Source: Sulfuricurvum sp. (GTDB lineage Bacteria; Campylobacterota; Campylobacteria; Campylobacterales; Sulfurimonadaceae). Taken from it: 64,000 nt of DNA. Below the pieces are notes generated by a model. It did no database searches. It saw nothing but the letters and a program-made list of their open reading frames with translations, and was not told where the DNA came from. Made by a program: the position numbers and the translations under genes. Shown one piece after another: positions 1-64,000 of the stretch (positions within the stretch are counted from its first letter, which is position 1; each line of letters begins with the position of its first letter). The stretch lies in NCBI RefSeq assembly GCF_030691015.1, contig NZ_JAUYFF010000013.1:4638-68637 (forward strand). Reading direction: 5' to 3'.

Positions 1-576
1 GACTTTACCTTCGGAACCAAGAATCTCCTCGTTACCTTTCACCCCGTTACCTTGGAAAATCATACAGCCTCCTATCAATTTCAAGAATTATTAGATGCCC
101 TTGATACACTGGAAGATACCCATATTATCTTTACCAAGGCGAACAGTGATACGGACGGGCGGAATATCAACACAATGATCGATACCTACGTGTCAAAAAA
201 TACGCATAAAGCCATCGCGTTCACCTCAATGGGGCAACTGCGTTATTTGAGTGCCCTACAGTTTGTCGATGCGGTGGTCGGAAACAGCTCCAGCGGTCTA
301 CTTGAAGCACCGAGCTTTAAAATCGGTACGATCAATATCGGAGATCGACAATGTGGGCGGTTAAAAGCAGATAGTGTGATCGATTCGGCTCCGAATCAAG
401 AAGCCATCCGTACGAGTTTGACCAAACTCTATACCCCTGAATTTCAACACCAGTTAGCAACGTGTACAAACCCTTATGGCGAGGGGGGGGCGGTTGAGAA
501 AATCATTCATACCCTAAAACATACCGCACTGGATGATCTGCTGAAAAAATCGTTTTATGATATAGGACTCCGATGA
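1..576 (+). CDS. neuC: UDP-N-acetylglucosamine 2-epimerase (hydrolysing), NeuC/LegG family; 3' part only, 5' end upstream of window
   Basis: Frame 1 is open from base 1 (DFTFGTKNLLVTFHPVT) into the listed ORF. NeuC-type C-terminal motifs GNSSSGLLEAPS, GDRQCGR, NPYGEGGA. Followed by ptmE/ptmF/legF/ptmA-like genes in the order of C. jejuni Cj1328-Cj1332. Confidence 0.8.
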   Translation, partial: DFTFGTKNLLVTFHPVTLENHTASYQFQELLDALDTLEDTHIIFTKANSDTDGRNINTMIDTYVSKNTHKAIAFTSMGQLRYLSALQFVDAVVGNSSSGLLEAPSFKIGTINIGDRQCGRLKADSVIDSAPNQEAIRTSLTKLYTPEFQHQLATCTNPYGEGGAVEKIIHTLKHTALDDLLKKSFYDIGLR

Positions 577-1622
577 AACCGATAGATGCCATTAAACTCT
601 CTTTAACCTCTACCGTACGGGATGCATTGCAAATTATCAACAACGGTGCCATGCAGATGGCCATCGTCACGGATGATCAGGGGAAGCTTTTAGGAACACT
701 TACCGACGGAGATATACGACGCGGATTGCTGGATGGTTTGAGCCTCGGTGATACCGTTGAAACAATACTACATACCACACCCACCGTGGCAACACTCAGT
801 GATACCAAAGAAGATATTCTCAAAAAAGCGCTGAACAAAAAACTTCACCAAATTCCCATCGTAGACGATCAGTATCGTGTACTGGGTATACAAGAGATCA
901 ACGATCTAATCCAACCCGCAACCAAGCCCAATATGGTCGTACTTATGGTCGGAGGATTAGGGAGCCGTCTTCGACCTCTGACCGAAGAGACCCCAAAGCC
1001 GATGCTCAAAGTGGGAAATAAACCTATATTACAAACCATCGTAGAAAGATTTGCCGAATACGGGTTTAGTGAAATAATCATGTGCGTCAACTATAAATCT
1101 CATATTATCCAAGACTATTTCGGAGACGGCAGTGCGTTTGGGGTTACCATCACCTATATCTTTGAAGAGGAGCGTATGGGAACGGCAGGGGCACTGAGCT
1201 TACTCAAAACACTCCCTAATGAACCTTTTTTTGTGATGAACGGCGATTTGCTAACTAATATCAATTTTGATCATCTGTGTAATTATCATCTAGCTCAAAA
1301 CGCGATGGCAACAATGTGTGTCCGTGAATACGATTTCCAAGTCCCTTATGGGGTAGTGAATATGGAGGGCAATACGATCCTCTCCATTCAAGAAAAACCG
1401 GTTCATAAATTTTATGTCAGTGCCGGAATCTATATGCTCAGTCCCGACGTGATCCGATACATCCCTAAAAACCAGTTTTACGATATGCCCTCTTTGTTTG
1501 AAACCCTTATCCAACAGCAGCAAAAAGCCCTCTCTTTCCTGATACGGGAATATTGGCTCGATATCGGTCAGATGGAAGAATATGAACGGGCCAACCAAGA
1601 ATATGCGGGTGTGTTTCAGTGA
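573..1622 (+). CDS. ptmE: CBS-pair + sugar-phosphate nucleotidyltransferase (PtmE-like GlcN-1-P guanylyltransferase)
   Basis: N-terminal CBS pair (GTLTDGDIRRGLL, IPIVDDQYRVLGI), then the nucleotidyltransferase motif LMVGGLGSRLRPLTEETPKPMLKVGNKPIL. ATGA overlap with the upstream gene. Confidence 0.8.
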   Translation: MKPIDAIKLSLTSTVRDALQIINNGAMQMAIVTDDQGKLLGTLTDGDIRRGLLDGLSLGDTVETILHTTPTVATLSDTKEDILKKALNKKLHQIPIVDDQYRVLGIQEINDLIQPATKPNMVVLMVGGLGSRLRPLTEETPKPMLKVGNKPILQTIVERFAEYGFSEIIMCVNYKSHIIQDYFGDGSAFGVTITYIFEEERMGTAGALSLLKTLPNEPFFVMNGDLLTNINFDHLCNYHLAQNAMATMCVREYDFQVPYGVVNMEGNTILSIQEKPVHKFYVSAGIYMLSPDVIRYIPKNQFYDMPSLFETLIQQQQKALSFLIREYWLDIGQMEEYERANQEYAGVFQ

Positions 1623-2530
1623 GGGCGCTCATCATCGGATACGGTTCTATCGGTCAACGTCATTATGATGTTCTCACATCGATAGGAAGCTTTGAAGCGA
1701 TCCATATCGTCACCTCACAAACACTCAATGATCTTACCACGTTTAAAACCTTGGAAGAGGTTCCGAATATTGACACGTATGATTATTTTGTGATCGCTTC
1801 TGAGACCTATAAACACTTTGATCAGCTGATCTATCTTGACCGACACGTCAATCAAAAAATCATATTATGTGAAAAACCCCTCTTTGCTCGATATCAAGAG
1901 ATCACTATCGAAAACAACCGCGTCTATGTCGGCTATGTTTTACGTTTTCACCCGATTTTTGCCTCCATCCGAACTCTTCTAAACGAAGAGACCCCTATCT
2001 CGGTATCGATCAAAACAGGTTCCTACCTCCCCGCATGGAGACCGCAGAGAGATTATCGCACCCTCTATAGCGCTTCCAGCGAACAAGGGGGCGGTGTGTT
2101 GCTCGATCTGAGTCACGAAATCGACTATGCCCAATGGCTCTTCGGTCCTCTAAGGCTCTTGAGCTCCTACCAAGGCAAAATTTCGGATTTAGAAATCGAC
2201 TCAGATGATATCACCGTTATTACCGCTCAAGGTGATCACAATGCACTGATAACGCTCTCGCTCGATTATATCTCCAAAATCCCGATGCGGGAGATGAGTA
2301 TTCATACGAACAACCAAAGTATACTTGCCGACATGATAAACAATACACTAAAAATCGGCACCAAAGAGGGAGAGATTCAAACCATCGCGTTAGAGCCGTT
2401 TGAACGCAATGACCTCTTTATCAAAATGCACCGCTCTGCGTTAGGGGACAAAGAAAACCTATGCACACTCCACGAAGGATTAACCGTCATGAAAACCATC
2501 TCATATATTCAGGAACACCATCATGACTAA
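1619..2530 (+). CDS. ptmF: Gfo/Idh/MocA-family oxidoreductase (PtmF-like)
   Basis: GTG start overlapping the upstream stop. N-terminal Rossmann motif ALIIGYGSIGQRH and EKP motif (LCEKPLF). Position matches Cj1330. Confidence 0.7.
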   Translation: MRALIIGYGSIGQRHYDVLTSIGSFEAIHIVTSQTLNDLTTFKTLEEVPNIDTYDYFVIASETYKHFDQLIYLDRHVNQKIILCEKPLFARYQEITIENNRVYVGYVLRFHPIFASIRTLLNEETPISVSIKTGSYLPAWRPQRDYRTLYSASSEQGGGVLLDLSHEIDYAQWLFGPLRLLSSYQGKISDLEIDSDDITVITAQGDHNALITLSLDYISKIPMREMSIHTNNQSILADMINNTLKIGTKEGEIQTIALEPFERNDLFIKMHRSALGDKENLCTLHEGLTVMKTISYIQEHHHD

Positions 2531-3224
2531 GGTGCTTTGTACGATATGTGCACGCGGCGGTTCAAAAGGGGTTAAAAACAAAAATATCAAACTCCTCAAC
2601 GGCAAACCTCTCATCGCCTACACTATTGAGCAGGCAAAGCAATCAGGATTATTTGAGCATATCGTCATCAGCACTGACTCCGATCTCATAGCAACCACCG
2701 CTCAGGAATACGGCGCTGAAGTCTTTTTCAAACGCTCTCCTGAAATGGCCTCCGATACCGCCGGAAAATTGGACGTTATCCGTGATGCTTTTATCCGATC
2801 TGAAGAGCATTATCAGTGCACGTTTGATACTCTGATCGATTTGGATGCTACCGCACCGCTTCGAAGTGTTCAGGATATTACGGATTCGTACGCGCAATTT
2901 CTAAGAGACAATAACGATAATCTCATCACCGCTATGCCCTCACGTCGAAGCCCCTATTTTAATCTGGTAGAGATGGATAACTCAGGGAAAGTAGCATTAT
3001 CAAAAAAACTGGAGTGTGGTGTCGTACGACGACAAGATGCACCGAAAAGCTATGACATGAACGCATCGATTTACATTTGGAAACGGGATATAATTTTGAA
3101 TGAAAATTCTCTGTTTCTCGAAAAAACAGGATTATATGTCATGCCTGAAGAGAGATCGATCGATATTGATACGGAACTTGATTTTGAGTTTGTCGAATTT
3201 TTGATGAGGAAGAATCATGATTAA
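2523..3224 (+). CDS. legF: Acylneuraminate cytidylyltransferase family; CMP-legionaminic acid synthetase-like
   Basis: N-terminal CTICARGGSKGVKNKN (CMP-NeuAc synthetase P-loop-like motif), about 230 aa. Synteny with Cj1331. Confidence 0.8.
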   Translation: MTKVLCTICARGGSKGVKNKNIKLLNGKPLIAYTIEQAKQSGLFEHIVISTDSDLIATTAQEYGAEVFFKRSPEMASDTAGKLDVIRDAFIRSEEHYQCTFDTLIDLDATAPLRSVQDITDSYAQFLRDNNDNLITAMPSRRSPYFNLVEMDNSGKVALSKKLECGVVRRQDAPKSYDMNASIYIWKRDIILNENSLFLEKTGLYVMPEERSIDIDTELDFEFVEFLMRKNHD

Positions 3225-3987
3225 AGGACAAGTCGTCGTTATTACAGGCGGAGCAGGACTCATCGGAAAAGAGTTCGTTAAAGCCGTTATTAACAACGGC
3301 GGTATCGCTATCATTGCGGATATCAATATAGAAATCGGTACAAAAGTAAAAGATACCCTCTCAAATGAACTCAATACCCACAACATCGATTTCGTGACTT
3401 TGGACATCACTTCCAAAGATTCTCTCACTGAGACAATTGGCTATCTGAACCAAAAATACGGAAAAATCGATGCATTGGTCAATAATGCATACCCTCGGAA
3501 TAAAAATTACGGGAAACATTTTTTTGATGTCGAATACGCCGATTTTTGCGAAAATCTCAACCTCAATCTCGGCGGATATTTTCTCGCCAGCCAGCAGTTC
3601 GCCCTCTACTTCCAACAGCAGGGATTTGGAAATATCATCAACATCTCTTCCATTTACGGTGTAATCGCCCCAAAATTTGAAGTCTACGACAATACCCCTA
3701 TGAGTATGCCGGTCGAATACGCCGCGATCAAATCGGCACTTTTGATGCTGACGCAGTACATGGCAAAATATTTCAAAGGGATGAACATACGGGTCAATGC
3801 GATCAGCCCCGGAGGGATTTTCGATCACCAAAGCGAGCCTTTTTTAGAGAGCTATAAAAAACAGTGTCTCAATAAAGGGATGCTCGATAAAAGTGATCTG
3901 CAAGGGACACTCATCTATCTGCTCAGCGACATGAGCCGATATGTCAACGGTCAAAATATTATTGTGGATGACGGGTTTAGCTTATGA
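3217..3987 (+). CDS. ptmA: Short-chain dehydrogenase/reductase (PtmA-like)
   Basis: TGGAGLIGKE cofactor motif, NNAYP, catalytic YAAIKSAL (YxxxK). Synteny with Cj1332. Confidence 0.75.
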   Translation: MIKGQVVVITGGAGLIGKEFVKAVINNGGIAIIADINIEIGTKVKDTLSNELNTHNIDFVTLDITSKDSLTETIGYLNQKYGKIDALVNNAYPRNKNYGKHFFDVEYADFCENLNLNLGGYFLASQQFALYFQQQGFGNIINISSIYGVIAPKFEVYDNTPMSMPVEYAAIKSALLMLTQYMAKYFKGMNIRVNAISPGGIFDHQSEPFLESYKKQCLNKGMLDKSDLQGTLIYLLSDMSRYVNGQNIIVDDGFSL

Positions 3988-4541
3988 TACAAGAGATCGT
4001 TTCCAAATACCGATTCGACAAAAGCAGTGACCGTATCGGTCCGGATTGTCCTTTTACCCACTGGAAACTTTATTTGAAATCTTCCATGGTTGCTCTGTGC
4101 CAAAATAAATTTACCTATTTTGGGAAAAATGCAGAGTTTCGCCCTGGGGCATACGCTATTTGCTGTAGCAAGATCTCTATCGGTGATAATGTCATCATCC
4201 GTCCGGGAACAATGCTCTTTGCCGACCCTAGAGAAGGGAAAAGCGGCTCTATCACGATCGAAGAGAACGTCATGATCGGTTCAGGTGTCCATATGTACGT
4301 CCATAACCATCGGTTTGATGATCCGAATCTTCCGATTATGGTTCAAGGACACTACCCGTCCGAATCGATCACCCTCAAAAAAGGCTCTTGGATCGGAGCC
4401 AATGCCATCATACTCCCCGGAGTCACAGTCGGTGAAAACAGTGTTATCGGAGCCGGAAGCGTTGTCACGCACGACATTCCCCCCTTTTCCATCGCCGTAG
4501 GTTCCCCCGCACGCGTTATTAGAAAAACAACGGATGCCTGA
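3984..4541 (+). CDS. Hexapeptide-repeat (left-handed beta-helix) acetyltransferase
   Basis: C-terminal LbH repeats: KGSWIGANAIILPGVTVGENSVIGAGSVVTHDIPPFSIAVGSPARVIRK. Confidence 0.75.
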   Translation: MIQEIVSKYRFDKSSDRIGPDCPFTHWKLYLKSSMVALCQNKFTYFGKNAEFRPGAYAICCSKISIGDNVIIRPGTMLFADPREGKSGSITIEENVMIGSGVHMYVHNHRFDDPNLPIMVQGHYPSESITLKKGSWIGANAIILPGVTVGENSVIGAGSVVTHDIPPFSIAVGSPARVIRKTTDA

Positions 4542-6052
4542 TGTCTAGGGAAGATAGCCTTAAAAAAAGATATCTAATAAAACTTTTTTCAAACCTCATC
4601 AACGGTGCTATCAACATCCTTTTCATCGCCCTCATCCCTAAAGCTTTGGGCCCCATAGCGTATGGGCAATTCAGCTATCTGCAACAGTTTTTTTCTCAAA
4701 TTTTCGGCTTGGCAGATGCCGGAACGTCAATGGCATTTTTCACAAAGCTCTCTTCCAATCCGAAACGCAAAGAGTTGATCTCTTTTTACGCTCTGTATAT
4801 GGGAACGATTTTTATCCTTATCTCTTTCATGATTTATCTCCTGCGATACACCCCATTCACCGAAATATTTTTCCCCACTATTCCGCAAGAGTATATTTTC
4901 ATCGCAATGGGTCTAGGATTTTTGACGTGGCTAACCCAAATTTTTATTAAACTATCCGATGCGTATGCCCTGACCGTATCGGTCGAACTCCTCAAAATTG
5001 TCCATAAATTTGCCTCTTTGGGATTATTGCTCTACTTTATCTATTATCTCACCTTTGATCTCGTCTCTTATTTTCAGTTTAACTACCTCGTCTCACTACT
5101 CTTTATTTTCCTTGCCTCCCTCTTGTTTGTCCGACGTAATGTCTTTAGCTCCGATTTATGGCGACAGAGCGTTCATATCGTCCAAAATATCAAAGAGTTC
5201 GCCCACTACAGCCACCCTATCCTTTTGTTTTCGATTGTCGGGGTAGCGATTGCGATGTTTGACATCTGGCTCCTCCAAACGATGGGGGGTTCTGAGCAAA
5301 CGGGATTTTATACGTTGGCGTACTCTATCGCCGCCGTCTCATTTTTGTTCACAAGCTCAATGACCCCTATCATCACCCGTGAGTTTGCCCGCTCCTTTGC
5401 ACAGGGAGATATAGAAAAAATTCGGCTCCATTTCAAACGCTACATCCCAATGCTCTATTCGGTTGCGACATTTTTTGCCGTTTTTACCGCATTCCAATCC
5501 GATCATTTCATCCAAATTTTTACCGATGAAAAATTTGCCCTCGCCGGATCAGCATTAACGGTTATTGCCCTATATCCGATCCATCAGACCTATGGACAAT
5601 TGAGCGGATCGCTTTTTTTTGCTAACGGAAATACGTCGCAGTATCGCAACATAGGATTATTCACCTCTCTTATCGGTCTTATTTTTACCTTTCTTTTCCT
5701 TTTCGTTTTAAATCTAGGAGCACTCGGTCTCGCGTACAAAATGCTCATCACGCAGCTCATCGGCGTCACGATCCAACTCTATTTCAATACAACCTTTTTA
5801 AAAACCAAAATGACCCCTTTTCTCTTTCACCAGATATACTCGTTTCTTTTCTTTCTTATCGCGGCTTTTGTGAGCGTTACCCTCACCTCATCGATACAAA
5901 TGCCGTGGATCAATTTATCGGTTTGTGCCGTTTTTTATACGGTGTTGACTATAATTGGAACAATCATTTTCCCTCAGATTTTTGCAACATCCCGAGGAGA
6001 AATCAAAACACTTTTTTCCAAAAAACCGAAGGATACTGCTGTTGATGCCTAA
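4541..6052 (+). CDS. wzx: Oligosaccharide flippase, Wzx/MOP-superfamily-like polytopic membrane protein
   Basis: 503 aa and strongly hydrophobic, with many predicted TM helices. N-terminus KKRYLIKLFSNLINGAINILFIALIPKALGP is typical of polysaccharide-biosynthesis (Wzx) flippases. Lies within the glycan cluster. Confidence 0.7.
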   Translation: MSREDSLKKRYLIKLFSNLINGAINILFIALIPKALGPIAYGQFSYLQQFFSQIFGLADAGTSMAFFTKLSSNPKRKELISFYALYMGTIFILISFMIYLLRYTPFTEIFFPTIPQEYIFIAMGLGFLTWLTQIFIKLSDAYALTVSVELLKIVHKFASLGLLLYFIYYLTFDLVSYFQFNYLVSLLFIFLASLLFVRRNVFSSDLWRQSVHIVQNIKEFAHYSHPILLFSIVGVAIAMFDIWLLQTMGGSEQTGFYTLAYSIAAVSFLFTSSMTPIITREFARSFAQGDIEKIRLHFKRYIPMLYSVATFFAVFTAFQSDHFIQIFTDEKFALAGSALTVIALYPIHQTYGQLSGSLFFANGNTSQYRNIGLFTSLIGLIFTFLFLFVLNLGALGLAYKMLITQLIGVTIQLYFNTTFLKTKMTPFLFHQIYSFLFFLIAAFVSVTLTSSIQMPWINLSVCAVFYTVLTIIGTIIFPQIFATSRGEIKTLFSKKPKDTAVDA

Positions 6053-7880
6053 CACCGCTGCACCTATTTTTTCATTGAAATCCGAATACCGAAACATTTT
6101 TATTCTCGATTCGATAGAGTGGTGGGAGGATGCGACGTATGATCCCGCATTGGATTTGGTACTCACGTACGACTTTGGACTAAAACACAAAATTCACGCC
6201 TTGAGAGGCGAGGTTTACTACATCGACCATCTAATCGATCAAGCCACCATGCAAGAAAATAATTTTTTGGTGACCGATTTCTTAAAAAACTGGCATTATG
6301 ATGCTAACGGAAAGGATATTTTCACTTACAAAAATATCCCGTTCGGATTTTCATTACGATTGGATATTTGGAACGATCTGGTCTCTTACACACGCCTCTC
6401 TTTGTGTCTTGCCCAATTAAAAAACATTTCATTCGATGCTCTCTATCTAGGAAGCGACGATATTCGGATAAACACTATTCTAAATAGATATGGCTTTGAC
6501 GTTCAACCCTCCTCCAAATTAGCTTCCAAAGCGGTCTTTTATTTTCCGATTGCGCAGTGGCTGGATGAAAAAATCCGCTCAACAGGTTTGCGAGGAGGTT
6601 TGGTTCGCCTCAGAGAGATCGTTACAGCCATTTACGGCTATACGCTCCCTATTATTGATGCACTTATCCCCAAATCCAAATCTCAACGTGCCCTTTTTAT
6701 CCAAGAGTACCATCCGACGAGAAAGCTCATTGAGATTCTCAAAAAAGACCCTGCCTTACGTATCGTCTTGGTTAATTTTACACGAGGATCAAAACTGCTT
6801 GATCACCGATTTGAGCGTTTGATCCCCATCAGCGGTTCATTAAACGCATTTGATCTCTATGCCTCGGATCAGTTAAGCGCTTTTAGAGAAAACCGTCATG
6901 CTTCTCTTATTCTCACTAACGGCGATAATCTTACCGAAGCGATATACACGATCATCGAATCACGGATTGAGTCACGTATATCTCCTATACTTCGTACATT
7001 GCACAGTGTTATCCGCTATCTTGATAAACATCCGATCCAGCTCGAAATATTGATTGCCAATATGGGTCTCACCGCAACATTGGTCGATTGTGTCTGCAAA
7101 GCCAGAGGTATTCCGAGCTATCTCATCATCAACGGTATGCTGACCAGAGAGTTTATGGATGAAGCCAAATACGCTACCTATATCAACGCATACTCACCGA
7201 GTATCAAAGAGCACTATTTTCGAAATATGAAAGACATTGTTTGTCTCGGAGACCCTCGCATGGATAATTATCCTCCGCTCAAAAGCCTCAGAGTTATTAA
7301 TCGTACCAGCCCTACCATCACAATCGGTACATCTGGATTTAATCCTATCGATTTGAACTCATACGTAGCGGTAGAATTTGAATTTCTATACGATGTGTTA
7401 TCGGCACTACAGAAGATGATAAATACCCTTGCCCCGATGGAGATTATTATCAAAGTACGGCCTAACGGATACGAAAAGCAATATTCCGATTTTGTAGCAA
7501 CCTTTTTCCCCGACCTTCGTGTCCAGCTGATAAGTACCGCCTCTATGAAAAGCGTTCTAGATAAGACTGATCTCTATATCACCATCTATTCGCAGACCCT
7601 TTTTGAAGCCTCTTGCCTCGGTATCCCCGCGATCTATTATAAAAAAGATGCTGAAATAATGTATCCTCCGTTTGACGGCACATCGGAACTGGTAACGGTT
7701 GGCAGTGTTGATGATTTGGTTCAGGCATTTGTTGATTTTCAATCTGATGATACACGTTATAATGCTTTTTTAGATCGCACTGTCATGGAGCGCTATATCG
7801 GTCCGCTCGATGGTAACAACATGCAGAGAAATATCGATTTCGTGTATGAACTATTAGAAAAAGATGGGCAAAACCAATGA
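6045..7880 (+). CDS. Large soluble glycan-cluster protein, GT-B-like C-terminus; candidate (nonulosonic acid?) glycosyltransferase
   Basis: I prefer the ATG at 6045 (ATGCCTAA overlap with the wzx stop, AAGGA 11 nt upstream) over the listed 5955 start. The C-terminal [26 protein letters not shown] resembles a GT-B nucleotide-sugar-binding end. No family recognised with certainty. Confidence 0.4.
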
Positions 7881-8533
7881 TTTCAGGTATAAAAAAAGCG
7901 ATACGACTCTGGCAGCTACGTCGTCGATTTCCTATGAGTACCATTCATGCAGGAGCTATTGCTGATTTTTCATCCGTATTGGAATCGTACTCTGTTTTGT
8001 TTCCCGATACGATAGTAATACACTCCTCTTTGGGACGATACAGCTATATACAAAGCGGGTCGGTGATCAACAATGCTCAAATCGGCTCGTTTTGCTCTAT
8101 CGCCGCAAATGTCCAAATCGGATTGGCATCACACCCGATAGATGGGGTAAGCAGCTCTCCCGTATTTTACGATCCCAGCCAACCGCTTCCCCGTTTTTTG
8201 ACAGCTACATCTCATTACACGGACAATAGCCCTACAACAACTGTCCATACCGATGTTTGGATCGGAACAGGAGCAATGATCAAAGCGGGTATAACCATCG
8301 GGACAGGTGCCGTAATCGGTGCGGGTGCAGTCGTTACCCGTGACGTCGAAGCCTACAGTGTTGTCGGCGGTGTCCCAGCGCGTGAAATCAAAAAACGGTT
8401 CAACAACGAGACCATTCAAAAATTGCTAGATTCTAAATGGTGGGAACTGGATGAATCGACACTACGACGGCTTGCCCCGCTCTTTTCCGATCCTAAAGCT
8501 TTTTTAGATGCTGTAGAGGAAAATACCAAATGA
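7877..8533 (+). CDS. Hexapeptide-repeat acetyltransferase (CatB/Vat-related type)
   Basis: [49 protein letters not shown] followed by a helical tail ([12 protein letters not shown]). ATGA overlap with the upstream gene. Confidence 0.75.
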
Positions 8534-9117
8534 TTTCATTTAGTTTTTATAAACGCGTTATGAACACTCTTCAACGACACTGGTTCGCAGCCTTTTTTGC
8601 CCATACCTTCAAGCAGTTTGGTAAAAAAGTGGCTATCCTCAATCCTGACATTATTGAGGGGGAGCGCTATATTTCACTAGGAGATTATGTCTCCATTAAC
8701 ACCAAAGTGTGGCTCTTGGCGCTGCGTCAAAATGATACCCTCCCGCAACTCGTGATAGGAGAGAGAACCACGATCGGCAGATTTGCCCATATCGTCGCAC
8801 TCCGCGAGGTTATGATCGGCAAAAATGTTCTTATTGCCGACAAAGTCTACATTTCTGATAACCTCCACGCGTATAAAGATATTGCTCAACCAATTATGGA
8901 TCAGCCGATCGTCTTTAAAAAAAGTGTAAAGATTGGTGATAACAGCTGGATCGGCGAAAATGTCTCCGTTATCGGTGCCTCTATCGGAAAGCATTGTATT
9001 ATCGGTGCCAATTCGGTCGTTACCAACGATATCCCCGATTATTGTGTAGCGGTAGGAACCCCTGCGCAGGTGATAAAAAGGTATAATTCGACTACCAATC
9101 AATGGATAAATGTATAA
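8530..9117 (+). CDS. Hexapeptide-repeat acetyltransferase (LacA/WbbJ-like)
   Basis: [49 protein letters not shown]. Confidence 0.75.
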
Positions 9118-9130
9118 TAAGAAAGTGAGC

Positions 9131-10267
9131 ATGGCTACAACTATTTTAATCACCGGCGGTGCCGGATTTATCGGGTCTAATCTCGCCCTTCGCCTTATCG
9201 AACAAGGATACCGTGTCACGGTTCTCGATAATCTATCCCCCCAGATTCACGGCGACAATGGAGAAGACTCTGTCCTTTACCGCGCTATTTGCGACAAAGT
9301 CCGTTTTATCAAAGGGAGCGTTTTAAGCTACGACGATTGGAAAAATGCCCTCGAAGGGGTAGAGATCGTTGTCCATTTAGCGGCAGAGACGGGGACGGGA
9401 CAATCGATGTATGAGATCGAGAAATACACCGACGTCAACATCAAAGGCACCTCGATTTTTCTCGATATTTTGGCGAATGAAGAGCACTCGGTCAAAAAAA
9501 TGGTCATCGCCTCTTCCCGAGCGATCTATGGAGAAGGAAAACATTCCTGTCCCGATCACGGTATTGTCTATCCGACCGAGCGGCTTGATAGCGACATGAA
9601 ATCGGGTGATTTCAATGTAAAGTGTCCCCTTTGCTCCCAGAATACCGATCTTTTGCCAACCGATGAAGAGAGCAAAATTCACCCTACCTCCATCTACGGT
9701 ATCACCAAACAGGTTCAAGAGCAGATGTTTATGGTGATGGGTAAATCGCTAAACATCCCCGCTGTCGCGTTCCGCTACCAAAACGTCTACGGTGCTGGGC
9801 AATCGCTCTCCAACCCCTATACGGGGATCCTCTCAATCTTCTCAACCCGTATCAAAAACGGTAACGATATCACCATTTTCGAAGACGGTAAAGAGAGCCG
9901 TGATTTTGTCTATATCGACGATGTCGTCGAAGCCACTATCTTGGGTATTGAAAAAGAGGAAGCCGCTTATAGCGTTTTTAATGTCGGCTCAGGGGTCGCA
10001 ACGGATGTCCTCACGGTAGCGCAAACGCTAAAAAGTGCTTACCAAAGCGACTCAAAGATACATGTGAGCGGAAACTACCGTCTTGGAGATATTCGCCACA
10101 ACTACGCCGATTTAACACATATTACCGAAAAGCTCGGATTTAAACCCTCCGTGAGCTTTGAGGAGGGGATCCGCCGATTTACAAGGTGGGTTGAGCAGCA
10201 AGAGGTCGTTGAAGACAAATACGAACAAAGTATCAAAGAGATGAGGGAAAAAGGTCTTTATAAATGA
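9131..10267 (+). CDS. NAD-dependent nucleotide-sugar epimerase/dehydratase (extended SDR) with Cys/His zinc-ribbon-like insert
   Basis: ILITGGAGFIGSNL, SSRAIYG, YGITKQ (YxxxK). Insert CPDH-x24-CPLC. Start is ambiguous (9110 or 9131); 9131 gives the usual short N-terminus. Confidence 0.8.
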   Translation: MATTILITGGAGFIGSNLALRLIEQGYRVTVLDNLSPQIHGDNGEDSVLYRAICDKVRFIKGSVLSYDDWKNALEGVEIVVHLAAETGTGQSMYEIEKYTDVNIKGTSIFLDILANEEHSVKKMVIASSRAIYGEGKHSCPDHGIVYPTERLDSDMKSGDFNVKCPLCSQNTDLLPTDEESKIHPTSIYGITKQVQEQMFMVMGKSLNIPAVAFRYQNVYGAGQSLSNPYTGILSIFSTRIKNGNDITIFEDGKESRDFVYIDDVVEATILGIEKEEAAYSVFNVGSGVATDVLTVAQTLKSAYQSDSKIHVSGNYRLGDIRHNYADLTHITEKLGFKPSVSFEEGIRRFTRWVEQQEVVEDKYEQSIKEMREKGLYK

Positions 10268-11250
10268 TCGATCTCTCGGGGAAGAAGATCCTTTTTATCG
10301 CACCGAAATTTTATTCCTATCACACTCAAATCATCCATTATATGGAATCTAAAAACGCTCTTGTAACCTTTTATCCCGAAGATATCTACACCCCCCCTTA
10401 CCGAACGGCGAAAAAACTCCTCCCTTTCCTCGCCAAAGCGATCAAAAAAAAATATCTCGATAGGATTTTGGAGAGTGTCTCGCCTAACGCTTACGATATC
10501 GTTTTTGTAATCCGTGGAGGTATCCTCACTGCTGATGCAATGGAGACATTAAAGACTAAACTTCCGAATGCCAAGTTTGTGATGTATCAATGGGATTCTA
10601 ACCAACAAAGCAACTACGAACCCATCATTAGCTATTTTGATCGTGTCAAAACGTTTGACAAAGAGGATGCGAAGCGTTACGGGTTAGAGTATCTTCCCCT
10701 CTTTTATACGCACCGATACAAAGAGATCGCCGAACATAAACAACCCAAACAATACGACATCGTTTTTTACGGTGCCTATCACAGCGACCGATTGGAAATC
10801 GTCAAATTTATCGATGCCTTTTGCCAAGCAAACGGATTAACCTTTAAACACCATCTCTATATCACCAAAATGGCGCTCTTTAGACTCCTATGCTTCGGTA
10901 TTCTAAAATTCAAAGATTTAGACTACCTAAAAACCTACTCTGTAGGGATGGATGAGATTTTGAACGTCTACAAAAAGTCATTTGCTACCCTCGATATCGA
11001 GCTGAACATACAGTATGGACTCACCATGAGGACATTCGAAGCGCTAGGGGCGGGTTTAAAGTTGATTACGACCAATAAAAACATCCAAGACGAACCTTTT
11101 TATAATGATCAAAACATTACAATACTCGATCGAAACCACTTGCACATCGACTTGGATTTTTTTAAAACCGATTTTCTAAGCGATCTTGCTTTTGAGAGAT
11201 ATCTCTTTGAAAACTGGTTTAACAACGTATTTGAAGAGGATAAGAGATGA
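10264..11250 (+). CDS. Putative glycosyltransferase-like protein (CgeB / Glyco_trans_1_2-like C-terminus)
   Basis: C-terminal LDIELNIQYGLTMRTFEALGAGLKLITTN resembles the R-x-FE-x-x-G-x-G motif of CgeB-type GT1-like domains. Lies within the glycan cluster. Confidence 0.4.
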   Translation: MIDLSGKKILFIAPKFYSYHTQIIHYMESKNALVTFYPEDIYTPPYRTAKKLLPFLAKAIKKKYLDRILESVSPNAYDIVFVIRGGILTADAMETLKTKLPNAKFVMYQWDSNQQSNYEPIISYFDRVKTFDKEDAKRYGLEYLPLFYTHRYKEIAEHKQPKQYDIVFYGAYHSDRLEIVKFIDAFCQANGLTFKHHLYITKMALFRLLCFGILKFKDLDYLKTYSVGMDEILNVYKKSFATLDIELNIQYGLTMRTFEALGAGLKLITTNKNIQDEPFYNDQNITILDRNHLHIDLDFFKTDFLSDLAFERYLFENWFNNVFEEDKR

Positions 11251-12047
11251 ATACCAATTGGATTTCCGAACAAATCAATTTCACAGTCTCCCAGTGGGAT
11301 ACTTCAATGGAAAACGCCTATCCGCAGGTCAAAGAGTGGAACAAAGATTCCACTAAATATTATCATCAGGTATGCGAAGAATGCAATTTTTTAGATGCAG
11401 CCAAACTCATCAACTGGAAAAACTATCTCGTCGATGAGTGCACTATTCTCGATTTGGGATGCGGAGGGGGATGGCTGAGCGGCTACCTCTCGACATTTGA
11501 AAAGGTCAAATCAATCCTCGCGGTGGATACGAGTAAAAACTATCTTTATAACATCATGCCAGGAGTCATCGAGATCATGCACGGCGACCCCTCCAAAATC
11601 ACCATGATCGAGGGGATGTTTTCTCCGATTCAGCTCGAAGAGGGCTCCTTGGATATGGTCGTAGCTTCTGCGGCACTCCATCATGCCGATAATTTACAGT
11701 TTTTGCTCAACGAAATACGGAGTAAACTAAAATCTGGCGGGATGTTAATGATTATCAATGAAACCCCCTCAGCTTATGGCAAATATCTCGCACGATTGGC
11801 ATTTGCATTCTCCAAAATCTTTTTACGTGCCGTTTTGGGAAAATATACCCTCGTCTCTCCTAAAATTTCCTCCGCTTTTTTTGAATACGACCCTTATTTA
11901 GGAGATAAAATGTATCCGATGTGGTATTGGAAAGAAGCGATAACCCGCGCAGGATTTGAGCTCACGGAGAGCATCGATACGAAGATGGCAACCCTCAAAG
12001 GGACGAAAAAAGAGTCGCTAAAACATTTTATTTGTAAAGCTATCTAG
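11247..12047 (+). CDS. Class I SAM-dependent methyltransferase
   Basis: Motif I ILDLGCGGGWLS and post-I acidic residue (AVDTS). ATGA overlap with the upstream gene. Confidence 0.8.
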   Translation: MNTNWISEQINFTVSQWDTSMENAYPQVKEWNKDSTKYYHQVCEECNFLDAAKLINWKNYLVDECTILDLGCGGGWLSGYLSTFEKVKSILAVDTSKNYLYNIMPGVIEIMHGDPSKITMIEGMFSPIQLEEGSLDMVVASAALHHADNLQFLLNEIRSKLKSGGMLMIINETPSAYGKYLARLAFAFSKIFLRAVLGKYTLVSPKISSAFFEYDPYLGDKMYPMWYWKEAITRAGFELTESIDTKMATLKGTKKESLKHFICKAI

Positions 12048-12051
12048 TCCT

Positions 12052-12873
12052 GTGGAACCGACACTTACCCCTCTCATTTCGATCATTATCCCCCTCTACA
12101 ACGGTGAACGTTTTATTGCCCAGACCCTTGAGAGCGTTTTGGCACAAACCTATCGTAACATCGAAGTCATTGTCGTGGATGATGCATCAACCGATGGAGG
12201 CTGTGACATTGTCCGACGCTATGGCGCCGATGATTCCCGAGTGAACCTGATACTATCCGAAACCAACTTCGGCGGTCCCGCAAGACCTCGCAATATCGGT
12301 ATTGAAAATGCCAAGGGGGAATTTATCGCCTTTGTGGATGCGGATGATGTATGGAAACCTCATAAACTGCAAACCCAACTCGATTTCTTGATAGATAACC
12401 CCGACATCGATATGCTCTACTCACCCGCCGAAATCATTGACGAATACGGGGAAATTTCTCCTAGCCGAAAACAGCGGTTTCTTTCACTCCTCTTGCGATT
12501 GATGTCACCGAAAAATGCGATAATTTACGGCAATTTCATCAATATCAATACTCTGATGCTACGACAACCCCTCACTAGCCGCTTCATCGAAGATAGTCGC
12601 CTTGTCGCTATCGAAGACTGGATGTTTCATATCCTCAATTTGCAAGATGGAATGACAGCCGCCTCCGTTGAGGAGGCACTCATCTACTACCGTGTCCATT
12701 CCGCGTCCATCTCCAACCGACACTCCGATAAAAGCTACCGCAAAATCTTTTATATGCTCTCGCTCCTATTCCTCGAAACGCGCATCTCCTTTGGTCATTT
12801 TTGCTTGGCAAATATCCTAAATAGCGCTAAACTGTTGCGACGCAAACTTGCTAACGCATGGAGTTCTCATTGA
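12052..12873 (+). CDS. Family 2 glycosyltransferase
   Basis: ISIIIPLYNGERFI, VVDDASTDG, FVDADD (DxD). GTG start. Confidence 0.85.
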   Translation: MEPTLTPLISIIIPLYNGERFIAQTLESVLAQTYRNIEVIVVDDASTDGGCDIVRRYGADDSRVNLILSETNFGGPARPRNIGIENAKGEFIAFVDADDVWKPHKLQTQLDFLIDNPDIDMLYSPAEIIDEYGEISPSRKQRFLSLLLRLMSPKNAIIYGNFININTLMLRQPLTSRFIEDSRLVAIEDWMFHILNLQDGMTAASVEEALIYYRVHSASISNRHSDKSYRKIFYMLSLLFLETRISFGHFCLANILNSAKLLRRKLANAWSSH

Positions 12874-13691
12874 CTACCCTCATCATCGGTCAGCACAGTA
12901 ATCTAACTCAGGCACTTCTTGCCGAACTTCAGGGTTCTCATGCACTTTCCTCACGAAAACTATCCGAAAACATAGAACTCTTAGCCCCTTATACCGATCA
13001 AACTATCAATCTCATCTTCAATAATTTTCAAACGGCGACACAACTCAATGAGTCCGAACATATCGCTCAATACATCGAAAATTCGATCCATATTACCGCC
13101 AAAGTTTTAGAGTATTTCAACACAACACCTATTGCCAAGATCATCTATACAAGTAGCAGTTCGGTCTATGGAAACAATATCTTCTGTGATGAACAAGATG
13201 AAGTAAAGCCTCTCAACCTCCACGCATCACTGAAAGTAAGCAATGAAAAACTGATCGAAAAATATGCCGAAAACCGTCAGATCGACTACACAATCGCCCG
13301 TATATTTAACATGTTCGGCGGAAATGACACGTTCTCGATCATCAATAAAATCCTCACTGCCTATACCAAAAATGAGCCATTAACCATCATCAACAATGGC
13401 AATGCTATCCGTGATTTTATCCATATCGACAGTGTCGTCAAAGTTTATCAGCGTTTACTCACCACACCCAATATCCCGATCATTAATATCGGAAGCGGCA
13501 GAGGAACATCGATCCGCAACGTCCTCGATTTTTTAAAAAATCATCAAATCGAACTGCAAACTCAAAATCTATCTCGTGATGAACTCAAAATTTCCACTGC
13601 CAATAATGCGATTATGTCGGAGCTCCTCACGCATAACACCACTATCGATGTCGAGAGCTATCTGTTGGAACGGCTAAAATGCACCCCATGA
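12858..13691 (+). CDS. Extended-SDR (epimerase/reductase)-like protein with degenerate cofactor and catalytic motifs
   Basis: YTSSSSVYG and ARIFNMFG match the extended SDR fold. The Gly-rich loop reads LIIGQHSNLTQAL, and YxxxK appears as HASLK. Confidence 0.55.
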   Translation: MEFSLTTLIIGQHSNLTQALLAELQGSHALSSRKLSENIELLAPYTDQTINLIFNNFQTATQLNESEHIAQYIENSIHITAKVLEYFNTTPIAKIIYTSSSSVYGNNIFCDEQDEVKPLNLHASLKVSNEKLIEKYAENRQIDYTIARIFNMFGGNDTFSIINKILTAYTKNEPLTIINNGNAIRDFIHIDSVVKVYQRLLTTPNIPIINIGSGRGTSIRNVLDFLKNHQIELQTQNLSRDELKISTANNAIMSELLTHNTTIDVESYLLERLKCTP

Positions 13692-14848
13692 AAAAGAAAA
13701 TTTCGATTATTGTTACCGTTCCTCTCTCTCTGGAAACATGGTTCAAAGGGCAGCCCCGATACCTGAGTGATTACTATGATATCGAGATTATCACCTCGAA
13801 TGGCAGCAGCATCGAAAAAATCAAAGCGTATGAAAACGTTACGATCACCCTTGTCGATTTTACCCGCCAAATCAATCCCTTGAAAGATCTTAAAATCCTC
13901 TTCACTCTCTGGTCGCATTTTCGTCGCAGACGACCCGATATGGTCTATTCTATCACCCCGAAAGCCGGACTGCTCGGGATGATGGCCGCTTGGCTTGCCC
14001 GCGTTCCTCTGAGAATACACCTCATTGTGGGATTGGCCTATTTCGGCTCACAGGGAAAACGGCGCTTTCTTCTTAAATCGATCGAAAAAATCACCTATTT
14101 TTTTGCTACCCATCTCTATGCCAACAGTCTCAATCTCCCGAAGATCATTGCCGAAGAGTTGACCTCCAAAGAGGTGAACGTGATCGGATACGGATCGGTC
14201 AACGGGGTGGATACCGCCTACTTTCAAGATACTATGAGTCTCGAAGAGAAATCCTCGCTCCGCCAAAATCTTAGCATTGATGATAGCGATTTTGTAGCCC
14301 TTTTTACGGGGCGCATCGTTGCGGACAAAGGGGTAAACGAGCTTGTTATCGCCTTTGATACCCTTGCGCATAAGCACCCAACCTTTCATCTTCTAATGGT
14401 GGGCGATTATGAGCATCATCTCGACCCTATCGCACCCAAGACGTATAAGCTTATCCAAAATCACCCCCACATCCACGTGCTCCCTTTTCAGCACGATATC
14501 CGCCCCTACTTTTGTATTTCCGATCTGCTGATTCTCCCCTCATACCGTGAAGGACTCCCCAATGTCCTTATCGAAGGGGGAAGTTGCGGGCTCCCCCTCA
14601 TTGCAACCGATATCAATGGATGTAATGAAGTGATTATCGAAGGGGAAAACGGCCTCCTCACTCAGCCGAAAAATATTACCCACCTCACCCAAACCGTAGA
14701 AAAACTCCTGCATGATCCAAGCCTCTACGCGGCGTTAAAAAATAATGCAAGAAAAAGTATCCTCAACCGATACGACCAACATTTTTATTGGGATGCCCTC
14801 CACCGTGAGTTGGAAACCCTCTTAAACACGGATTCTTCGTATGTATAA
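13688..14848 (+). CDS. Family 4 (GT-B, GT1-like) glycosyltransferase
   Basis: [29 protein letters not shown] (E-x7-E region). The ATG at 13688 forms an ATGA overlap with the upstream stop. Confidence 0.8.
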
Positions 14849-15464
14849 ACACTTTTTTAAACCCCTTTTGGATCGCATCGGTGCCCTTTTGCTCCTATTC
14901 CTCTTTATCCCTGTTTTTAGTGCAGTAGTGATTGCCGTCTATCTCAAAATGGGGCGACCTCTCTTTTTTACCCAAAAAAGACCGGGGTATCAAGGAAATA
15001 TTTTTACCATTTATAAATTCCGTACCATGAGCGATGAGCGAGATGATAACGGCGAGCTTTTAAGCGATGAATTAAGACTTAAGGGGGTAGGAAAAGTGAT
15101 CCGAGCCCTCAGCCTCGATGAGCTTCCGCAACTTTTAAATGTCCTTAGAGGGGAGATGAGTTTTATCGGTCCTCGTCCGTTACTGGTAGAGTACCTTCCG
15201 TTGTATAATAGCGAACAAAAAAGACGGCACGACGTTCTCCCCGGTATCACAGGGTGGGCGCAAGTCAACGGGCGTAATGCCATCAGTTGGGAAGAGAAAT
15301 TTCGTTACGATGTTGAATACGTGGATAGTCTCTCGTTTTGGAATGACCTCAACATCATTTTTTTAACCCTCAAAAAAGTGCTCATCAAAGAAGGTATCTC
15401 CCAAGAAGGCTCAGCAACGATGGAAAAATTCCTCGGAAATCCAACACAAAAGAATCGACTATGA
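14841..15464 (+). CDS. pglC: Undecaprenyl-phosphate sugar-phosphate transferase (small PglC-type initiating transferase)
   Basis: About 200 aa with a single N-terminal TM, then [38 protein letters not shown]. Confidence 0.85.
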
Positions 15465-16588
15465 ATAAGCGCATTTTTCTCTCTCCTCCCCACATGGGAG
15501 GAAATGAACTCTCCTACATCCAAGAAGCGTTTGAGAGTAACTACATCGCACCGCTTGGGCACAATGTGGATACATTTGAAGCGCAGATTAAATCCTATAC
15601 CGGTGCGAAATATGCCCTTGCCCTGACCAGCGGAACAGCGGCAATTCATTTGGCATTACGGGTTTTGGGGATTAAAGAGGGCGATGAAGTGATGGCAAGT
15701 ACCTTCACTTTTATCGGCTCTATCGCTCCGATTCTTTACGAACGATGTACCCCGTTTTTTATCGATTCCGATACCGCCAGCTGGAACCTCGATCCTAATC
15801 TGCTAGAAGAGGAACTATCCCACCGCGCTTCTACAAGGAAAAAACAACCCAAAGCACTTATTCTCACCCACCTCTACGGCCAATGTGCCGATGTGAAACG
15901 GATCGCAACCATCTGTGAACACTATGGCGTTCACCTCATCGAAGATGCTGCTGAGAGTTTAGGGGCAACGTATGAGGGGAAACAGAGCGGAACCTTCGGA
16001 AAAATGGGGATTTACAGTTTTAACGGAAATAAAATTATCACCACCAGCGGCGGCGGAATGCTGGTCAGTGATGATGAAGCACTCATTTCCCATGCCCGTC
16101 ACCTCAGTACCCAAGCACGAGACAATGCCCCCCACTACGAACACACCGAATACGGCTATAACTACCGAATGTCGAATATTGTCGCAGGGATCGGTCGGGG
16201 ACAAATGGAAGTTTTACCCGAGAGGATTGAGCGGCGCAGAGAGATCTTTGAATATTACCGAAAAGCTTTTTCAGAAGTACCTGAAATATCATTTATGCCT
16301 GAATTAAAAGGGAGTTTAGGCAATCGGTGGCTTACCACGCTGATATTACCGGAACACCTCTCACCTGAGCGTATCCGCCTCTCTCTTGAAGAGCAAAATA
16401 TTGAGTCTCGTCCCCTATGGAAACCGATGCACGCACAACCTCTGTTTCATGGCACTAAAGGGCGTCTAAACGGGGTCAGCGATATGCTGTTTCAAAGAGG
16501 AATCTGTCTTCCTAGCGGCTCTTCTTTGAGTACGGATGAACTGGAAAAAATTACTTTCCATCTAAAAGCGGTGATGGCGCATAACTAA
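15461..16588 (+). CDS. pglE: DegT/DnrJ/EryC1-family PLP aminotransferase (PglE-like UDP-4-keto-6-deoxy-GlcNAc aminotransferase)
   Basis: [36 protein letters not shown] (PLP lysine). Confidence 0.85.
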
Positions 16589-16617
16589 TTGATAATGCTA
16601 CATCATTTGGCTAAAAT
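16589..16617 (+). promoter_or_regulatory. Sigma70-like promoter candidate in front of pglB
   Basis: TTGATA (16589-16594), 17-nt spacer, TAAAAT (16612-16617). Sits in the only sizeable gap (61 bp) of the glycan cluster. GGAG at 16634-16637 precedes the ATG at 16650. Confidence 0.4.
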
Positions 16618-16649
16618 ACCCTTATAAAAATACGGAGCAACAAAACGAA

Positions 16650-18761
16650 ATGTTAAAATTACACGAAGAACGCAACTCTTTGCGCACGTTATTTATTTTT
16701 ATCGCTATCGCCTATATTTTTTCCATTTCACTCCGTTTTATTTGGATTGACGCTCTTGGAGATGCTCCGCAGTTTCGCTGGAATAATGAACTGATGATCA
16801 ACAATAACGATGGATACTACTTTGCTGAGGGTGCCCGTGATATTCTTGCCGGCAACCATACTGCAAATGATCAATCCCCGATTGATGGGGCACCGGCTCA
16901 ACTCACCGCCGCCCTCTCCAAAATCATCCCCGTGAGCTTTGAAGCCCTTATCCTCTATATGCCGGGATTTCTTGGCTCTTTGATTGTTATCCCGATGATT
17001 TTGATCGGCCGTGCGCTCAACCAAACGACCTTGGGCTTTATATCCGCACTCATCGCCTCCGTTGCCCACAGTTATTACAACCGTACAATGATGGGGTACT
17101 ACGATACCGATATGCTTAATATCGTATTTCCTGTACTGGAGATGTATTCACTCATCCTCGCACTGACCCATCAGCGTAACCGCTATCTTATCCCTATTAC
17201 CGTATCGATTGCACTTTACCAATGGTGGTATCCTCAAGCCTACGCGCTCGACACCGCTTTATTCGGGATGATTATCGGCTATGCGATCCTAATTGATCGC
17301 AAAAATATTTATCTTTACAAAATAGCCCTCTTTATCCTTATCGGTATTCTAGCAATCCCGATTATCAGTAAAATAAGTTTAGCCCTTATTTTATTCGCAC
17401 TGTTTCATTTTAAAAGAGACCTTTCTAACAAAGTTTTTTTTGCTACCTTCGCTGCTGTGATCGTCCTCTATTTTTCAACAGGCGGAGTGGATCCGATTCT
17501 TCATTTTATTCAGGGGTACTTTTTTCGGGGGAACAGCGAAACGGTTAGTGCTTCTTTGAACTTTTACGATGTTATGACTACCGTAAGAGAAGCCGGACAT
17601 ATCCCATTCAGTGTCTTTGCCGAACGAATCAGCGGACATCCCATCACTTTTGTTCTAGCAGTCATAGGGTATGTTTTGGCACTTATTGCTTATCGTCCGC
17701 TCCTCATTACCTTACCGCTAGTAGGATTGGGATTCATCGCCATGTCTGCCGGATTACGCTTTACCATCTATGCCGTACCGCCTATGGCAATCGGTATCGC
17801 CTTCTTGATTCTTTATGTCAGCCAATTTTTGACAAAACCTTTTCTTAAGTATTTAAGCATCGGAACCTTTACTCTTGTAGCTCTTTATCCCAACTATACC
17901 CACATTAAAGCCTATATGACTCCACCCGTATTGACCAATCATGAGGTTCTTGCACTTAGTGAACTGAACAAAATGGCTTCGAGTGAAGATTATATGATAG
18001 GGTGGTGGGATTTCGGTTTTCCTATCCGTTATTATGCTGATGTGAAAACATGGGCGGATGGCGCACAGCACTCGGGCGGACAAAACTACCCGATCTCGTT
18101 TGTTCTAACCAACCAAGACCCGATATCCGTGGCCCATATGATGCGGCTTAATACCGAATATATGGAAAAAAACTTTCGCGATAAAAATTCTACCTACTCC
18201 AGTGTTTTTGAATACATGATGCATGAAGAGGGATTTAAAGATCCTAATGATTTTATCACGGCTATAGCTCTTGCGGAATATAAGACACCCCCTAAGACAC
18301 GGGATGTATACCTTTATTTACCGTTGCGTATGATGGAAATTTTTCCCACATCCGCACTCTTTAGCAATCTTGATTTGAAAACAGGGAAAAGTTCCCCCCA
18401 GCCTTTCTTTTATGCCTCACAGAGGATTCAAGACGCAGGGAAAACTATCGAGTTAGGACAAGGGGTCTCGATCATTAAAGCAACCAATACCCTTAAGCTT
18501 GGAACGCAAAATCTCCCGATCAAAGCCTTTTATCAAGTGGGATACGATCCGAAACAAAAACTCCAGGTCAATCGACAAAACTTTGCTTCAGAGGGATTAA
18601 CCGTTATTCATATGGCAAGTTATGGGCAGTTTCTTGTTATGGATGATTTTTATTTTAACTCCACCTACATTCAGATGTTTGTTTTGGAGCACTATGATCG
18701 AAATTTATTTCAGCCCGTTATCCTTAGCCCGTTGACAAAAATTTTTAAATTAAAGATATAA
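16650..18761 (+). CDS. pglB: Undecaprenyl-diphospho-oligosaccharide:protein N-glycosyltransferase (bacterial oligosaccharyltransferase, STT3 family)
   Basis: 703 aa. Polytopic N-terminal half with NNNDGYYFAEGARD (EL1 catalytic Asp region). Periplasmic domain with WWDFG (WWDYG motif) and YLYLPLRMMEIF (MI-motif region). Confidence 0.9.
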   Translation: MLKLHEERNSLRTLFIFIAIAYIFSISLRFIWIDALGDAPQFRWNNELMINNNDGYYFAEGARDILAGNHTANDQSPIDGAPAQLTAALSKIIPVSFEALILYMPGFLGSLIVIPMILIGRALNQTTLGFISALIASVAHSYYNRTMMGYYDTDMLNIVFPVLEMYSLILALTHQRNRYLIPITVSIALYQWWYPQAYALDTALFGMIIGYAILIDRKNIYLYKIALFILIGILAIPIISKISLALILFALFHFKRDLSNKVFFATFAAVIVLYFSTGGVDPILHFIQGYFFRGNSETVSASLNFYDVMTTVREAGHIPFSVFAERISGHPITFVLAVIGYVLALIAYRPLLITLPLVGLGFIAMSAGLRFTIYAVPPMAIGIAFLILYVSQFLTKPFLKYLSIGTFTLVALYPNYTHIKAYMTPPVLTNHEVLALSELNKMASSEDYMIGWWDFGFPIRYYADVKTWADGAQHSGGQNYPISFVLTNQDPISVAHMMRLNTEYMEKNFRDKNSTYSSVFEYMMHEEGFKDPNDFITAIALAEYKTPPKTRDVYLYLPLRMMEIFPTSALFSNLDLKTGKSSPQPFFYASQRIQDAGKTIELGQGVSIIKATNTLKLGTQNLPIKAFYQVGYDPKQKLQVNRQNFASEGLTVIHMASYGQFLVMDDFYFNSTYIQMFVLEHYDRNLFQPVILSPLTKIFKLKI

Positions 18762-18763
18762 GT

Positions 18764-20566
18764 ATGGCATTAACTAAAAAAGAGGCTAATTTAGGGCTGC
18801 CGGCCCCCACTTTTATCACAAGATCACTCTTTTTTTTAAGTGCTGATTTTATCCTCTTTTTTGTATCGCTTTATTTTGCGTATGCGCTTCGTTTTGATTT
18901 TAATATCCCTCTACATTATATGTCCCAATTTTATTTTGTCTTCTTTACTCTCGTATTATTAAAATGGGGAAGCTTTTATCTCTTTGGAATCTATCGTATG
19001 ACATGGCGTTTTTTCGGTCTGCAAGATGCCAAACAGCTCTTTTATGCCCATATTCTTGCCTTTACAGGTTTTTTTATCCTCTATTTACTCAATACTTCCC
19101 TCTTTTTTCCGATGCCTCGAAGTGTTATCGGTATCGATATGGTTTTATCCCTTATTTTAATCGGCGCATTACGTTTATCTAAACGGCTTATGATAGAGTC
19201 TTCCAAAGGAGATGCCCACAAACCTACCCTGATTATAGGGATCTCCGCGAATACGGCAAACCTCATCAAAAGTATGCTTGAGGATTCAAACGATTATTAT
19301 CCCGTAGGAATTATTGCGGTACAAGAAAAAAACTATAACCTGATCAATTCAACCATCCAAAATCTTAAAATATCCGGGGCAAATGACCTTGGTGTATTAC
19401 TCGAATCAAAACGAGTCTCGGCAGCCATTATTGACGGGTCGCTACCCAGTGAGTATCTGCAACACGCCTATAAAATCCTCTCCGATGCCGGGATAACCGA
19501 TATTAAGCGCTCCACCCTTTTATCCGATGGAAAAGAGTCTATTACCTCTTTATCGGTGGAAGAGCTCCTCGCCCGCCATCCTAAAGATCTCGATACCCAA
19601 ACCATTGAAGCCTTTATTAGTGAGAAGTGCGTCCTTATCACCGGTGCTGGGGGAAGCATAGGAAGCGAGATTGTTTTGCAATGTCACCGCTTCGGTGCGC
19701 AAAAACTTATTTTGATCGATCACAGCGAATACAATCTCTACCAAATCGGTGAAAAAGTCCCCTCAGCCGAGCTCTATTTATGCAATATTATCGATCGTGA
19801 CACACTAGACGGAATTATAGAAAAAAGCCGGCCCGACATCGTCATTCATGCGGCGGCGTATAAACACGTTCCTCTCTGTGAAGCAAATATCCAAACGGCG
19901 ATCATGAACAATGTCATAGGGAGCCGCAATGTCATCGACAGTGCGATAGAACATAATGTTCCGAAAATTGTCATTATCTCAACCGACAAAGCGGTCCGTC
20001 CTACTAATGTGATGGGAACAACAAAGCGGGTGGTAGAGCTTTATGCCCAAAATGTCGATCCTCGTAACAGTGAAATCGTTGCGGTACGATTCGGAAACGT
20101 TCTCGGCTCCAGTGGGAGCGTTATCCCAAAATTCAAATCTCAAATCGAAGCGGGTGGGCCGATTACCCTGACCCATCCCGATATTACCCGCTATTTTATG
20201 CTCATCAGCGAAGCATGCCAGCTTGTTTTACAGGCTGCTGCCATTGCACGCGGAGGAGAGCTCTTTATTCTCGATATGGGGGAGAGTGTCAAAATCGCCG
20301 ATTTGGCACACACAATGATTCGCCTTTATGCGTCCGTACCTATCGATATCGTCTATACCGGCTTACGCCCGGGGGAAAAGCTCTATGAAGAACTGCTTAT
20401 CGATGAGAGTGAACAAAAAACGGCATTTGAATCGATTATGATTGCCCGTTCCACCCATTACCCGATTGAAACGTTAAAAGAAGATATAGAAAAACTCTTA
20501 GCGAATACTAACGCCATTGAAGCGTTGCAGAAGATTGTACCGGAGTTCCAACCCTCCGGTACATGA
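18764..20566 (+). CDS. pglF: Membrane-anchored UDP-GlcNAc 4,6-dehydratase (PglF/CapD family)
   Basis: N-terminal TM helices, then ITGAGGSIGSE, AAYKHVPL, ISTDKAV. Confidence 0.85.
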   Translation: MALTKKEANLGLPAPTFITRSLFFLSADFILFFVSLYFAYALRFDFNIPLHYMSQFYFVFFTLVLLKWGSFYLFGIYRMTWRFFGLQDAKQLFYAHILAFTGFFILYLLNTSLFFPMPRSVIGIDMVLSLILIGALRLSKRLMIESSKGDAHKPTLIIGISANTANLIKSMLEDSNDYYPVGIIAVQEKNYNLINSTIQNLKISGANDLGVLLESKRVSAAIIDGSLPSEYLQHAYKILSDAGITDIKRSTLLSDGKESITSLSVEELLARHPKDLDTQTIEAFISEKCVLITGAGGSIGSEIVLQCHRFGAQKLILIDHSEYNLYQIGEKVPSAELYLCNIIDRDTLDGIIEKSRPDIVIHAAAYKHVPLCEANIQTAIMNNVIGSRNVIDSAIEHNVPKIVIISTDKAVRPTNVMGTTKRVVELYAQNVDPRNSEIVAVRFGNVLGSSGSVIPKFKSQIEAGGPITLTHPDITRYFMLISEACQLVLQAAAIARGGELFILDMGESVKIADLAHTMIRLYASVPIDIVYTGLRPGEKLYEELLIDESEQKTAFESIMIARSTHYPIETLKEDIEKLLANTNAIEALQKIVPEFQPSGT

Positions 20567-20571
20567 GAGGA

Positions 20572-22260
20572 TTATAACTCTGTTTTTAATGCGGCACCGT
20601 TAGAGGCGTTAGAGACGAGGAGGCTGTAGCGCTTAAGCCATTTTGATGTGATCTCTTTTTTGATCGGCTTCCAATGCAAACGTCGCTGTTCCAACACTTC
20701 ATAACTCACATTGAGCTGCAAGAGATGGCTATCAACATCGAGTTCGATCTCATCACCGTCTTCGATAAGTGCGATGAGACCTCCCTCTGCCGCTTCGGGA
20801 CTGACATGACCGATCGAGGCACCGCGAGTCGCACCGCTAAAACGTCCATCCGTGATGAGCGCAACGCTCTCCCCAAGTCCCATCCCCATAATAAGCGCCG
20901 TAGGGGCGAGCATCTCTTGCATCCCCGGACCCCCTTTAGGACCTTCATAGCGGATAACGACGACATCACCCGCTTTTACTTTATGAGACATAATTCCGGC
21001 GATGGCTTCATTTTGAGAGTTAAAACAAACGGCAGAACCTTTGAATTGTCGCATATTAGGGGTAATCCCCGCTGTTTTAACGACGGCGCCCTCTTCGGCG
21101 AGATTTCCGAAAAGAATCGACAAACCTCCCACTGGAGAGTAGGCATTTTCATTAGTATGGATGATATTAGTATCTTTGATCACCGCATCTTTGATCCGCT
21201 CTCCTAATGTCTCACCCGTGATCGTCATCGCATCCAATTCTAACACACCACCTCGTCGGCTCACCTCTTTCATAACGGCATTCACGCCGCCTGCACGATT
21301 GATATCATCCATGTGTACCGTCGATAATGAGGGAGATATTTTCGCGATATGGGCTACTTTTTCAGAGATTTCATTGATCTTCGTAATATCGAAATCAACC
21401 TCTGCCTCTTTGGCGATACTGAGCAAATGGAGAACCGTATTAGAACTTCCCCCCATTGCCATATCGATAACAAAAGCATTGTGAATCGCTTTATCATTCA
21501 AAATATTACGCATATTCCATTTTTGAGCATTTTCATCTTTGACCATCTCGACGATACGGCGTGCCGCCGTCTTAACCATCTCGATACGTTCGGGCGTCAT
21601 AGCGAGAACCGTACCGTTACCCGGCAAGGCAACGCCCATCGCTTCGCAGAGGGTATTCATCGAGTTGGCGGTAAACATCCCCGAACAGCTTCCGCCGCTT
21701 GGACACGCTTCACACTCAATCTCATACAGTTCTTCATCCGACATTTTCCCATCGGCGTGTTGTCCAACCGCTTCAAACGCGGTTGCCAAATCGATCGGGG
21801 TACCGTCTTTTTTATGCCCGGCCTTCATCGGTCCGCCTGAGACGAAAATCGTCGGCACATTAACGCGCAATGCCCCCATCAACATCCCCGGAACAATCTT
21901 GTCACAATTCGGAATACAGATAAGACCGTCGAGTTTATGGGCATTCATCACCGTCTCGATACAATCCGCGATCAACTCACGGCTAGGAAGGGAGTAAAGC
22001 ATCCCATCGTGTCCCATCGCGATACCGTCATCGACACCGATGGTATTAAACTCAAAAGGGACTCCCCCCGCTTCGCGGATTGCCTCTTTTACGATTCGTC
22101 CGTACTCTTGAAGGAAAAAATGTCCCGGAATAATATCGATATGAGAGTTTGCCACCCCGATAAACGGTTTGTCAAAATCTTCGTCTTTAAGTCCGGTTGC
22201 TCGGAGTAAACTTCGGTGAGGAGTTTTATCAAATCCCCGTTTAATGGTATCACTGCGCAT
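20572..22260 (-). CDS. ilvD: Dihydroxy-acid dehydratase
   Basis: 562 aa with IlvD/Edd signatures [18 protein letters not shown]-like [25 protein letters not shown]. Confidence 0.95.
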
Positions 22261-22375
22261 TTTTATCCTTTATATCTCGTCATTCCCGTGAAGATGGAAA
22301 TCTAACTCATAATTTTATAATAAAGTGATTATACGGCAAGTTTCTCTAAAAACTCTTTACACACACTAAAAATTT

Positions 22376-22384
22376 TGATATACT
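22376..22384 (+). promoter_or_regulatory. Extended -10 promoter candidate for tRNA-Gly
   Basis: TGaTATACT at 22376-22384, 19 nt upstream of the tRNA 5' end. Confidence 0.35.
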
Positions 22385-22403
22385 TCCAGTCCACAAAAAC
22401 AAT

Positions 22404-22478
22404 GCGGGAATAGCTCAGTGGTAGAGCACAACCTTGCCAAGGTTGGGGTCGCGAGTTCGAACCTCGTTTCCCGCTCCA
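22404..22478 (+). tRNA. tRNA-Gly (anticodon GCC)
   Basis: Hand-folded cloverleaf. Acceptor GCGGGAA/TTCCCGC, anticodon loop CTTGCCAAG, T-arm GCGAGTTCGAACCTCGT, encoded CCA. Confidence 0.9.
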
Positions 22479-22481
22479 GAA

Positions 22482-22529
22482 TCTCAGTTGAAACATTGCT
22501 TTTTGATGTTTGAACTGAGATGTTTTTTT
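22482..22529 (+). terminator. Rho-independent terminator-like hairpin between tRNA-Gly and tRNA-Leu
   Basis: 15-bp stem TCTCAGTTGAAACAT / ATGTTTGAACTGAGA (one mismatch), 9-nt loop, then TGTTTTTTT. Confidence 0.55.
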
Positions 22530-22538
22530 CTACGTGAA

Positions 22539-22625
22539 GCCCGGATGGCGAAATCGGTAGACGCAAGGGACTTAAAATCCCTCGGTGGTAACACTGTGCC
22601 GGTTCAAGTCCGGCTCCGGGCACCA
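22539..22625 (+). tRNA. tRNA-Leu (anticodon TAA)
   Basis: Acceptor GCCCGGA/TCCGGGC, anticodon loop CTTAAAA, long variable arm, T-loop GGTTCAAGTCC, encoded CCA. Confidence 0.9.
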
Positions 22626-22632
22626 TCATGGT

Positions 22633-22706
22633 GGCGGCATAGCCAAGCGGTAAGGCATGAGCCTGCAAAGCTCTGATCCCCGGTTCGAATCCGGGTGCCG
22701 CCTCCA
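22633..22706 (+). tRNA. tRNA-Cys (anticodon GCA)
   Basis: Acceptor GGCGGCA/TGCCGCC, anticodon loop CTGCAAA, T-loop GGTTCGAATCC, encoded CCA. Confidence 0.9.
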
Positions 22707-22736
22707 GCATAGAAAAAGATAGCTTCATTTTTATAC

Positions 22737-22824
22737 GGGTCACTGGCAGAGTGGTCGATTGCACCGGTCTTGAAAACCGGCGAGGGTTAAACCTCCCAAG
22801 GTTCAAATCCTTGGTGGCCCGCCA
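22737..22824 (+). tRNA. tRNA-Ser (anticodon TGA)
   Basis: Acceptor GGGTCAC/GTGGCCC (one G-U), anticodon loop CTTGAAA, long variable arm, T-loop GGTTCAAATCC, encoded CCA. Confidence 0.85.
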
Positions 22825-22942
22825 TCACAAAACTACATAACTTCCTACCTATCAATTATTTCAAATTCTATTAATCCTAAATTTTTATTTCATTCCATTC
22901 AACTCATGTTATGATTTTCTACTTTCGCTTGAGGAGTAGTGT

Positions 22943-23179
22943 ATGGAAACCCATTTTCAAAACAACCCGTTTAAAGCCTCATTGGATGCCGATAAAGAGT
23001 ATTGGTACTGCACCTGCGGACAATCGAGTACCTTTCCGTTTTGCGACGGAAATCATGAAGGAACCGGCAAAACACCGATCAAATTTTCTGAAGAGGTTGA
23101 AACCGATAGATGGTTATGTCGATGCGGACGATCCGGTCGTAAGCCCTACTGTGACGGATCGCATCAACAGGGAGGCTAA
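22943..23179 (+). CDS. CDGSH iron-sulfur domain protein (two CDGSH motifs)
   Basis: CTCGQSSTFPFCDGNH and CRCGRSGRKPYCDGSH. GAGGAG RBS upstream of the ATG. Confidence 0.85.
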   Translation: METHFQNNPFKASLDADKEYWYCTCGQSSTFPFCDGNHEGTGKTPIKFSEEVETDRWLCRCGRSGRKPYCDGSHQQGG

Positions 23180-24063
23180 AGCAACCTCTCCATCAAATAC
23201 GCGAGCAACGGTAAAGTCACTAATGCCGCAAGTATCCCATACCCTACCAATGCGGCACTAAGTGCCGGAGCAAACCCTGAGGCTATGGCCAATGCACCGG
23301 CAGTAATCATCGAAGGCATCCCCGATTCAAGTACCGCCGTTTTCAGAGCGAGCGGGTCGGTTCCCATCGCAAACAAAATCCCAAAAGCAATAAGGGGCAT
23401 CACTATTAATTTTAGACTCAGTGCTTTTGTAAAAAGGGGATAATCAATATCTCCCCCAAAACGGAGCGAATACCCGACCGATATCAACGCTAAGGGGACA
23501 AGAGTTGAAGAGAGGGTTTGTACATAGGGTTGTATAACAAAAGGGAGTTCCCCCCACGCAAGAGCAAACAGCAAAATCAAAAAAGGGGGAAACAGGAGCA
23601 TCTTTCGGACAATCAGCCGCTTATGAATTTTCCCGCTCTCATATCTCGCAATCACGGCACTTCCATACAACGAGAGGATCAAAAAAGTCCCAAACTGATC
23701 ATACATTAAAACATACGCAATCGCATCTGAGCCGAGTAAGGTCTGAGTAATAGGAATTCCCACGAATGAGGTATTACCAAGCGGCAGGACAAGGAGCAAG
23801 GCGGCGCGGACATGAGAGGGATGATTACGGGTCATCACTATAACGATAGCCACAGTAATCGGTAATAATAGCCAAGGGATCAGCACCACCCCGAATGCCG
23901 ACATATCCAAATGAATCTTCGGAACCTGCAGTAGTACGGTAGCAGGCAAGGAGACATAAATAACAAAAAAATTGAGACTTTTAGCAAAATCTACAGGAGC
24001 AGAACCTCTTTGAAGTGCCATACCGATCAGCAACAAAGCTATGATAAACGCAAACTGCTCCAT
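23176..24063 (-). CDS. AEC (auxin efflux carrier) family transporter
   Basis: 295 aa with about 10 TM helices and a two-half architecture typical of AEC permeases (LPLGNTSFVGIP, MPSMITAGALA). Confidence 0.65.
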   Translation of the reverse strand: MEQFAFIIALLLIGMALQRGSAPVDFAKSLNFFVIYVSLPATVLLQVPKIHLDMSAFGVVLIPWLLLPITVAIVIVMTRNHPSHVRAALLLVLPLGNTSFVGIPITQTLLGSDAIAYVLMYDQFGTFLILSLYGSAVIARYESGKIHKRLIVRKMLLFPPFLILLFALAWGELPFVIQPYVQTLSSTLVPLALISVGYSLRFGGDIDYPLFTKALSLKLIVMPLIAFGILFAMGTDPLALKTAVLESGMPSMITAGALAIASGFAPALSAALVGYGILAALVTLPLLAYLMERLL

Positions 24064-24127
24064 TTCCTACTCCGATTTTAATTACCGCAATAGTAGTCAC
24101 AACCCCCTTTCAATCCTCTAAAAAATC

Positions 24128-24430
24128 TTAGCAGCACTGATACTCGCAGTTTTTCATTAATTCAAGACCTATCGTATGTTGGCTCTCCTCAAATAGCTCT
24201 TCGATATAAAAAACAGACGCGCAAACATGGTAGAGAACTTTTTCATCGGATTGTTTCTCATGGTAGCTTTGGGGTATTTTTTCTTTAAATACCTCCCAAA
24301 AACGGTTGTTGTATTTTTCATCCTCCGTCACTTCAATAATGGCGTCTATCACTTCGGTCGCATGCTTATAACAGTCGATATTCATAAAAGTGACATATCT
24401 ATCCACTGTTTCTTTGTTCTCGTGTTCCAT
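24128..24430 (-). CDS. Small acidic protein ending in CC; possible CowN-like (N2-fixation sustaining) protein
   Basis: 100 aa. The N-terminal DRYVTFMNIDC resembles, from memory, the DRYVSFKGIDC start of CowN proteins. Not verifiable here. Confidence 0.35.
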   Translation of the reverse strand: MEHENKETVDRYVTFMNIDCYKHATEVIDAIIEVTEDEKYNNRFWEVFKEKIPQSYHEKQSDEKVLYHVCASVFYIEELFEESQHTIGLELMKNCEYQCC

Positions 24431-24586
24431 CGTTTCCCCTCATCTCATGTGAGAGAATTGTATAGCAGATACGAGAGAACAATGTCCGTTTATACTGGAA
24501 AAATTGCTCATTTCTGTCTAAAAAAAAGGCATGAGTGATTAATCATCCAAACGGTACAATTACCTATTGAGAAAAAAAGGGATATT

Positions 24587-25501
24587 ATGCCGCATCATCA
24601 CACTTCCCCTAAGGTATCCTTTACGACGATACTCAAATGGCAATTCTCTAAATCTTTTCGAAAACGGCGCACAGATCGATCTAACCTCCCCATCCTCTCT
24701 CAAGAAGCTCTTCCTGAGGGCGAATATGCTCTCTGGCTCGGACATGCATCGCTGTGGCTTAAAGTGGGAGAAACAACGGTAGCCGTCGATCCTGTTTTAG
24801 GAAATATCCCCCTCTACCGACGGCATAGCCCTCTTCCAATCCCAAAAGAACGCCTGCGTGCTGATGTAATCCTCATCACCCATGCCCACTATGACCATTA
24901 TGATAAATCTTCCGTTTTATTTTTATTGCAACAAAATCCAAATACGATCATTGTTGCCCCCGCTGGATTTTGGCGCTATCTCAAAGGAAAAATAGCCCGC
25001 GAACGGTGTTTTGAATTGGAGTGGTGGGAATCGGTTATGGTAGGAGAACTCTTCATCACCTTTGTCCCCTCAAAACATTGGAGCAATCGTACAAATATCG
25101 ATATGAATAAAGCATTATGGGGGGGATACGTCATCCAAAATAATAATCACACGCTCTATCATAGCGGTGACAGTGCGATGGGCGAGCATTTTAAAGAGAT
25201 AAAAGAGAGATTTGATATCAATGAAGCGTTTTTACCGATCGGAGCGTACCGACCTGAGCCGATCATGCGCCATTTTCATATTTCACCCCTCGAAGCACTC
25301 CAAGCAGCACACGATTTAGGAGCGAAAACTCTGATCCCGATTCATTATGGAACATTCAAACTCGCTGATGATACTTTAGATGAACCGATCGAATGGTTTG
25401 AAAAGCTGATCGGTACAAAAAAGTATCCCTTTGAATCTAAAATCCTCCGTGTCGGAGAGATTTATCGTTTTAAAACGACATCCACATTCAAATCAACCTG
25501 A
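24587..25501 (+). CDS. MBL-fold metallo-hydrolase (NAPE-PLD-like)
   Basis: ITHAHYDHYD (HxHxDH), HSGDS, and IPIHYGTF at the C-terminus. Confidence 0.8.
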   Translation: MPHHHTSPKVSFTTILKWQFSKSFRKRRTDRSNLPILSQEALPEGEYALWLGHASLWLKVGETTVAVDPVLGNIPLYRRHSPLPIPKERLRADVILITHAHYDHYDKSSVLFLLQQNPNTIIVAPAGFWRYLKGKIARERCFELEWWESVMVGELFITFVPSKHWSNRTNIDMNKALWGGYVIQNNNHTLYHSGDSAMGEHFKEIKERFDINEAFLPIGAYRPEPIMRHFHISPLEALQAAHDLGAKTLIPIHYGTFKLADDTLDEPIEWFEKLIGTKKYPFESKILRVGEIYRFKTTSTFKST

Positions 25502-25992
25502 TCGCGTACGACTAAAAAAACCATTTTCGGCGGAGTGATCCCAAAATCGGTCATTTTCATACTGCTTTTGACTTTGATACGGACTTTTGACGCTTCTTCG
25601 CTAACCGTCCCCTCAAAACTCATCGGTTTCGTAACACCGTGGAGATTCATTGCCCCTTTGAGGATGACGTTATCTCCCCCTTTAACCACAACCTCTTTGA
25701 CTTCAAACACCGCTTTAGGGAAAGTAGATGATTCCAATGTCTCTTGCATATTGGTATCACGCTTTTTATTATCACTAATCAAATCAGACATAGAGATTTC
25801 AATCGTCCCTTTTAACGTTGCGGGAGCCGCATCCATTGACAAATGCGATGTTGCTTTTTTTGCAGTCGGATCAATCGAGCTGTCTCCGAATACTTCGGTA
25901 TGTGCTTTTATACTTCCCGATTCAAAGCTCAAATTCCCCGCAAACGCAGAAGTAGCCAATAAAACCGCCGCCAAACTCACTATTTTTTTCAT
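25462..25992 (-). CDS. YceI-family periplasmic (polyisoprenoid/lipid-binding) protein
   Basis: Signal peptide MKKIVSLAAVLLATSAFA. YceI-like SDNKKRDTNMQETLESSTFPKAVF, LHGVTKPM. Confidence 0.8.
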   Translation of the reverse strand: MKKIVSLAAVLLATSAFAGNLSFESGSIKAHTEVFGDSSIDPTAKKATSHLSMDAAPATLKGTIEISMSDLISDNKKRDTNMQETLESSTFPKAVFEVKEVVVKGGDNVILKGAMNLHGVTKPMSFEGTVSEEASKVRIKVKSSMKMTDFGITPPKMVFLVVRDQVDLNVDVVLKR

Positions 25993-26942
25993 GTCAATCT
26001 CCTAAAATAAAATGGGTATACCAATGCAAAAAGAGTTAGAATAACTGCCGCTATCCAAATCTCATTGTGCAAAGCAATGCCGTTAGCTGCCGATGCCGCT
26101 ATCCAGCCGACACCGACCATCGATAATCCGATAAGACGTATATCCGCCAAACGTATCAGCGCTTGAAACAACAAAACATTATAATACGAAATGGCAATCG
26201 GATAGACAATAGCCAACAAAATCGGCTCTTCTATCCAATACAAAAGATAGCTCAGGACAAATAGAACCCAAATAAGACGGGTTTGGCTCATCAGCTCGCC
26301 TCCATAGCGAAAGGCGGCATAGACTCCCGCTAAATGGGCGGTGATAATAAGCAGTGTATACTGACTCCAAATATCCATACTTCCCGATCGGCTAAGGGTC
26401 TCAAAGAGTGCCGAATCGGCAAAAATCCAAAGCATCATCACCCCGAGCGTCGGCCAATGAAACGGTTTTTTTTCACTGGTGCGTGTCGATTTAAGCTTGG
26501 CAAAATATAACGCGACAATGGAGATAAAAGGAAAAAGAATCGCAATACTGCCGCGCGCTTCAAACGGATAGGTATAAAGAGCCGTTCCCACCGCATAGGA
26601 AATGGCCATCCCTACAGATAGCTGTAGCTTGCTCTGAGACTTGAAAATATACAGAAGCAACGGCGTTGTGTAACCGACGACAAAACCAAGCGCCAAGAGC
26701 ATTCCCAGCGAGTAGTTGGGATAAAACCATGAAATCATGATCTGAATACCGAATAAAAACGAAAGCTCATGTTTCAGCGCGTGATGACGCCAAAATGCAC
26801 TGAACAGTGCCCCTATCACTCCGCCGATGGGGAGGGTAAAGAGGTCGTGGATATGGGAATCAAATACTCCCACGACTCCCGTTTGTGCAATAAGGAGATA
26901 ATAAAGAAGCTGTGAGCTGAGGACAATGACGAGAAGATTCAC
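25989..26942 (-). CDS. Polytopic membrane protein (about 10 TM), unknown function
   Basis: 317 aa and hydrophobic throughout. 4-bp start/stop overlaps with both neighbours. Confidence 0.6.
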   Translation of the reverse strand: MNLLVIVLSSQLLYYLLIAQTGVVGVFDSHIHDLFTLPIGGVIGALFSAFWRHHALKHELSFLFGIQIMISWFYPNYSLGMLLALGFVVGYTTPLLLYIFKSQSKLQLSVGMAISYAVGTALYTYPFEARGSIAILFPFISIVALYFAKLKSTRTSEKKPFHWPTLGVMMLWIFADSALFETLSRSGSMDIWSQYTLLIITAHLAGVYAAFRYGGELMSQTRLIWVLFVLSYLLYWIEEPILLAIVYPIAISYYNVLLFQALIRLADIRLIGLSMVGVGWIAASAANGIALHNEIWIAAVILTLFALVYPFYFRRLT

Positions 26943-28501
26943 TCTTTACCTCGCAATACCAGCCAATAAAACAGGGCAAATAGCCCATCATAAAATCCCA
27001 CTAAAAGGGCAATTCCATCCATGGCACCCGCCATATAAAGTGCGACAAATACGGAAGCACAGAGGGCACGCACACTCGCGCTAAGTTCTGCAAAGCGGTG
27101 CGGATCGCTGTGGATTCCATACCAGTGCATCAATCCCGTCCCGATCATAAAAGTAAATACAATATACTCATACGTTCCGCTAAAGCTAAATCCCAGCAAA
27201 GGAAAAAGTGCCGCACCGCCGAGGATAAGGATTACCCCGCCCCCCGCATCACTCAAAAAACCGCTTAAATGGTAAAACTTCAGCGGTGAATCGAGACGGA
27301 ATCGAAGCCTCTCATAGGTAATCCAAAGTACCATTCCCACAAGTAACGCACCGATCAACGCTCTAAGGCTCAAGAAAGGCTCTACCACCCCGCTAAATCC
27401 TCCCGCTTCGATAATCCCTGCTATCGTGAGGGCAAGTGCCATCAGCGCCATCAACACCGTCCAAATCACCGCATACACACGACGGAACAGATTAGGCAAA
27501 AGATAATGCAAAATTGCGAGACCCATAAATGCCACCCCAAGCCCCATCGCGATATGAGCATGCCCCACTACCAAATCGTTACGGTGGATCAAAGCGCGGA
27601 TTTCAGGGATAAAGAGAAAATTCCCCTGAAGATCGACAAAAACAAAAGCACCGATGGAGAGAATCAGATACGGGTTTGTTTTAAAGTTCACCCCCGCATC
27701 ACGTAACCATACCCATAACAAAGGGAGGTACAACAGCGTTAAATACTGAAAAAACCACTCTTCACTGTAGCTCAAACTGTGAAAAAAATTACGGATAATG
27801 AGCGAGAGGGCATAGCCTGTGAGAGGAACGATCCACAACCAATGCCAGCGGGGTTTAAACTCCCCTGAGCCTACCAGCTTGATGAGAAGATAATAGATCG
27901 GGACCAGGGTAAAACTCATCCCCAAGGTATTATCCCCATGCGGCCCCACAAGGGTCTGCTCCACCTGACCGTAATCAGGGTTCATCAATACCACCAACGC
28001 GATGGGTGCTGCGATAACCGCCACAAGCGAGACATTAACCCACAAAGGGCGTTTTTCATAGCGGCGCAAGGCATCCACGAGGGCGAGGAGATAAAACAGA
28101 CCGCTAAAAGCGAGGAGAAAATTGAGCTGATAGGGGAAATCGTAAAACGGCAATCCCCGAATATTTCCAAACAACAATGCCATAGACATAAAGAGTAAAA
28201 AGAGGTTCCAAACAACGAAATAGCGGCGCAAATGCCCAATTGCCGTTTCGGACAGTACCCCCTCTTTTTGAAATAGGGCAAAGGGGAGCAGCGAGAGGAT
28301 CAACGGAAAAAATCCGTACAGCATCTGCGAGATATGAAGCGATCGTGCACGCTCGGGAGAGAGGAGTGTCATGGAACCGTCCAATCCCACCATCTCTACC
28401 GCATAGACCAACCCCGCAAAAAGTCCGAGAATCAGCCACAAAAAGGCGAGGGGAAGCTCATCATTTATGAATTTGTTTAACAATGCCATCCTCCATCTCA
28501 A
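26939..28501 (-). CDS. Heme-copper-oxidase subunit I (CcoN/NorB)-like polytopic membrane protein lacking the CuB His-His pair
   Basis: 520 aa with at least 12 TM. RSLHISQMLYGFF (TM2-type His), VGPHGDNTLGM, and VVGHAHIAMGLGV (HxH like the TM10 heme ligands GHVHxGALG of CcoN). No HH dipeptide anywhere. The start may be 28489. Confidence 0.45.
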   Translation of the reverse strand: MRWRMALLNKFINDELPLAFLWLILGLFAGLVYAVEMVGLDGSMTLLSPERARSLHISQMLYGFFPLILSLLPFALFQKEGVLSETAIGHLRRYFVVWNLFLLFMSMALLFGNIRGLPFYDFPYQLNFLLAFSGLFYLLALVDALRRYEKRPLWVNVSLVAVIAAPIALVVLMNPDYGQVEQTLVGPHGDNTLGMSFTLVPIYYLLIKLVGSGEFKPRWHWLWIVPLTGYALSLIIRNFFHSLSYSEEWFFQYLTLLYLPLLWVWLRDAGVNFKTNPYLILSIGAFVFVDLQGNFLFIPEIRALIHRNDLVVGHAHIAMGLGVAFMGLAILHYLLPNLFRRVYAVIWTVLMALMALALTIAGIIEAGGFSGVVEPFLSLRALIGALLVGMVLWITYERLRFRLDSPLKFYHLSGFLSDAGGGVILILGGAALFPLLGFSFSGTYEYIVFTFMIGTGLMHWYGIHSDPHRFAELSASVRALCASVFVALYMAGAMDGIALLVGFYDGLFALFYWLVLRGKE

Positions 28502-29093
28502 TAATAACGTCTGCGTAGTCGGCTATCTTTTTATCATGCGATGCTACGACAAATCCTGTTCCTGCGCGCGAAAACTCTCTAAATAATTCATACACCCCAA
28601 GTGCATTTTTACTGTCCAAATTCCCTGTCGGCTCATCCGCAAATACGACTGAGGGATGATTGATCAAGGCTCTGGCGATCGCGGCACGCTGACGCTCTCC
28701 TCCTGAGACCTCATCACTGTAGCGTTTACCCAGCCGCTCAATCCCCAGGCTTCCCATCAACGGATCGATCAATGTCGCATCCAATGCCGCCAACGCAATA
28801 TTTTCACGTAATGTCAAATAGGAGATAAGATAGTGAAACTGAAATACAAACCCTATGTTATGCTGACGAAAATGGTCAATGTTTCCGAGTTCATTCAATA
28901 GCTTACCGTCATATCGGACGCTTCCTAATGAGGGCTGAAGCAGCGTTGAGAGAATAGAGAGAACGGTTGTTTTCCCGCTTCCGCTCTCCCCGATAATGGC
29001 GGTAAAACTTCCCGGTAGAATCTCGATATCAACACCGTTCAATACTTTTTCATGGCCGTAAAAATGTTCCAGCCCACGTGCCTCGATTTTCAT
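28461..29093 (-). CDS. ABC transporter ATP-binding protein (MacB/LolD type)
   Basis: Walker A GESGSGKTT, signature VSGGERQR, Walker B VVFADEPTGNLD. Confidence 0.9.
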   Translation of the reverse strand: MKIEARGLEHFYGHEKVLNGVDIEILPGSFTAIIGESGSGKTTVLSILSTLLQPSLGSVRYDGKLLNELGNIDHFRQHNIGFVFQFHYLISYLTLRENIALAALDATLIDPLMGSLGIERLGKRYSDEVSGGERQRAAIARALINHPSVVFADEPTGNLDSKNALGVYELFREFSRAGTGFVVASHDKKIADYADVIIEMEDGIVKQIHK

Positions 29094-30169
29094 GCGCCAC
29101 CTCTTTGAATCAGACTCATCGGGTCGATACGGGAAGCATACACGGCAGGGAGCAAGGTTCCGAATAATGCCATCGTAACGGAGACGATAAAGACCTTAAT
29201 CATCAACGCTGCGGTTATCTCACCGTTGATGTAACCCTGAAACTTATCGGCATGCTCGATCATCTCCAAAATACCCAGCGAAGCCCCAAGGGCCACCGCA
29301 TAGGCGAGAATCGCGATAATCAACGTCTCACTTAAAAGCTTCACAATAATCGTTGTCGAAGAGAGCCCGATGGAACGCATAATGCCAAACTCCCCCTTAC
29401 GGTCATTCACCACCATACTCATCATGCTCACAATCCCCAGTATTCCCATCAAAAAGGCCATAGCTCCGATCACATCGGAACTGGTTTTGATGATCTTGAA
29501 CTGATTGTACGAATCGATAAAGCTCTCGGTCGTTTTTGCCTCAATGTCAGAGCTCAGGCTGTTGATCTGCTTAACAATCCCCTCGCTTTTCCCGAGGTCG
29601 TCCAAGCTGATCAAAAAGATAGAGGCACTTTTATGAAACAGTTCTCCCGCATCGGTGAGATTCATAACAACCCCGCCGTCTTCAAATCCGATACGGCTTT
29701 TAAAGACACCGCTTACGACAAACGTTTTTTTGGAAAGGACGATTTTAGTCGGTTTTTTGAGCGTTTCATAGATTTTTGATCCCAGCATTACTTCGCCCGA
29801 TTTAGGATAGGTACCTTGTTTGAGGAGATAGCTTTTATACCTGTTCTCGCTTGCTCCGTATATTCCGACAATCGGAAGAGGATCAACTGGTGCGGCACCC
29901 AAAATCAACGCGCTCGCCTCTTTAACCCCCTCCATCTTTTCTATAGAAACACTGAGAGAACGGTTAATATCACTGAAAAAAGTATCGGCAATCCCTTTTT
30001 GAGTGACAATAATATCACCGTCGGTTTTGAGCATTGCACTGTACATACTCACTACGCCACCCGAAATAGCGCTGATAAGAAAGATAGCGGCAATCGATAC
30101 GCTCATGCTGATAAAAATAAGGGCGGTTTTAAACCGGTTTTTACGAAGAGCTTTGATCGGTGTAATCAC
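29090..30169 (-). CDS. ABC transporter permease, FtsX/MacB type
   Basis: N-terminal TM, large periplasmic domain, and a C-terminal 3-TM FtsX domain (RKGEFGIMRSIGLSS, ASRIDPMSLIQ). Confidence 0.85.
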   Translation of the reverse strand: MITPIKALRKNRFKTALIFISMSVSIAAIFLISAISGGVVSMYSAMLKTDGDIIVTQKGIADTFFSDINRSLSVSIEKMEGVKEASALILGAAPVDPLPIVGIYGASENRYKSYLLKQGTYPKSGEVMLGSKIYETLKKPTKIVLSKKTFVVSGVFKSRIGFEDGGVVMNLTDAGELFHKSASIFLISLDDLGKSEGIVKQINSLSSDIEAKTTESFIDSYNQFKIIKTSSDVIGAMAFLMGILGIVSMMSMVVNDRKGEFGIMRSIGLSSTTIIVKLLSETLIIAILAYAVALGASLGILEMIEHADKFQGYINGEITAALMIKVFIVSVTMALFGTLLPAVYASRIDPMSLIQRGGA

Positions 30170-30624
30170 TGCTCAATCGCTTTTTTAAGTTCAGCGGCCG
30201 TTTCGATAAACTCCACTTTGGTCAAGAAATTTCCCCGAAATTTCATCACGGTGATCTTATCTTCCTGATATGGAAAATTAAGCCCCTGTACTTCGTCTTG
30301 AATCAAGAGTACCGTATGGGAATATTTTCGCATTTTCGGCAAAGCAAAACTCTCGGTGATAAATTTCGGCATCTGGCTGATATCGGCGACAAACGCCGCT
30401 TTATTTTTGGCTAAATACCCTTTTTCTTGAACGGTAAGGTATTCATTCACCGTCGCACCCGTCCCTTTTTCGAATGCCATAATCAGCGTTTTCGGCATCA
30501 TTTTAAGGGCAACGCGCTTGCCGAACTGATCACTCAAATCAAGCGGCATTACCGATTGGCCTACTTTATAGGGAGCGGCCCAGAGAGTTAATGTCACGAA
30601 TAGTAAAATGATAACCTTTTTCAT
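30166..30624 (-). CDS. Secreted redoxin-fold-like protein without cysteines
   Basis: Signal peptide MKKVIILLFVTLTLWA. LDLSDQFGKRVALKMMPKTLIMAFEK resembles the AhpC/TSA-thioredoxin fold entry strand, but the protein has no Cys. Confidence 0.4.
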   Translation of the reverse strand: MKKVIILLFVTLTLWAAPYKVGQSVMPLDLSDQFGKRVALKMMPKTLIMAFEKGTGATVNEYLTVQEKGYLAKNKAAFVADISQMPKFITESFALPKMRKYSHTVLLIQDEVQGLNFPYQEDKITVMKFRGNFLTKVEFIETAAELKKAIEQ

Positions 30625-30694
30625 AATAATCCCTTATACCTAATAATATGACGAAAGTATAGGTGAAAAAAGGATAATTGACGGTTAATAGAGT

Positions 30695-31690
30695 TTAATG
30701 GGTAAGTTTACTCAATACGTTTTCGAGTTTTGTATGCTGCTCGAGAGTGAAAAGAAACGTATCATCCATCACTTTATCCAAATGATTCATTTCGGTGAGG
30801 GTAATTCCGAACGGATCTTTTTTTGCCACTTTACTCCCCCCCGACCCAAGCACCACGTTATCTAGTTTTTTAGAGCTGTGACGGATAAAATAGGTCAAAA
30901 AGTAGCCGCCGGAGTGATCTTTTTCAATAGCGACGACAACTCGTGATGCGTTTGAACCGTTCCAGCTCAAATCAGGTGCAAGGATTTTAAAATCTTCAAC
31001 CGAGAGAAATCCGACATACACTTTCGTATAGATATCATGATAGCGCTGTGTCGCGGCACGACGGAAAAATTCTAAATCGATCGGATCTTTCCCGCGTAGG
31101 GAACGAAGCATCCACGAGAGGGTTGCATAGTATTTAAATGCCGCAACTTTCAACTCTTCCGCATGAGCGATTTTGCTGCTCTCGATCCGAATCATCGGGG
31201 CACGCTCGGACTTAGAGCTCAAACGTTCCAAAATATGGCGTGCGCTGTAAGGTTTTGTCAGCCATACCGACGCATACGGCGGCAAATCAGACGTTCCTGT
31301 CGCCCCTTCGTTGAGGACTAAAAGCGCCTTAACACTGTAACGGGGGAAAAGAACTTCGAGCAATGCCCGTTTTTTACGAAGCCGTTTTTTGAGATTGCTC
31401 ACCGATTTAACCAACGTCATCTCGACAAAATAGAGCTCTTTATCGGTAAAGAGAAGTCCGTCGAATTCACCGATCTCTTTGTGACGGGCACGGTAGATAA
31501 TCTGCCCTTTCCAGCTCACAGAGAGGGCATCACTTTGAGCGCGGGTACGGTGTTTATGAGGCCCTTTTATAATAAAGCTTTTGATGCGCGGCTCATTGGC
31601 GGCGTAGCGGAGAAGCTTTTCATAAATATAGTTCTCATATACCTCCCCCTCAAAAGAACGAAACGCACTGATGTACCCTTCGTCTTCCAT
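30695..31690 (-). CDS. Hypothetical protein; N-terminal NERD / PD-(D/E)xK-like segment (tentative)
   Basis: 331 aa. GEFDGLLFTDKELYFVEMTLVKS resembles the D...E-x-K core of NERD-type nuclease folds, but the spacing is atypical. The C-terminal 200 aa was not recognised. Confidence 0.35.
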   Translation of the reverse strand: MEDEGYISAFRSFEGEVYENYIYEKLLRYAANEPRIKSFIIKGPHKHRTRAQSDALSVSWKGQIIYRARHKEIGEFDGLLFTDKELYFVEMTLVKSVSNLKKRLRKKRALLEVLFPRYSVKALLVLNEGATGTSDLPPYASVWLTKPYSARHILERLSSKSERAPMIRIESSKIAHAEELKVAAFKYYATLSWMLRSLRGKDPIDLEFFRRAATQRYHDIYTKVYVGFLSVEDFKILAPDLSWNGSNASRVVVAIEKDHSGGYFLTYFIRHSSKKLDNVVLGSGGSKVAKKDPFGITLTEMNHLDKVMDDTFLFTLEQHTKLENVLSKLTH

Positions 31691-31913
31691 CGTGAGCCCT
31701 TTCGCTTCAAGGGAGAGAAGATGGTCAATGTTGTAGTCATAATATAAAAGATTATCGCCGAGTTCTGCATCACCTTCGGGGATAATAGTATGGTCGAATG
31801 TTAGGATGGGAGCCTCTTCTGGCGGATTAAGGTACTTTCACAAATACCCGCTAACATTTTACCTTATTTTTGACCTAACACTACTCTAAAGATCATCGTG
31901 ATATACTTTATTT

Positions 31914-32519
31914 ATGCAAAACCGACCGACCGAAGATCAAATCCGTACTCAATTCGTCACTTCGTTGATGAATTATTTTAAAATTGATGAAGATGTTTTT
32001 TTACGCAGCCATATCGATGAGCTTATCCGCCCTATCGGATCCACTCGATACAGTAGCTTTCTAAATCGACTCTCATCACGTGAAATGCCGTATAAAACTG
32101 CATTTGAAAAAATTGCCCTTATTGCTGAAGAATTTGAAAATGAGACGCTTAGCCCAATTGAGCATGAAGCGCAAGAGCGTGCAGAAAACTTATACCATTT
32201 GATGTACGATATCAGACGGGATGTGAGCTTGGTACGTGATGGTGAGAAAAGTGCGTTGGAGCGATTTGAAGCGATCCGATTTACTTCGATCAAACACGCA
32301 AACGAAGATAAACCTCTGCTGGATGAAACCGATATTAACGTTGTTAAAATAGTGACGAAGCGATGGATTTACGACTATGTTTCGTTGGATCGGAGCCTCT
32401 TTGAAGCGCGCGTTATCCACGAGTACCGTAATGAAATTCTCCGCCGCGAGCGGGAAAAAAATAATGTATTAGCCGCTCCGCTCAAAGCTAAACTTCTCCG
32501 TTCGGTAAAAGAAAAATGA
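31914..32519 (+). CDS. Hypothetical charged helical protein
   Basis: 201 aa. No motif recognised. ATGA overlap with the downstream gene. Confidence 0.4.
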   Translation: MQNRPTEDQIRTQFVTSLMNYFKIDEDVFLRSHIDELIRPIGSTRYSSFLNRLSSREMPYKTAFEKIALIAEEFENETLSPIEHEAQERAENLYHLMYDIRRDVSLVRDGEKSALERFEAIRFTSIKHANEDKPLLDETDINVVKIVTKRWIYDYVSLDRSLFEARVIHEYRNEILRREREKNNVLAAPLKAKLLRSVKEK

Positions 32520-33397
32520 TTACCCTTCCCACCTCTTTGATCGATCGTGACGATTTGAGCCTCTTAGAGCGCGCGTTGCTCCCCCTCATCGCCCGTTATA
32601 CGCAACAATGGGGAGATAAACCCGGAGATGTTGATGCATCTACTCTCGCACAAGCTCTCAGGAACACCCCTAGAGAAGTGATCGAAGCACTCGATAGTAT
32701 GGTGAAAAAAGGGATTCTAAAAACCCTCCGACGCAAAACCGATCAGGGGATGATGATCTACTATACCTTTGCCCCTGTTTCCGTCCTCACATCTGCGGTT
32801 GTAACCCTCAGCGCAACTGAATACAGCGATAGCAACTATTATCTTAACCTCTCAAATGAAACATACACAGAGTTACACGCATATGCACTTGAGCTATGTG
32901 ATCGCGAGGGACTAAGACGGGAGTTATTCGAAGATTTCAATTTGTACCAACGGAGTCAAAACCGCCGATCTTTCGACTGGTGTGCCGAGTTCGAGCGGTG
33001 GGTACGCCGTGAAATCGCTTCCAATGCGCCAGTTTTAGCATCGGCACAAGAGCTTGCCGAAACCAAACCAACTATGGAAGAGTTTGAAATGGCGCAGTAT
33101 TTTATCCGCCATCTCGCCTCCATTGATCCACAGTTCGAAATGCCGGACAATGTTCAAAGCTGGGCAAAGCAGATTAAAACTCTCCTTGATACGGAAGGAT
33201 ACACTCTACTCGATATAAAATCGGCGATTGACTGGCTCTTCAGTGCCAAAGGGGACTGGTTCCGCCCCAACGTTCCCGATGCTTACCATTTACGTAAACA
33301 TTTCAAACGGCTCATATCCAATACCCGTTCATTTCGTGACGGGAAGCCCCGTCTGCCGGATGGGGTTAATATCTTCGATATTATCGGGCGAGAATAA
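32516..33397 (+). CDS. Hypothetical protein with N-terminal winged-helix-like segment (DnaD/replication-organiser-like?)
   Basis: LSLLERALLPLIARY...STLAQALRNTPREVIEALDSMVKKGILK looks like a wHTH. The rest was not recognised. Confidence 0.35.
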   Translation: MITLPTSLIDRDDLSLLERALLPLIARYTQQWGDKPGDVDASTLAQALRNTPREVIEALDSMVKKGILKTLRRKTDQGMMIYYTFAPVSVLTSAVVTLSATEYSDSNYYLNLSNETYTELHAYALELCDREGLRRELFEDFNLYQRSQNRRSFDWCAEFERWVRREIASNAPVLASAQELAETKPTMEEFEMAQYFIRHLASIDPQFEMPDNVQSWAKQIKTLLDTEGYTLLDIKSAIDWLFSAKGDWFRPNVPDAYHLRKHFKRLISNTRSFRDGKPRLPDGVNIFDIIGRE

Positions 33398-34544
33398 ACT
33401 CTACCCGTCTATTTTTCGATCGACCCTCTTCGTTTTCATTGGAAGCTACAGGATCGGCATCGCCCATCCCTTTGACGGTAATAGCACCTGCATCAACTCC
33501 CTGTGTCAATAGATAATCGGCCACCATTTTTGCACGTGCTTCCGAGAGGATACCATTCGTCGCATATTGTGCCTTAAGCCGTTGCGGAGGGATATTGTCG
33601 GTATAACCTTTGATGGTTACCGAGCTATAACCGCCCGATTTAAAAAGCTTCGCCCATTCGCGCAGACGCTCTTTCCCCACTTCACTGAGAGCAACTACCC
33701 TACTTTCAAATAGTTGAAAATTTCGAAAATACTGAGCCGGAGTTGCGGTCGAAGCAACCGGTTTTTCTAAAATCGGCTTTTCGACTATCGCGACAGGTAC
33801 TACTTCAACTTTTGGTTCTACAACGGCAACGACGACAGGAACTTCAGGCTTTATTTCTTCGATAATCGGTACAACCTTCGGCTCAACATTAACCACTTTT
33901 ACAACTTCAACTTTTTCTACCTTGGAGAGAGGTTTAATCGGGTCTGCCATCGCCACAACACTTTGACCCGGCTTTAATCTCTCTAGCTCCATCATCACAC
34001 ACGCCCCTTTGACATCGCGGGCGGTGAGCGTAAAGGTATTTCCTTTACGATCCCATTGCGGGTTTTTGAGAGGTTTGAGGTCTTGATCCAACCCCTGATA
34101 TTTTCGAACACCGTACCCTTTGGGTACATTTACGGTAAGGATATTCTCCGCCGTAACGCAATCAGGGCTCCCCTTACAATCCCCTCCGCTAAGGAGAATC
34201 TTCACGACACCGTTTTCTTCAGAGACTAAAAAGTCATCTCTAAAGGCACGTTGAAGATAGGAGTAGCGATCGGTATTGGCAAAAGAGAGCTTCGTCATCC
34301 CCTCTTTTGTTTTTTCAATTGTATGTGTAGCGGGGCGGACATACACGATACGATCCGCGTCAAACCCTTTCTCGAACATAAACCCGTAATTTTTATTTTT
34401 TTCGCCTTGATAATTAAAGTGAAAAATACCCTCCGAAAAATCGGCTTGCGGATAAAAAATCATCTCTGAAACATCTGCTGAAATAGGACTCCAGCTCAAC
34501 CATAACCCTAGAAATCCGACTGCTATTTTAGTTTGCATTATCAC
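33381..34544 (-). CDS. OmpA-family peptidoglycan-associated protein with V/E/P/K-rich linker
   Basis: Signal peptide. C-terminal OmpA_C motifs GYTDNIPP, LSEARAKMVADYL, NRRVEFIL. Low-complexity linker VEKVEVVKVVNVEPKVVPIIEEIKPEVPVVV (about 33759-33932). Confidence 0.8.
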   Translation of the reverse strand: MIMQTKIAVGFLGLWLSWSPISADVSEMIFYPQADFSEGIFHFNYQGEKNKNYGFMFEKGFDADRIVYVRPATHTIEKTKEGMTKLSFANTDRYSYLQRAFRDDFLVSEENGVVKILLSGGDCKGSPDCVTAENILTVNVPKGYGVRKYQGLDQDLKPLKNPQWDRKGNTFTLTARDVKGACVMMELERLKPGQSVVAMADPIKPLSKVEKVEVVKVVNVEPKVVPIIEEIKPEVPVVVAVVEPKVEVVPVAIVEKPILEKPVASTATPAQYFRNFQLFESRVVALSEVGKERLREWAKLFKSGGYSSVTIKGYTDNIPPQRLKAQYATNGILSEARAKMVADYLLTQGVDAGAITVKGMGDADPVASNENEEGRSKNRRVEFILAR

Positions 34545-34604
34545 CTCATTGTAATAAAGGGATGATACAATAAATCAAACCAATTTTCGGTTAAAGGGAC
34601 GACT

Positions 34605-35372
34605 ATGAATCTACTCTCACTCTATTTGAACCATCCCCTGACAACTGCAACCGTTGAATACGCTCTTGATGTTACCCTTGTGCGAGGGGTAGAAAACGGT
34701 TATTACGGGAAGAATGATCTCCTCCACGTCGTACTGGCTCCGTTTGGAGTCCTGACTCTGATCGCTAGAGAGAAAAAAGAGATACTCAACGCCCTCTCAT
34801 TGCTAAATATCTCGTTAGATTCACAAAACCTCATCACCCAAGATTATCCGATCCTCATCAATCCTCATCTTGATGCACTTTTTGAAGTGACTAATGAAGC
34901 CATACTATTGCGTGAAGCTTCAATACTGAATCTCAACGTTATTGCCCTCGCGATTAGCCAAAGCGTCGGATTGGAGCATTACGAGAAACGGCTCGACACC
35001 CTCTTCTCCCAAAGTCGCCGTATCGTCGAATCGATCCATACGTTCTCCATCAGCCGACGCTCTCATTTGATGCAATTTGCCAAACGTCTTGCCCTCACTC
35101 GACACGATATGGTGAGCAATCTCCTTCTACTCGACAAACCGAATATCCTGTGGGACAATGAAGATGCCGAAACCCTCTATATACGGCTGGCATTCATCCT
35201 TGAACTCAACGATCGGCATGAAATTGCCCTCTCTAAACTCTCTCAAATCAAGGAAGATGTTATGCTGGTTATGGATATTATTAACCATAAAAAAAGTGAG
35301 TTTTTAGAATGGATCATTATCATCCTCATCGGTGTCGAAATAGTCATGGGAGTTATTGATTTTATCCGCTAG
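34605..35372 (+). CDS. RMD1/DUF155 family protein
   Basis: LLLLDKPNILWDNEDAETLY and a C-terminal TM after LEWIIIILIGVEIV, typical of DUF155. Confidence 0.6.
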   Translation: MNLLSLYLNHPLTTATVEYALDVTLVRGVENGYYGKNDLLHVVLAPFGVLTLIAREKKEILNALSLLNISLDSQNLITQDYPILINPHLDALFEVTNEAILLREASILNLNVIALAISQSVGLEHYEKRLDTLFSQSRRIVESIHTFSISRRSHLMQFAKRLALTRHDMVSNLLLLDKPNILWDNEDAETLYIRLAFILELNDRHEIALSKLSQIKEDVMLVMDIINHKKSEFLEWIIIILIGVEIVMGVIDFIR

Positions 35373-35425
35373 TGTGGCATTACTTTTATGCTACAATAAT
35401 CCCCTACACTTTGGAGGTGATGAGA

Positions 35426-35716
35426 ATGATGAAAAAGTTACTTGTTTTAGCGGTTCTTGGAGTATCAGCATTGTGTGCTGCCGATGGAGCCAAAATTTTT
35501 GGTGCAAAATGTGCTGAATGTCATGGAGCAAACGGAAAAGAAGCTTCTATCTCCGGAAAAGCGATTGCCGGAGACACTGGCGCATTGAGTAAACTAACAG
35601 GATACAAAAGCGGATCATTCGGAGGTGAGCAAAAAGCAACTATGCAAGCGTCTCTTGAAGGGCTGAGCGATGAGGATATTAAAGCTCTCGCGGCGTATGT
35701 CGGAAGTCTCAAGTAA
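35426..35716 (+). CDS. Monoheme class I cytochrome c (c553-like)
   Basis: Signal peptide MMKKLLVLAVLGVSALCA, heme motif CAECHG, distal Met region KATMQASL. GGAGG at 35413-35417 favours an ATG at 35426/35429 over 35372. Confidence 0.85.
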   Translation: MMKKLLVLAVLGVSALCAADGAKIFGAKCAECHGANGKEASISGKAIAGDTGALSKLTGYKSGSFGGEQKATMQASLEGLSDEDIKALAAYVGSLK

Positions 35717-35719
35717 GCG

Positions 35720-38242
35720 TTATCCCAACAGTTTTTCAAACTCCTCCGCCTTCACCGGCGGACTTTTAAAATATCCCTGATACATCGTGCACCCTTTTTC
35801 TCTTAAGAAATCGATCTGTTCTACCCGTTCCGTCCCCTCAGCCAAAACTTGAAATCCTAATGCCTGCCCCATCGCGATAATAGCCGTAACAATCGCCATA
35901 TCATCACGTTCATACGGGATATCATCCACAAAACTTTTATCGATTTTAAGGACATCTATCGGAAAGCGTTTGAGATACGAGAGGGATGAATATCCCGTTC
36001 CGAAATCATCGATCGCCAAACGGATACCGTGTGCACGAAGAGAATGGAGCATAGTAACCGTCTCTTCTTCGCGCTGCATCAACGCACTCTCGGTAAGTTC
36101 AAGCTCCAGCCGATCGGCCGGATAACCGCTTTTTTTAAGAGCCGTCTCAACCATAAGGAGTATATTTTGATGGCGTACCTGATGGGCCGATACATTGACC
36201 GCTAAGGTGAGTCTATGTCCTTTGTCGAGCCAAATTTTTCCCTGTCGGCATGTTTCGCTCAAAACCCACTCGCCAATCTCACCGATAAGTCCGATCTCTT
36301 CAGCAACATGAATAAATTCGCTAGGCATAACGAGCCCTCTCATTGGGCAATTCCACCGTATTAGTGCCTCAGCTCCGACAATACGCCCCGTCTGCATATG
36401 AACCTGTGGTTGATAATAAACTTCAAACTCTTGATTTAGTATCGCACGTCTCAAGCGGGTCTCACACTCGATACGCCGCCGCGCCGAATCGGTCAGTTCA
36501 TCCGTATAATAGTGATAGACTCCCCGCCCCTCTGCTTTAGCTTTATAAAGTGCCGCATCGCCATGTTGGAACAACATGGCGGCATCTGCTCCGTGATCTG
36601 GGAACAATACGATTCCGGCACTTGCCCCGACATGGATGAGTGCACCGCCTGAGAGTCGATACGCTTCAGCCAATGTACCTAACATCTCTTGGGCTAAATG
36701 CCCCGCATCTTCAGAATGGGTGATAGTTTCAACTACAACCGCAAACTCATCCCCCCCTAAACGTCCGATCAAATCACCCTCTCGCAGACGTGAAGAGAAT
36801 CTCTTTGATACCATTTGTAAAAGTTCATCCCCCGCACTGTGCCCATAGCTATCATTGATATCTTTAAAGCGGTCTAAATCAAACATCAAAAGAGCTATTT
36901 GCGTTTTATTCCGATTCGCCTTGTCAATCGAATTTTGTAAATGAGCATGAAGCAGCCCGCGATTTGCCAAGCCCGTAAGCGGGTCAAAGTTGGCTAAGAT
37001 TTCCAGCTGTTCTTCATGCTTTTTACGTTCACTTATATCACAATAAACCGCCATCATATACGGATGGTTTAAAAATCTAATGGCGACAACATTCACTAAA
37101 ACATCCAGCAATTCGCCGTTTTTAGCCTTATGTTTGGTTTCAAAACAATCTCGACCGTTTTGTATAATAGATTCAATGCGACGGCGTGTTTCGTGGGGAA
37201 ATTCGATCGCTTCATAATCCGAAATGGTAAGTTCTGAAAACTCATCGGAGGTATACCCCAAATGCTCATACGCGGCACGGTTAAATTCTACTGCCCTCAT
37301 TGTAACCGAGTCAATCAGCACTACCCCATCGGGAAGTGCTTCAAACAAGGTTCGGAGCTTCAGCGCATTTTGCTCGCTTGAGATTTTTTCCGCTTTTAGC
37401 TCGTTTTTGCGCTCTCCGATTTTAGCAATCGTCTCATTTTTCTGATCGATTACCCGAAGGAGAAATTCAAAATAAGCCCCATTGATCGCATGTAAAACAT
37501 CATGACGGCTCAGCAGTCCAACGAGGTTTTCCCCCTCATCGACAACGATAAGCTGATGGACACCGTGCTCTTCCATCCGTATTGCCGCCTCTTGAAGAGG
37601 GGTCCCCTTTTGGATGAAATGAACATTGCGAAGGAGCAGTTTTTCTATTTTTATATCGTTTGAGTTCCCCTTAAGAGCATACCAATGTGCAATATCCCGC
37701 TCTGTCACGAGACCGACAGGCTGAGCTCCGCGAAGGACAACCGCATAGTCACATTTACGTTCATGCATCAAGGCCGCCACTTCAAAAAGAGGGCTCTCCA
37801 ATGAGACAATTAAGGGTGAACCGCTCATCGCATCTGCGACCAGTTTAAATTTTCCCAACTCCTCAAACCCGATATGACGGAGGAAATCTCCCTCGCTTAC
37901 CACTCCGACAAAACACTTCTGTCCATCAACGACGACTAAATGACGATACCCTTTTTCTTCCATTATCGTATAGGCATCATGCAAATAGACACTCTCTTCA
38001 ACGCAAAAAGGTTCAAGAGTCATCACCTCACTTAAGGGCTTTTCAAGATTGATAGAATCGGCAACAACACGGAGTGCGTCTCGTTCGGTAAAAATTCCTA
38101 TCGGCCGGATATCGTCATCAACAATAATAACAGAACTGAAAGAACGCTCCGACATCATTTCAAGGGCGTTTGAAATCGTTTGAGTAGCCCGCAGCGAAAG
38201 TACTTGATCGGAAACGATCGATTTAAGGGTAATTAATTTCAT
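35720..38242 (-). CDS. CBSx4-PAS-GGDEF-EAL c-di-GMP turnover protein
   Basis: Four CBS repeats in the first ~260 aa. PAS region (LPDGVVLIDS). RxxD I-site + GGDEF (REGDLIGRLGGDEF). EAL (EALIRW), DDFGTGYSS, KIDKSF. Confidence 0.9.
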   Translation of the reverse strand: MKLITLKSIVSDQVLSLRATQTISNALEMMSERSFSSVIIVDDDIRPIGIFTERDALRVVADSINLEKPLSEVMTLEPFCVEESVYLHDAYTIMEEKGYRHLVVVDGQKCFVGVVSEGDFLRHIGFEELGKFKLVADAMSGSPLIVSLESPLFEVAALMHERKCDYAVVLRGAQPVGLVTERDIAHWYALKGNSNDIKIEKLLLRNVHFIQKGTPLQEAAIRMEEHGVHQLIVVDEGENLVGLLSRHDVLHAINGAYFEFLLRVIDQKNETIAKIGERKNELKAEKISSEQNALKLRTLFEALPDGVVLIDSVTMRAVEFNRAAYEHLGYTSDEFSELTISDYEAIEFPHETRRRIESIIQNGRDCFETKHKAKNGELLDVLVNVVAIRFLNHPYMMAVYCDISERKKHEEQLEILANFDPLTGLANRGLLHAHLQNSIDKANRNKTQIALLMFDLDRFKDINDSYGHSAGDELLQMVSKRFSSRLREGDLIGRLGGDEFAVVVETITHSEDAGHLAQEMLGTLAEAYRLSGGALIHVGASAGIVLFPDHGADAAMLFQHGDAALYKAKAEGRGVYHYYTDELTDSARRRIECETRLRRAILNQEFEVYYQPQVHMQTGRIVGAEALIRWNCPMRGLVMPSEFIHVAEEIGLIGEIGEWVLSETCRQGKIWLDKGHRLTLAVNVSAHQVRHQNILLMVETALKKSGYPADRLELELTESALMQREEETVTMLHSLRAHGIRLAIDDFGTGYSSLSYLKRFPIDVLKIDKSFVDDIPYERDDMAIVTAIIAMGQALGFQVLAEGTERVEQIDFLREKGCTMYQGYFKSPPVKAEEFEKLLG

Positions 38243-39576
38243 ATGCGATTAGAACACGCTATAGTCCGATTTCGCCCCATATCTTTTGCCGCATATAAAG
38301 CACCGTCTGCACGTTCGATAGCGCTGTGGAGGGAATCTTCCTCAGATACCTCCGTAATTCCGATACTGCACGTAATATGTCCCGCATCCTCAAACACTTG
38401 CGATTCGATTAAACTTCGAATTTTTTCTCCTACGCCATAAGCCTCTTCACACCCAGAATTTCGAAGCAGCAAAACGAATTCTTCCCCTCCCCATCGTGCG
38501 AATAAATCAGCTTCGCGAATCGTAGAAGCAACTAAAGAGACAAAATTTTTCAGCACATAATCGCCGATATTGTGCCCATAGGTATCATTGACTTGTTTGA
38601 AATGATCCAAATCGATCATCATCAAAGAGAGCTTTGTCCCTTGTCGCTTTGCAACGGAAAGTTCTTGAGAAAAAAGTTCGGAAAACATATGCCGATTATG
38701 AATCTCCGTCAAAGAGTCTTTCGTCGCCAACTGTGTCAAATGACGATTCTTTTGCTGGAGGATCTGGGTGATCTCTTCAAACTGCTTAAAATGATCCTGC
38801 ATTAACTGAGACCATTTCAAATAGGTTCGTGAAATAAGGTCCTGTTGGGTAACAATTCCTACCACATGCCCCTCATCATTGATAACGACAATCCGCTTAA
38901 AATGGCCGTTGCGCAAATATTCAAGTCCCTCGCTAATCGACGCCTTATCACTCAGCGTATCAACGGGAGAAGACATCACATCCCGTACCTCAATAGAGGC
39001 ACAGTTCCCTTCTCCGATAAAGTTAATCACATCCTTGGAGGTCAGTATCCCTACCGCCATTCCGCCATCTTGGATAATGACACAATCGCTCAATGAATCT
39101 TTCATAAACTCTAGAACGTCCAACATCACTGTAGTGGGGGAAAAACTTTTATACCCGTATTTTTTCTCAAAAATCGTCGAAATTTGAAGTGACTCCAAAA
39201 TAACTTGAGGATCGACGCTCCCCACAATATCACTGTTGGTGACAAGCCCGTACAAACTTCCATCTTTATTACAGACACAGATATGCTCATCAATATCATT
39301 GGTTAAATTGAGGGCATTGATAATATTGCTATCTTTATCGATCAAGGGGAGCGGACGAAGGATGATTTGCGAGAGAGGGGTAGAAAAGTCCACTCTTTCG
39401 AGACGTAATCGGATAATATCTTTGGTTGTAATGATGTAATGCAGTGTTTTATTGACCACAATGATACTGCGATGATTATGTTCATGCATTTTATCGAGCG
39501 CATCTTGAATAGTATGATACATATCAACGCTAATCACATCGGTGGTCGCTATCAGACCGAGAGTAGGGAAAAACAT
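38239..39576 (-). CDS. CBSx4-GGDEF diguanylate cyclase
   Basis: Four CBS repeats, then DSLTEIHNRH, READLFARWGGEEF (I-site + GGEEF). 4-bp overlap with the downstream gene. Confidence 0.9.
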   Translation of the reverse strand: MFFPTLGLIATTDVISVDMYHTIQDALDKMHEHNHRSIIVVNKTLHYIITTKDIIRLRLERVDFSTPLSQIILRPLPLIDKDSNIINALNLTNDIDEHICVCNKDGSLYGLVTNSDIVGSVDPQVILESLQISTIFEKKYGYKSFSPTTVMLDVLEFMKDSLSDCVIIQDGGMAVGILTSKDVINFIGEGNCASIEVRDVMSSPVDTLSDKASISEGLEYLRNGHFKRIVVINDEGHVVGIVTQQDLISRTYLKWSQLMQDHFKQFEEITQILQQKNRHLTQLATKDSLTEIHNRHMFSELFSQELSVAKRQGTKLSLMMIDLDHFKQVNDTYGHNIGDYVLKNFVSLVASTIREADLFARWGGEEFVLLLRNSGCEEAYGVGEKIRSLIESQVFEDAGHITCSIGITEVSEEDSLHSAIERADGALYAAKDMGRNRTIACSNRI

Positions 39577-39804
39577 AAGGAAATCTCCTCTTTACTAGTG
39601 TTTTAATTATACCGTTTACAAACACAAAATAGACTCAAACAACCAAGATAGTTTAATGTTAAAATTATATATAACATTATACAATGCATAAAATTGCCTT
39701 AAGGATATCGTCTGAATCCCATGAGTTTTTGTATACGCTTAGCCACTTGTATCGGTTGTATTGTTCCGCTCGCGATTGCTTGGCGTGTGTCTCGAATATA
39801 ATCA

Positions 39805-41139
39805 GTGATAGAGCTTGTTGCAATCCCCTCTCTCGTACTCGTTTTAGCTCTTTGGGTCGTTCATTCCATCTTTTTAAATCGTCGTCTTATCGAAAGTCAG
39901 AAACGGTATCTGCAATTTTTCAGTGATTCCCCTGTTGCTCTGATTGTAATTGATCGTGACTATCGTATCATTGAGTGGAACCAGAGCGCCGAAGCGATTT
40001 TTGGATGGAACTACACTGAAGCGGTGGGTGAGAATATCATCGATTTTATCGTTCCCAATTTTGACAAAGACCATGTTGTTTCCGTACTCCAAAAAACCTC
40101 TCTTGAGGGGGTAAGCTACTCCAAAAATTACAATACCACCCAGCAACATAATGAAATTTTTTGCGAATGGCGTAATCGTCTTCTGGAGGGGGGAAAAGGG
40201 GAAATACTTTGCATGGCGCAAGATATCACCCTCTCAAAAAAAACACTTGATGAACTTAATAAACGTTCTGCCGCCTTGGAAAGTGCCGGCGATGCCATTT
40301 TTTATACTGACCATAAAGGGATCATTGAGTTTGCCAATCCCAGTTTTTTCGCCCTTTCACTTAACGATCAACATACCCTCTACGGCACCCATATCGGTAA
40401 ATATCTTTTTAAAGAACGACTCACATTTAATACAATCTTCTCCCAATTCAGTACAAATCACACATGGAGAGGAACTCTCACTAAAAACTCAGCGTCAGGG
40501 GAAAAAGTTTTCAGTACCACCATCACGGCGATCTATCATCACAACCGCCTTGTCAGTTATGTGGCTAATCTCCATGATATCACCCATATCACTTCCCATG
40601 TCGATGCCCTGACCTATCGTGTCCAGCATGACCCTCTCACCGGAGCCACAAACCGCACGACATTAAACGATCGACTCGAACATGCTATCACTCGTTCAAA
40701 ACGGCGTAAAGATAAAATAGCCCTCTACTTTATTGACTTAAATGATTTCAAACTGGTCAATGACCGTTACGGACATGAAGCAGGAGATCGTCTATTGCAA
40801 GATGTCGCGAAAAACATTCGGGCATGTTTACGTAACAGCGATACGGTTTGCCGCTATGGGGGAGATGAGTTTATCGTAATGATCGAAGAGGTCAAAGGGG
40901 AAGATCATCTGCAAAGCATTCGAGATGCGATAGCGGCTGCCATAAGCGAACCGATCTATCTGGACGAAAAAACCACCCTTTTCGCAAAAGCGAGTATCGG
41001 TTTGGCATGCTATCCCGACGATGCAACCGATACGGATAGCTTGATTAAAGCAGCTGATATGGCAATGTACGCCGTCAAAAAAGAGAAAAATTCTAGCGAA
41101 CGCGCACCAATGCTTTGCGTTGACAGTTACACTCGGTAA
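39805..41139 (+). CDS. TM-PAS-PAS-GGDEF diguanylate cyclase
   Basis: GTG start and one N-terminal TM. Two PAS segments (FSDSPVALIVID; LESAGDAIFYTD). RNSDTVCRYGGDEF. Confidence 0.85.
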   Translation: MIELVAIPSLVLVLALWVVHSIFLNRRLIESQKRYLQFFSDSPVALIVIDRDYRIIEWNQSAEAIFGWNYTEAVGENIIDFIVPNFDKDHVVSVLQKTSLEGVSYSKNYNTTQQHNEIFCEWRNRLLEGGKGEILCMAQDITLSKKTLDELNKRSAALESAGDAIFYTDHKGIIEFANPSFFALSLNDQHTLYGTHIGKYLFKERLTFNTIFSQFSTNHTWRGTLTKNSASGEKVFSTTITAIYHHNRLVSYVANLHDITHITSHVDALTYRVQHDPLTGATNRTTLNDRLEHAITRSKRRKDKIALYFIDLNDFKLVNDRYGHEAGDRLLQDVAKNIRACLRNSDTVCRYGGDEFIVMIEEVKGEDHLQSIRDAIAAAISEPIYLDEKTTLFAKASIGLACYPDDATDTDSLIKAADMAMYAVKKEKNSSERAPMLCVDSYTR

Positions 41140-41166
41140 AATAGCACCCATTATCGGAGGAACATT

Positions 41167-41934
41167 ATGCGTATATTCACTCTTTTTGCCGCTTCGGCAT
41201 TACTCTTTTCACATCTCAGCGGAAATCCCCAATGCTATGTCGAAGGATATAACGACCTCATCGCTTCTGCTGATGAAAACGCTCTCATCCTCAAAGACGG
41301 AACAAAATTCCCCTATCATACCGACAGTTCAAAATCTTCGTGGGAGGATAAAATAAACAATGCCGACCTCGCCACGCAACTCATCCAAAGCTACGATGCA
41401 GGGGGAAGCGAAACACCTCCGCCGTATCTGTTCGATCCGGGACGCTTACGCTATCAGCCCTTTTTTCAATCTCTTTACGGCAAAAACAAAAAAGAGATAG
41501 AGAAAAACCTCGTCACCATTACTTGGCCGACACTGGGAGGCTCGGTTAAACTCCCCGTCAATAAAGTGGGAGGGGTGGATAAAAAACTCTACGCCATCGG
41601 TCAGGAGATTTCCAAACTACCCAAACGTGATCGTATTTGGGCCGAGGGGGCAACCACTTATGCGTATCGGGTAATCAAAGATACCGACCGACTCTCCATG
41701 CACAGTTTCGGAATCGCAATCGATTTGGCACCTGCCAAAACCCAATACTGGAAAGACGAAGCCTCTTCAGAAACGGCTCACATCGGTTACAAAAACACGA
41801 TGCCCCTCTCCATCGTCCGCATTTTCGAAAAACACGGCTTTATCTGGGGAGGACGATGGTATCACTACGACACGATGCACTTTGAGTACAGACCGGAACT
41901 CCTCGCATCTTCGTGTGTAGCAACGGCAAAGTAG
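41167..41934 (+). CDS. Peptidase M15 family (D-Ala-D-Ala carboxypeptidase / VanY-like)
   Basis: Signal peptide. SMHSFGIAIDL and WGGRWYHYDTMHFEY (H-x6-D ... H zinc ligands). Confidence 0.75.
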   Translation: MRIFTLFAASALLFSHLSGNPQCYVEGYNDLIASADENALILKDGTKFPYHTDSSKSSWEDKINNADLATQLIQSYDAGGSETPPPYLFDPGRLRYQPFFQSLYGKNKKEIEKNLVTITWPTLGGSVKLPVNKVGGVDKKLYAIGQEISKLPKRDRIWAEGATTYAYRVIKDTDRLSMHSFGIAIDLAPAKTQYWKDEASSETAHIGYKNTMPLSIVRIFEKHGFIWGGRWYHYDTMHFEYRPELLASSCVATAK

Positions 41935-41937
41935 TCC

Positions 41938-42396
41938 ATGAACAAATGGATGGCTATGGCTTGCGATGAAGCGCTGAGGGGGATGGGAGCAAACGATGGA
42001 GGACCCTTCGGCGCGGCTATCGTCCGTGAGGGTAAACTCATTGCAACGGCACATAATGAAGTACTGGGGACAAATGATCCTACCGCTCATGCCGAAATCA
42101 ATGCCATACGTCGTGCTTCTGCCGCACTCGGAAAATTCGATCTCTCTGACTGCACTCTCTATACAACATGCTACCCATGCCCGATGTGCATGGGGGCTAT
42201 TTTCTGGGCACGAATCCCCACGGTTTATTATGCCTCATCCATGAAAGATGCCGCAGAGGGGGGATTTGACGATGAACATTTTTATACGATGATCCGCAGC
42301 CCCGAAACGGCTATCGATCTACGTCCTTTGGATGCCGAAAAGGGAAAAAAGCTATTCTCCCAATGGAATGCAAAAGAGGATAAAAAACTCTACTAG
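41938..42396 (+). CDS. guaD: Guanine deaminase (CDA-fold nucleoside deaminase, GuaD type)
   Basis: PTAHAEINAIR and CYPCPMCMGAIFWARI, with the tail GGFDDEHFY...KKLY. The whole length closely parallels B. subtilis GuaD as I recall it. Confidence 0.75.
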   Translation: MNKWMAMACDEALRGMGANDGGPFGAAIVREGKLIATAHNEVLGTNDPTAHAEINAIRRASAALGKFDLSDCTLYTTCYPCPMCMGAIFWARIPTVYYASSMKDAAEGGFDDEHFYTMIRSPETAIDLRPLDAEKGKKLFSQWNAKEDKKLY

Positions 42397-42482
42397 CCGA
42401 TAAATTCAACTACTTTTTCTTCCAATAACGTGAGTGCTTCACGCCATTTTGAACATTTGGGGTTATGCCAGATGGTTGTCAT
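42393..42482 (-). pseudogene. Truncated ArsC/YfgD-family (glutaredoxin-type arsenate reductase-like) N-terminal remnant
   Basis: The 29-codon ORF MTTIWHNPKCSKWREALTLLEEKVVEFIG* matches the family N-terminus (IYHNPRCSKSRxxLxLLE), then stops where the guaD stop codon overlaps. Confidence 0.5.
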
Positions 42483-42605
42483 AGGATTTCTCTTTTTCTG
42501 ACATTATAACTTTTCATATAGTATTAATTTATTCTTATTATTTTTACTTAACACAAATGTAACACTAATTCTTCATAATCCCACACTTTATTATTAGGAG
42601 TGGTG

Positions 42606-44795
42606 ATGACAAAAATCCCTCACAGTATTCTTCTCTCTGCCCTGTTGGCTAGCTCTTGTATCGCTGCTGAAAACCTTGGGGTCATCGAAATCGATTCTAC
42701 GACCATCGACGATCGCTTCGCAACCAAACGTACCGAGGTATCGAGCACCTCGACGATCAGCGGCGAGAGTGTTGACAATGCCCATACCGAAAATATCCAG
42801 CAAATTCTTCAAAGTATTCCGGGCATTACAACCGAAGTAAAAACGGGAGACAGTATCAAAATCCATATTCGCGGTATAGAAAACCAAGTCTATATGGGGG
42901 AAAAGCCGGGGGTTGCCGTCGTTGTGGACGGTGTTCCCGTATTTGAGCGGACGGGTTCGGTGAACATCGACCTTGATAATATCGAATCGATCAAAGTGAT
43001 CAAGGGGGGGGCATCGTACCTCTTCGGGGATGATGCCCTAAGCGGTGCGGTCATCATTACCACCAAAAAAGGGGCAAAATACAATCAAAATTTTGCCGCC
43101 ATCGAGCGCGGGAGCTTCGGTTACCAAAAATTATTAGCGAGAACCGGATACGCTAATGATGACTTTAGTTTTCATATCCAAGCGAGCGAACGCAAAGCAG
43201 ACGGCTACCATGAGGATTCCGATTACACCGCCCAATACCTCAACGGCAAACTTCAATACTACATCGACAGTACCAGTGATCTGACATTCGGGCTCGAAGC
43301 ATCAAAGCGAAAAAAAGATTCCCATGGAACCGTAGGGGGTGAAACAGAGGCGCAAACGAATCCTGAAAGTATTTTCACGGGGGATATGGAGAGCAGAGAC
43401 TACACCCGAAAGTTTGATGTTGAACTGTTGAAACTATTCCTCACCTATTCAAAAGATTTTTCCAATAACTCTAATTTACTCATCAACGGATATATGTATA
43501 CCGATGACACCTATTTTTGGTCGAGTCCTCAAACTAAAAACGGGAGCGGTGCGAGCGGAGTCTATACCGATGACGACTATGTCTATGATAACTACTACGA
43601 ACAAATCCAAAAAGGGATCAAAAGCGAATACAGAGCGTCGTTTGACACCTTCGCAACACTCTTGGGACTAGACGTAAGAGACAATAATTATAAAAATAAA
43701 GTCCTCTATCGGGTTGATCAGCGAGTTGGAGCACCGGGGAATTACACCTATTTACTCGCCGGCGATGAAAACAGCAACAACGAGACAGATGAAACAGTGT
43801 ACGCTCTCTACGGTGAGTACAAACAAGGGATCACGGATAAACTCAGCGCTACCTTCAATATTCGGTATGATGATATTAATCTTGACTACACCGATTCCCG
43901 CTCTAACGCTCTTGAGAAATCATTCGATGTTTATTCCTACAGAATCGGGACTAACTATAATTTAGATCCTCAAAATAACCTCTTTTTAAATTATTCGACA
44001 GGGTTCAGAGCGCCGACGATTACACAACTTTTTGCAGGGGATGTGAGCACCTACGGCAGCACGCAGAACAATCCCGAATTAAAACCTGAACACGCCAAAA
44101 ACTATGAAATTGGGTTACGGGGAGCTATCAGTAATATCAATTACGAAGCTTCTGCTTTTAGAATTGACCGAAAAGAGTTCATTATGAAAACTGCCGGGAA
44201 TTACGGAAGTGTAGATAGTACCATCACCGATATGTGGGACAACATAGGGGGGGCGAAACACCAAGGGCTAGAACTTGCAATGAACGCTAAAATCAATGAT
44301 CACTTCTCCTATAACCTAGCCTACACCTATCTCAACGCAAAATACACCAAATACGATAACTTCGGTATCCATTTTGATGCCGATCATGACGGAAGAGTTG
44401 ATGCAGGTGAAGTCGCGTATTACGATGTGACCGGAAATGTCATACCTCGAACCTCCAAACATAACCTCAATTTTATACTCGACTACCAGCATAATTCGAA
44501 TATCAAGTTCTCTACGGAGTACAGCAAAAAATCGGATTATTATGCGGATGATCTAAACAAAATTGAAATTGACGGTCAAGAAGCGGTTAATATCTTGGCC
44601 GAATATAAAGCAAAAATGAACACGGTAACGTATGCATTTTTCGCAAGAATCGACAATCTATTCGACAACCAATACTACAACACAGCACGTGCAAGCAGCG
44701 ATAGAGATACAAACTTACTCTTTAATGCAGAAGACCTCTCCATCACCGTGAATCCGGGACGTGTTTACACTGCCGGTCTTTCAATCAAATTTTAA
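42606..44795 (+). CDS. TonB-dependent outer membrane receptor
   Basis: AGGAG 5 nt before the ATG at 42606. Signal peptide, plug domain (IRGIENQVYMGEKPGVAVVVDGVP), beta-barrel, and terminal aromatic residue (GLSIKF). Confidence 0.9.
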   Translation: MTKIPHSILLSALLASSCIAAENLGVIEIDSTTIDDRFATKRTEVSSTSTISGESVDNAHTENIQQILQSIPGITTEVKTGDSIKIHIRGIENQVYMGEKPGVAVVVDGVPVFERTGSVNIDLDNIESIKVIKGGASYLFGDDALSGAVIITTKKGAKYNQNFAAIERGSFGYQKLLARTGYANDDFSFHIQASERKADGYHEDSDYTAQYLNGKLQYYIDSTSDLTFGLEASKRKKDSHGTVGGETEAQTNPESIFTGDMESRDYTRKFDVELLKLFLTYSKDFSNNSNLLINGYMYTDDTYFWSSPQTKNGSGASGVYTDDDYVYDNYYEQIQKGIKSEYRASFDTFATLLGLDVRDNNYKNKVLYRVDQRVGAPGNYTYLLAGDENSNNETDETVYALYGEYKQGITDKLSATFNIRYDDINLDYTDSRSNALEKSFDVYSYRIGTNYNLDPQNNLFLNYSTGFRAPTITQLFAGDVSTYGSTQNNPELKPEHAKNYEIGLRGAISNINYEASAFRIDRKEFIMKTAGNYGSVDSTITDMWDNIGGAKHQGLELAMNAKINDHFSYNLAYTYLNAKYTKYDNFGIHFDADHDGRVDAGEVAYYDVTGNVIPRTSKHNLNFILDYQHNSNIKFSTEYSKKSDYYADDLNKIEIDGQEAVNILAEYKAKMNTVTYAFFARIDNLFDNQYYNTARASSDRDTNLLFNAEDLSITVNPGRVYTAGLSIKF

Positions 44796-44804
44796 GGAAC
44801 TGAT

Positions 44805-45623
44805 ATGAAAAAAATACTCTTCTCACTCTTACTGGGAGTCTCCCTTTGGGGATATGGCGAGGGAGTTCTTTATTGGACTCCGCACGGATGCGATGAGGGG
44901 AAAACGACCGCATCCAAACACGGCGGACATGGAAAAGGGGAGAGTGCTATGTTCGCTTTAATGAACAGTGACGCGAACGCTTCGGCTCACCTCATCCTCC
45001 CTGATCTCTCGGAAAAAGCGTTGACGTTTACCTTAAATACCATAATGCTACCTAAGCCCTCTATGGGGGGATATTATGCCATGGTAGCCGAAGTTTCTAC
45101 CGCAACCCGGGTTCAAAGCGCCATCCGCTATCTCTCCCTTCAAGGGCGTCCAGCCAAAGTTTCCCCCACTCTACTCATCGCTTTGTCTAAAACAGCATTA
45201 GAGATTGTCCCCGATCCTCTGCACCGTGAGCACGACCGTTATACTGCCTCAAAATCGTACCGATTTATCCTCATGTTTCAAAACAAACCGCTCAAAAATG
45301 CAACCGTTACTTTAGAAACCCACAAGACTCCTATTCAAAACTATATGAGCGATGAAAGAGGGTCATTTACCATTACACTCCCCAATGATTTTACCAATGT
45401 CCGTGTCGGTCGAAGTGAAAACAAACCTTCTGAATTCCTCCTAAGTGTTCATCACAATGATAATTTTACAGCGTATACAAGCACGTTTTCAATGCCCTAC
45501 CATATCAATCCAAACGATTTTTGGCAATCACAGAGCTGGGGAATCGGTGCGATTTTTCTTGGATTTTTAGGTGGGATATTTCTCTATCGCAGACACAAAA
45601 AACAAGGAGTTTCTCGTGGATAA
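44805..45623 (+). CDS. Secreted, C-terminally TM-anchored protein with Ig/carboxypeptidase-regulatory-like domain (DUF4198/CbiK-periplasmic-like?)
   Basis: Signal peptide. FQNKPLKNATVTLETHK...DERGSFTITLP. C-terminal TM WGIGAIFLGFLGGIFLY followed by RRHKK. Confidence 0.45.
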   Translation: MKKILFSLLLGVSLWGYGEGVLYWTPHGCDEGKTTASKHGGHGKGESAMFALMNSDANASAHLILPDLSEKALTFTLNTIMLPKPSMGGYYAMVAEVSTATRVQSAIRYLSLQGRPAKVSPTLLIALSKTALEIVPDPLHREHDRYTASKSYRFILMFQNKPLKNATVTLETHKTPIQNYMSDERGSFTITLPNDFTNVRVGRSENKPSEFLLSVHHNDNFTAYTSTFSMPYHINPNDFWQSQSWGIGAIFLGFLGGIFLYRRHKKQGVSRG

Positions 45624-46617
45624 ATTCTTAACCGTTACGGCTCTTAGACGGGTCGTTCAACTTACCGCCTTTGTCTTTTTTGTGTATGGAGCTATGATTT
45701 TTGCCACTTTTTATACGGATGACAAACTGACCCAAGCCCTTCCGGCTCTCTCATGTGCCTATGATATGAAGGGGGGAGACTACTGCGCCCTAATCCCTCT
45801 TCAACATCAGATGGATCACCGTGTTTCCACCCTCTTTACCCAAAATGCAGGGGCGATGGAAGCATTTATGGGGACACTCATCACTATCGGTACCGTTGCC
45901 CTTTTGATTCTTATCCTCAACAAAGCATTTTGCGGATGGCTCTGTCCTCTCGGATTTTTTCAAGAGACCATCACGATGATCGGCACCAAACTTGGATTCA
46001 CCCAGCTTACGTCACTAAGCCGTGAGACGATCACTAAAATCCGCCCGATCAAATGGTTTATTTTCCTCTTTTTGGTTCTCATTTTACCTCTGCTTACGGG
46101 GATCGGTTTTCTAGGACACGAGTGGGGAAATCCTTATTGTTCCATCTGCCCGAGTCGCATCATGACAACGGCCATGACGGGTGATATGTCTCAAGTTTAT
46201 ATCTCTCAGGCCAACGGAGGCTACTTTGCCCTCTCACTGATCGCCGATTTACTCTTCGGACTGATGATCGCCCTCGCCCTCTTCGTCCGTCAGCCGTTTT
46301 GCCGTATCTGCCCGATTCTCCCGATGCAGACGCTGTTTAAAAAAATCGGTCTTTTACGTCTCGTCAAAAATGGATCCTCCAGCTGTGAATCGTGCGGAAA
46401 CTGTATCAAAGCGTGTCCGATGGATATTTATGAGATTCAAGACCAAGCCGAAAACCGTAACATCACCCACAGCGACTGTACCCTCTGCGGACGATGTGTC
46501 GAGTTTTGTCCTCATGATGGGGTCATGAGCTTCAAATACGGTCCGCTCACCCTCTATAGCTCTTCCAAAGAGAGGTTCAAAAAGCGGACCAAAATCGATA
46601 AATGGTGGAAGGGTTAA
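45616..46617 (+). CDS. Membrane-bound polyferredoxin, NapH/NosH/FtrD-like 4Fe-4S protein
   Basis: AAGGAG 6 nt before the GTG at 45616. TM helices with CGWLCPLG and CSICPSR motifs. C-terminal CESCGNCIKACP and CTLCGRCVEFCP. Confidence 0.75.
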   Translation: MDKFLTVTALRRVVQLTAFVFFVYGAMIFATFYTDDKLTQALPALSCAYDMKGGDYCALIPLQHQMDHRVSTLFTQNAGAMEAFMGTLITIGTVALLILILNKAFCGWLCPLGFFQETITMIGTKLGFTQLTSLSRETITKIRPIKWFIFLFLVLILPLLTGIGFLGHEWGNPYCSICPSRIMTTAMTGDMSQVYISQANGGYFALSLIADLLFGLMIALALFVRQPFCRICPILPMQTLFKKIGLLRLVKNGSSSCESCGNCIKACPMDIYEIQDQAENRNITHSDCTLCGRCVEFCPHDGVMSFKYGPLTLYSSSKERFKKRTKIDKWWKG

Positions 46618-46620
46618 AGA

Positions 46621-47268
46621 GTGGAACCGCTAGCCTTCCTCTCCCTTTTTATCGTTGCCCTCTCCTATGGAGCGACAGCCTGTATGCTCACCTGCATGCC
46701 GCTCCTCTCCCCCATACTTTTGGCCAACAGTGCAACACGCCAACAAAGCCTCCGAGTCCTGCTCCCTATCAGTTTAGGGCGTATCAGCGGCTATATAGCC
46801 CTCTCTGTTGTTGCTTACTATGGTGCAACGATGATTAAATCTCTCATCAGCGATACCATCCTAATGGGGTACCTGCTGGGGAGTGTCACCCTCATTCTCG
46901 CAGGGCGATTATGGTTCTCCCTTAGAACCTCATCCTCCTGCTGTAGCACCACAACTGATACACCCCAAGAGGCAATACCCCTTTTTATGACCGGAGTTTT
47001 CTTATCGATGTCACTCTGTGCCCCCGTTATCACGATGATGACCCTCAGCGCAACCACCCCCTCTTTAATCTGGGCAATTGCCTATGGCTTTACCTTCGGA
47101 TTAGGGGCAACACTCCTATGGTTCCTCTTTTTTTCCGTGGTTCTCACCGCCATACTCAAAGAGAGTCTACTTCACCTCTCTCGCTACCGAGTAGTGCTCC
47201 AACACACCGCACCGATCCTCCTTGCGGGGGTAGCGATTGCAATCTTTAACGGATGGATACACCTATGA
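46621..47268 (+). CDS. DsbD/CcdA-like (DsbD_2 family) membrane protein
   Basis: 6 TM. Cys pair in the first helix, GATACMLTCMPLLSP. GTG start. Confidence 0.55.
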   Translation: MEPLAFLSLFIVALSYGATACMLTCMPLLSPILLANSATRQQSLRVLLPISLGRISGYIALSVVAYYGATMIKSLISDTILMGYLLGSVTLILAGRLWFSLRTSSSCCSTTTDTPQEAIPLFMTGVFLSMSLCAPVITMMTLSATTPSLIWAIAYGFTFGLGATLLWFLFFSVVLTAILKESLLHLSRYRVVLQHTAPILLAGVAIAIFNGWIHL

Positions 47269-47951
47269 TGACAACCGCACGTAAATCGTTTTTCCTCTCC
47301 CTTACCTTTCATGCCCTCATGGGTTCTTTGGCTTTTGGGGTACTAACCCAGCTCACTACCCCCCCCAAACTTGTGAAAATCCCTATGCATCACGTGAGCC
47401 TGATCTCTCTCTCAAAACCCTCCCCATCTCCAAAACTCCAACCTCGTCAACCTCTTCAACCGCCTCTTGCGGAGACAATAAAACCTCTTGTGAAAGAGCC
47501 GCAAAAGCCGTTATTACAAAAACAGAGTGTCGCAAAAGAACCAATCGCAGCACCGATTCAATCGTCTGTACTATCGCAAGTAACACCGACTGCACCTCTT
47601 GCACAAGCGATTATTGCACCCGCACCGCCACCGGTAAAAGTGTCGCCTAAACCCGATCTAACGGCTGCAAAAAGATCATTTTTTGCCTCTTTGCGCACCA
47701 CGATACAGAACCATTTACGCTATCCGAGCGCGGCACGACGCAGAGGGATGGAAGGGGAAATCGATGTCCGATTCACATTGGCTAATGATGGAACGATTAA
47801 TACCATTTCGGTTCAGCGGGGAGAGGCTATTTTCCATAATGCGGTCAAAACCGCCGTTTCCTCAGCTTCAGGTATCGATGTTCCGAAAAATCTTGTAGAC
47901 TCTTTACCGATGGAGATTGAACTGACGTTAGAGTTTAAGCTGAACAGCTAA
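47265..47951 (+). CDS. tonB: TonB-family energy transducer
   Basis: N-terminal TM, Pro-rich spacer (PSPSPKLQPRQPLQPP...), C-terminal YPSAARRRGMEGEIDVRFTLANDGTI. The ATG at 47265 forms an ATGA overlap (47253 is an alternative). Confidence 0.85.
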   Translation: MMTTARKSFFLSLTFHALMGSLAFGVLTQLTTPPKLVKIPMHHVSLISLSKPSPSPKLQPRQPLQPPLAETIKPLVKEPQKPLLQKQSVAKEPIAAPIQSSVLSQVTPTAPLAQAIIAPAPPPVKVSPKPDLTAAKRSFFASLRTTIQNHLRYPSAARRRGMEGEIDVRFTLANDGTINTISVQRGEAIFHNAVKTAVSSASGIDVPKNLVDSLPMEIELTLEFKLNS

Positions 47952-48018
47952 GGAATAAGCTCAGCTTAGCCCTATTTGTGGTAGGATTAAACTTATTGAA
48001 TTCGTCGCGCTATGAGGA

Positions 48019-49014
48019 TTGTTCGTGTCCCTAAAATTACCCTTTTCTTCTTTACTCCTCCTTTTCATCTCTACGTATGCGCACGCTTACGAATTGGGTC
48101 GCGGGGCACAAATAAACGATCATATCAATGTAGGCGGATATTTTTCGAGCGAATTTGAAGCAGGCCGAAGCGATGAGACCTTTACTCTCGATGACGTAGC
48201 CGTCATGGCCTATGGGGACATTAACCCTATGATTTCGTATTTAGCAGAGTTTGAAGCGGTCGGGTTTTACCACAAAAACCTCAGCGACGGGAGCGACGGG
48301 GGAAGCCAAAAGTTCCATGCCGAACGGCTATACGGTGATCTGTGGATGTCGGATGATTTTAATATCCGTTTCGGAAAACAAATCACCCCTATCGGATATT
48401 GGAACATGGAACCGATCAACGTATTACGCGATACGACCTCTAACCCCCTTTACAGCATGCTTCTTTTTCCAAAATTTCTAACCGGTATCGATATCAACGG
48501 CTATGTACCAAATACTGAAGGGTTGCGCTATCACCTTTTTGCCCAAAAAAATCATGATTTGGACGAAGAGTACATCAATATTCCCAACACCCATTTTTAC
48601 GGTTTTGCCGTTGAAAAAGAGTTTTCTATGGAGTGGAACGGCGGCGGAAGCGTAGGGGAATATATTACGAAAACCAACCAACGAACGCGTTTTCTTCAAG
48701 CGAATGTCAAATACGATGATACCAAGTGGCAACTCGTCAGTGAAGCGCTGCTTGCCAAAAGTGACTACAACAGCAGAGAAGACGATTATACCCTCTCAGG
48801 CTATGTGCAGGCAATGTATCATTATATGCCCGAACACGCTGTAGTCGGAAGAATTGAGCATTATAACGACCATTTCTCTGACTATAAAGATACTATCATC
48901 ACGTTGGGCTACAGCTATCGTCCCCTTTACCCCGTCTCTTTAAAAGGGGAATACCAATGGCATTCTCAGAATGAGGAGAATCGTGCACTCTTCTCTTTTT
49001 CGGTACTCTTCTGA
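48019..49014 (+). CDS. Outer-membrane beta-barrel (porin-like) protein
   Basis: Signal peptide ending AHA, alternating amphipathic strands, C-terminal FSFSVLF. Confidence 0.55.
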   Translation: MFVSLKLPFSSLLLLFISTYAHAYELGRGAQINDHINVGGYFSSEFEAGRSDETFTLDDVAVMAYGDINPMISYLAEFEAVGFYHKNLSDGSDGGSQKFHAERLYGDLWMSDDFNIRFGKQITPIGYWNMEPINVLRDTTSNPLYSMLLFPKFLTGIDINGYVPNTEGLRYHLFAQKNHDLDEEYINIPNTHFYGFAVEKEFSMEWNGGGSVGEYITKTNQRTRFLQANVKYDDTKWQLVSEALLAKSDYNSREDDYTLSGYVQAMYHYMPEHAVVGRIEHYNDHFSDYKDTIITLGYSYRPLYPVSLKGEYQWHSQNEENRALFSFSVLF

Positions 49015-49415
49015 TGAAAACCATTACGCTACTCCTTATTGCTGCCTCAGCCCTCTTTGGAGCACAATACAGTGTGATCATCTCAAAAAAAGCCGATGTG
49101 GGGGCATTATCCGCACAACAGATTCGGGATATTTTTTTACAGAAACGGCACTCTTTAGGAAATCAGAAAATCATTCCCCTCAATTTAGTCGGTCAAGAGG
49201 CTTCTCGAATCGCATTTGAGAATGACGTTTTAGGAATGGGGAGAGATCGGTTAAATGCCTACTGGGTCAAACAGCATTTCCAAGGGATTACCCCTCCGAT
49301 CACCCAGCCCTCCCATGAATCGATCAAAGCGTTTGTCCAAAATGTGGAAGGCTCTATCGGATATATCCCCTCTTCCATGGCCGATGGCAGCGTAAAGGTG
49401 ATCTATGAGTTTTAA
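49014..49415 (+). CDS. Small periplasmic PstS/PBP-like half-domain protein
   Basis: Signal peptide. LSAQQIRDIFLQK...GSIGYIPSS resembles one lobe of phosphate-binding proteins. Confidence 0.5.
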   Translation: MKTITLLLIAASALFGAQYSVIISKKADVGALSAQQIRDIFLQKRHSLGNQKIIPLNLVGQEASRIAFENDVLGMGRDRLNAYWVKQHFQGITPPITQPSHESIKAFVQNVEGSIGYIPSSMADGSVKVIYEF

Positions 49416-50919
49416 ACTTAAAACCATTCTCCTCTTTTTAGGGGTCAGCCTTATCCCCTATGCGTTGAGTATGATATTGCTGGGCAGCTCGTTTCGTCAA
49501 GAACAATATAATGCCGTTACGCAAGAGATGAATACCCAGCTAAGCCTTACGGTAGAGCGGATCGATCAGCATCTGCAAACCCTCCAAAACGATATGGCAT
49601 TTATTGCCAAATCAGAAGTTATGAACGATCTCTATACCCAAGATTTGGATCGTCGTATCAGTACCATGCTTCTCTCTAAAAAAAATGATATGAAGATGAG
49701 CGGTGATTTTTATGTCATAGACGTAAACCGTAAAATTATCGCGTCCAGTGACTTTAGCACTATTTCCAAAATCAAATCCATACAACCTTTTTTTGCAATC
49801 CCTATTCACTCAACCTTTACCCAAGAAAAAATTGCTGAACTCATCGTCACCTATCCGCTCGATAACTTCCAACCATTTTTTTCCAACTCTCCGCAGCGCC
49901 ATTATTATCTCAAGCATCGTAATGGAACCATCGCGCTTCGACCCAATGTTTTTGAAGAATCGCTCCAAGTCTCCCATCCGCTCAAACATCAGCCGGAACT
50001 AACCATTGTTTTGGAAGAGGAAAAAGGGTTCGCGTACCGATTGCTCTACAAATATGAACAATGGTTTATCGCGCTACTGATCGCAGGTGCCATTTTCATA
50101 GCCGCCGCTGCCTATTATATTGCTACGGGGCTTATCCGCCCCGTAATTGCCCTCTCCGATACGGCCAAAAAAATCACCCGCACTCAAGATTACACCCAGC
50201 AAGTTTCCGTTGATCGGGATGATGAGATCGGGCAGCTTTCCGATGCTTTCAATACGATGATCGGGGGGATGGATAAAGCATTGGATGAAATCACCACCCT
50301 AAATCATGAAATCGAAGATACTCAGCGGGAAGTCGTTTTTACAATGGGTTCCATCGGGGAGAGCCGTTCCAAAGAGACGGGAAATCACGTCAAAAGAGTG
50401 GCGGAATATTCCAAACTTCTTGCTCTGTATTACGGCCTTAATGAAGAAGATGCTGAGATGCTTAGACAAGCCTCCCCAATGCACGACATCGGAAAAGTAG
50501 CCATCCCCGATGCCGTTTTAAACAAGCCGGGGCGTTTTGATGAGGAAGAGCGGCGTATCATGGATACCCACGCCGAATTAGGGTATGAGATGCTCAAACA
50601 CTCCAACCGACCGCTCCTTAAAATGGCCGCGACGGTGGCGTATGAACATCACGAAAAATACAATGGAAGCGGGTATCCAAGAGGCTTGAGCGGTGAAGAG
50701 ATCCATATCTACGGCCGTATTACGGCATTGGCCGATGTGTTCGATGCACTGGGAAGTGATCGTGTCTATAAAAAAGCGTGGGATGATGAGCGGATTTTTA
50801 CCCTTTTTAGGGAAGAGCGCGGGGAACATTTCGATCCTAAACTGATCGATATCTTTTTTGAGCATTTGGATGAATTTCTCGCGATTCGTGAGACCTTTAA
50901 AGATACCCACGAATCTTAA
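49405..50919 (+). CDS. Periplasmic-sensor / HAMP / HD-GYP c-di-GMP phosphodiesterase
   Basis: Two TM flanking a ~200-aa periplasmic region. HAMP (RPVIALSDTAKKI...DEIGQLSDAFNTM). HD-GYP (HDIGKV, HHEKYNGSGYPRG). Confidence 0.85.
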   Translation: MSFKLKTILLFLGVSLIPYALSMILLGSSFRQEQYNAVTQEMNTQLSLTVERIDQHLQTLQNDMAFIAKSEVMNDLYTQDLDRRISTMLLSKKNDMKMSGDFYVIDVNRKIIASSDFSTISKIKSIQPFFAIPIHSTFTQEKIAELIVTYPLDNFQPFFSNSPQRHYYLKHRNGTIALRPNVFEESLQVSHPLKHQPELTIVLEEEKGFAYRLLYKYEQWFIALLIAGAIFIAAAAYYIATGLIRPVIALSDTAKKITRTQDYTQQVSVDRDDEIGQLSDAFNTMIGGMDKALDEITTLNHEIEDTQREVVFTMGSIGESRSKETGNHVKRVAEYSKLLALYYGLNEEDAEMLRQASPMHDIGKVAIPDAVLNKPGRFDEEERRIMDTHAELGYEMLKHSNRPLLKMAATVAYEHHEKYNGSGYPRGLSGEEIHIYGRITALADVFDALGSDRVYKKAWDDERIFTLFREERGEHFDPKLIDIFFEHLDEFLAIRETFKDTHES

Positions 50920-50944
50920 AGCAATTTTACTTTCTACTATAAAG

Positions 50945-53161
<2,217 letters not shown>

Positions 53162-53219
53162 TTATTGACAAAACTGATATCAAAGTAGCGCCGTTTTACT
53201 TAGTTGAATTTTAAGTATC

Positions 53220-53765
53220 TCAGTTCCCATTAATCATCCGCGATACCAAACCGCTTTGATCCTTCTTCTCTGCGAGGACAACCCCGATAATGTGGAGCGC
53301 GATAAAAGCAAAAATCGCCCATCCTAAAACCATATGAACCGTTTCAACATTCTCTTTTGCTTCACCCGTTATTTTGTAATAGAGCGCCAAACCGCTAAGC
53401 GACATAGTTGCCATCAAAACATATACCGCTCGATAAAGGAGATACACCTTTTGCATAGCAGGATTATCATCGAATCCGAATCCGTTTTTGACCACCATCG
53501 CCAATCGCCAGAGTAATAAAACGGCAACCGCAATCCCCAAATAAATGTGCCAATCCCACATCGGTGAACGGACTGCTTTACCGATCATTACTGCCTGATC
53601 ATCCGTGATAATGGTCCCCAACTCCGCCATTTTTGTTTGGACGATTGAGCCGATATTAGCCTTGTGCATGACACTTTCTCGCAGCACGACCGTAATAAAT
53701 AACCCAAATAGCGCAATGGCATTCAGCCAATGCCAGACCCTAAATGATGATGAAAATTTTCGCAT
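53220..53765 (-). CDS. Cytochrome b561 / Ni-Fe hydrogenase b-type cytochrome family membrane protein
   Basis: 181 aa, 4 TM. RVWHWLNA start motif and His residues in the helices (WDWHIYLG, HMVLGW, LHIIG). Confidence 0.7.
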   Translation of the reverse strand: MRKFSSSFRVWHWLNAIALFGLFITVVLRESVMHKANIGSIVQTKMAELGTIITDDQAVMIGKAVRSPMWDWHIYLGIAVAVLLLWRLAMVVKNGFGFDDNPAMQKVYLLYRAVYVLMATMSLSGLALYYKITGEAKENVETVHMVLGWAIFAFIALHIIGVVLAEKKDQSGLVSRMINGN

Positions 53766-53881
53766 AGAAACTCCTTGTATTTCAATACACCTATCTTACA
53801 CTAAAATAATATATCTTGTGTTAACTCTGCATCAACACCCTAAAAAAGATCAACTATACCCCAAAACGCTAAGACTCACTA

Positions 53882-53890
53882 TGGTATAAT
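53882..53890 (+). promoter_or_regulatory. Extended -10 promoter candidate for leuC
   Basis: TGgTATAAT at 53882-53890, 35 nt before the ATG at 53925. AAAAGG RBS. Confidence 0.5.
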
Positions 53891-53924
53891 CGCGTCATTA
53901 TTTAGACCTTAAAAGGTAATTCTT

Positions 53925-55193
53925 ATGCGCCAAACCATTACTGAAAAGATATTCTCCTCCCATGTCGGACGCAACGTTTATGCGGGTGAAATTGTCCGCT
54001 CGCCTATCGATATGGTTATCGGTAACGATATCACTACTCCTATTTCGATCAAAGCATTCGAAGACTCAGGTGCGACTAAACTTGCTAACCCTGAGGGGTT
54101 CTCGATCGTCCTCGATCACTTCATCCCCGCCAAAGATATCGCTTCAGCAAACCAAGCCCGTATCAGCCGTGATTTCGCTAAAAAATATCAGATGAAACAC
54201 TTTTTCGATGAAAAAGATATGGGGATTGAGCATGCATTGCTTCCTGAAAAAGGGCTTGTTATTCCGGGTGATGTCATCATCGGTGCCGATTCACATACCT
54301 GTACTCACGGTGCATTAGGGGCTTTTTCTACGGGAATGGGTTCGACCGATTTGGCATTTGCCATGATCACGGGGGGCAACTGGTTCAAAGTTCCTGAGTC
54401 AATCAAAGTTATATTGAGCGGTAAACCGGGCAAATATACTACGGGGAAAGATATTATTTTAGAGATTATCCGCATGATCGGGGTTGATGGTGCGCTGTAC
54501 CGTACCCTCGAATTTACCGGAAGCACGATCCCTTACCTCAGCATGGATGACCGATTCAGCATGTGTAACATGGCGATCGAAGCGGGGGCAAAAAGTGGGA
54601 TAGTCGCGTATGATGAGATCACGGCGGAGTTCCTCGCCGACAAACCGCTTGCTCGCGAACCAAAAATTTATCATTCTGATGACGATGCAACGTATGTTCA
54701 AATCCTCGAAATCGATGTGGCTAATCTCGAACCGGTTATCGCCTATCCGTTCTTACCGTCCAACGGCCACAGCCTCACTCAAGCCGTCTGTGATAACATC
54801 AAAATCGATCAGGCATTTATCGGAAGCTGTACCAATGGCCGTCTATCCGATCTCAAAATTGCCGCAGAGATTCTCAAAGGGAAACGGGTTCACCCTGATG
54901 TCCGTCTTATCGTCACACCGGGGACACAGAGAATCGTCCGTGAAGCGACCAAAGCGGGATATATCGACATCATAATCGATGCGGGGGGCGTTGTATCTAA
55001 CCCAACCTGCGGTGCGTGTTTGGGCGGATACATGGGAATTTTAGGAGACAATGAAGTAGCCGTCGCGACGACTAACCGTAACTTCGTCGGTCGTATGGGT
55101 TCACGCTCATCAAAAGTCTACCTTGCCAACTCTGCCGTAGCTGCCGCTTCAGCTATCACAGGCTATATCACCGATCCCGCAACGATACTATAA
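53925..55193 (+). CDS. leuC: 3-isopropylmalate dehydratase large subunit (aconitase-family, short LeuC type)
   Basis: GADSHTCTHGA, IGSCTNGR, NRNFVGRMG. Confidence 0.9.
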   Translation: MRQTITEKIFSSHVGRNVYAGEIVRSPIDMVIGNDITTPISIKAFEDSGATKLANPEGFSIVLDHFIPAKDIASANQARISRDFAKKYQMKHFFDEKDMGIEHALLPEKGLVIPGDVIIGADSHTCTHGALGAFSTGMGSTDLAFAMITGGNWFKVPESIKVILSGKPGKYTTGKDIILEIIRMIGVDGALYRTLEFTGSTIPYLSMDDRFSMCNMAIEAGAKSGIVAYDEITAEFLADKPLAREPKIYHSDDDATYVQILEIDVANLEPVIAYPFLPSNGHSLTQAVCDNIKIDQAFIGSCTNGRLSDLKIAAEILKGKRVHPDVRLIVTPGTQRIVREATKAGYIDIIIDAGGVVSNPTCGACLGGYMGILGDNEVAVATTNRNFVGRMGSRSSKVYLANSAVAAASAITGYITDPATIL

Positions 55194-55228
55194 ATTTCTC
55201 TTTTTTTTAGAGAGGAAAGGACGTTTTT

Positions 55229-56452
55229 ATGTCTTCTCTGGAATTTATAGGGCGGCAGCCTATTATAGATCATACAGGAGAACTGATCGCTTACGATTTG
55301 TTTTATGACATCTCGATCCATGAAGATAGTTCTAATATAGCTCCTTTGATCGCTTCGGTTATCAACACCTTCTGTATCCATAATGTGTTAGGGGATGTTC
55401 AGGGGTTTATCAAAATTGATGATACTTTTTTGATGAGCGGAATCATTTATTCGGTTCCAAAGCAGCTGTTTATCCTCTCATTACCCGATTCGATCACACT
55501 CAACCATGAAAGTTATGAACGGCTTGTCGAACTGCATGGATTAGGATATTGTTTTGCACTTCACGATATCTCCTATATTCAAGCCAAAACGTTAAAAAAA
55601 CTCTCCCCTCTTTTCCCTCTACTCAGCTATCTCAAGGTAGATATTAAAAACCTCTCTCAAGAGTATATGGCCAAACTCACAAAACTTCTCAACCCCTATT
55701 CTCTCAAAATGATTGCAACCGACGTCAATACCCAAGAAGAGTACGCTATCGCCAAATCGATAGGATTCCCCTATGTAGAGGGGTATTATTTCAGTGAACC
55801 GATTAGTGTTGAGCATCAGAGTGTCGACTCAAAACTGTTAACGGTAATCCGCCTTTATAATATGCTCACATCGAGTGCCACCACCACCGAAGAGCTTACT
55901 ATGACGTTTGAATCCAATCCCGAACTAACGATCCAACTGCTTCAATACATCAATTCCAGTGCCTTCTCTTTACGAATAAAAATATCTTCCATAGCTCAGG
56001 TGTTGATCCTATTGGGGAGAAAATCTCTCTCCCAATGGCTCCTTCTCTTAATGTACGGAAAACATATCAACCATTCCCCTACCCAATCGCTCCTGATGCA
56101 AATGGTCTCGCGAAGAACCGCACTGATGAAAGGATTTTATAAACTTCTCAATCCCCGTACAACATCCGATGCAATGGGAGAAGCTTTTTTTGTCGGAGTT
56201 ATGTCACTCGCAAGTGCTGTTATGTCGATGCCATTGCGTCTAATCCTCAAAGATATGCATCTCTCTGAAGAGGTGATGATAGCTTTACTCGAGCACAAAG
56301 GGGTACTTGGAGAGCTTTTAGAGACCGTTGAGGCGATAGAGCGGTTCAACATCGAAAAAATCCAAGCGTTTATCCATACTCACAATCTCTCATCGGCCGC
56401 AGTTTTGCAGTTGATTTCCACCACTGCCCTCTCGTCTCAAGAACTCGATTAA
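55229..56452 (+). CDS. EAL-like + HDOD domain signalling protein
   Basis: The N-terminal FIGRQPIIDHTGELIAYDLFY has the EAL-domain start, but EAL reads DLF. The C-terminal half is HDOD-like (IAQVLILLGRKSLSQWLLLLM). Confidence 0.65.
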   Translation: MSSLEFIGRQPIIDHTGELIAYDLFYDISIHEDSSNIAPLIASVINTFCIHNVLGDVQGFIKIDDTFLMSGIIYSVPKQLFILSLPDSITLNHESYERLVELHGLGYCFALHDISYIQAKTLKKLSPLFPLLSYLKVDIKNLSQEYMAKLTKLLNPYSLKMIATDVNTQEEYAIAKSIGFPYVEGYYFSEPISVEHQSVDSKLLTVIRLYNMLTSSATTTEELTMTFESNPELTIQLLQYINSSAFSLRIKISSIAQVLILLGRKSLSQWLLLLMYGKHINHSPTQSLLMQMVSRRTALMKGFYKLLNPRTTSDAMGEAFFVGVMSLASAVMSMPLRLILKDMHLSEEVMIALLEHKGVLGELLETVEAIERFNIEKIQAFIHTHNLSSAAVLQLISTTALSSQELD

Positions 56453-56461
56453 TCTCTATGT

Positions 56462-56470
56462 TGTTATAAT
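56462..56470 (+). promoter_or_regulatory. Extended -10 promoter candidate for the DUF2780-mobA-phosphoesterase operon
   Basis: TGtTATAAT at 56462-56470. GGAG RBS, then the ATG at 56498. Confidence 0.5.
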
Positions 56471-56497
56471 AGTCGTACTTTACTATCGGAGTTACCC

Positions 56498-56959
56498 ATG
56501 CGTTCACTCACCCTTACCGCTTTATTACTTTTAGTTTCCAATGCATCCGCGTTGGATTTTGGCTCACTTATGCAGAGTGTAACACCGGTAGCCCAAAGTG
56601 CGGCTCCCGCCGTGGATGCTTCACTCAGCTCAAACCCCCTCATCAAAAATCTCACGACCACATTAGGGGTCACTCCGACGCAGGCTATCGGAGGAACAGC
56701 CGCCATCATTAATGATGCGAAAGGAAATATGAGCCCAACTGACTTCACTTCCCTTACCAAGCAAGTACCGCAAGCAGGAACATTCTTAAATGCCGCTCCA
56801 GCAGGAATGCTCAGCCTTGGTAATGTAGGATCACAGTTCTCTTTCTTAGGAATGGACGCTTCGATGATCACCAAATTTTCCCCTTTGGTACTTGAATACC
56901 TCCAAAGCGGTGCAACCCCCGCCATGGATAAAATTCTCTCAGCGGCCTTCGCACAATAA
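56498..56959 (+). CDS. Secreted DUF2780-family protein
   Basis: Signal peptide. Two-repeat pattern LGVTPTQAIGGTAAIINDAKGNMSPTDF / QFSFLGMDASMITKFSPLVLEYL, as I recall for DUF2780. Confidence 0.6.
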   Translation: MRSLTLTALLLLVSNASALDFGSLMQSVTPVAQSAAPAVDASLSSNPLIKNLTTTLGVTPTQAIGGTAAIINDAKGNMSPTDFTSLTKQVPQAGTFLNAAPAGMLSLGNVGSQFSFLGMDASMITKFSPLVLEYLQSGATPAMDKILSAAFAQ

Positions 56960-57543
56960 TGATTACAACACCGTGCATCCTCTTTGCAGGGGGGAAAAGC
57001 TCCCGCATGGGAGAGGACAAATCACTTCTGCCTTTCGGAGGGTACCCGACCCTTACAGAATTTCAATATAACCGCTTAAAAACGATATTCTCCCATGTGT
57101 ATATCTCTGCCAAAAGTCGTGATAAATTTAATTTTGATGCCCCCTTTATCCTTGATCCTCCCAATGCCGATTATGCGCCAACAGCAGGATTCGTCAGTAT
57201 ATTTAGAGAACTAAAAGAGGAGAGAGTCATCGTCTTAAGTGTTGACACACCGTTTGTCGATGAGAGGGTACTTCAGGCATTGGTGGATGCTGATACGGAA
57301 AATTTGGCTGCGGTAATCGCCCGAACGAGTGAGGGGAGCCATCCCATGTGCGGACTCTATCACCGTTCATTGTTAGGAGAGTTTGAACGAATGCTAATCG
57401 AGGGAGATCACCGTCTGGGCAAACTACTCGCTGCTTCCAACACACTCTACCTTGATTTTAGTAATGATGAACTCTTTGCCAATCTAAACCATCCGCACGA
57501 ATATGAAGAGGCAAAAGTGCGTTTCAATGCACTAACAAAATGA
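56959..57543 (+). CDS. mobA: Molybdenum cofactor guanylyltransferase
   Basis: ILFAGGKSSRMGEDKSLL N-terminal motif, about 190 aa. Confidence 0.85.
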   Translation: MITTPCILFAGGKSSRMGEDKSLLPFGGYPTLTEFQYNRLKTIFSHVYISAKSRDKFNFDAPFILDPPNADYAPTAGFVSIFRELKEERVIVLSVDTPFVDERVLQALVDADTENLAAVIARTSEGSHPMCGLYHRSLLGEFERMLIEGDHRLGKLLAASNTLYLDFSNDELFANLNHPHEYEEAKVRFNALTK

Positions 57544-58649
57544 ATCCGCTCTTCCCACTGATTATAACCCTCTTTTTTTCGATGGTTCACTACCTTGGGT
57601 ATACGCGCATCGTTCGCCATTTGCATATAAAACCGCGCACCCGTACCGCACTCATGACTTTCCTGATCCTCAATATGGCGGGAATCATAGGCTATCTCTC
57701 AAGCCGTTATCTCCTCAGCCCGCCGAAACTCATTTATTTCATCCTCTCTCTGAGTATCGGTATCGGGTTTATCCTCTTTATGGGAATCATTCTATACGAA
57801 TTACTCCATCTATTGCAGCGGAATATCCCTTTTAACCCCGAAAAACGGATTTTTTTCAAACGTGCGACCGATATCGGATTTTTAGGCCTCGGAAGCGCTT
57901 ATCTGGGAGGCGGAATTATTGAGGGGTCCAAAGAACCTGTCGTAAAATTTGTCGATGTCAATCAAAACCGCTTCGGCGGAAAAACTTACCGAATCGTCCA
58001 AATTAGTGATATGCACATCGGCGGGTTGATTGATAGAGATTTTGTTGCCAAAAGTGTCTCTATGATCAATCACCTTAACCCCGATCTTATCGCCATAACA
58101 GGTGATTTATCCGATGCTCATATCGATGTTATCAAAGATGCTGTGGATGAACTGCGTCATCTCAAAAGCCGATACGGAACCTTTTATGTGGTAGGAAACC
58201 ATGAATATTTTCACTCATTGGAGACAACGGTTGCTTATGTGAAAACACTCGGAATCCATGTCTTGGAAAACAGCGCTTTAAAAATCGAAGATTTCTATAT
58301 TGTCGGAGTTTACGATCTTTTTGGCTTTCGTGCCCAAACCCATATCCCCGATATCGGGCATGCTTTTAAAAACATCCCCTCTGATGCACCTACACTCCTT
58401 TTAGTCCATCAGCCAAAGTATGTAGAATTTTTGGAAGGGTTCACCCCCTCATTGATTCTCAGCGGCCACACCCACGGAGGTCAAATTTGGCCATTTGACT
58501 CGGTGGTAAAATTAGTACAGCCTTACGTCAAAGGGATCTATCCCCTCGCTCCCAACCGCCATATTTATGTCAACAGCGGAATCGGCTTTTGGGGGCCTCC
58601 GATGAGACTGGGATCAGAAGCTGAAATTACCTGTATTTCGTGGTCGTAA
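57540..58649 (+). CDS. Membrane-anchored metallophosphoesterase (YkuE/YaeI-like)
   Basis: N-terminal TMs, then ISDMHIG, TGDLSD, GNHEY, GHTHGGQ. Confidence 0.85.
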   Translation: MNPLFPLIITLFFSMVHYLGYTRIVRHLHIKPRTRTALMTFLILNMAGIIGYLSSRYLLSPPKLIYFILSLSIGIGFILFMGIILYELLHLLQRNIPFNPEKRIFFKRATDIGFLGLGSAYLGGGIIEGSKEPVVKFVDVNQNRFGGKTYRIVQISDMHIGGLIDRDFVAKSVSMINHLNPDLIAITGDLSDAHIDVIKDAVDELRHLKSRYGTFYVVGNHEYFHSLETTVAYVKTLGIHVLENSALKIEDFYIVGVYDLFGFRAQTHIPDIGHAFKNIPSDAPTLLLVHQPKYVEFLEGFTPSLILSGHTHGGQIWPFDSVVKLVQPYVKGIYPLAPNRHIYVNSGIGFWGPPMRLGSEAEITCISWS

Positions 58650-58652
58650 AAC

Positions 58653-59534
58653 TTATTCTTCTACACTTTTAGCACAAGGTTCTTTCTCACTTTTTCGCAC
58701 CAAATAAATAAAGACCGCGAATACAAGGAGTAAAAATGCCAATGCCGCGATTAATGTCGAGGCATACGGCAAATCTTTATAATCGTGTAGCGCGATTTTA
58801 AAGACCACCAGCAGAGCTTCGATTAGCAGCGCGATAATAATCGATACTGAAAAGTTAAGAAGTGTTTTCGCATTAAACGCGTCGCTCACATGCTGTGTTC
58901 GAGGCAATACTTCCTGCTCAAAAATCGTTTTCCCCAAATCGTATACCGCAAGCCCTAGCGTCAGAGCAATGATCGGTTTAAATACCGTATCCATACTGAG
59001 AGGCTCGCTTCCGAATATATACCCTCCGAAGGTATAAAACCCGTACAACACGACAAAAATCCCGAAAAAGAGGAGTCCTCCCCCGATGACTGCATAGGAA
59101 GAACGGTTAATCCGCTTAAAAATATCGTTCTTCTCGATGAGATCAAACCTCTCCAATAAACTCCTCACTCGAAAATCCAAAAACAAGTACCCATCCGAAA
59201 CCGCATAAATAACCGTTATACATAAGTGTCCGGTCGCTGTTGAGATATACGGTTCACTGACGTGGTACCCTTTTTGAATTGCCACCTCATCAACCAGATA
59301 CGCCCGATCAACCCCCGCATGATGTGCCTCTTCGTGATCGGCATAAATATTGGGCGAATTTTGGACAAACCCTTCATCGCATTTATACACGAGTTCCAAA
59401 CTCGGAAATGTTTTATAAAGCCGTTCCGCAAGTTGTACGTTAAACGTTTTTAAACTGACTCTTCCCAAAGATGTAAGGATAAATTTCTCAATTAACGGGG
59501 CATTTGCGGCGTAACTTCGTACTAAATTTTGCAT
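58653..59534 (-). CDS. Hypothetical protein: N-terminal Cache/PDC-like domain + C-terminal 4-TM region
   Basis: SEPYISTATGHLCITVIYAV resembles a Cache-type ligand-binding strand. Hydrophobic C-terminal half. Confidence 0.35.
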   Translation of the reverse strand: MQNLVRSYAANAPLIEKFILTSLGRVSLKTFNVQLAERLYKTFPSLELVYKCDEGFVQNSPNIYADHEEAHHAGVDRAYLVDEVAIQKGYHVSEPYISTATGHLCITVIYAVSDGYLFLDFRVRSLLERFDLIEKNDIFKRINRSSYAVIGGGLLFFGIFVVLYGFYTFGGYIFGSEPLSMDTVFKPIIALTLGLAVYDLGKTIFEQEVLPRTQHVSDAFNAKTLLNFSVSIIIALLIEALLVVFKIALHDYKDLPYASTLIAALAFLLLVFAVFIYLVRKSEKEPCAKSVEE

Positions 59535-59693
59535 GGCCTCCCCCTCGACTTTATAGTTTAAAATGGAAAATAAACGAGTACTTTGGACTTACTCACTCTT
59601 TAGCGATCCCAAAGTCTCATGGCAAAACTATAGCCCAATTTTTATCATCATTATGATCATTTTTTAATCAAGTCTCGATTTACCTCTATGGGC

Positions 59694-59699
59694 TATAAT
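59694..59699 (+). promoter_or_regulatory. -10 box candidate for moaC
   Basis: TATAAT at 59694-59699, 26 nt before the ATG at 59726. Confidence 0.4.
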
Positions 59700-59725
59700 T
59701 ATAAAAAGACTATTAGGGTACCTAC

Positions 59726-60196
59726 ATGAATTTAACCCATCTCGATGAGCGTGATCGTCCAAAAATGGTCGATGTCTCGGATAAAACCACAACGTTGCGT
59801 ATTGCAGTCGCCAGCGGACTCATCACCATGAGTCAAGATGCGTATGATGCTGTCGTCAATCAAACCGCTAAAAAAGGGCCTGTTCTCCAAACGGCCGTAA
59901 TAGCCGCCATAATGGGAACAAAAAAGACCTCAGACATCATTCCGATGTGCCACCCTCTAGGTCTCAGCGGTGTCAACTGTGACATTGACGAGCTTCCTGA
60001 CTTACCTGGGTTCCGCCTTAGTGTCACCGCAAAACTAAGCGGACAGACAGGGGTCGAGATGGAAGCACTGACCGGCACAAGCATAGGATTGCTCACCATC
60101 TATGATATGCTCAAAGCGATCGATAAAGGGATGGTGATCGGTCCTATTCAGCTTGAAACCAAATCAGGAGGTAAAAGTGGTAATTATCAACGATGA
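59726..60196 (+). CDS. moaC: Cyclic pyranopterin monophosphate synthase
   Basis: [38 protein letters not shown]. Confidence 0.93.
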
Positions 60197-60446
60197 AACA
60201 CAAAAGCTTGAACTGAACTATCCTTGCAGATGGTGCTATAAAGTTGTTGCAAGTGAACGAGCAGGGATAGAAGTTGCGGCACTGGAGATCTTCTGTGAAA
60301 GAGAATATTCATTAAACCCCTCAAATGCAAGCCGTAACGGCAAATATATCAGCATGAACTTAGAGTTGTTGGTTCATAATGAAGACGAACGAACCTATTT
60401 TTACGAAACGCTCAAAGCGCATCCCCACATCAAAATGGTACTATAA
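60177..60446 (+). CDS. DUF493 (YbeD/HP0495-like) small protein
   Basis: AGGAGG 5 nt before the GTG at 60177. [10 protein letters not shown] matches the YPC-x-F-x-fK start typical of the YbeD family. About 89 aa. Confidence 0.6.
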
Positions 60447-60457
60447 AGGATCGAGTG

Positions 60458-61441
60458 ATGAAAACAGATACATTTGCCAATGAGATTCAAAGACGCTATT
60501 CAGGGTTAAATCCCACGGTTTTAACCCTTCAAGAGCTTCGCGAAGTAACGCTAAATTCGTTAAAAGAGACAACCTTGTCCCTCCATAACGAGCTTGAAGA
60601 GCTAATGGTGCAAAAAGAGCAGATTGAGCGCTCTATTACCCGTAAAAGTGATGAGCTCCAACAGCTAAAATACCGTTTCTTTGATGTATTGGAAAAAATG
60701 TTCAGCGAAGATGATGCCATGCTGGAGAAACTCCACCAGATCAAGATCCAGTCGGTTGATCTTCTTGATATTCTCGAAGAGATGGTAGAGAGTGCCATTA
60801 TTACGACATTAGAGCGTGGCTCTGACATCGAAGAGACCCTTCATGAGATCATCAAAGAGATCACGTTTGAAACACTCAATGCCAATGTCCTTAATGCCAT
60901 CCGTATCCGCCGAATTTTGGCAAGTATTTTACAGACGGCACTCAATCTTGCTGAAGCGACTCCGAATCAAGCAGATACTATTTTACGAGGTACATTGCAG
61001 GGTATCCGATCTGCCCTCTATAAGTCGATTGAGAAATTCCATCAATATCTCCTCTATGTCCCCGAAGAGGTGAAAGCACTCTATCGCGACGAGTACAAAA
61101 CCATCGAAAATGAACTCGATCATATCGATACACTATTCACTCAGGTGATTCACTCTCTCAGCCATCACAATGCACCGGCCATAATCGCCAAATTAGAATC
61201 CGTAAGCCATGATATCCGTTTTGATACGGAAGAGATAAAACACCTCTCTAAAGAGACGGTAGAGTTATTGCGCACCCGTCTCTCAAAACTCACACGCGGC
61301 GTAACGGAGCAAGGAAATAAGCTCCTCAAATCCAAATCGGCTCAAGAGGCAAAGGCGATGGGTGTGCGCGCTTGGAGTGTTGCCAAATCAGCCATGAACG
61401 GTGCTATTAAGGGGGCCAAAGAGGCTATGGATAAGAAGTAG
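60458..61441 (+). CDS. Hypothetical all-helical / coiled-coil protein
   Basis: 327 aa, heptad-rich and charged. No motif recognised. Confidence 0.4.
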   Translation: MKTDTFANEIQRRYSGLNPTVLTLQELREVTLNSLKETTLSLHNELEELMVQKEQIERSITRKSDELQQLKYRFFDVLEKMFSEDDAMLEKLHQIKIQSVDLLDILEEMVESAIITTLERGSDIEETLHEIIKEITFETLNANVLNAIRIRRILASILQTALNLAEATPNQADTILRGTLQGIRSALYKSIEKFHQYLLYVPEEVKALYRDEYKTIENELDHIDTLFTQVIHSLSHHNAPAIIAKLESVSHDIRFDTEEIKHLSKETVELLRTRLSKLTRGVTEQGNKLLKSKSAQEAKAMGVRAWSVAKSAMNGAIKGAKEAMDKK

Positions 61442-61449
61442 TCCGCTAC

Positions 61450-62538
61450 TTACATATCCCGCGCTAATGTAAACATATTGACGTTGTTTTTCATAAAGCC
61501 CTCACAGCGATCACATACAGGATCGCCCCCTTTATAGGGGTAAGGACAGCGGCATTCATGACAAGTCACCATCTCATAATGAACCATCTGCTCAGAACGC
61601 TCATACGCGATACCTACCAGATCGAATCCCTCTTTTTTACTTATTGCTTTGGGCTTGCATATATCCTCACAAATACCGCATCCGATACATTTCCCCTGAC
61701 TAAAATAGATTCCCTGTTTATCTGAAGTAGGAAAGAGCGCGTCGGTAGGACAAAATTGTGTACAGTCACCGCAGTTGGTGCACGCTTCAAAACTGATCTG
61801 TTTATTAAAAAATAGCGGAGAGCTTACAGCAAATTGTGTCGTCTCCATCCTTCCCACAACCTCTTTTAGAGAATTTTTGAGCAGTATCCTCTTCAGCGGC
61901 ATTTTCATGTCGGGAAGTTTATGATGAGCCGCTGTCATTGAGATAGAGGCTACCGTCTCTTCTGCTAGAGACTCTTTTACTTTCTCGAAGCCTTTACGGA
62001 AAAGGGCACGCCGTTCACTCTGCTCCTCTTTCACTTCAATAGTTTCTACCCGATGGGGGCTATCTATCGTCTCTAAAAATTGGTTTGTTGCACCAATTTT
62101 TGATCGTATAGCCTCTTCTAATTTGCCGTTTTCATTAAGAACGCACCCTGCACAGTGGCTCAAATCACACGTCACATTCCGCTCACCGCGCAGTGCCATC
62201 ACACTAAAATGTTCTACATCAAAGATACCCAAACACGGTGTGCTCACTTTGCACGTGAGTGTCGGTGCTTCTTCTAGATGTTGATACATTGCGGCATATC
62301 CGTTAGGATCGAAGCTCTCTATCTCCAAGGCTTCAGTAGGACAGCTTCCGATACACCCGGCACACTCAACACACTCATTTTCAAACAAAGTCAATTTGTT
62401 TCGAACGATATGAAAAGCTCCCTTGGGACAGATATCAATACAGATGGTACAATCGTTATGATAGTACTCATTCCGCAAACAACGGGTCGCCGTAAAACTA
62501 AATAGATTGCTTTTCTGGACAAAATTAATATTACCCAT
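61450..62538 (-). CDS. Poly-ferredoxin with four 4Fe-4S cluster motifs
   Basis: CTICIDICP, CVECAGCIGSCP, CTNCGDCTQFCP, CIGCGICEDICKP. The ATG at 62538 (AAGGAAA RBS, ATGGGTAA overlap with the torD-like stop) is preferred to 62574. Confidence 0.8.
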   Translation of the reverse strand: MGNINFVQKSNLFSFTATRCLRNEYYHNDCTICIDICPKGAFHIVRNKLTLFENECVECAGCIGSCPTEALEIESFDPNGYAAMYQHLEEAPTLTCKVSTPCLGIFDVEHFSVMALRGERNVTCDLSHCAGCVLNENGKLEEAIRSKIGATNQFLETIDSPHRVETIEVKEEQSERRALFRKGFEKVKESLAEETVASISMTAAHHKLPDMKMPLKRILLKNSLKEVVGRMETTQFAVSSPLFFNKQISFEACTNCGDCTQFCPTDALFPTSDKQGIYFSQGKCIGCGICEDICKPKAISKKEGFDLVGIAYERSEQMVHYEMVTCHECRCPYPYKGGDPVCDRCEGFMKNNVNMFTLARDM

Positions 62539-63100
62539 TTGTATTTCCTTGTACCAAGAAATCGTAATCAGCACTTAAAAACTCAACGATGAAGTCGCAC
62601 ATATCACGATAGAACGGTGTATCTGCCATACTTTTCATCCCCATCATATATGGAACTACCCATGGAAATATATGCTGATCCAAAAATTCAAATTGTGATT
62701 TCACTTCATTCCGATAGACCAATGTTTGCATAAATGCAAACTCAATCCCCAAATGATCCGGTGCCATAATCTGCGTTTGATCCATATTCACTTCAAACCC
62801 GTGAGTAAAATAAAAACCCATTACCGGATTTTGAAGCCCTACAAGTGTCTCATTCTTTGCATCCAAGACAAACGATTCTACAGGCTGAGTGTTGAGGATA
62901 TACATCGATGTATAATCGGTATTGAGTTTCTCATATAACGCTTCCGTATCTGTCGCGTTGACCCATTCTTTCGTCTCTTCACCGATAATCTCTAAAAGTG
63001 ACGCATTGTTTTTGAGATCATTGATAAAACGACGATCCGGGATATCGCTCATAACACGAGATAAAAAAGCATAGATGTAGAGACGATATTCATTATTCAT
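62531..63100 (-). CDS. TorD/DmsD-family redox-enzyme maturation chaperone
   Basis: 189 aa. APDHLGIEFAFM matches the E-P-x-DH hinge motif of the TorD family. Next to Fe-S and cytochrome genes. Confidence 0.65.
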   Translation of the reverse strand: MNNEYRLYIYAFLSRVMSDIPDRRFINDLKNNASLLEIIGEETKEWVNATDTEALYEKLNTDYTSMYILNTQPVESFVLDAKNETLVGLQNPVMGFYFTHGFEVNMDQTQIMAPDHLGIEFAFMQTLVYRNEVKSQFEFLDQHIFPWVVPYMMGMKSMADTPFYRDMCDFIVEFLSADYDFLVQGNTNG

Positions 63101-63201
63101 ACATATTCCTGATAAAAAGTAAGGGATTGTGTCATAGGAGGACTTTGAGACAGCAAAGCTTAGATAATTAAGGTCTAGCCCAAAAAGGGGCTAGAGTGGT
63201 G

Positions 63202-63603
63202 TTATAAGCACCCTTTAAAGAACGATTTTTTCGGTGGTGGCGGAGATTTAAATTCCGTCGCTTTAATCGTGTTGGTTGCTTCATCAAGTACACCAACGAC
63301 AATAACACCGTTTTTATTGATCCCTTCACGCATTTCTGAAAGTTTCAATTTTGTGGTATCAATCGTATAAACTTTACCCGTATTGTGTTGATAAAGGGCA
63401 TACTTCGCTTCTTTTGTCGTCACACCTACTTCAGTTTTACGAAAACAACCATCCGATCCGCACACATAATTTTCCAAATAACAATCGGCAAATGCACCTT
63501 GAGCGGCACATCCCGGAGTTGTTAGAAGCCCTTCGAACTCTTCAGGCTCATTGGCGAATGCACTAAAAACAAGTGCAGCACACAATAATGTTATCTTTTT
63601 CAT
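63202..63603 (-). CDS. Secreted Cys-containing hypothetical protein
   Basis: Signal peptide MKKITLLCAALVFSAFA. Six further Cys. Its start overlaps the upstream stop (TAATG). Confidence 0.45.
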   Translation of the reverse strand: MKKITLLCAALVFSAFANEPEEFEGLLTTPGCAAQGAFADCYLENYVCGSDGCFRKTEVGVTTKEAKYALYQHNTGKVYTIDTTKLKLSEMREGINKNGVIVVGVLDEATNTIKATEFKSPPPPKKSFFKGCL

Positions 63604-64000
63604 TATTCTACCTCCGCTTTTAGGGTTTTGAGGTACGCTACGATATTATCAACCGTCTCTTTATCCAAGAAACTGTAATCGGTCATCGTAGATACACGTT
63701 TCCCTTTTTCTAAATTGTACCACGGTGTATTAACATGCGCATTACGGTTATAACCTGGCACAACAACCGCAGACGGTTTTAAGATTGACTCACGCAAATA
63801 GGCTGATGTTGAATAGCCGCCGATGTTTTTCAAAGAAGGCGCCATGAATGATTTCGGATCGGTCGCTTCAATTTGATGACAACCGTTACAACCGTTTGTC
63901 ATTGCCGCTTCTTTACCTTTTAACGCATCACCTTTGCTTTCAGTGGTCAATTCTGCGACCATTGCCGTTGCAGACTTTTGACCTTCGAGGTTGATAGCAA
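63603..64000 (-). CDS. c-type cytochrome domain protein; 5' end probably outside the window
   Basis: Heme motif CNGCH. The frame stays open upstream of the listed Met to base 64000 (AINLEGQKSATA-M), so this may be the C-terminus of a larger protein. Confidence 0.6.
   Translation of the reverse strand, partial: AINLEGQKSATAMVAELTTESKGDALKGKEAAMTNGCNGCHQIEATDPKSFMAPSLKNIGGYSTSAYLRESILKPSAVVVPGYNRNAHVNTPWYNLEKGKRVSTMTDYSFLDKETVDNIVAYLKTLKAEVE

Follow-up and report, generated by a model that had tools for sequence, protein, structure and literature searches.

A Sulfuricurvum glycan island that may supply a legionaminic acid-capped oligosaccharide to PglB

Do the legionaminic acid (Leg) genes, the Wzx-type flippase and the pgl genes that follow one another in a Sulfuricurvum genome build one glycan or two? 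The window analysed here, a stretch of 64,000 nucleotides, comes from a metagenome-assembled genome (MAG) of this groundwater sulfur oxidiser, and an earlier note on it had proposed that a Wzx-flipped glycan, possibly bearing Leg, is handed to PglB. The best explanation, to which we give an even chance, is that the cluster, read in one direction from metK to ilvD, functions as the N-glycosylation island in a Sulfuricurvum species and would assemble on Und-PP-diNAcBac a short oligosaccharide that bears acetyl and methyl groups and a Leg cap, is flipped by Wzx and serves as the substrate of PglB.

The described layout was borne out. The ORF listing gives 20 consecutive plus-strand ORFs in positions 1-20566, with 4-nt start/stop overlaps at 573/576, 1619/1622, 3984/3987, 7877/7880, 8530/8533, 10264/10267, 11247/11250 and 15461/15464; at the remaining junctions the genes either overlap by 1 to 16 nt or lie 2 to 4 nt apart, and the sole real gap is the 61 nt ahead of pglB (16589-16649). 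Pfam and NCBIfam profile searches of each CDS agreed with the gene content that had been read from the sequence (Table 1). The co-directional run is real, but the size given for it, about 20 genes, was too small: contig ORFs show 25 genes over ~25 kb, all co-directional, with overlapping or near-abutting junctions. The cluster starts ~4.6 kb upstream of the window with legB-legC-legH-legI-legG (contig C8:151-5213), so that legB, legC, legH, legI (neuB) and the 5' portion of legG all lie before base 1. Of legG (full ORF 386 aa, start C8:4053) the window contains just the 3'-terminal 191 codons, a truncation due to the window edge and not to biology. The 5' boundary of the 25-gene unit is metK, directly before legB; at the conserved 3' boundary ilvD is 89-98% identical and adjoins pglF in most of the Sulfuricurvum loci that extend far enough to include this end.

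Table 1. Features of the cluster within the window and the evidence for each assignment.
Feature	Position	Strand	Evidence
LegG/NeuC, hydrolysing 2-epimerase	1..576	+	PF02350 6.5e-33; TIGR03568 NeuC_NnaA 1.2e-53
PtmE-like sugar-1-phosphate nucleotidyltransferase with CBS domain, GDP-GlcN(Ac) route	573..1622	+	PF00483 + PF00571
PtmF-like GFO/IDH/MocA oxidoreductase	1619..2530	+	PF01408, PF02894, PF22725
LegF, CMP-nonulosonate synthetase	2523..3224	+	PF02348 3.2e-26
PtmA-type short-chain dehydrogenase	3217..3987	+	NF006619 380 bits (cut-off 255)
LbH1, O-acetyltransferase, LacA/WbbJ/WcaF-like	3984..4541	+	PF00132; NF007076 87 bits
Wzx-type (MOP family) flippase for Und-PP-oligosaccharide, predicted	4541..6052	+	PF01943, borderline
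611-aa soluble GT-B-fold protein, candidate CMP-legionaminic acid transferase	6045..7880	+	AF2 model, genomic context
LbH2, CatB/Vat-like acetyltransferase	7877..8533	+	PF00132; TIGR03308 149 bits, below cut-off
LbH3, WbbJ-like O-acetyltransferase	8530..9117	+	NF007240 108 bits
NDP-sugar epimerase/dehydratase (SDR, 385 aa), final gene of mobile cassette	9110..10267	+	PF01370, PF16363
WaaS/CpsH-family glycosyltransferase	10264..11250	+	NF053598 224 bits (cut-off 60)
SAM-dependent methyltransferase	11247..12047	+	PF08241 + related families
GT2 glycosyltransferase	12052..12873	+	PF00535 7.5e-36
Short SDR epimerase-like protein, 277 aa	12858..13691	+	PF01370, partial match
GT4 glycosyltransferase	13679..14848	+	PF00534, PF13692
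PglC, small monotopic phosphoglycosyltransferase	14841..15464	+	PF02397 5e-60
PglE-type sugar 4-aminotransferase	15461..16588	+	PF01041; best PDB C. jejuni PglE 1O61 + 4ZTC, 404 bits
Sigma-70-like promoter element TTGATA-17 nt-TAAAAT	16589..16617	+	scan, 10/12 matches; inside 61-nt gap
PglB, single-subunit N-oligosaccharyltransferase (GT66)	16650..18761	+	PF21436, PF02516, PF18527
PglF, membrane-anchored UDP-GlcNAc 4,6-dehydratase	18764..20566	+	PF02719 3.6e-109
IlvD, convergent housekeeping gene, conserved 3' boundary of island	20572..22260	-	PF00920 + PF24877

The Leg pathway is complete, its NeuB equivalog (legI) scoring 525 bits against a cut-off of 399.65, and the nine-gene module would yield CMP-legionaminic acid or a closely related 5,7-diamino isomer. 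The PtmE-like gene has 88-89% identical orthologues in the same position in two relatives (G001 and G003), and the PtmA-type dehydrogenase reaches 281 bits against the PtmA model NF050062 (cut-off 350). LegF was rejected as a PseF (151 bits, below the model cut-off of 205.7); the real PseF is encoded on contig C4. C. jejuni decorates its flagellin with Leg, and the genome encodes a Maf and two flagellins, which would suit a pathway serving chiefly flagellin O-glycosylation through Maf and merely stored beside the pgl genes. We consider this highly improbable. The two flagellins (~680 aa), the single Maf of the genome and a complete Pse pathway, with PseI, PseF, PseC and PseG each above model cut-off, form a separate island on C4, where Maf sits between the flagellins and the Pse genes with their PseA-type amidotransferases; the Leg module is therefore not the flagellar one, and elsewhere it is inherited with Wzx and the GT-B protein in non-flagellar cassettes.

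LPS glycans are likewise served elsewhere. Contig C19 carries a complete O-antigen locus with a second Wzx (Wzx2), an 8-TM Wzy-like protein, WecA, a Wzz-like protein, heptosyltransferases and the genome's sole Wzy_C (WaaL-like) protein. Within the window, as the earlier note had said, there is no homologue of Wzy, Wzz, PglK, Maf or WaaL; the genome as a whole does contain the WaaL-like and Wzy-like proteins of C19 and the Maf of C4.

In the case of the pgl core, the first steps of the pathway point to Campylobacter. UDP-diNAcBac would be made by PglF, PglE and an N-acetyltransferase, probably LegH (the genome's only PglD/NeuD-family acetyltransferase) or else an LbH protein, and PglC would load diNAcBac onto undecaprenyl phosphate. 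In PDB sequence matches, PglC, PglE and PglF are all nearest to Campylobacter diNAcBac enzymes: PglC matches structures 8G1N and 8E37 over its full length (270 bits), and the best match of PglF is C. jejuni PglF (5BJU, 406 bits). PglE shares 36% identity with LegC of the same cluster. PglC is the sole small phosphoglycosyltransferase of the genome (tblastn returned only itself). PglB, the only STT3 in the genome, aligns full-length to C. lari PglB (5OGL, 2e-143) and retains the catalytic and sequon-reading residues D56, D154/D156, E319, R331, WWDFG and MxxI; it would transfer the glycan to D/E-X-N-X-S/T sites on periplasmic and surface proteins.

The promoter-like element ahead of pglB is followed by GGAG and the pglB ATG. 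Its motif is kept in ~14 of 16 Sulfuricurvum loci regardless of the upstream gene, and the flanking coding sequence diverges, so pglB-pglF is predicted to be expressible independently of the variable part. The modules had been described as fused into one cluster; given this element, the genes are probably not bound to be transcribed as one unit. RNA-library contigs from relatives (~90-95% identical) cross the GT4-pglC, pglC-pglE, pglE-pglB and pglB-pglF junctions, which counts weakly for a Leg-capped N-glycan.

Between these two ends, the predicted sugar order has diNAcBac extended by the GT4, GT2 and WaaS/CpsH-type transferases and decorated by the three LbH acetyltransferases and the methyltransferase. 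The GT4 enzyme scores merely 35-38 bits against the PglJ and PglH models, the best PDB matches of LbH2 are CatB and Vat, and the methyltransferase gene is absent from the nearest relatives (L002-L004), whose clusters are otherwise identical. The Leg cap would be added by the 611-aa protein, which has no Pfam match. Its AF2 model (pLDDT 85) has a GT-B fold; the top PDB matches are UDP-GlcNAc 2-epimerases, with TarL at rank 41 and no known sialyl or nonulosonate transferase among the top structural neighbours. Its C-terminal 158 aa weakly match NF046086 (33.9 bits, cut-off 200), the family of BFO_1060, which is grouped with the Pse/Leg transferases of T. forsythia (PMC5420450).

The finished, unpolymerised oligosaccharide would be flipped by the cluster's own Wzx, a 503-aa protein with ~9 TM/hydrophobic segments and, by sequence, no paralogue elsewhere in the genome. 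It straddles the PF01943 cut-off of 28.2 bits (27.3 by hmmscan, 28.7 in the genome search), and its S. marisnigri orthologue matches PF01943 and MatE. The profile search found no PglK equivalog in the genome, which leaves flipping, within the cluster, to this Wzx alone; the best ABC exporter was rejected as PglK, being MsbA-like (531 bits to MsbA, 227 to PglK, cut-off 1000). Wzx, PglB and PglF are the only polytopic proteins of the cluster, which thus has no polymerase.

The 5' half has a history of its own. The block Leg-LbH-Wzx-611-aa GT-B-LbH-LbH-SDR recurs in three betaproteobacterial genomes, with LbH1 kept directly upstream of Wzx, and the 385-aa SDR is 61% identical to its homologue in a Comamonadaceae cassette. 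The 611-aa gene adjoins Wzx and the Leg module in all four distant genomes examined, which ties the flippase to the Leg-bearing unit. The Leg-through-SDR block is a horizontally mobile O-unit cassette, placed here upstream of a fixed pglB-pglF unit. PglB was absent from both cassette carriers searched, Rhodoferax lithotrophicus and a Nitrosomonadales MAG, and the cassette is therefore not specific to N-glycosylation. Among 17 Sulfurimonadaceae genomes with Leg synthase genes and pglB on the same contig, ten, in four genus groups, have them co-oriented and <35 kb apart; in one genus group, represented by complete genomes, the distance is 60 kb to 1.2 Mb. Linkage recurs with different glycosyltransferase sets in the relatives G010, G008 and S. 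marisnigri.

This distribution also suits two adjacent but functionally separate pathways, in which the Leg O-unit, made by the cassette and possibly a few of the glycosyltransferases, is flipped by Wzx and ligated to lipid A-core by the WaaL-like protein, and PglB works with another glycan, one lacking Leg. The proximity would then be that of a general surface-glycan island: glycan loci tend to cluster anyway, and in C. jejuni the neuBCA-containing LOS locus lies right beside the pgl genes and does not feed them. The separate promoter-like element fits such an arrangement, as do the near-identical metK copies directly after which both the C8 and C19 loci begin, a hint of one family of exchangeable islands. 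We hold separate pathways to be unlikely, at perhaps one chance in a few: the cluster has a single initiating transferase (PglC) and a single flippase, a separate N-glycan would find neither PglK nor a third Wzx in the genome to flip it, LPS assembly is equipped with a Wzx, WecA and a Wzy-like protein from its own locus, and just four glycosyltransferases would have to be divided between two glycans. The parts are also metabolically interleaved, with pglC and pglE in the upstream unit and pglF after pglB.

Less likely again is that one Und-PP-linked, Leg-capped oligosaccharide is transferred by PglB to proteins, perhaps with some release of free oligosaccharide, and by the WaaL-like ligase to lipid A-core, resembling the O-unit/K-unit pools common to PglL/WaaL or PglL/Wzy in other Gram-negatives. 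Both enzymes are encoded, the cluster lacks a polymerase, WaaL-type ligases are usually permissive, and ligases and PglB each accept varied Und-PP-glycans. Against this, the WaaL-like gene lies inside the complete O-antigen locus of C19, which has a supply line of its own, and has no link to C8.

A Leg-capped glycan for PglB is preferred because a complete Leg pathway stands co-directionally with one PglC, one PglB that keeps its motifs, and LegH, in a genome without PglK whose flagellar and LPS glycans are made elsewhere, and because the diNAcBac enzymes are Campylobacter-like and the Leg-pglB linkage recurs. The proposal that Wzx passes such a glycan to PglB gains from these points and loses from the PglB-free cassettes, the WaaL-like ligase, the pre-pglB element, the distant Leg genes of one genus group, the general clustering of glycan loci, and the sub-threshold BFO_1060 match and epimerase neighbours of the 611-aa protein. 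The earlier statement that no nonulosonic acid-containing N-glycan had been described is wrong in general, as legionaminic acid is part of an archaeal N-glycan (Kandiba 2012, as cited in PMC11407970); it may still be valid for bacterial PglB systems. A single cluster here joins a mobile sialic-acid-like sugar set and its own flippase to a Campylobacter-type asparagine-glycosylating enzyme, and if the Leg-capped reading is true, PglB-linked N-glycans would carry a sialic-acid-like cap for which no bacterial precedent has been shown.

The earlier note had placed a legionaminic acid (Leg) module, a Wzx flippase and a pglB core in one co-directional cluster, and its gene layout was borne out: window bases 1-20566 carry 20 consecutive plus-strand ORFs, with all eight 4-nt overlaps present. 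The ORF listing gives overlaps of 1-16 nt or gaps of 2-4 nt at the other junctions, and the sole true gap lies 5' of pglB. Pfam and NCBIfam scans of the cluster ORFs likewise confirmed the gene content. Within the assembly (2.33 Mb, 19 contigs; the window is C8:4638-68637), the cluster is truncated by the window edge, and with legB, legC, legH, the NeuB-type synthase gene and the start of legG lying upstream, the Leg pathway becomes complete and the unit comprises 25 genes. On C8, legB directly follows the final 54 codons of metK, and in the relatives G001 and G003 these two genes overlap by 4 nt. The 3' neighbour of the cluster is ilvD, which is convergent. No Wzy polymerase or chain-length regulator was found in the cluster; Wzx, PglB and PglF are the only polytopic proteins of C8:1-25203.

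Coordinates and gene content of the cluster, the other glycan loci of the genome, and selected features of relatives
Feature	Location	Strand	Content
Cluster genes upstream of the window	C8:151-5213		LegB-type dehydratase, LegC aminotransferase, LegH, NeuB-type synthase, legG start
Cluster genes in the window, in order	window 1-20566	+	legG/neuC (3' part), PtmE-like CBS+nucleotidyltransferase, PtmF-like GFO oxidoreductase, LegF-type CMP-transferase, PtmA-type SDR; LbH1, Wzx-like (503 aa), 611-aa soluble protein, LbH2, LbH3, SDR (385 aa); WaaS/CpsH-family GT, SAM methyltransferase, GT2, SDR (277 aa), GT4; PglC, PglE, PglB, PglF
ORF of the 611-aa protein	window 6045-7880	+	Soluble, GT-B-fold model
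G8 run	window 483-490		Inside legG
Gap before pglB	window 16589-16649		61 nt
Promoter-like element	window 16589-16617		TTGATA-17 nt-TAAAAT, then GGAG and ATG
Collapsed metK (C5), 3' joins	C8:2-163; C19:2-160		Leg/pgl island; O-antigen/LPS island
Collapsed metK (C5), 5' joins	C19:249644-249856; C13:1-213		Right end of C19; C13
Third metK paralogue	C19:63655-64782		42% identical
Flagellin island	C4:481-500 kb		Two flagellins, the only Maf, PseC, PseF, PseG, PseH, PseI, PseA-like amidotransferases
Pilin-like set	C4:476042-481182		Small pilin/pseudopilin-like proteins; ORFs of 522 aa and 346 aa
LPS/O-antigen locus	C19:1-44 kb		Wzx2 (second Wzx, C19:6002), 8-TM Wzy-like, FnlA/B/C-like, WecA, Wzz-like, the genome's only Wzy_C protein (WaaL-like, C19:29458), CDP-sugar genes, heptosyltransferases
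Nitrosomonadales MAG, polytopic protein	L066:4835-7741		968 aa, ~22 predicted TM
G069 PglB homologue	G069:C5:72048-74129		41% identical, within a 1010-aa open frame
LegI-type synthase genes 10-35 kb from pglB	Ten genomes		G000, G038, G079, G112, G170, G069, G026, G091, G059, G095

The metK gene appears to be present in near-identical copies, collapsed in the assembly as a single 1106-bp contig (C5), which joins the Leg/pgl and O-antigen/LPS islands on its 3' side and C19 and C13 on its 5' side. Two metK copies appear each to head one surface-glycan island directly; a third, divergent paralogue also lies on C19. Within legG, the G8 run codes for a conserved GEGGA motif. Phase variation through this tract was rejected, as the run is GEGGA-coding and is interrupted in the G001 and G003 orthologues; the genome's 13 G/C runs of 8 or more are at or below chance, which also makes the tract an unlikely switch.

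The pgl end of the cluster centers on a PglB with 96% identity to the PglB of a Sulfuricurvum MAG, and all close matches are from Sulfuricurvum or Sulfurimonadaceae. Its domain profiles all exceed their cut-offs (PF02516, 94.8 bits; PF21436, 148 bits; PF18527, 77 bits), and the whole protein can be aligned with C. lari PglB (5OGL; E=2e-143, ~40% identical). Residue-by-residue alignment to 5OGL shows that D56, D154xD156, E319, R331, WWDxG and MxxI (C. lari numbering) are kept, the motifs reading NNDGYY, YYDTDM, TVRE, FAERIS, WWDFG and MMEI. The protein falls below the Campylobacter PglB equivalog NF050801 (581 bits against a cut-off of 1300). By these comparisons PglB is a diverged orthologue of C. 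lari PglB without an equivalog-level match, and it is very probably active. R331 is the residue that reads the acidic -2 position of the sequon, and an acidic residue there is probably needed. No second STT3 was found in the genome.

The best solved relatives of PglC, PglE and PglF are the Campylobacter diNAcBac-1-P transferase (8G1N; 270 bits, full length), C. jejuni PglE (1O61; 404 bits) and C. jejuni PglF (5BJU; 406 bits), so the reducing-end sugar is most likely diNAcBac or a close derivative. A second small phosphoglycosyltransferase was not found elsewhere in the genome, nor was a dedicated pglD between pglC and pglE or elsewhere, the position between pglC and pglB or pglE being filled by pglD in relatives L005 and L014-L017. 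In the absence of a dedicated pglD, 4-N-acetylation must come from LegH, the genome's only NeuD/PglD-family acetyltransferase, or from an LbH protein; if it comes from LegH, the Leg and pgl "modules" would be metabolically interdependent. PglJ, PglH and PglI were not recovered either, with the cluster GT4 scoring 38 and 35 bits against cut-offs of 500 and 600 for PglJ and PglH, and the GT2 scoring 69 bits against 500 for PglI. The genome encodes four ABC exporters, none on C8, and the best of them reaches 227 bits against a PglK cut-off of 1000. A hidden PglK was rejected, as this exporter is MsbA-like (531 bits to MsbA).

All nine Leg/Ptm enzyme types are present, namely the six core enzymes from the 4,6-dehydratase to the CMP-transferase together with PtmE, PtmF and PtmA. 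The Leg NeuB-type synthase scores 525 bits to NeuB_NnaB (cut-off 399.65), and the NeuC, CTP_transf_3, CBS+NTP_transferase, GFO and PtmA-type SDR profiles were matched in the window. Judged from these profiles the pathway is complete, and its predicted product is Leg or another 5,7-diamino nonulosonate (4-epi-Leg, 8-epi-Leg). The Wzx-like protein encoded three genes downstream of the CMP-transferase gene scores 27.3 bits (hmmscan) or 28.7 bits (genome search) to PF01943, with a cut-off of 28.2, and a crude hydropathy count gives ~9 hydrophobic segments where 10-14 TM are expected of MOP flippases; its orthologues in related cassettes match PF01943 and MatE. No paralogue of this Wzx was found in the genome by sequence.

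The 611-aa protein encoded next to Wzx has no Pfam match and belongs to a family of 597 proteins (E<=1e-5), nearly all unnamed. Its AF2 model (pLDDT 85, pTM 0.85) has a GT-B fold, for which the nearest PDB structures are UDP-GlcNAc 2-epimerases, with the CDP-ribitol transferase TarL ranking 41. A sialyl or Kdo transferase fold was sought, and only these generic GT-B matches were returned, which supports the fold and not the donor sugar. In Tannerella forsythia, the BFO_1060 group members Tanf_01245 and TFUB4_00887 are needed for addition of the pseudaminic acid (Pse) or Leg cap (PMC5420450). The 611-aa protein reaches 33.9 bits to the corresponding profile NF046086, over its C-terminal 158 aa only (cut-off 200), and it is a candidate CMP-Leg transferase by gene context rather than by family membership. 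A role as Wzy was rejected, as it has zero TM segments.

Taken as one pathway, PglC would prime a short, unpolymerised oligosaccharide on Und-P, the GT4, GT2 and WaaS-type GT would extend it, and the 611-aa enzyme would add a Leg cap. The product would then be O-acetylated and methylated, flipped by the cluster's Wzx and moved to proteins by PglB. We regard this predicted route as the best reading of the locus, and hold it with about even confidence.

The genome has three separate glycoconjugate systems, on C4, C19 and C8. The earlier note had proposed looking for maf, wzy and waaL outside the window, and this search located Maf on C4 and both the Wzy-like and the WaaL-like Wzy_C proteins on C19. 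With a WaaL-like ligase encoded in the genome, the cassette product could pass to LPS in a pathway separate from that of PglB. We consider such full separation unlikely: only one initiating transferase and one flippase are encoded in the cluster, an N-glycan would have no further flippase at its disposal, and the C19 LPS locus is self-sufficient. Use of one Leg-capped product by both PglB and WaaL appears less probable still. The C4 island is a standard Pse-based flagellin glycosylation island, with scores above the cut-offs for PseI (512 bits, cut-off 340), PseF (342, 206), PseC (489, 424) and PseG (229, 154). The same nine enzyme types, including the GDP-sugar entry through PtmE, PtmF and PtmA, make CMP-Leg for flagellin in C. 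jejuni. The Sulfuricurvum genes, in contrast, are contiguous, unlinked to flagellins or Maf and fused to the Wzx-GT-PglB cluster, and the flagellar island here uses Pse; a flagellin destination for Leg is accordingly the least probable of these alternatives, and a very improbable one. The stretch immediately 5' of the two flagellin genes encodes several small proteins whose N-termini resemble those of type IV pilins or pseudopilins (…GISLVEMIIAVILF…), together with two ORFs of GspE and GspF size, and looks like a pilus or type II secretion-like set adjoining the island.

The gap before pglB contains a promoter-like element. It is conserved at ~14 of the 16 Sulfuricurvum loci irrespective of the preceding gene, although the adjoining 5' coding sequence diverges. 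Among the loci compared, which included L001-L012, L019, L043 and L046, the spacer follows the pattern TTGATAA..N..TTTGGCTAAAATAC..AAAA.ACGGAG, and it is probably, on this conservation, a dedicated promoter and ribosome-binding site for pglB-pglF. Totals from the promoter and terminator scan were not above those of shuffled sequence (50 vs 41.9±6.6 and 18 vs 17.4±4.4), and of all scan sites only the pglB-proximal one gained support, through conservation. The gap holds no terminator-like hairpin. Logan contigs from wastewater RNA libraries, which derive from relatives 90-95% identical and may include carried-over DNA, cross the pglE-pglB gap and other junctions as weak evidence of read-through, and do not give operon boundaries. 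DNA of the window is present in groundwater metagenomes. Transcription is likely to combine read-through with an internal promoter before pglB. The earlier note would have counted separate transcription together with functional independence of the two modules against its joint reading. The conserved promoter-like element of pglB-pglF speaks in part for separate transcription, but functional independence does not follow from it, as the element has pglC and pglE on its 5' side and pglF on its 3' side.

In G001 and G003, the nearest relatives, the 25-gene order is identical apart from the missing methyltransferase. In the more distant Sulfuricurvum genomes G010 and G008, whose PglB is 68-69% identical, the island again starts with the Leg module and ends with pglB, and the genes between are unrelated in content. 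The G010 island (L057-L058) comprises 29 co-directional genes, including a carbamoyltransferase and a 407-aa polytopic protein. In that of G008 (L059-L061), the gene immediately 5' of legB encodes a PglK-like ABC transporter and pglB follows 31 kb further on; the island also encodes a radical-SAM protein and one resembling a sugar kinase/cytidylyltransferase. This variety suggests that the presumed N-glycan varies much as serotypes do, and that both types of flippase are in use.

Across a sample of 151 Sulfurimonadaceae genomes, PglB occurs in 131 (109 of the 115 high-quality genomes) and a LegI-type synthase in 34. Both are on one contig in 17 genomes, and in 10 of these, spread over four genus groups, the two genes are co-oriented and separated by 10-35 kb; the other seven pairs are 62 kb (one) or at least 295 kb (six, mostly of one genus group) apart. 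Random placement would be expected to bring ~2-3% of pairs that close. The linkage supports coupling to PglB, not decisively, as the cases are related by kinship and glycan loci aggregate. In one of the ten, the same-genus relative G069, the PglB homologue sits 11 kb downstream of the Leg synthase gene in a frame ~300 aa over the usual length.

Four distant members of the 611-aa family, each 50-53% identical, were examined, from Rhodoferax lithotrophicus, a Nitrosomonadales MAG, a Comamonadaceae MAG and Ca. Sulfurimonas marisnigri. The three betaproteobacterial genomes carry the same block of Leg genes, LbH, Wzx, 611-aa homologue, LbH, LbH and an SDR of ~376 aa, and S. marisnigri has the same neighbours plus a few inserted genes, with pglB three genes upstream of the Leg module/Wzx cassette and not downstream. 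By this shared gene order, the 5' half of the Sulfuricurvum cluster is a mobile cassette. Wzx is co-inherited with the Leg genes and the 611-aa protein, which argues that its flipped unit carries a nonulosonate. PglB was not found in the Rhodoferax or Nitrosomonadales genomes, the two betaproteobacterial genomes searched for it, which makes the cassette an O-unit type module with other end-users; the betaproteobacterial cassettes presumably feed O-antigen or capsule. In the Nitrosomonadales MAG, a large polytopic protein follows the GT4 that ends the PglB-less Leg-Wzx cluster, and might act there as a polymerase, ligase or transferase.

Like the pgl systems of C. jejuni and C. lari, the Sulfuricurvum locus encodes a full-length PglB with the catalytic and sequon residues; its PglC, PglE and PglF have their nearest solved relatives in those systems, and its short glycan would be built on Und-PP without polymerisation. 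Unlike them, it encodes a Wzx where they have the ABC flippase PglK, it lacks a dedicated PglD, and it has a GT4, a GT2, a WaaS-type GT and the 611-aa GT-B protein instead of PglA/J/H/I orthologues; it adds a complete set of nonulosonic acid genes, genes for three O-acetyltransferases and one for a methyltransferase, and its pglB sits between pglE and pglF. In T. forsythia a lipid-linked glycan receives its nonulosonate cap from a soluble enzyme whose C-terminal domain is TagB-like, and the capped glycan (terminal Pse or Leg derivative) is passed en bloc to many proteins (PMC5420450). The weak match of the 611-aa C-terminus to the BFO_1060 family (Tanf_01245/TFUB4_00887/BFO_1060) is a point of likeness, whereas the T. 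forsythia system is O-linked, belongs to Bacteroidota and operates without PglB, and the 611-aa protein is ~170 aa longer. The earlier note had taken a nonulosonic-acid N-glycan to be undescribed. This does not hold in general: a haloarchaeal N-glycan ends in a Leg derivative (Halorubrum sp. PV6/HRPV-1 VP4; Kandiba 2012, Zaretsky 2018), and the statement would stand at most for bacteria. The haloarchaeal glycan is likewise N-linked, Leg-ended (as predicted here) and moved by an STT3-family transferase, but its system relies on AglB, has dolichol as the carrier and employs glycosyltransferases of no relation to those here.

Our literature search, in which journal coverage was incomplete, returned neither a nonulosonic acid in any bacterial PglB N-glycan nor work on the pgl loci of Sulfuricurvum. 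To our knowledge, the characterised bacterial PglB N-glycans (Campylobacter, Helicobacter pullorum, Wolinella, Desulfovibrio) are without one. In the best-studied PglB system the flippase is PglK, and the glycan specificity of PglB is relaxed, with varied glycans accepted. Wzx and PglK are interchangeable (Alaimo 2006, cited in PMC6025236). Interchangeable flippases and a permissive PglB make the proposed mechanism plausible, not radical, and the mechanistic surprise moderate. The locus is real and well defined, and a Leg-capped N-glycan is a reasonable prediction from its genes.

More tentatively, and with somewhat less confidence than in the pathway itself, we propose that Sulfuricurvum and some other Sulfurimonadaceae make a natural PglB N-glycan with an acetylated Leg cap from a cassette-exchange island in which LegH has a dual role. 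A fixed pglB-pglF unit with its own promoter-like element would read out any Und-PP-oligosaccharide cassette acquired between metK and pglB, each cassette would bring its own Wzx or PglK flippase, and LegH would serve the Leg and diNAcBac branches alike. A natural PglB pathway for a glycan capped with Leg and flipped by Wzx would broaden the known N-glycoprotein chemistry of bacteria, being, if true, the first case of a sialic-acid-like sugar in a bacterial N-glycan, and would show the recruitment of O-antigen-type cassettes to protein glycosylation. It would also supply a ready PglB/Wzx/transferase set for sialic-acid-like-capped proteins in E. coli and place a widespread but unannotated ~610-aa GT-B family in a functional context for the first time. 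If the exchange of cassettes is as proposed, it would mean N-glycan "serotypes" in free-living chemolithotrophs.

Follow-up and report, generated by a model that had tools for sequence, protein, structure and literature searches.

A copper-less haem-copper oxidase-like protein in a conserved Campylobacterota gene cluster with a probable role in envelope-lipid handling

What is the function of an operon that combines a haem-copper oxidase (HCO)-like protein with a MacB-type ABC machine and a YceI-family protein? The question is raised by six overlapping genes (g1-g6) on the minus strand of positions 25462-30624 of the window, the 64,000-nucleotide stretch of Sulfuricurvum sp. DNA analysed here. 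The original prediction had interpreted them as an uncharacterised relative of the accessory module of the P19/Fet iron system, with links to redox chemistry, haem and lipids. Our analysis shows the operon to be the Campylobacterota form of an ancient, widespread and unstudied gene cluster; we retain the idea of an envelope system that is conserved, uncharacterised and linked to redox/haem and to lipids, and abandon descent from Fet and the accompanying evolutionary story. The features considered are the following:

30625..30694, minus strand: putative operon promoter region (upstream gap of 70 bp containing the ribosome-binding site AAGGGA and -10-like hexamers rich in A/T)
30166..30624, minus strand: g1, secreted, periplasmic 152-aa Cys-less thioredoxin-fold protein (AlphaFold2 model and Foldseek)
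29090..30169, minus strand: g2, permease of the MacB/FtsX type, comprising four TM helices plus a periplasmic MacB_PCD domain (PF02687 and PF12704)
28461..29093, minus strand: g3, ABC ATPase closest to LolD and FtsE (ABC_tran)
26939..28501, minus strand: g4, copper-less HCO-like haem protein fused to a DUF4345-like domain (COX1 and hhalign)
25989..26942, minus strand: g5, compact 12-helix MFS-fold membrane protein (AlphaFold2 model and fold search)
25462..25992, minus strand: g6, secreted YceI-family lipocalin-like protein (PF04264, 69.8 bits)
24587..25501, plus strand: convergent NAPE-PLD-like metallo-beta-lactamase (MBL)-fold hydrolase (Lactamase_B_2, 124 bits)

Every gene coordinate originally proposed was checked and holds. 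The g1/g2, g2/g3, g4/g5 and g5/g6 junctions overlap by 4 nt each, and the g3/g4 overlap spans 41 nt with a g4 start at TTG 28501 or 29 nt with a start at ATG 28489; the latter is likely to be the true start and agrees with homologues beginning MALLSKF. The expected 70-bp upstream gap is present, and because a promoter consensus scan of this gap did not rise above shuffled expectation, the promoter assigned to it is putative. The 40-nt overlap with the convergent MBL gene is real and recurs, at 37-40 nt, in the other Sulfuricurvum and Sulfurovaceae loci inspected.

Conservation of the cluster and its relatives

Gene neighbourhoods were compared over 64 well-flanked loci (at least 9 kb) from Sulfuricurvum, Sulfurovaceae, Sulfurospirillum, Arcobacteraceae and Sulfurimonas. 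The five core genes occur together in 58 of these 64 loci, and each junction overlaps in 45-57 of the 58 complete loci, a conserved arrangement far beyond chance. The core set is kept at protein identities of 43-60% across at least five genera, even though gene order is permuted, with g1 and the g5-g6 pair each moving as units; the overlap between the ABC and HCO-like genes is preserved even in the most divergent family member. Neither homology nor literature searches tied the operon to a characterised pathway, and no description of the gene cluster was found in the literature search.

Copper-less HCO-like proteins of a sister family (hhalign probability 97.3%, E 2.6e-11) were found in 276 metagenome loci. 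Gene counts over 39 long loci give ABC (39), FtsX (37), DUF4345 (36), MFS-FixO (30), YceI (28), polyprenyl synthase (28), two-component system (19), g1-like (15) and NAPE-PLD-like MBL (14) genes. Homology indicates that these sister clusters are true relatives of the operon and that the HCO-like protein and YceI are ancestral core parts common to both cluster types, contrary to the earlier view that the operon had gained them. The sister clusters contain two further elements: a farnesyl/geranylgeranyl-type polyprenyl synthase, whose gene adjoins yceI, and, joined to the MFS-like protein, a haem c domain of the CcoO type. The Campylobacterota clusters have neither the haem c entry domain nor a polyprenyl synthase gene. 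In this window the DUF4345-like protein, separate in sister clusters, forms one polypeptide with the HCO-like protein.

These relatives bear directly on whether the operon derives from the FetABCDEF accessory module of P19/FetMP iron uptake. The two share, superficially, an FtsX permease, an ABC ATPase and a thioredoxin-fold protein beside a polytopic membrane protein. The Fet module, however, comprises a FetA that carries DUF2318 and YHS domains, a pair of FtsX permeases, thioredoxins with CXXC and neighbouring fetMP genes (PMC10783030), and the operon presents no DUF2318/YHS protein, second FtsX permease, CXXC or fetMP; Ftr1/P19 is absent, as originally noted. The real homologous clusters hold HCO-like, YceI, polyprenyl synthase and FixO genes and no iron-uptake genes. 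FetE does figure among the top Foldseek matches of the g1 model (pLDDT 89.8, thioredoxin/ResA/Bcp fold) alongside ResA and Bcp, but the FetE match (8t4c, TM 0.59) is no better than the other two. With every defining feature tested failing, this origin is largely refuted and very improbable.

The g1 sequence contains zero cysteines, carries F51-E52-K53-x-T55 at the CXXC-equivalent site, retains M85-P86 at the cis-Pro position and has no match in Pfam or NCBIfam; its conserved residues include no conserved Met/His/Cys metal site. It is thus a Cys-less redoxin-fold protein, as first described, although not through recent loss, since its homologues in distant sister clusters likewise lack cysteine at the CXXC-equivalent site.

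The HCO-like protein and the case for a terminal reductase

The HCO-like assignment of g4 is confirmed by a COX1 domain (36.7 bits; Pfam cut-off 34.8). The protein consists of a C-family-like 12-TM core (approximately residues 17-400) and a C-terminal DUF4345-like domain of four TM helices, which matches free-standing proteins of 138-147 aa in the sister clusters. Its best PDB match is CcoN 6xkw, with an hhalign probability against CcoN itself of only 43%. When aligned to P. stutzeri CcoN with hhalign, g4 places H56, H314 and H316 on H60, H345 and H347; D190, I235 and S242 fall on H207, Y251 and H258, and H241, which is not conserved across the g4 family, falls on H257. The haem ligands are invariant in the family, and on this alignment the three retained histidines correspond to those that hold the low-spin and high-spin b haems. 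The CuB ligands, by contrast, are absent: two to three of the three metal (CuB/FeB) histidines are gone, together with the cross-link tyrosine. The public annotation of g4 as 'cbb3 subunit I' is misleading, and the g4 system is not an O2- or NO-reducing terminal oxidase of known type.

One could still envisage a new kind of terminal reductase or detoxifying enzyme acting on a small molecule (NO, O2, H2O2 or a sulfur species). Catalysis would then fall to the HCO-like protein, at an active site containing haem alone, and the ABC, YceI, thioredoxin-fold and MFS-like proteins would serve as maturation factors or deliver haem or a prenylated cofactor. The HCO fold with its high-spin haem ligand, the CcoO-type haem c electron-entry domain of the sister clusters and their polyprenyl synthase, which could feed prenylated haem, are consistent with this scheme. 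HCO active sites are also evolutionarily plastic, as in gNOR, where aspartate replaces one histidine (PMC11214002), and D190 of g4 aligns with the helix-VI histidine. In a survey of HCO families all except gNOR keep the three metal histidines (PMC11214002), and the losses in g4 go further. The substitute residues, moreover, differ between the two HCO-like families, D190 aligning with Ala/Ser and H188 with Thr. Because these putative active-site residues are not conserved, g4 could be a mere electron wire or scaffold. No haem O synthase, nor/nos/nir or accessory gene was seen among the recurrent neighbours clustered and scanned, and known HCOs work without a MacB-type ABC, YceI or MFS partner. 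We regard a terminal reductase as unlikely.

Partner proteins and a lipid-handling redox module

The predicted MacB-type ABC machine is borne out by the FtsX (PF02687, 61.1 bits) and MacB_PCD (PF12704, 38.2 bits) domains of g2 and the ABC_tran domain of g3 (104.9 bits, Pfam). The best NCBIfam match of g2 is lolCE, at 56 bits far under the cut-off of 362, and g3 scores 180.7 bits against LolD, under the cut-off of 307.75; PDB neighbours of g2 are Spr0695, YtrF, MacB and LolF. No MacA-type adaptor was seen among recurrent cluster neighbours. The g5 product, initially counted as a 10-TM protein, has 12 helices in its AlphaFold2 model (pLDDT 81.5), and the top-50 PDB fold matches are all MFS transporters, an assignment that rests on the model and on TM-scores of only 0.5-0.66. 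It has no MFS sequence motifs or CcoA-type Met/His motifs, and profile comparison identifies it as a homologue of the membrane domain carrying the CcoO/FixO haem c domain in sister clusters (the g5 HMM scores 45.8 bits against the N-terminal region of a FixO-fusion protein). PF04264 upholds g6 as a YceI protein (PDB matches 1y0g YceI, PA0423 and 5ixg), predicted to bind a polyisoprenoid or quinone. We count in favour of an isoprenoid link both the known YceI ligands, polyisoprenoids or UQ-8 (PMC9113575, PMC8981238), and the polyprenyl synthase beside yceI in sister clusters.

The MBL hydrolase (best PDB match human NAPE-PLD 4qn9, E 2.5e-35) adjoins the cluster, in either orientation, in 40 of the 64 well-flanked Campylobacterota loci and is likely an accessory part of the system. 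Sulfurospirillum, Arcobacter and Sulfurimonas carry a YaeI/LpxG-like metallophosphoesterase within the cluster. Both hydrolases would fit a pathway that makes and exports an isoprenoid-derived lipid of the envelope and that runs from the synthase through a phosphodiesterase (MBL or metallophosphoesterase) to an MFS flippase, the MacB extractor and the YceI carrier, with the haem protein chemically modifying (oxidising) the lipid and no electron relay. The occurrence of polyprenyl synthase and NAPE-PLD-like hydrolase in sister clusters argues for such a pathway, and a flip-and-extract route suits an MFS fold with a Lol-like ABC. The synthase is nevertheless absent from Campylobacterota clusters, the Sulfuricurvum metallophosphoesterase is 27 kb from the operon, making its link loose, and the cluster has no conserved outer-membrane acceptor, glycosyl- or acyl-transferase. 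We consider this pathway rather improbable.

In other Campylobacterota lineages, and not in this window, the cluster is adjoined by CusRS/HprRS-like two-component systems, nearest the heavy-metal/HprRS subfamily with scores under curated cut-offs. Their presence suggests a regulated module that confers resistance to copper or hydrophobic toxins or exports them. The compound would be pumped out or sequestered by the ABC, the MFS protein and YceI, and the haem protein would act as sensor or accessory; efflux pumps do occur within the MacB and MFS families, and YceI lipocalins sequester antibiotics (PMC9113575, discussion). Recurrent neighbours, however, include no membrane-fusion or outer-membrane partner, g1 and g5 lack the metal-site and transporter motifs noted above, and the strictly conserved haem ligands and FixO domain are left unexplained, so that we judge such a module distinctly improbable.

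We tentatively favour, at a probability of about 0.4, a redox module that handles isoprenoid lipids or quinones on the periplasmic side of the inner membrane, as suggested by gene context. Cytoplasmic ATP would drive the ABC machine in Lol-style pulling of a hydrophobic isoprenoid ligand, possibly menaquinone or another polyprenyl lipid, from the outer leaflet, and YceI, the thioredoxin-fold binder or both would receive the ligand. Electrons would be relayed between the respiratory chain and the carried ligand by the two-haem HCO-like protein, itself docked to the MFS-like subunit (which in sister clusters brings the CcoO-type haem c). The most likely physiological role would be to protect or repair envelope lipids when cells face oxidant or copper stress. 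Since the copper-less HCO-like protein is coupled to an ATP-driven extractor and lipid carriers, the cluster probably serves to handle or protect lipids of the envelope and not to respire oxygen.

Comparison with known systems

By sequence g4 is nearest to CcoN of cbb3 oxidases (PDB 6xkw, 3mk7), sharing the 12-TM core, the three haem histidines and an H337 equivalent, and a CcoO/FixO haem c domain accompanies the HCO-like protein in sister clusters. Unlike CcoN, g4 has D190, a non-conserved position and Ser for H207, H257 and H258, and Ile for Y251, and reaches 22.5 bits against a ccoN cut-off of 583 (NCBIfam); the window has no ccoO, ccoQ or ccoP, and the sister-cluster FixO domain is anchored on an MFS-like 12-TM domain. 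The gNOR and other new HCO families (PMC11214002) are, like g4, divergent and without the active-site tyrosine, gNOR also having aspartate for one histidine, as at D190; g4 differs in having two to three histidines gone and in its ABC/YceI cluster, as opposed to denitrification genes. The new NOR families carry CuA-type second subunits (PMC11214002).

C. jejuni FetABCDEF (PMC10783030) similarly clusters a polytopic redox-/metal-associated membrane protein, an FtsX-type ABC and periplasmic thioredoxin-fold proteins, one of which, FetE, resembles g1 in fold. The operon departs from it in lacking FetMP, DUF2318/YHS and CXXC, in its single permease and in its conserved partners (HCO-like, YceI, MFS-like, MBL).

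LolCDE/LolDF-LolA (type VII ABC mechanotransmission) provides the best family matches of g2 and g3, albeit far under equivalog cut-offs (56 vs 362; 181 vs 308). Here too no MacA adaptor recurs, and a soluble periplasmic beta-barrel could take hydrophobic cargo; the carrier is YceI instead of LolA, and the cargo probably an isoprenoid instead of an acylated protein. In BcnA-LcoA (yceI-yceJ), an experimentally supported lipid-peroxyl detoxification pair of YceI and a membrane b-cytochrome (PMC9113575), a secreted YceI is likewise tied genetically to an integral membrane protein with two b-type haems, and the proposed logic, re-reduction of a YceI-carried quinone by the membrane cytochrome, is alike. 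The g4 protein has an HCO fold in place of the four-helix b561 fold, and the operon adds a MacB-type ABC, an MFS-like protein, a thioredoxin-fold protein and a hydrolase; the system may thus be viewed as an expanded analogue of YceI/cytochrome b561 combined with a Lol-like extractor.

Organization and conservation of the operon

The six-gene operon at 25462-30624 belongs to an old module, of which it is the version found in Campylobacterota; the invariant pair of this module consists of a MacB-type ABC machine and a copper-less haem-copper oxidase (HCO)-like haem protein. Around this pair are found YceI, an MFS-like subunit, a cysteine-less thioredoxin-fold protein, a NAPE-PLD-like hydrolase and a CusRS-like sensor. 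The positions of the six minus-strand ORFs were recovered exactly as given in the original prediction, and they are listed here with the convergent gene at the 3′ end of the operon:

30166-30624, minus strand: g1, thioredoxin-fold protein without cysteine
29090-30169, minus strand: g2, MacB/FtsX permease
28461-29093, minus strand: g3, ABC ATPase
26939-28501, minus strand: g4, copper-less HCO-like protein
25989-26942, minus strand: g5, membrane protein with a predicted MFS fold
25462-25992, minus strand: g6, YceI protein
24587-25501, plus strand: MBL, predicted NAPE-PLD-like hydrolase of the metallo-beta-lactamase fold

The 4-nt overlaps reported for g1/g2, g2/g3, g4/g5 and g5/g6 were likewise confirmed, as were the 70-bp gap upstream of g1, which contains an AAGGGA ribosome-binding site, and the 40-nt overlap between the operon 3′ end and the convergent MBL gene. 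The extent of the g3/g4 overlap depends on the start codon of g4: it is 41 nt if translation begins at TTG (28501) and 29 nt if it begins at ATG (28489), the latter in agreement with homologues starting MALLSKF. A promoter and terminator scan returned no signal above shuffled background. Next to the operon in the window, the genes identified encode MBL, a protein of 331 aa and, by eye, an apparent AEC-type transporter. The 331-aa ORF (30695-31690, minus strand) lies directly upstream of g1 on the same strand, is found only in Sulfuricurvum-type loci (34/80) and matches no Pfam or NCBIfam family. Further along the window, the long 'ORFs' at 22404-22824 are artefacts because a cluster of four tRNA genes [Gly(gcc), Leu(taa), Cys(gca) and Ser(tga)] occupies this segment on the plus strand, and a 78-aa ORF (22943-23179, plus strand) carries two CDGSH-type motifs, CTCGQSSTFPFCDGNH and CRCGRSGRKPYCDGSH, which by eye make its product a likely small CDGSH [2Fe-2S] protein.

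Of 199 loci detected in a genome scan, 80 were retained; the Campylobacterota counts reported below, unless referred to all 80, derive from the 64 loci of at least 9 kb. In a gene-neighbourhood check, the genes that had been proposed to form one unit proved to be kept together, with FtsX, ABC, HCO-like, MFS-like and YceI genes all present in 58/64 loci and each junction overlapping in 45-57 of those 58. The cluster occurs in Sulfuricurvum, Sulfurovaceae, Sulfurospirillum, Arcobacteraceae and Sulfurimonas (g4 identity 43-60%), and the order of its genes is permuted across loci with the set retained: g1, present in 49/64 loci, stands first, behind YceI or behind the HCO-like gene, and the MFS-YceI pair is sometimes upstream. 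In P0364, which diverges most within the g4 family, the ABC gene still overlaps the g4 homologue. OmpR-type response regulators and histidine kinases recur, those of Arcobacter being closest, below cut-offs, to the heavy-metal/HprRS subfamily, an assignment that we make with moderate confidence.

The HCO-like protein and its sister family

Aerobic respiration and denitrification both rely on the HCO scaffold as their central enzyme fold. The g4 product passes the COX1 model (PF00115) narrowly, scoring 36.7 bits where 34.8 are required, with a 12-TM core detected by the profile; its sole PDB match is CcoN, and it is 95% identical to its counterpart in an S. kujiense MAG. For residue mapping, the P. 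stutzeri CcoN reference was rebuilt from a printed alignment and aligned to g4 with hhalign, yielding moderate alignment confidence. In this mapping the haem-ligand histidines H60, H345 and H347 of CcoN, which ligate the low-spin and high-spin haems, correspond to g4 H56, H314 and H316, and these three are invariant across the g4 family and the aligned outgroup sequences; g4 H306 pairs with CcoN H337. The alignment of g4 GDNTLG with CcoN GHNAVG would place D190 at the helix-VI CuB histidine (H207), and the remaining CuB histidines, H257 and H258, fall on H241, which is unconserved in the family, and on S242. The cross-linked active-site tyrosine is also missing at this moderate alignment confidence, CcoN Y251 being aligned with I235. 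A full set of three CuB/FeB histidines is absent from g4, and the residue mapping to CcoN therefore suggests an HCO homologue that binds haem but has no CuB/FeB site; by comparison, these histidines are fully conserved in every HCO family but gNOR, in which Asp takes the place of one (PMC11214002). Among the six window proteins, neither the mono-haem c subunit CcoO (FixO) nor a CXXCH motif was found.

Homologues of g4 are publicly named 'cbb3-type cytochrome c oxidase subunit I', a misleading name that is probably a systematic mis-annotation and through which oxygen reductases may have been over-counted in metabolic reconstructions of sulfur-oxidizing Campylobacterota and other bacteria. An 'additional CcoN' carried by some Sulfurimonas falls among Aquificales oxidases (PMC4584964) and could not be matched to the g4 family.

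Searching 1.84 billion representative proteins with the g4 profile gave 74 matches, about six of them full length, and scores that fall from 463 bits straight to 48 bits or less. The first proteins past this gap (P0415, P0421, P0425 and P0427; 21-25% identity) represent a second copper-less HCO-like family, which retains the three haem histidines and likewise has no CuB ligands. The two families align to each other in hhalign with a probability of 97.3% (E 2.6e-11) and to CcoN with probabilities of 43% (g4 family) and 29% (sister family), and residues around the would-be active site differ between them. For proteins that keep the haem ligands and vary at this site, a role as a novel small-molecule reductase with its own maturation factors can be envisaged, and we consider it unlikely.

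The sister genes reside in clusters of roughly 11 genes carried by environmental bacteria of high GC content (L085, L086 and L093-L165), and a metagenome scan retrieved 276 such loci with GC contents of 50-71%. The order in L086 is YceI, polyprenyl synthase, FtsX/MacB_PCD, ABC, HCO-like protein, a 147-aa DUF4345-like membrane protein, a 435-aa membrane protein, FixO, response regulator and histidine kinase; L085 presents an L086-like context plus MBL. Across 39 long sister loci we counted ABC (39), FtsX (37), DUF4345 (36), MFS-FixO (30), YceI (28), polyprenyl synthase (28), a two-component system (19), a g1 homologue (15) and MBL (14). The sister FixO carries CXXCH and is fused to or adjoins the MFS-like protein, the polyprenyl synthase is FPP/GGPP-synthase-like, and the two-component system is closest to the heavy-metal subfamily, as in Arcobacter.

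Three correspondences tie both cluster types. The g5 product is homologous to the 435-aa protein and to the N-terminal part of the sister FixO fusions (45.8 bits); the C-terminal ~110 residues of g4 correspond to the DUF4345-like proteins that are encoded separately in the sister clusters, so that g4 is a fusion; and the sister g1 homologues likewise lack a cysteine at the position equivalent to CXXC and have in common with g1 the motif GMP...FALPKM+KYPH. Copper-less HCO-like clusters span several Campylobacterota genera and many GC-rich environmental bacteria, and the HCO scaffold, judged from sequence, appears to include a sizeable branch in which the catalytic metal site is missing, comprising two families and 199 genome plus 276 metagenome loci. 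In the sister clusters, the location of a polyprenyl synthase beside yceI adds weight to the isoprenoid link, which also bears on an isoprenoid-lipid biosynthesis and export route including a haem oxidase step; we rate such a route below the reductase.

Accessory subunits and neighbouring hydrolases

The AlphaFold2 model of g1 adopts a thioredoxin fold (pLDDT 89.8), and a Foldseek search of the PDB (E ≤ 0.001) returned 119 matches, among them ResA, Bcp, FetE and TlpA-like proteins; g1 matches no Pfam or NCBIfam family, and its profile retrieved nothing from PDB sequences. The reported lack of cysteine holds, with zero residues and so neither a CXXC nor a peroxidatic cysteine. A conserved F-E-K-x-T occupies the CXXC position, and the cis-proline position is retained as M85-P86. 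A copper chaperone or importer was considered and rejected, given that the Met/His residues of Sulfuricurvum g1 (M43, M98 and H103) vary across genera and that g5 has no conserved MxxxM/HxxxM.

In MacB/Lol-type ABC systems, hydrophobic cargo is drawn out of the outer leaflet and passed to a carrier in the periplasm. The g2 permease combines a four-TM FtsX domain (PF02687) with a periplasmic MacB_PCD domain (PF12704) and g3 is a separate ATPase (PF00005), all above cut-offs. Their closest NCBIfam families, lolCE for g2 (56.1 bits; cut-off 362) and LolD for g3 (180.7 bits; cut-off 307.75), are not reached at the equivalog level, and the PDB neighbours of g2 are Spr0695, YtrF, MacB and LolF. HrtBA-type haem efflux receives no specific support, HrtB (7w78) being a marginal match to g2 (E 0.25), and a MacA-type membrane-fusion adaptor is absent from the window cluster and its identified recurrent neighbours. 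A resistance or efflux module, a reading on which these observations bear together with the heavy-metal-like sensors, is less likely again than the biosynthetic route.

The '10-TM' label originally attached to g5 is wrong, since its AlphaFold2 model contains 12 helices (pLDDT 81.5). Each of the top-50 Foldseek PDB matches is an MFS transporter (TM-scores 0.51-0.66), and we assign g5 a modelled 6+6 TM MFS fold with moderate confidence; at the sequence level, Pfam and NCBIfam gave no MFS match at E up to 0.1 and no family above threshold. Some g5 homologues are publicly named 'beta-carotene 15,15'-dioxygenase' (JGI name), a designation discarded on the grounds that no Blh/BCD profile matches and that the fold is MFS. 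The g6 product contains a YceI domain (PF04264, 69.8 bits against a cut-off of 23.7), and its N-terminus, MKKIVSLAAVLLATSAFA, reads by eye as a signal peptide.

The best PDB match of MBL is NAPE-PLD (4qn9, E 2.5e-35; other MBLs 1e-10 or weaker), and its HAHYDH fits the HxHxDH metal motif. The gene had been handled as a bystander, but the same family recurs beside the cluster (40/64 loci, convergent or co-directional) and in sister clusters, and the tail-to-tail yceI/MBL overlap of ~40 nt is seen again in other Sulfuricurvum and Sulfurovaceae loci. A metallophosphoesterase is found in 15/64 loci, and the window encodes a relative:

57981-58646, plus strand: YaeI/LpxG-like metallophosphoesterase, 32-34% identical to the in-cluster copies of Sulfurospirillum, Arcobacter and Sulfurimonas

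This Sulfuricurvum gene sits 27 kb from the operon, and its presence weakens the notion of MBL and metallophosphoesterase as mutually exclusive replacements.

Proposed function and relation to known systems

Our preferred reading, to which we assign a probability of roughly 0.4, is that the ATP-driven ABC machine would load a YceI/isoprenoid carrier, that the loaded carrier would exchange electrons with the two-haem HCO-like protein, and that the system would serve to protect the envelope under oxidant or copper stress. More tentatively, an unrecognized HCO clade without the copper/iron B site, combined with a MacB-type ABC machine, an MFS-like protein, YceI and a cysteine-less thioredoxin-fold protein, might constitute a new kind of envelope machine, one possible form of which would be an ATP-loaded periplasmic isoprenoid-quinone shuttle taking reducing power off the inner membrane. 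The tight and ancient coupling of a haem protein, a mechanotransmitting ABC machine, YceI and a polyprenyl synthase provides a testable handle on the function of YceI lipocalins and on the periplasmic handling of hydrophobic redox carriers or damaged lipids. The literature searched for the cluster contained no description of it; a yceI transposon mutant of A. butzleri adjoins cusA (PMC12811638) and could not be linked to the present cluster.

The original prediction had seen in the operon a relative of the Fet module, the FetABCDEF accessory system of P19/FetMP iron uptake, and the FetE retrieved in the g1 fold search is the C. jejuni protein. Taking PMC10783030 as yardstick, however, every defining Fet feature tested fails, and a Fet derivative is very improbable. 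Fet has fetM (an Ftr1-type permease) and fetP (P19), whereas the identified window neighbours include no iron-uptake gene, nor do the identified recurrent neighbours in the 80 loci (MBL, metallophosphoesterase and two-component systems). FetA carries DUF2318 and YHS, while g4 matches COX1 only and g5 no family above threshold; Fet employs two FtsX permeases (fetB and fetC) and the ATPase fetD, as opposed to one FtsX and one ATPase gene here; and FetE and FetF are CXXC thioredoxin oxidoreductases, unlike the cysteine-less g1.

Polyisoprenoids and UQ-8 are ligands of YceI proteins, which are also found alongside cytochromes in extracytoplasmic electron transfer (PMC8981238). YceI and a membrane cytochrome b561 shield envelope lipids from peroxyl radicals, and in the mechanism proposed the quinone bound by YceI is re-reduced by the cytochrome (PMC9113575). 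In this pair, BcnA-LcoA, the cytochrome b561 gene lies next to yceI, whereas the haem-protein partner here has the HCO fold, not that of b561; what remains is an apparent functional analogy. We class the cluster as drawing on three known kinds of system: the HCO superfamily, YceI-cytochrome pairs and type VII ABC systems.

Follow-up and report, generated by a model that had tools for sequence, protein, structure and literature searches.

A conserved operon of sulfur-oxidizing bacteria joins a TonB-dependent receptor to a NapH-like polyferredoxin and may serve redox-assisted metal uptake

CcoG (also FixG or RdxA) is a cupric reductase of cbb3-oxidase assembly, and the polyferredoxin FtrD of the FtrABCD iron system has been proposed to take electrons from Fe(II) oxidation. 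Pseudomonas pairs a TonB-dependent receptor with an inner-membrane reductase for iron (FoxA-FoxB), and in copper acquisition CrtA is paired with a PepSY_TM protein (PMC12914433); clusters of PepSY-like, ApbE, DUF2271, and DUF4198 genes, sometimes with a TonB component, have been predicted to mediate periplasmic Fe(III) reduction (10.1101/2021.01.07.425746; 10.1101/2024.10.16.618771). The 2 characterized DUF4198 proteins, Zcp of Neisseria gonorrhoeae and IsDUF4198 of Ideonella sakaiensis, bind metal experimentally (PMC12663993, PMC12537917), and UreH proteins are nickel/cobalt permeases of the secondary transporter type (PMC2667541). Here, we describe a locus in a window of 64,000 nucleotides from Sulfuricurvum sp. 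(contig NZ_JAUYFF010000013.1) that is one copy of a widely conserved, unstudied operon. A first-pass annotation did not know the arrangement as a characterized system, and we likewise found no published description of it in the literature.

All 5 open reading frames previously called on the + strand are present, and their domain assignments came out the same in our comparison with Pfam and NCBIfam profiles. A TonB-dependent receptor (42606..44795; around 729 amino acids from the ATG at 42606, in a frame that opens at GTG 42600) is followed by a 272-residue periplasmic protein of divergent DUF4198 type with a signal peptide, a two-domain beta-sandwich, and a C-terminal membrane anchor (44805..45623), a four-helix polyferredoxin of the NapH superfamily (45616..46617), a DsbD_2 membrane protein (PF13386) with six helices and conserved cysteines (46621..47268), and a dedicated TonB (47265..47951) that consists of an N-terminal anchor, a proline-rich spacer, and a TonB_C domain (1.6e-10). 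The polyferredoxin frame is longest from 45571, and orthologs support GTG 45616 as its start, giving 333 amino acids and an 8-nt overlap with the preceding stop; the tonB frame is longest from 47253, with the ATG at 47265 producing a 4-nt overlap with the DsbD_2 gene. No intrinsic terminators above shuffle expectation lie between the 5 genes.

Comparison with 80 related loci from genome contigs revealed that all 80 conserve the order of receptor, anchored periplasmic protein, NapH-like polyferredoxin, and DsbD_2 protein. The Ig-like periplasmic protein is encoded directly 5' of the polyferredoxin in 78/80 loci, the DsbD_2 protein directly 3' of it in 74 (a contig end interrupts 3 more), and a TonB-dependent receptor upstream in 65 (with 12 more interrupted by a contig end), so that the clustering exceeds chance by far. 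The hosts (Sulfuricurvum, Sulfurimonas, Sulfurovaceae, Arcobacter, many sulfur-oxidizing Gammaproteobacteria, and Mariprofundaceae) are nearly limited to sulfur and iron oxidizers among these loci. Since the flanks of the operon differ by lineage, only these genes travel together; the receptor has been exchanged between lineages (22-63% identity) and the other 3 genes remain orthologous. The 5 genes are a tightly coupled, co-conserved functional unit, and the conservation that the first-pass annotation had proposed to check extends over 3 classes, with members in Campylobacterota, Gammaproteobacteria, and Zetaproteobacteria. Always found beside the receptor, the DUF4198-like protein, and DsbD_2, the polyferredoxin is not a member of a respiratory complex encoded elsewhere. 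A gene for TonB follows the DsbD_2 gene in 49/80 loci, outside Sulfuricurvum usually behind ExbB-ExbD; most versions outside this genus carry ExbB-ExbD-TonB within the operon, and Gammaproteobacteria add all three. The earlier remark that the cluster lacks ExbBD is true of the cluster itself, yet this Sulfuricurvum genome encodes ExbB-ExbD on a separate contig (C6), preceded by the same promoter motif as the operon.

The polyferredoxin combines a Fer4_5 domain with two 4Fe-4S motifs (CxxCxxCxxxCP). Its best NCBIfam match, NapH/MauN, scores 74.8 bits where the cut-off is 213, and assignment as NapH was rejected; the CcoG model TIGR02745 misses the gene and finds the genome's true CcoG at 475 bits. 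Across 74 orthologs, C62, C72, H79, H83, C190, and C193 are invariant in predicted periplasmic loops (with H183 at 98%), as are C121/C125 (CX3CP), C244/C247 (CX2CP), and two 4-Cys clusters on the predicted cytoplasmic side. On this topology, which was derived from hydropathy and charge, the protein carries a predicted periplasm-facing Cys/His site that is conserved. With CcoG it has in common the Fer4_5 CX3CP motif, two [4Fe-4S] clusters, and the association with an Ig-like domain, but it lacks Fer4_18 and the FixG_C domain, and the extra periplasmic site is specific to its own subfamily. The polyferredoxin is no member of the CcoG family; CcoG serves as a functional analogy for the valence step of the model proposed below.

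The 272-residue protein scores 20.4 bits with Pfam DUF4198 (cut-off 34), with weak similarity to DUF4198/CarboxypepD_reg. Its AF2 model (pLDDT 81, pTM 0.76) finds Zcp with zinc, copper, or cobalt bound as top Foldseek matches (E 1e-9) as well as the Ideonella nickel-DUF4198 protein (E 1e-6). In 72 orthologs, an N-terminal H-x(1-2)-H is kept (here HGGHG; H39 88%) together with an R-E-H motif (E142 and H143 100%, R141 94%) and the C-terminal helix 244-268. The histidine pair and the invariant histidine parallel the Zcp ligands H29, H31, and H142, and the modeled fold marks the protein as a probable divergent, membrane-anchored DUF4198 metal-binding protein. Like Zcp and IsDUF4198, it has the two-domain fold, an N-terminal histidine pair, and a mid-sequence histidine, and it is periplasmic and encoded near TonB receptors. 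Unlike them, it falls below the Pfam cut-off, has a C-terminal transmembrane anchor, lacks the N-terminal histidine brace, and is always encoded beside a polyferredoxin; Zcp also differs in being monocistronic, Zur-regulated, and not needed for uptake. A three-histidine site suits Ni(II), Co(II), and Zn(II) equally well, which speaks against copper; Zcp binds zinc, copper, and cobalt, and IsDUF4198 prefers nickel.

The receptor has clear plug (2e-18) and TonB_dep_Rec barrel (8e-44) domains but lies far below the cut-offs of all named NCBIfam receptor families, among which siderophore and heme receptor subfamilies score best. Its closest solved structures are YncD/PqqU (E 3e-25). It has no OprC-type CxxxM-HxM site because its sole cysteine lies in the signal peptide; this, with the likeness to PqqU/YncD, is a further observation against copper.

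The DsbD_2 protein matches PF13386 with 48.2 bits (cut-off 24.9). Among 66 orthologs, helix 1 conserves C21 (98%), C25, and P27, a loop with positive charge conserves C107 (90%), and helix 4 conserves C133 and P135, giving the pattern CxxxCxP / cytoplasmic-loop Cys / CxP. Public names of orthologs include "sulfite exporter TauE/SafE" and "urease accessory protein UreH-like", and distant orthologs also match PF02683. No thioredoxin-fold partner is encoded in any of the 80 loci. Because of this absence, the cysteine pattern, and the UreH-like naming, we consider the protein at least as likely to be an inner-membrane permease as an electron carrier. The earlier view of two separate transmembrane electron-transfer proteins has thus become uncertain, and the statement that no permease is visible holds only if DsbD_2 is none, which is doubtful. 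By Pfam, the protein is homologous to DsbD/CcdA, from which it differs in the helix-1 CxxxC and the lack of a thioredoxin-like partner. It is not homologous to MerT but resembles the MerP-MerT system in being a small polytopic protein with a membrane-embedded cysteine pair and a cytoplasmic-loop cysteine, suggestive of a MerT-like relay.

Upstream of the receptor, the direct repeat TTAACAC-AAAT-GTAACAC (42548..42565, + strand; two 7-mers with an 11-bp period) replaces a -35 element and is followed, 8 nt 3', by a putative -10 hexamer CATAAT (42574..42579, +) and an AGGAG ribosome-binding site (42596-42600, +), both read from the sequence. The consensus TTAACAC-N4-KTAACAC occupies the same position in every orthologous Campylobacterota promoter examined, even at 40% protein identity, and the exact pattern has 120 matches in 37/37 Sulfuricurvum genomes compared to 3 for a reversed control. 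Each of the 19 other sites that were inspected is located just 5' of a gene on the same strand, and other regulon sites show (C/T)A(T/C)AAT or TACAAT at equal spacing. Where the first-pass annotation had suggested Fur, NikR, or PerR operators, none exceeds shuffle expectation; the promoter instead has this direct repeat, to which a response regulator of the OmpR/PhoB family presumably binds. In this genome, the repeat also precedes the gene for a receptor that scores best with the TonB-copper family and contains CPNRM and HDM, matching the CxxxM-HxM copper site of OprC (PMC11836926). It further precedes a signal-peptide-bearing CopZ/MerP-like HMA gene divergent from a second DsbD_2 gene, whose product carries HCxGMCGG, and, in Sulfuricurvum, a two-component/ExbBD operon of which the associated kinase lacks a periplasmic sensor domain. 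The OprC-type receptor and the CopZ-like/DsbD_2 pair recur as repeat targets in 4 other Sulfuricurvum genomes.

A similar neighborhood appears in more distant hosts. A Thiohalomonadaceae MAG has a single OprC-type receptor, encoded divergently from the operon, with upstream repeats common to both and sigma-54 promoters flanking these repeats on both sides, and a second gammaproteobacterium encodes an OprC-type receptor directly 3' of the operon's tonB. As a further link to copper, one paralogous cluster has the DUF4198-like domain fused with NosL, a chaperone domain for Cu(I); neither the other paralogous proteins that were checked nor this genome contains NosL.

On balance, the operon probably serves the redox-assisted uptake of a transition metal by a TonB-dependent route, with copper as the likeliest metal. 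That this uptake includes a redox step, as first suggested from the sequence, is the most economical reading given the co-conserved unit and the constant partners of a polyferredoxin that belongs to no respiratory complex encoded elsewhere. The receptor, energized by its own TonB and the ExbB-ExbD of contig C6, would admit a metal species to the periplasm, where the metal, as a divalent ion, would be captured by the anchored DUF4198-type protein, whose three-histidine-type site combines H-x(1-2)-H with His143. Electron transfer within the polyferredoxin, between the Fe-S clusters on its cytoplasmic side and the periplasm-facing Cys/His site, would set the valence of the metal from Cu(II) to Cu(I), and the cysteine-lined DsbD_2 protein could then pass soft Cu(I) across the inner membrane, with expression driven by an OmpR-type activator on the direct repeat. 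The metal we infer from co-regulation and neighborhood only; the direction in which electrons flow and the role of DsbD_2 as a permease are likewise inferred. If true, sulfur-oxidizing bacteria would scavenge copper via an uncharacterized route. A donor of low potential is not required to reduce Cu(II), and it speaks against copper that a paralogous version of the operon in relatives carries an ATP-driven, very-low-potential reductase of the double-cubane type.

The same architecture and logic could serve nickel or cobalt, or else zinc or iron, an unlikely alternative that is nonetheless the most probable of the rivals. Here, Ni(II)/Co(II) would enter by way of the DUF4198-like protein and of DsbD_2 as a UreH-like permease, and the polyferredoxin would reduce an imported chelate, e.g., Co(III), or have another accessory role. 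DUF4198 proteins adjoin TonB receptors and NikR and bind nickel with nM affinity (PMC12537917), nickel/cobalt secondary transporters make up the UreH family (PMC2667541), to which DsbD_2 orthologs owe one of their names, and hydrogenases are used by Sulfuricurvum relatives. A TetR gene adjoins a single distant locus, as does a [NiFe]-hydrogenase cluster; the hydrogenase adjacency, an observation against copper, is limited to one lineage. NikR, Zur, and Fur boxes at the promoter do not exceed shuffle expectation, however, and cobalamin or NiCo riboswitches are absent from the window and 7 other related or paralogous loci scanned. Moreover, the co-regulated or adjacent partners (OprC-type receptor and HMA protein) are of Cu(I) type, and the conserved DsbD_2 ligands are cysteines rather than the His/Asp motifs of nickel/cobalt permeases.

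Less probable still is that the two membrane proteins neither change the valence of a metal nor carry it. DsbD_2 might be a CcdA-like carrier that keeps the periplasmic polyferredoxin cysteines reduced, for which its DsbD/CcdA homology, the PF02683 matches, the Cys-Pro motifs in helices 1 and 4, and 4 invariant periplasmic cysteines as a possible client argue; alternatively, electrons might flow inward, with the polyferredoxin as an FtrD-like sink that oxidizes an imported species or ligand such as metal-bound sulfide and so frees the metal. The latter would fit the proposed role of FtrD as electron acceptor and hosts from sulfidic habitats where metals occur as sulfides. Either version would place the true inner-membrane permease elsewhere or have the metal used in the periplasm, the side from which the main cuproenzymes are loaded, but no other permease is co-conserved. 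Against a thiol carrier stand the missing thioredoxin-fold partner, the helix-1 cysteine pair with its extra loop cysteine (closer to the MerT relay than to the one cysteine per repeat of CcdA), and the pairing of the genome's second DsbD_2 protein with a MerP/CopZ-like one, a classic importer arrangement. Finally, a non-metal redox-active substrate reduced on entry (a quinone cofactor such as PQQ, a corrinoid, heme, or a sulfur or selenium species) would suit the receptor's PqqU/YncD relatives and its siderophore and heme receptor scores, the double-cubane-type reductase fit for hard reductions, and the near-restriction to sulfur and iron oxidizers, but it is very improbable given an invariant DUF4198-fold partner with a kept histidine-based metal site, receptor matches far under family cut-offs, a receptor swapped while its 3 partners stay orthologous, no ABC or other permease typical of heme, B12, or PQQ import, and co-regulated genes of metal type.

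Compared to described systems, the operon shares with FtrABCD of Bordetella and Brucella a NapH-superfamily membrane polyferredoxin as redox partner in metal uptake. The analogy drawn by the first-pass annotation fails as membership because domain profiles find no P19 (FtrA), cupredoxin (FtrB), or FTR1 permease (FtrC), and FtrABCD in turn has no TonB-dependent receptor. With the PepSY/ApbE/DUF2271/DUF4198 clusters, the operon has in common a DUF4198 protein, a transmembrane electron carrier, sometimes TonB-dependent uptake genes, and an assignment to reductive metal acquisition; it differs in lacking PepSY, ApbE, DUF2271, and FMN-binding domains and in having an Fe-S electron carrier, a membrane-anchored DUF4198-like protein, and DsbD_2. 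Bordetella pertussis cruR-crtA-bp2921 and Pseudomonas FoxA-FoxB likewise encode a TonB-dependent importer with a putative inner-membrane reductase (PMC12914433), sometimes with ExbBD/TonB genes in the operon and with a link to copper for respiratory oxidases. The receptor described here is not CrtA-like, as it has no such PDB match, and regulation involves an activator site made of direct repeats, or else a sigma-54 promoter, instead of the CruR upstream ORF. Unlike in both of these systems, the putative reductase is a NapH-type Fe-S polyferredoxin rather than a PepSY_TM heme protein, and it is joined by 2 extra invariant partners, the anchored DUF4198-like protein and DsbD_2.

ORF calling in the window found five plus-strand genes between 42600 and 47951, and their starts were chosen by ribosome-binding sites and ortholog alignments: a TonB-dependent receptor (ATG at 42606), a membrane-anchored periplasmic protein of 272 amino acids (ATG at 44805), a polyferredoxin (GTG at 45616), a DsbD_2 protein (GTG at 46621), and a TonB (ATG at 47265) with a TonB_C domain in Pfam/NCBIfam searches. 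With these starts we recovered the tight spacing reported in the first-pass annotation, that is, a 9-nt gap followed by junctions of 8, 3, and 4 nt, and no terminator-like site above shuffle expectation lies between the genes in the window. Transcripts of related strains cover all five genes in wastewater metatranscriptome contigs, but the fragmentation of these contigs prevents proof that the genes share one transcript. We consider it quite likely that this operon encodes a reductive, TonB-dependent metal uptake system.

A short remnant of an ArsC-family gene lies upstream on the minus strand (42393-42482), and several relatives carry an intact 114-aa ArsC-family gene directly upstream of and divergent from the receptor (e.g., L037:7275-7619, a related locus from another genome). 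Downstream of tonB, a 67-nt gap in which no terminator is evident leads to genes for a porin-like outer membrane protein, a 133-aa periplasmic protein, and an HD-GYP sensor (48019-50919), whose synteny is kept within Sulfuricurvum even at loci reduced to DsbD_2-TonB. Since these three genes were not found beside the operon outside Sulfuricurvum, we regard them as a separate unit.

The first-pass annotation had named conservation of the five-gene block as a check on its reading, and the gene order is indeed retained both within Sulfuricurvum and in the best 80 of at least 528 related loci from a wide scan using one genome per species. About half of the 37 Sulfuricurvum genomes carry an ortholog of the polyferredoxin, and in these the order of receptor, 272-aa protein, polyferredoxin, DsbD_2, and TonB is syntenic. 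It is also unchanged in versions whose 272-aa protein is only approximately 40% identical and whose flanks are quite different; in one of these ExbB-ExbD-TonB come next, while another adjoins a TetR gene and a [NiFe]-hydrogenase cluster. Among the best 80 of the at least 528 loci, a homolog of the 272-aa protein lies directly upstream of the polyferredoxin in 78, DsbD_2 directly downstream in 74 (with 3 more loci cut), and a receptor upstream in 65 (12 more cut); further downstream, TonB is present in 49 and ExbD in 34. The receptor is the most variable part (22-63% identity, with another subtype at some of these 80 loci), and the 272-aa protein, polyferredoxin, and DsbD_2 stay orthologous where it varies. 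Hosts among the Campylobacterota are Sulfuricurvum, Sulfurimonas, Sulfurovaceae, and Arcobacter, joined by Mariprofundaceae and many sulfur-oxidizing Gammaproteobacteria (Candidatus Thiodiazotropha, Sedimenticola, Thiohalomonadaceae, Halothiobacillus, and Thioalkalispiraceae). Clustering of all unassigned flanking ORFs of the 80 loci yielded only lineage-specific neighbors and no extra conserved partner, so that the functional unit is the set of receptor, 272-aa protein, polyferredoxin, and DsbD_2 plus Ton components.

The polyferredoxin is a membrane protein with Fer4_5 and two [4Fe-4S] motifs whose best family match in Pfam/NCBIfam, NapH/MauN, is below threshold. Because its AF2 model is too poor (pLDDT 65; no Foldseek match with E < 0.1), the topology was predicted from hydropathy and charge only, giving four helices with both termini in the cytoplasm. 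Across 74 orthologs, the cytoplasmic side is marked by invariant CX3CP (C121/C125) and CX2CP (C244/C247) motifs and 2 four-Cys cluster motifs, and the two predicted periplasmic loops hold invariant C62, C72, H79, H83, C190, and C193 as well as H183 (98%). A four-helix topology, a cytoplasmic CX3CP, and two 4Fe-4S motifs are features in common with the NapH family, and they make the protein a member of this superfamily. It is only a superfamily-level relative of NapH: As a NapH quinol dehydrogenase subunit it falls far short (74.8 bits versus a cut-off of 213 for TIGR02163 and 74.2 versus 234 for PRK09477), and none of the best 80 of at least 528 related loci contains nap genes. Assignment to the CcoG/FixG/RdxA cupric reductases was likewise rejected, given that a TIGR02745 search of the genome misses the polyferredoxin gene and finds the true CcoG elsewhere (C4:578466-579824, 475 bits), and Pfam detected neither Fer4_18 nor FixG_C domains on the polyferredoxin. 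An exact-sequence database look-up of the window's polyferredoxin returned no record.

In the 272-aa protein, the signal peptide is followed by a His-rich stretch that varies among orthologs (HGGHG in the window, extended in some others) and by two beta-sandwich domains, and a transmembrane helix forms the C-terminal end. Pfam/NCBIfam searches gave a weak DUF4198/CarboxypepD_reg signal, with PF10670 missing the gathering threshold (20.4 bits versus 34, residues 130-194 only); some orthologs carry a precomputed PF10670 match. PDB sequence searches with the protein and its profile found no useful match, and the nine best PDB matches of its AF2 model (pLDDT 81, pTM 0.76) in Foldseek were Zn-, Cu-, and Co-bound structures of Neisseria gonorrhoeae Zcp (E 1e-9 to 9e-8) and Ni-bound IsDUF4198 of Ideonella sakaiensis (1e-6), at a TM-score of approximately 0.5. 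No DUF4198 proteins other than Zcp and IsDUF4198 have been characterized, and these two are periplasmic and bind metals (PMC12663993, PMC12537917). The 72 orthologs of the 272-aa protein keep an H-x(1-2)-H near the N-terminus (e.g., AHDHR, SHGHR, or GHGGHG), and E142 and H143 are invariant among them; H-x(1-2)-H together with H143 may correspond to the ligands H29, H31, and H142 of Zcp (title of PDB 9MHK). The protein thus combines the predicted two-domain beta-sandwich fold of DUF4198 with putative ligands of a His-based metal site.

The DsbD_2 protein belongs to PF13386 (48.2 bits versus 24.9), with residues 9-201 aligned to profile positions 2-193 of 199; a PDB sequence search gave no useful match. 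Alignment of 66 orthologs shows conservation of C21 (98%), C25, and P27 in helix 1 and of C133 and P135 in helix 4; a loop that is positively charged, and so presumably cytoplasmic, carries C107 (90%). Classical CcdA/DsbD electron transporters have one redox cysteine in each of two pseudo-repeats and a periplasmic thioredoxin-fold acceptor that is fused or encoded nearby; DsbD_2 has Cys-Pro motifs in helices 1 and 4, but also a CxxxC in helix 1 and an extra conserved loop cysteine. No conserved thioredoxin-fold gene lies beside DsbD_2 at the best 80 of the at least 528 loci, and public sources name its orthologs “sulfite exporter TauE/SafE” or “UreH-like”; UreH proteins are secondary transporters for Ni and Co (PMC2667541). 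The genome's second DsbD_2 gene (with HCxGMCGG) is divergent from a gene for a signal-peptide HMA protein of the CopZ/MerP type, which by analogy is the layout of a periplasmic chaperone paired with an importer. The missing thioredoxin-fold gene, the UreH-like naming, and this pairing make a thiolate-relay permease somewhat more likely than a pure electron carrier.

The receptor exceeds the cut-offs of PF07715 (67 bits) and PF00593 (152 bits) and has the signal peptide, N-terminal plug, and 22-strand barrel domain of a TonB-dependent receptor, with PqqU/YncD closest in likeness. It is not an OprC/NosA-type copper receptor, since TIGR01778 is absent among its NCBIfam matches and its sole cysteine lies in the signal peptide. 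At position 43004 of the receptor gene, contigs of related strains from 4 of 4 wastewater metatranscriptome runs have A for the first G of a G8 tract, so the length of this homopolymer is not conserved among close relatives.

The first-pass annotation had proposed a search for Fur, NikR, or PerR operators between 42397 and 42605, but the best Fur, NikR, Zur, and PerR consensus matches there were no better than those of shuffles. Rfam searches, run by E-value on three loci with long leaders and at the gathering threshold on four paralog loci and the window, returned nothing but tRNAs, and thus no riboswitch in the window or in these seven others, which are related or paralogous; a B12-box regular expression had no match upstream of any operon across all loci. 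What the promoter does contain is a direct repeat, TTAACAC-AAAT-GTAACAC (42548-42565), with a CATAAT hexamer 8 nt downstream of it, and this repeat is conserved in every campylobacterotal ortholog promoter examined. All 37 Sulfuricurvum genomes contain the exact pattern (TTAACAC-N4-KTAACAC), with 120 copies in total, compared to 3 for a reversed control.

In the window's own genome, this repeat also precedes three other units. The first is an OprC-type receptor (C19:78043) whose CPNRM at 99 and HDM at 296 match the CxxxM-HxM copper site of OprC (PMC11836926), with TonB-copper as its best family (178 bits versus a cut-off of 472). The second is the divergent HMA/second DsbD_2 pair (C4:609299/609320, one mismatch per repeat site), whose HMA protein is 87 aa long. 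The third, behind three tandem repeat units at C6:1527-1555, is an operon of approximately 6.5 kb outside the window, encoding in order a phosphomannomutase, a dihydroorotase-like protein, an OmpR-type response regulator, a sensor kinase lacking any periplasmic domain, ExbB, ExbD, a 2OG-Fe(II) oxygenase, and TerC, and it is conserved in four other Sulfuricurvum genomes. The earlier remark that ExbBD is missing therefore stands for the operon but not for the genome, and the shared promoter repeat suggests that ExbBD for the window's TonB probably come in trans from C6 as part of the same regulon. The C6 response regulator is probably the activator acting at the repeat and would then be autoregulated.

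In four other genomes, each of the 19 sites inspected has a same-strand gene downstream of it: OprC-like or other receptors (7), the regulator-ExbBD operon (4), an operon of a bd-like membrane protein/cytochrome c, thioredoxin, and CcoG-like protein (4), and, once each, a second DsbD_2 gene, DsbD_2-TonB, a DUF2202 gene with a two-component pair, and an outer membrane protein. The repeat variant TTAACACAAAATTAACAC heads the operon of bd-like oxidase/cytochrome c, thioredoxin, and CcoG-like protein in other Sulfuricurvum, and the window's own genome lacks that operon. This variant does occur in this genome outside the window (C4:544157-544500), as a one-mismatch copy of the repeat with a good TACAAT hexamer behind it, but in place of an ORF a short structured stretch and a tRNA-like sequence come next.

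Two Sulfurimonadaceae MAGs have a leader of approximately 150 nt between the promoter repeat and the receptor start (L056, ~6870-7063; L058, ~3780-3974), in which a long hairpin (ACACCGGAG ... CTCCGGTGT) and a tail, CATGAATCACAGGAGA, are both conserved. The leader matched no Rfam family and may be a new riboswitch or attenuator. Gammaproteobacterial operons (loci L070-L117) have sigma-54-type -24/-12 elements (TGGCAC-N5-TTGC) 60-200 nt upstream of the receptor genes, preceded by repeated GTGATATCAC / GGCATATCAC-like elements that are presumably sites of an enhancer-binding protein.

Many relatives, though not the window's own genome, carry a second, paralogous cluster 7-10 kb from the first or fused to it, for example at L021:830-9137 on the minus strand in another Sulfuricurvum genome (G035) and at the loci L025, L040, L079, and L105. 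It encodes a receptor, an anchored DUF4198-like protein distantly related to the 272-aa protein (hhalign 67-92%), a NapH-like paralog (approximately 35% identity), an HGD-D family protein, and a BcrAD/BadFG ATPase, with or without DsbD_2, and has the same promoter repeat in inverted orientation. We take the HGD-D protein and ATPase to be the composition of a double-cubane cluster protein with its ATP-dependent reductase. In genomes without the window-type trio of receptor, anchored protein, and polyferredoxin, the paralog cluster is divergent from DsbD_2-TonB, and the promoter-to-DsbD_2 joint of this type was seen in wastewater metatranscriptome contigs; in a Sedimenticola MAG (L105), both systems form one 11-gene operon. 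These two arrangements show that DsbD_2 and TonB serve both versions. The paralogous system also shows that some versions spend ATP on very-low-potential electrons, a cost that simple Cu(II) reduction leaves unexplained.

OprC-type copper receptors are connected with the operon in three independent ways: The promoter repeat is common to both in Sulfuricurvum, the only OprC-type gene of a Thiohalomonadaceae genome is divergent from the operon with shared upstream repeats and sigma-54 promoters on both sides, and that of another gammaproteobacterial genome directly follows the operon's tonB. A Cu(II)/Cu(I) couple fits both the soft cysteines that DsbD_2 offers as ligands and the fact that a redox partner is needed at all. 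The hosts live as microaerophiles at sulfidic interfaces and depend on copper oxidases, and the window's own genome has CcoG. Against copper count the three-His site, which would suit Ni, Co, or Zn equally well, the locus adjoining a hydrogenase cluster, and the operon's receptor, which lacks a Cu-type site and is closest to PqqU/YncD. NosL, a Cu(I) chaperone domain, is fused to a DUF4198-like domain in a 909-aa protein of one paralogous cluster; this link is weakened by being a single case, and since neither the window's own genome nor any other paralogous protein that was checked contains NosL, it was rejected as a general partner. On balance we lean slightly toward copper. Under this reading, the anchored DUF4198 protein would pass Cu(II) to the membrane Fe-S polyferredoxin, which would reduce it at a periplasm-facing Cys/His site, and Cu(I) would then enter the Cys-lined DsbD-superfamily permease, DsbD_2, to supply copper enzymes in sulfidic, copper-starved habitats. 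Taken as a whole, such a hitherto unrecognized inner-membrane copper import pathway, specialized for microaerophilic sulfur and iron oxidizers, is a tentative and rather doubtful proposal.

To our knowledge, bacterial copper entry across the outer and especially the inner membrane is poorly understood, and we know of only a handful of copper receptors (OprC/NosA, CrtA, and TccA) and very few inner-membrane importers. The operon would be a compact, strictly conserved candidate copper route in ecologically important sulfur and iron oxidizers, among them symbionts of lucinid clams and Campylobacterota from groundwater and wastewater, in habitats where sulfide keeps copper scarce yet copper enzymes are needed. 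Functions would follow for three large orphan groups, namely anchored DUF4198-like proteins, non-respiratory NapH-like polyferredoxins, and Cys-rich DsbD_2 or “TauE-SafE-annotated” proteins, and the clear DNA motif makes the regulon testable. The paralog cluster connects enigmatic double-cubane reductases with metal uptake and, if the copper pathway is true, its double-cubane-type protein and ATPase would represent the first physiological role for that enzyme class.

The parallel to FtrABCD drawn in the first-pass annotation does not extend to membership: P19 (FtrA), a cupredoxin (FtrB), and an FTR1 permease with REXXE (FtrC) were not found by Pfam in the five proteins and their neighbors, leaving only the FtrD-like polyferredoxin in common. 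Nor is the operon one of the flavinylated PepSY/DUF2271/DUF4198 or NapH-like extracytosolic electron-transfer systems (Meheust et al.), as the five genes and their neighbors encode no ApbE, FMN_bind, DUF2271, or PepSY. No published description of this gene set was found in the literature on DUF4198, PF13386, TonB-linked NapH/double-cubane proteins, or Sulfuricurvum/Thiodiazotropha TonB. Beyond superfamily-level resemblance, the defining parts of FoxA-FoxB, CrtA, PepSY/DUF2271, FtrABCD, NapGH, and CcoG are absent from the operon. A receptor working with an inner-membrane reductase has precedents in FoxA-FoxB and in CrtA with its PepSY_TM protein (PMC12914433), and predicted PepSY/DUF2271 systems already combine DUF4198 and a transmembrane electron carrier (10.1101/2021.01.07.425746).
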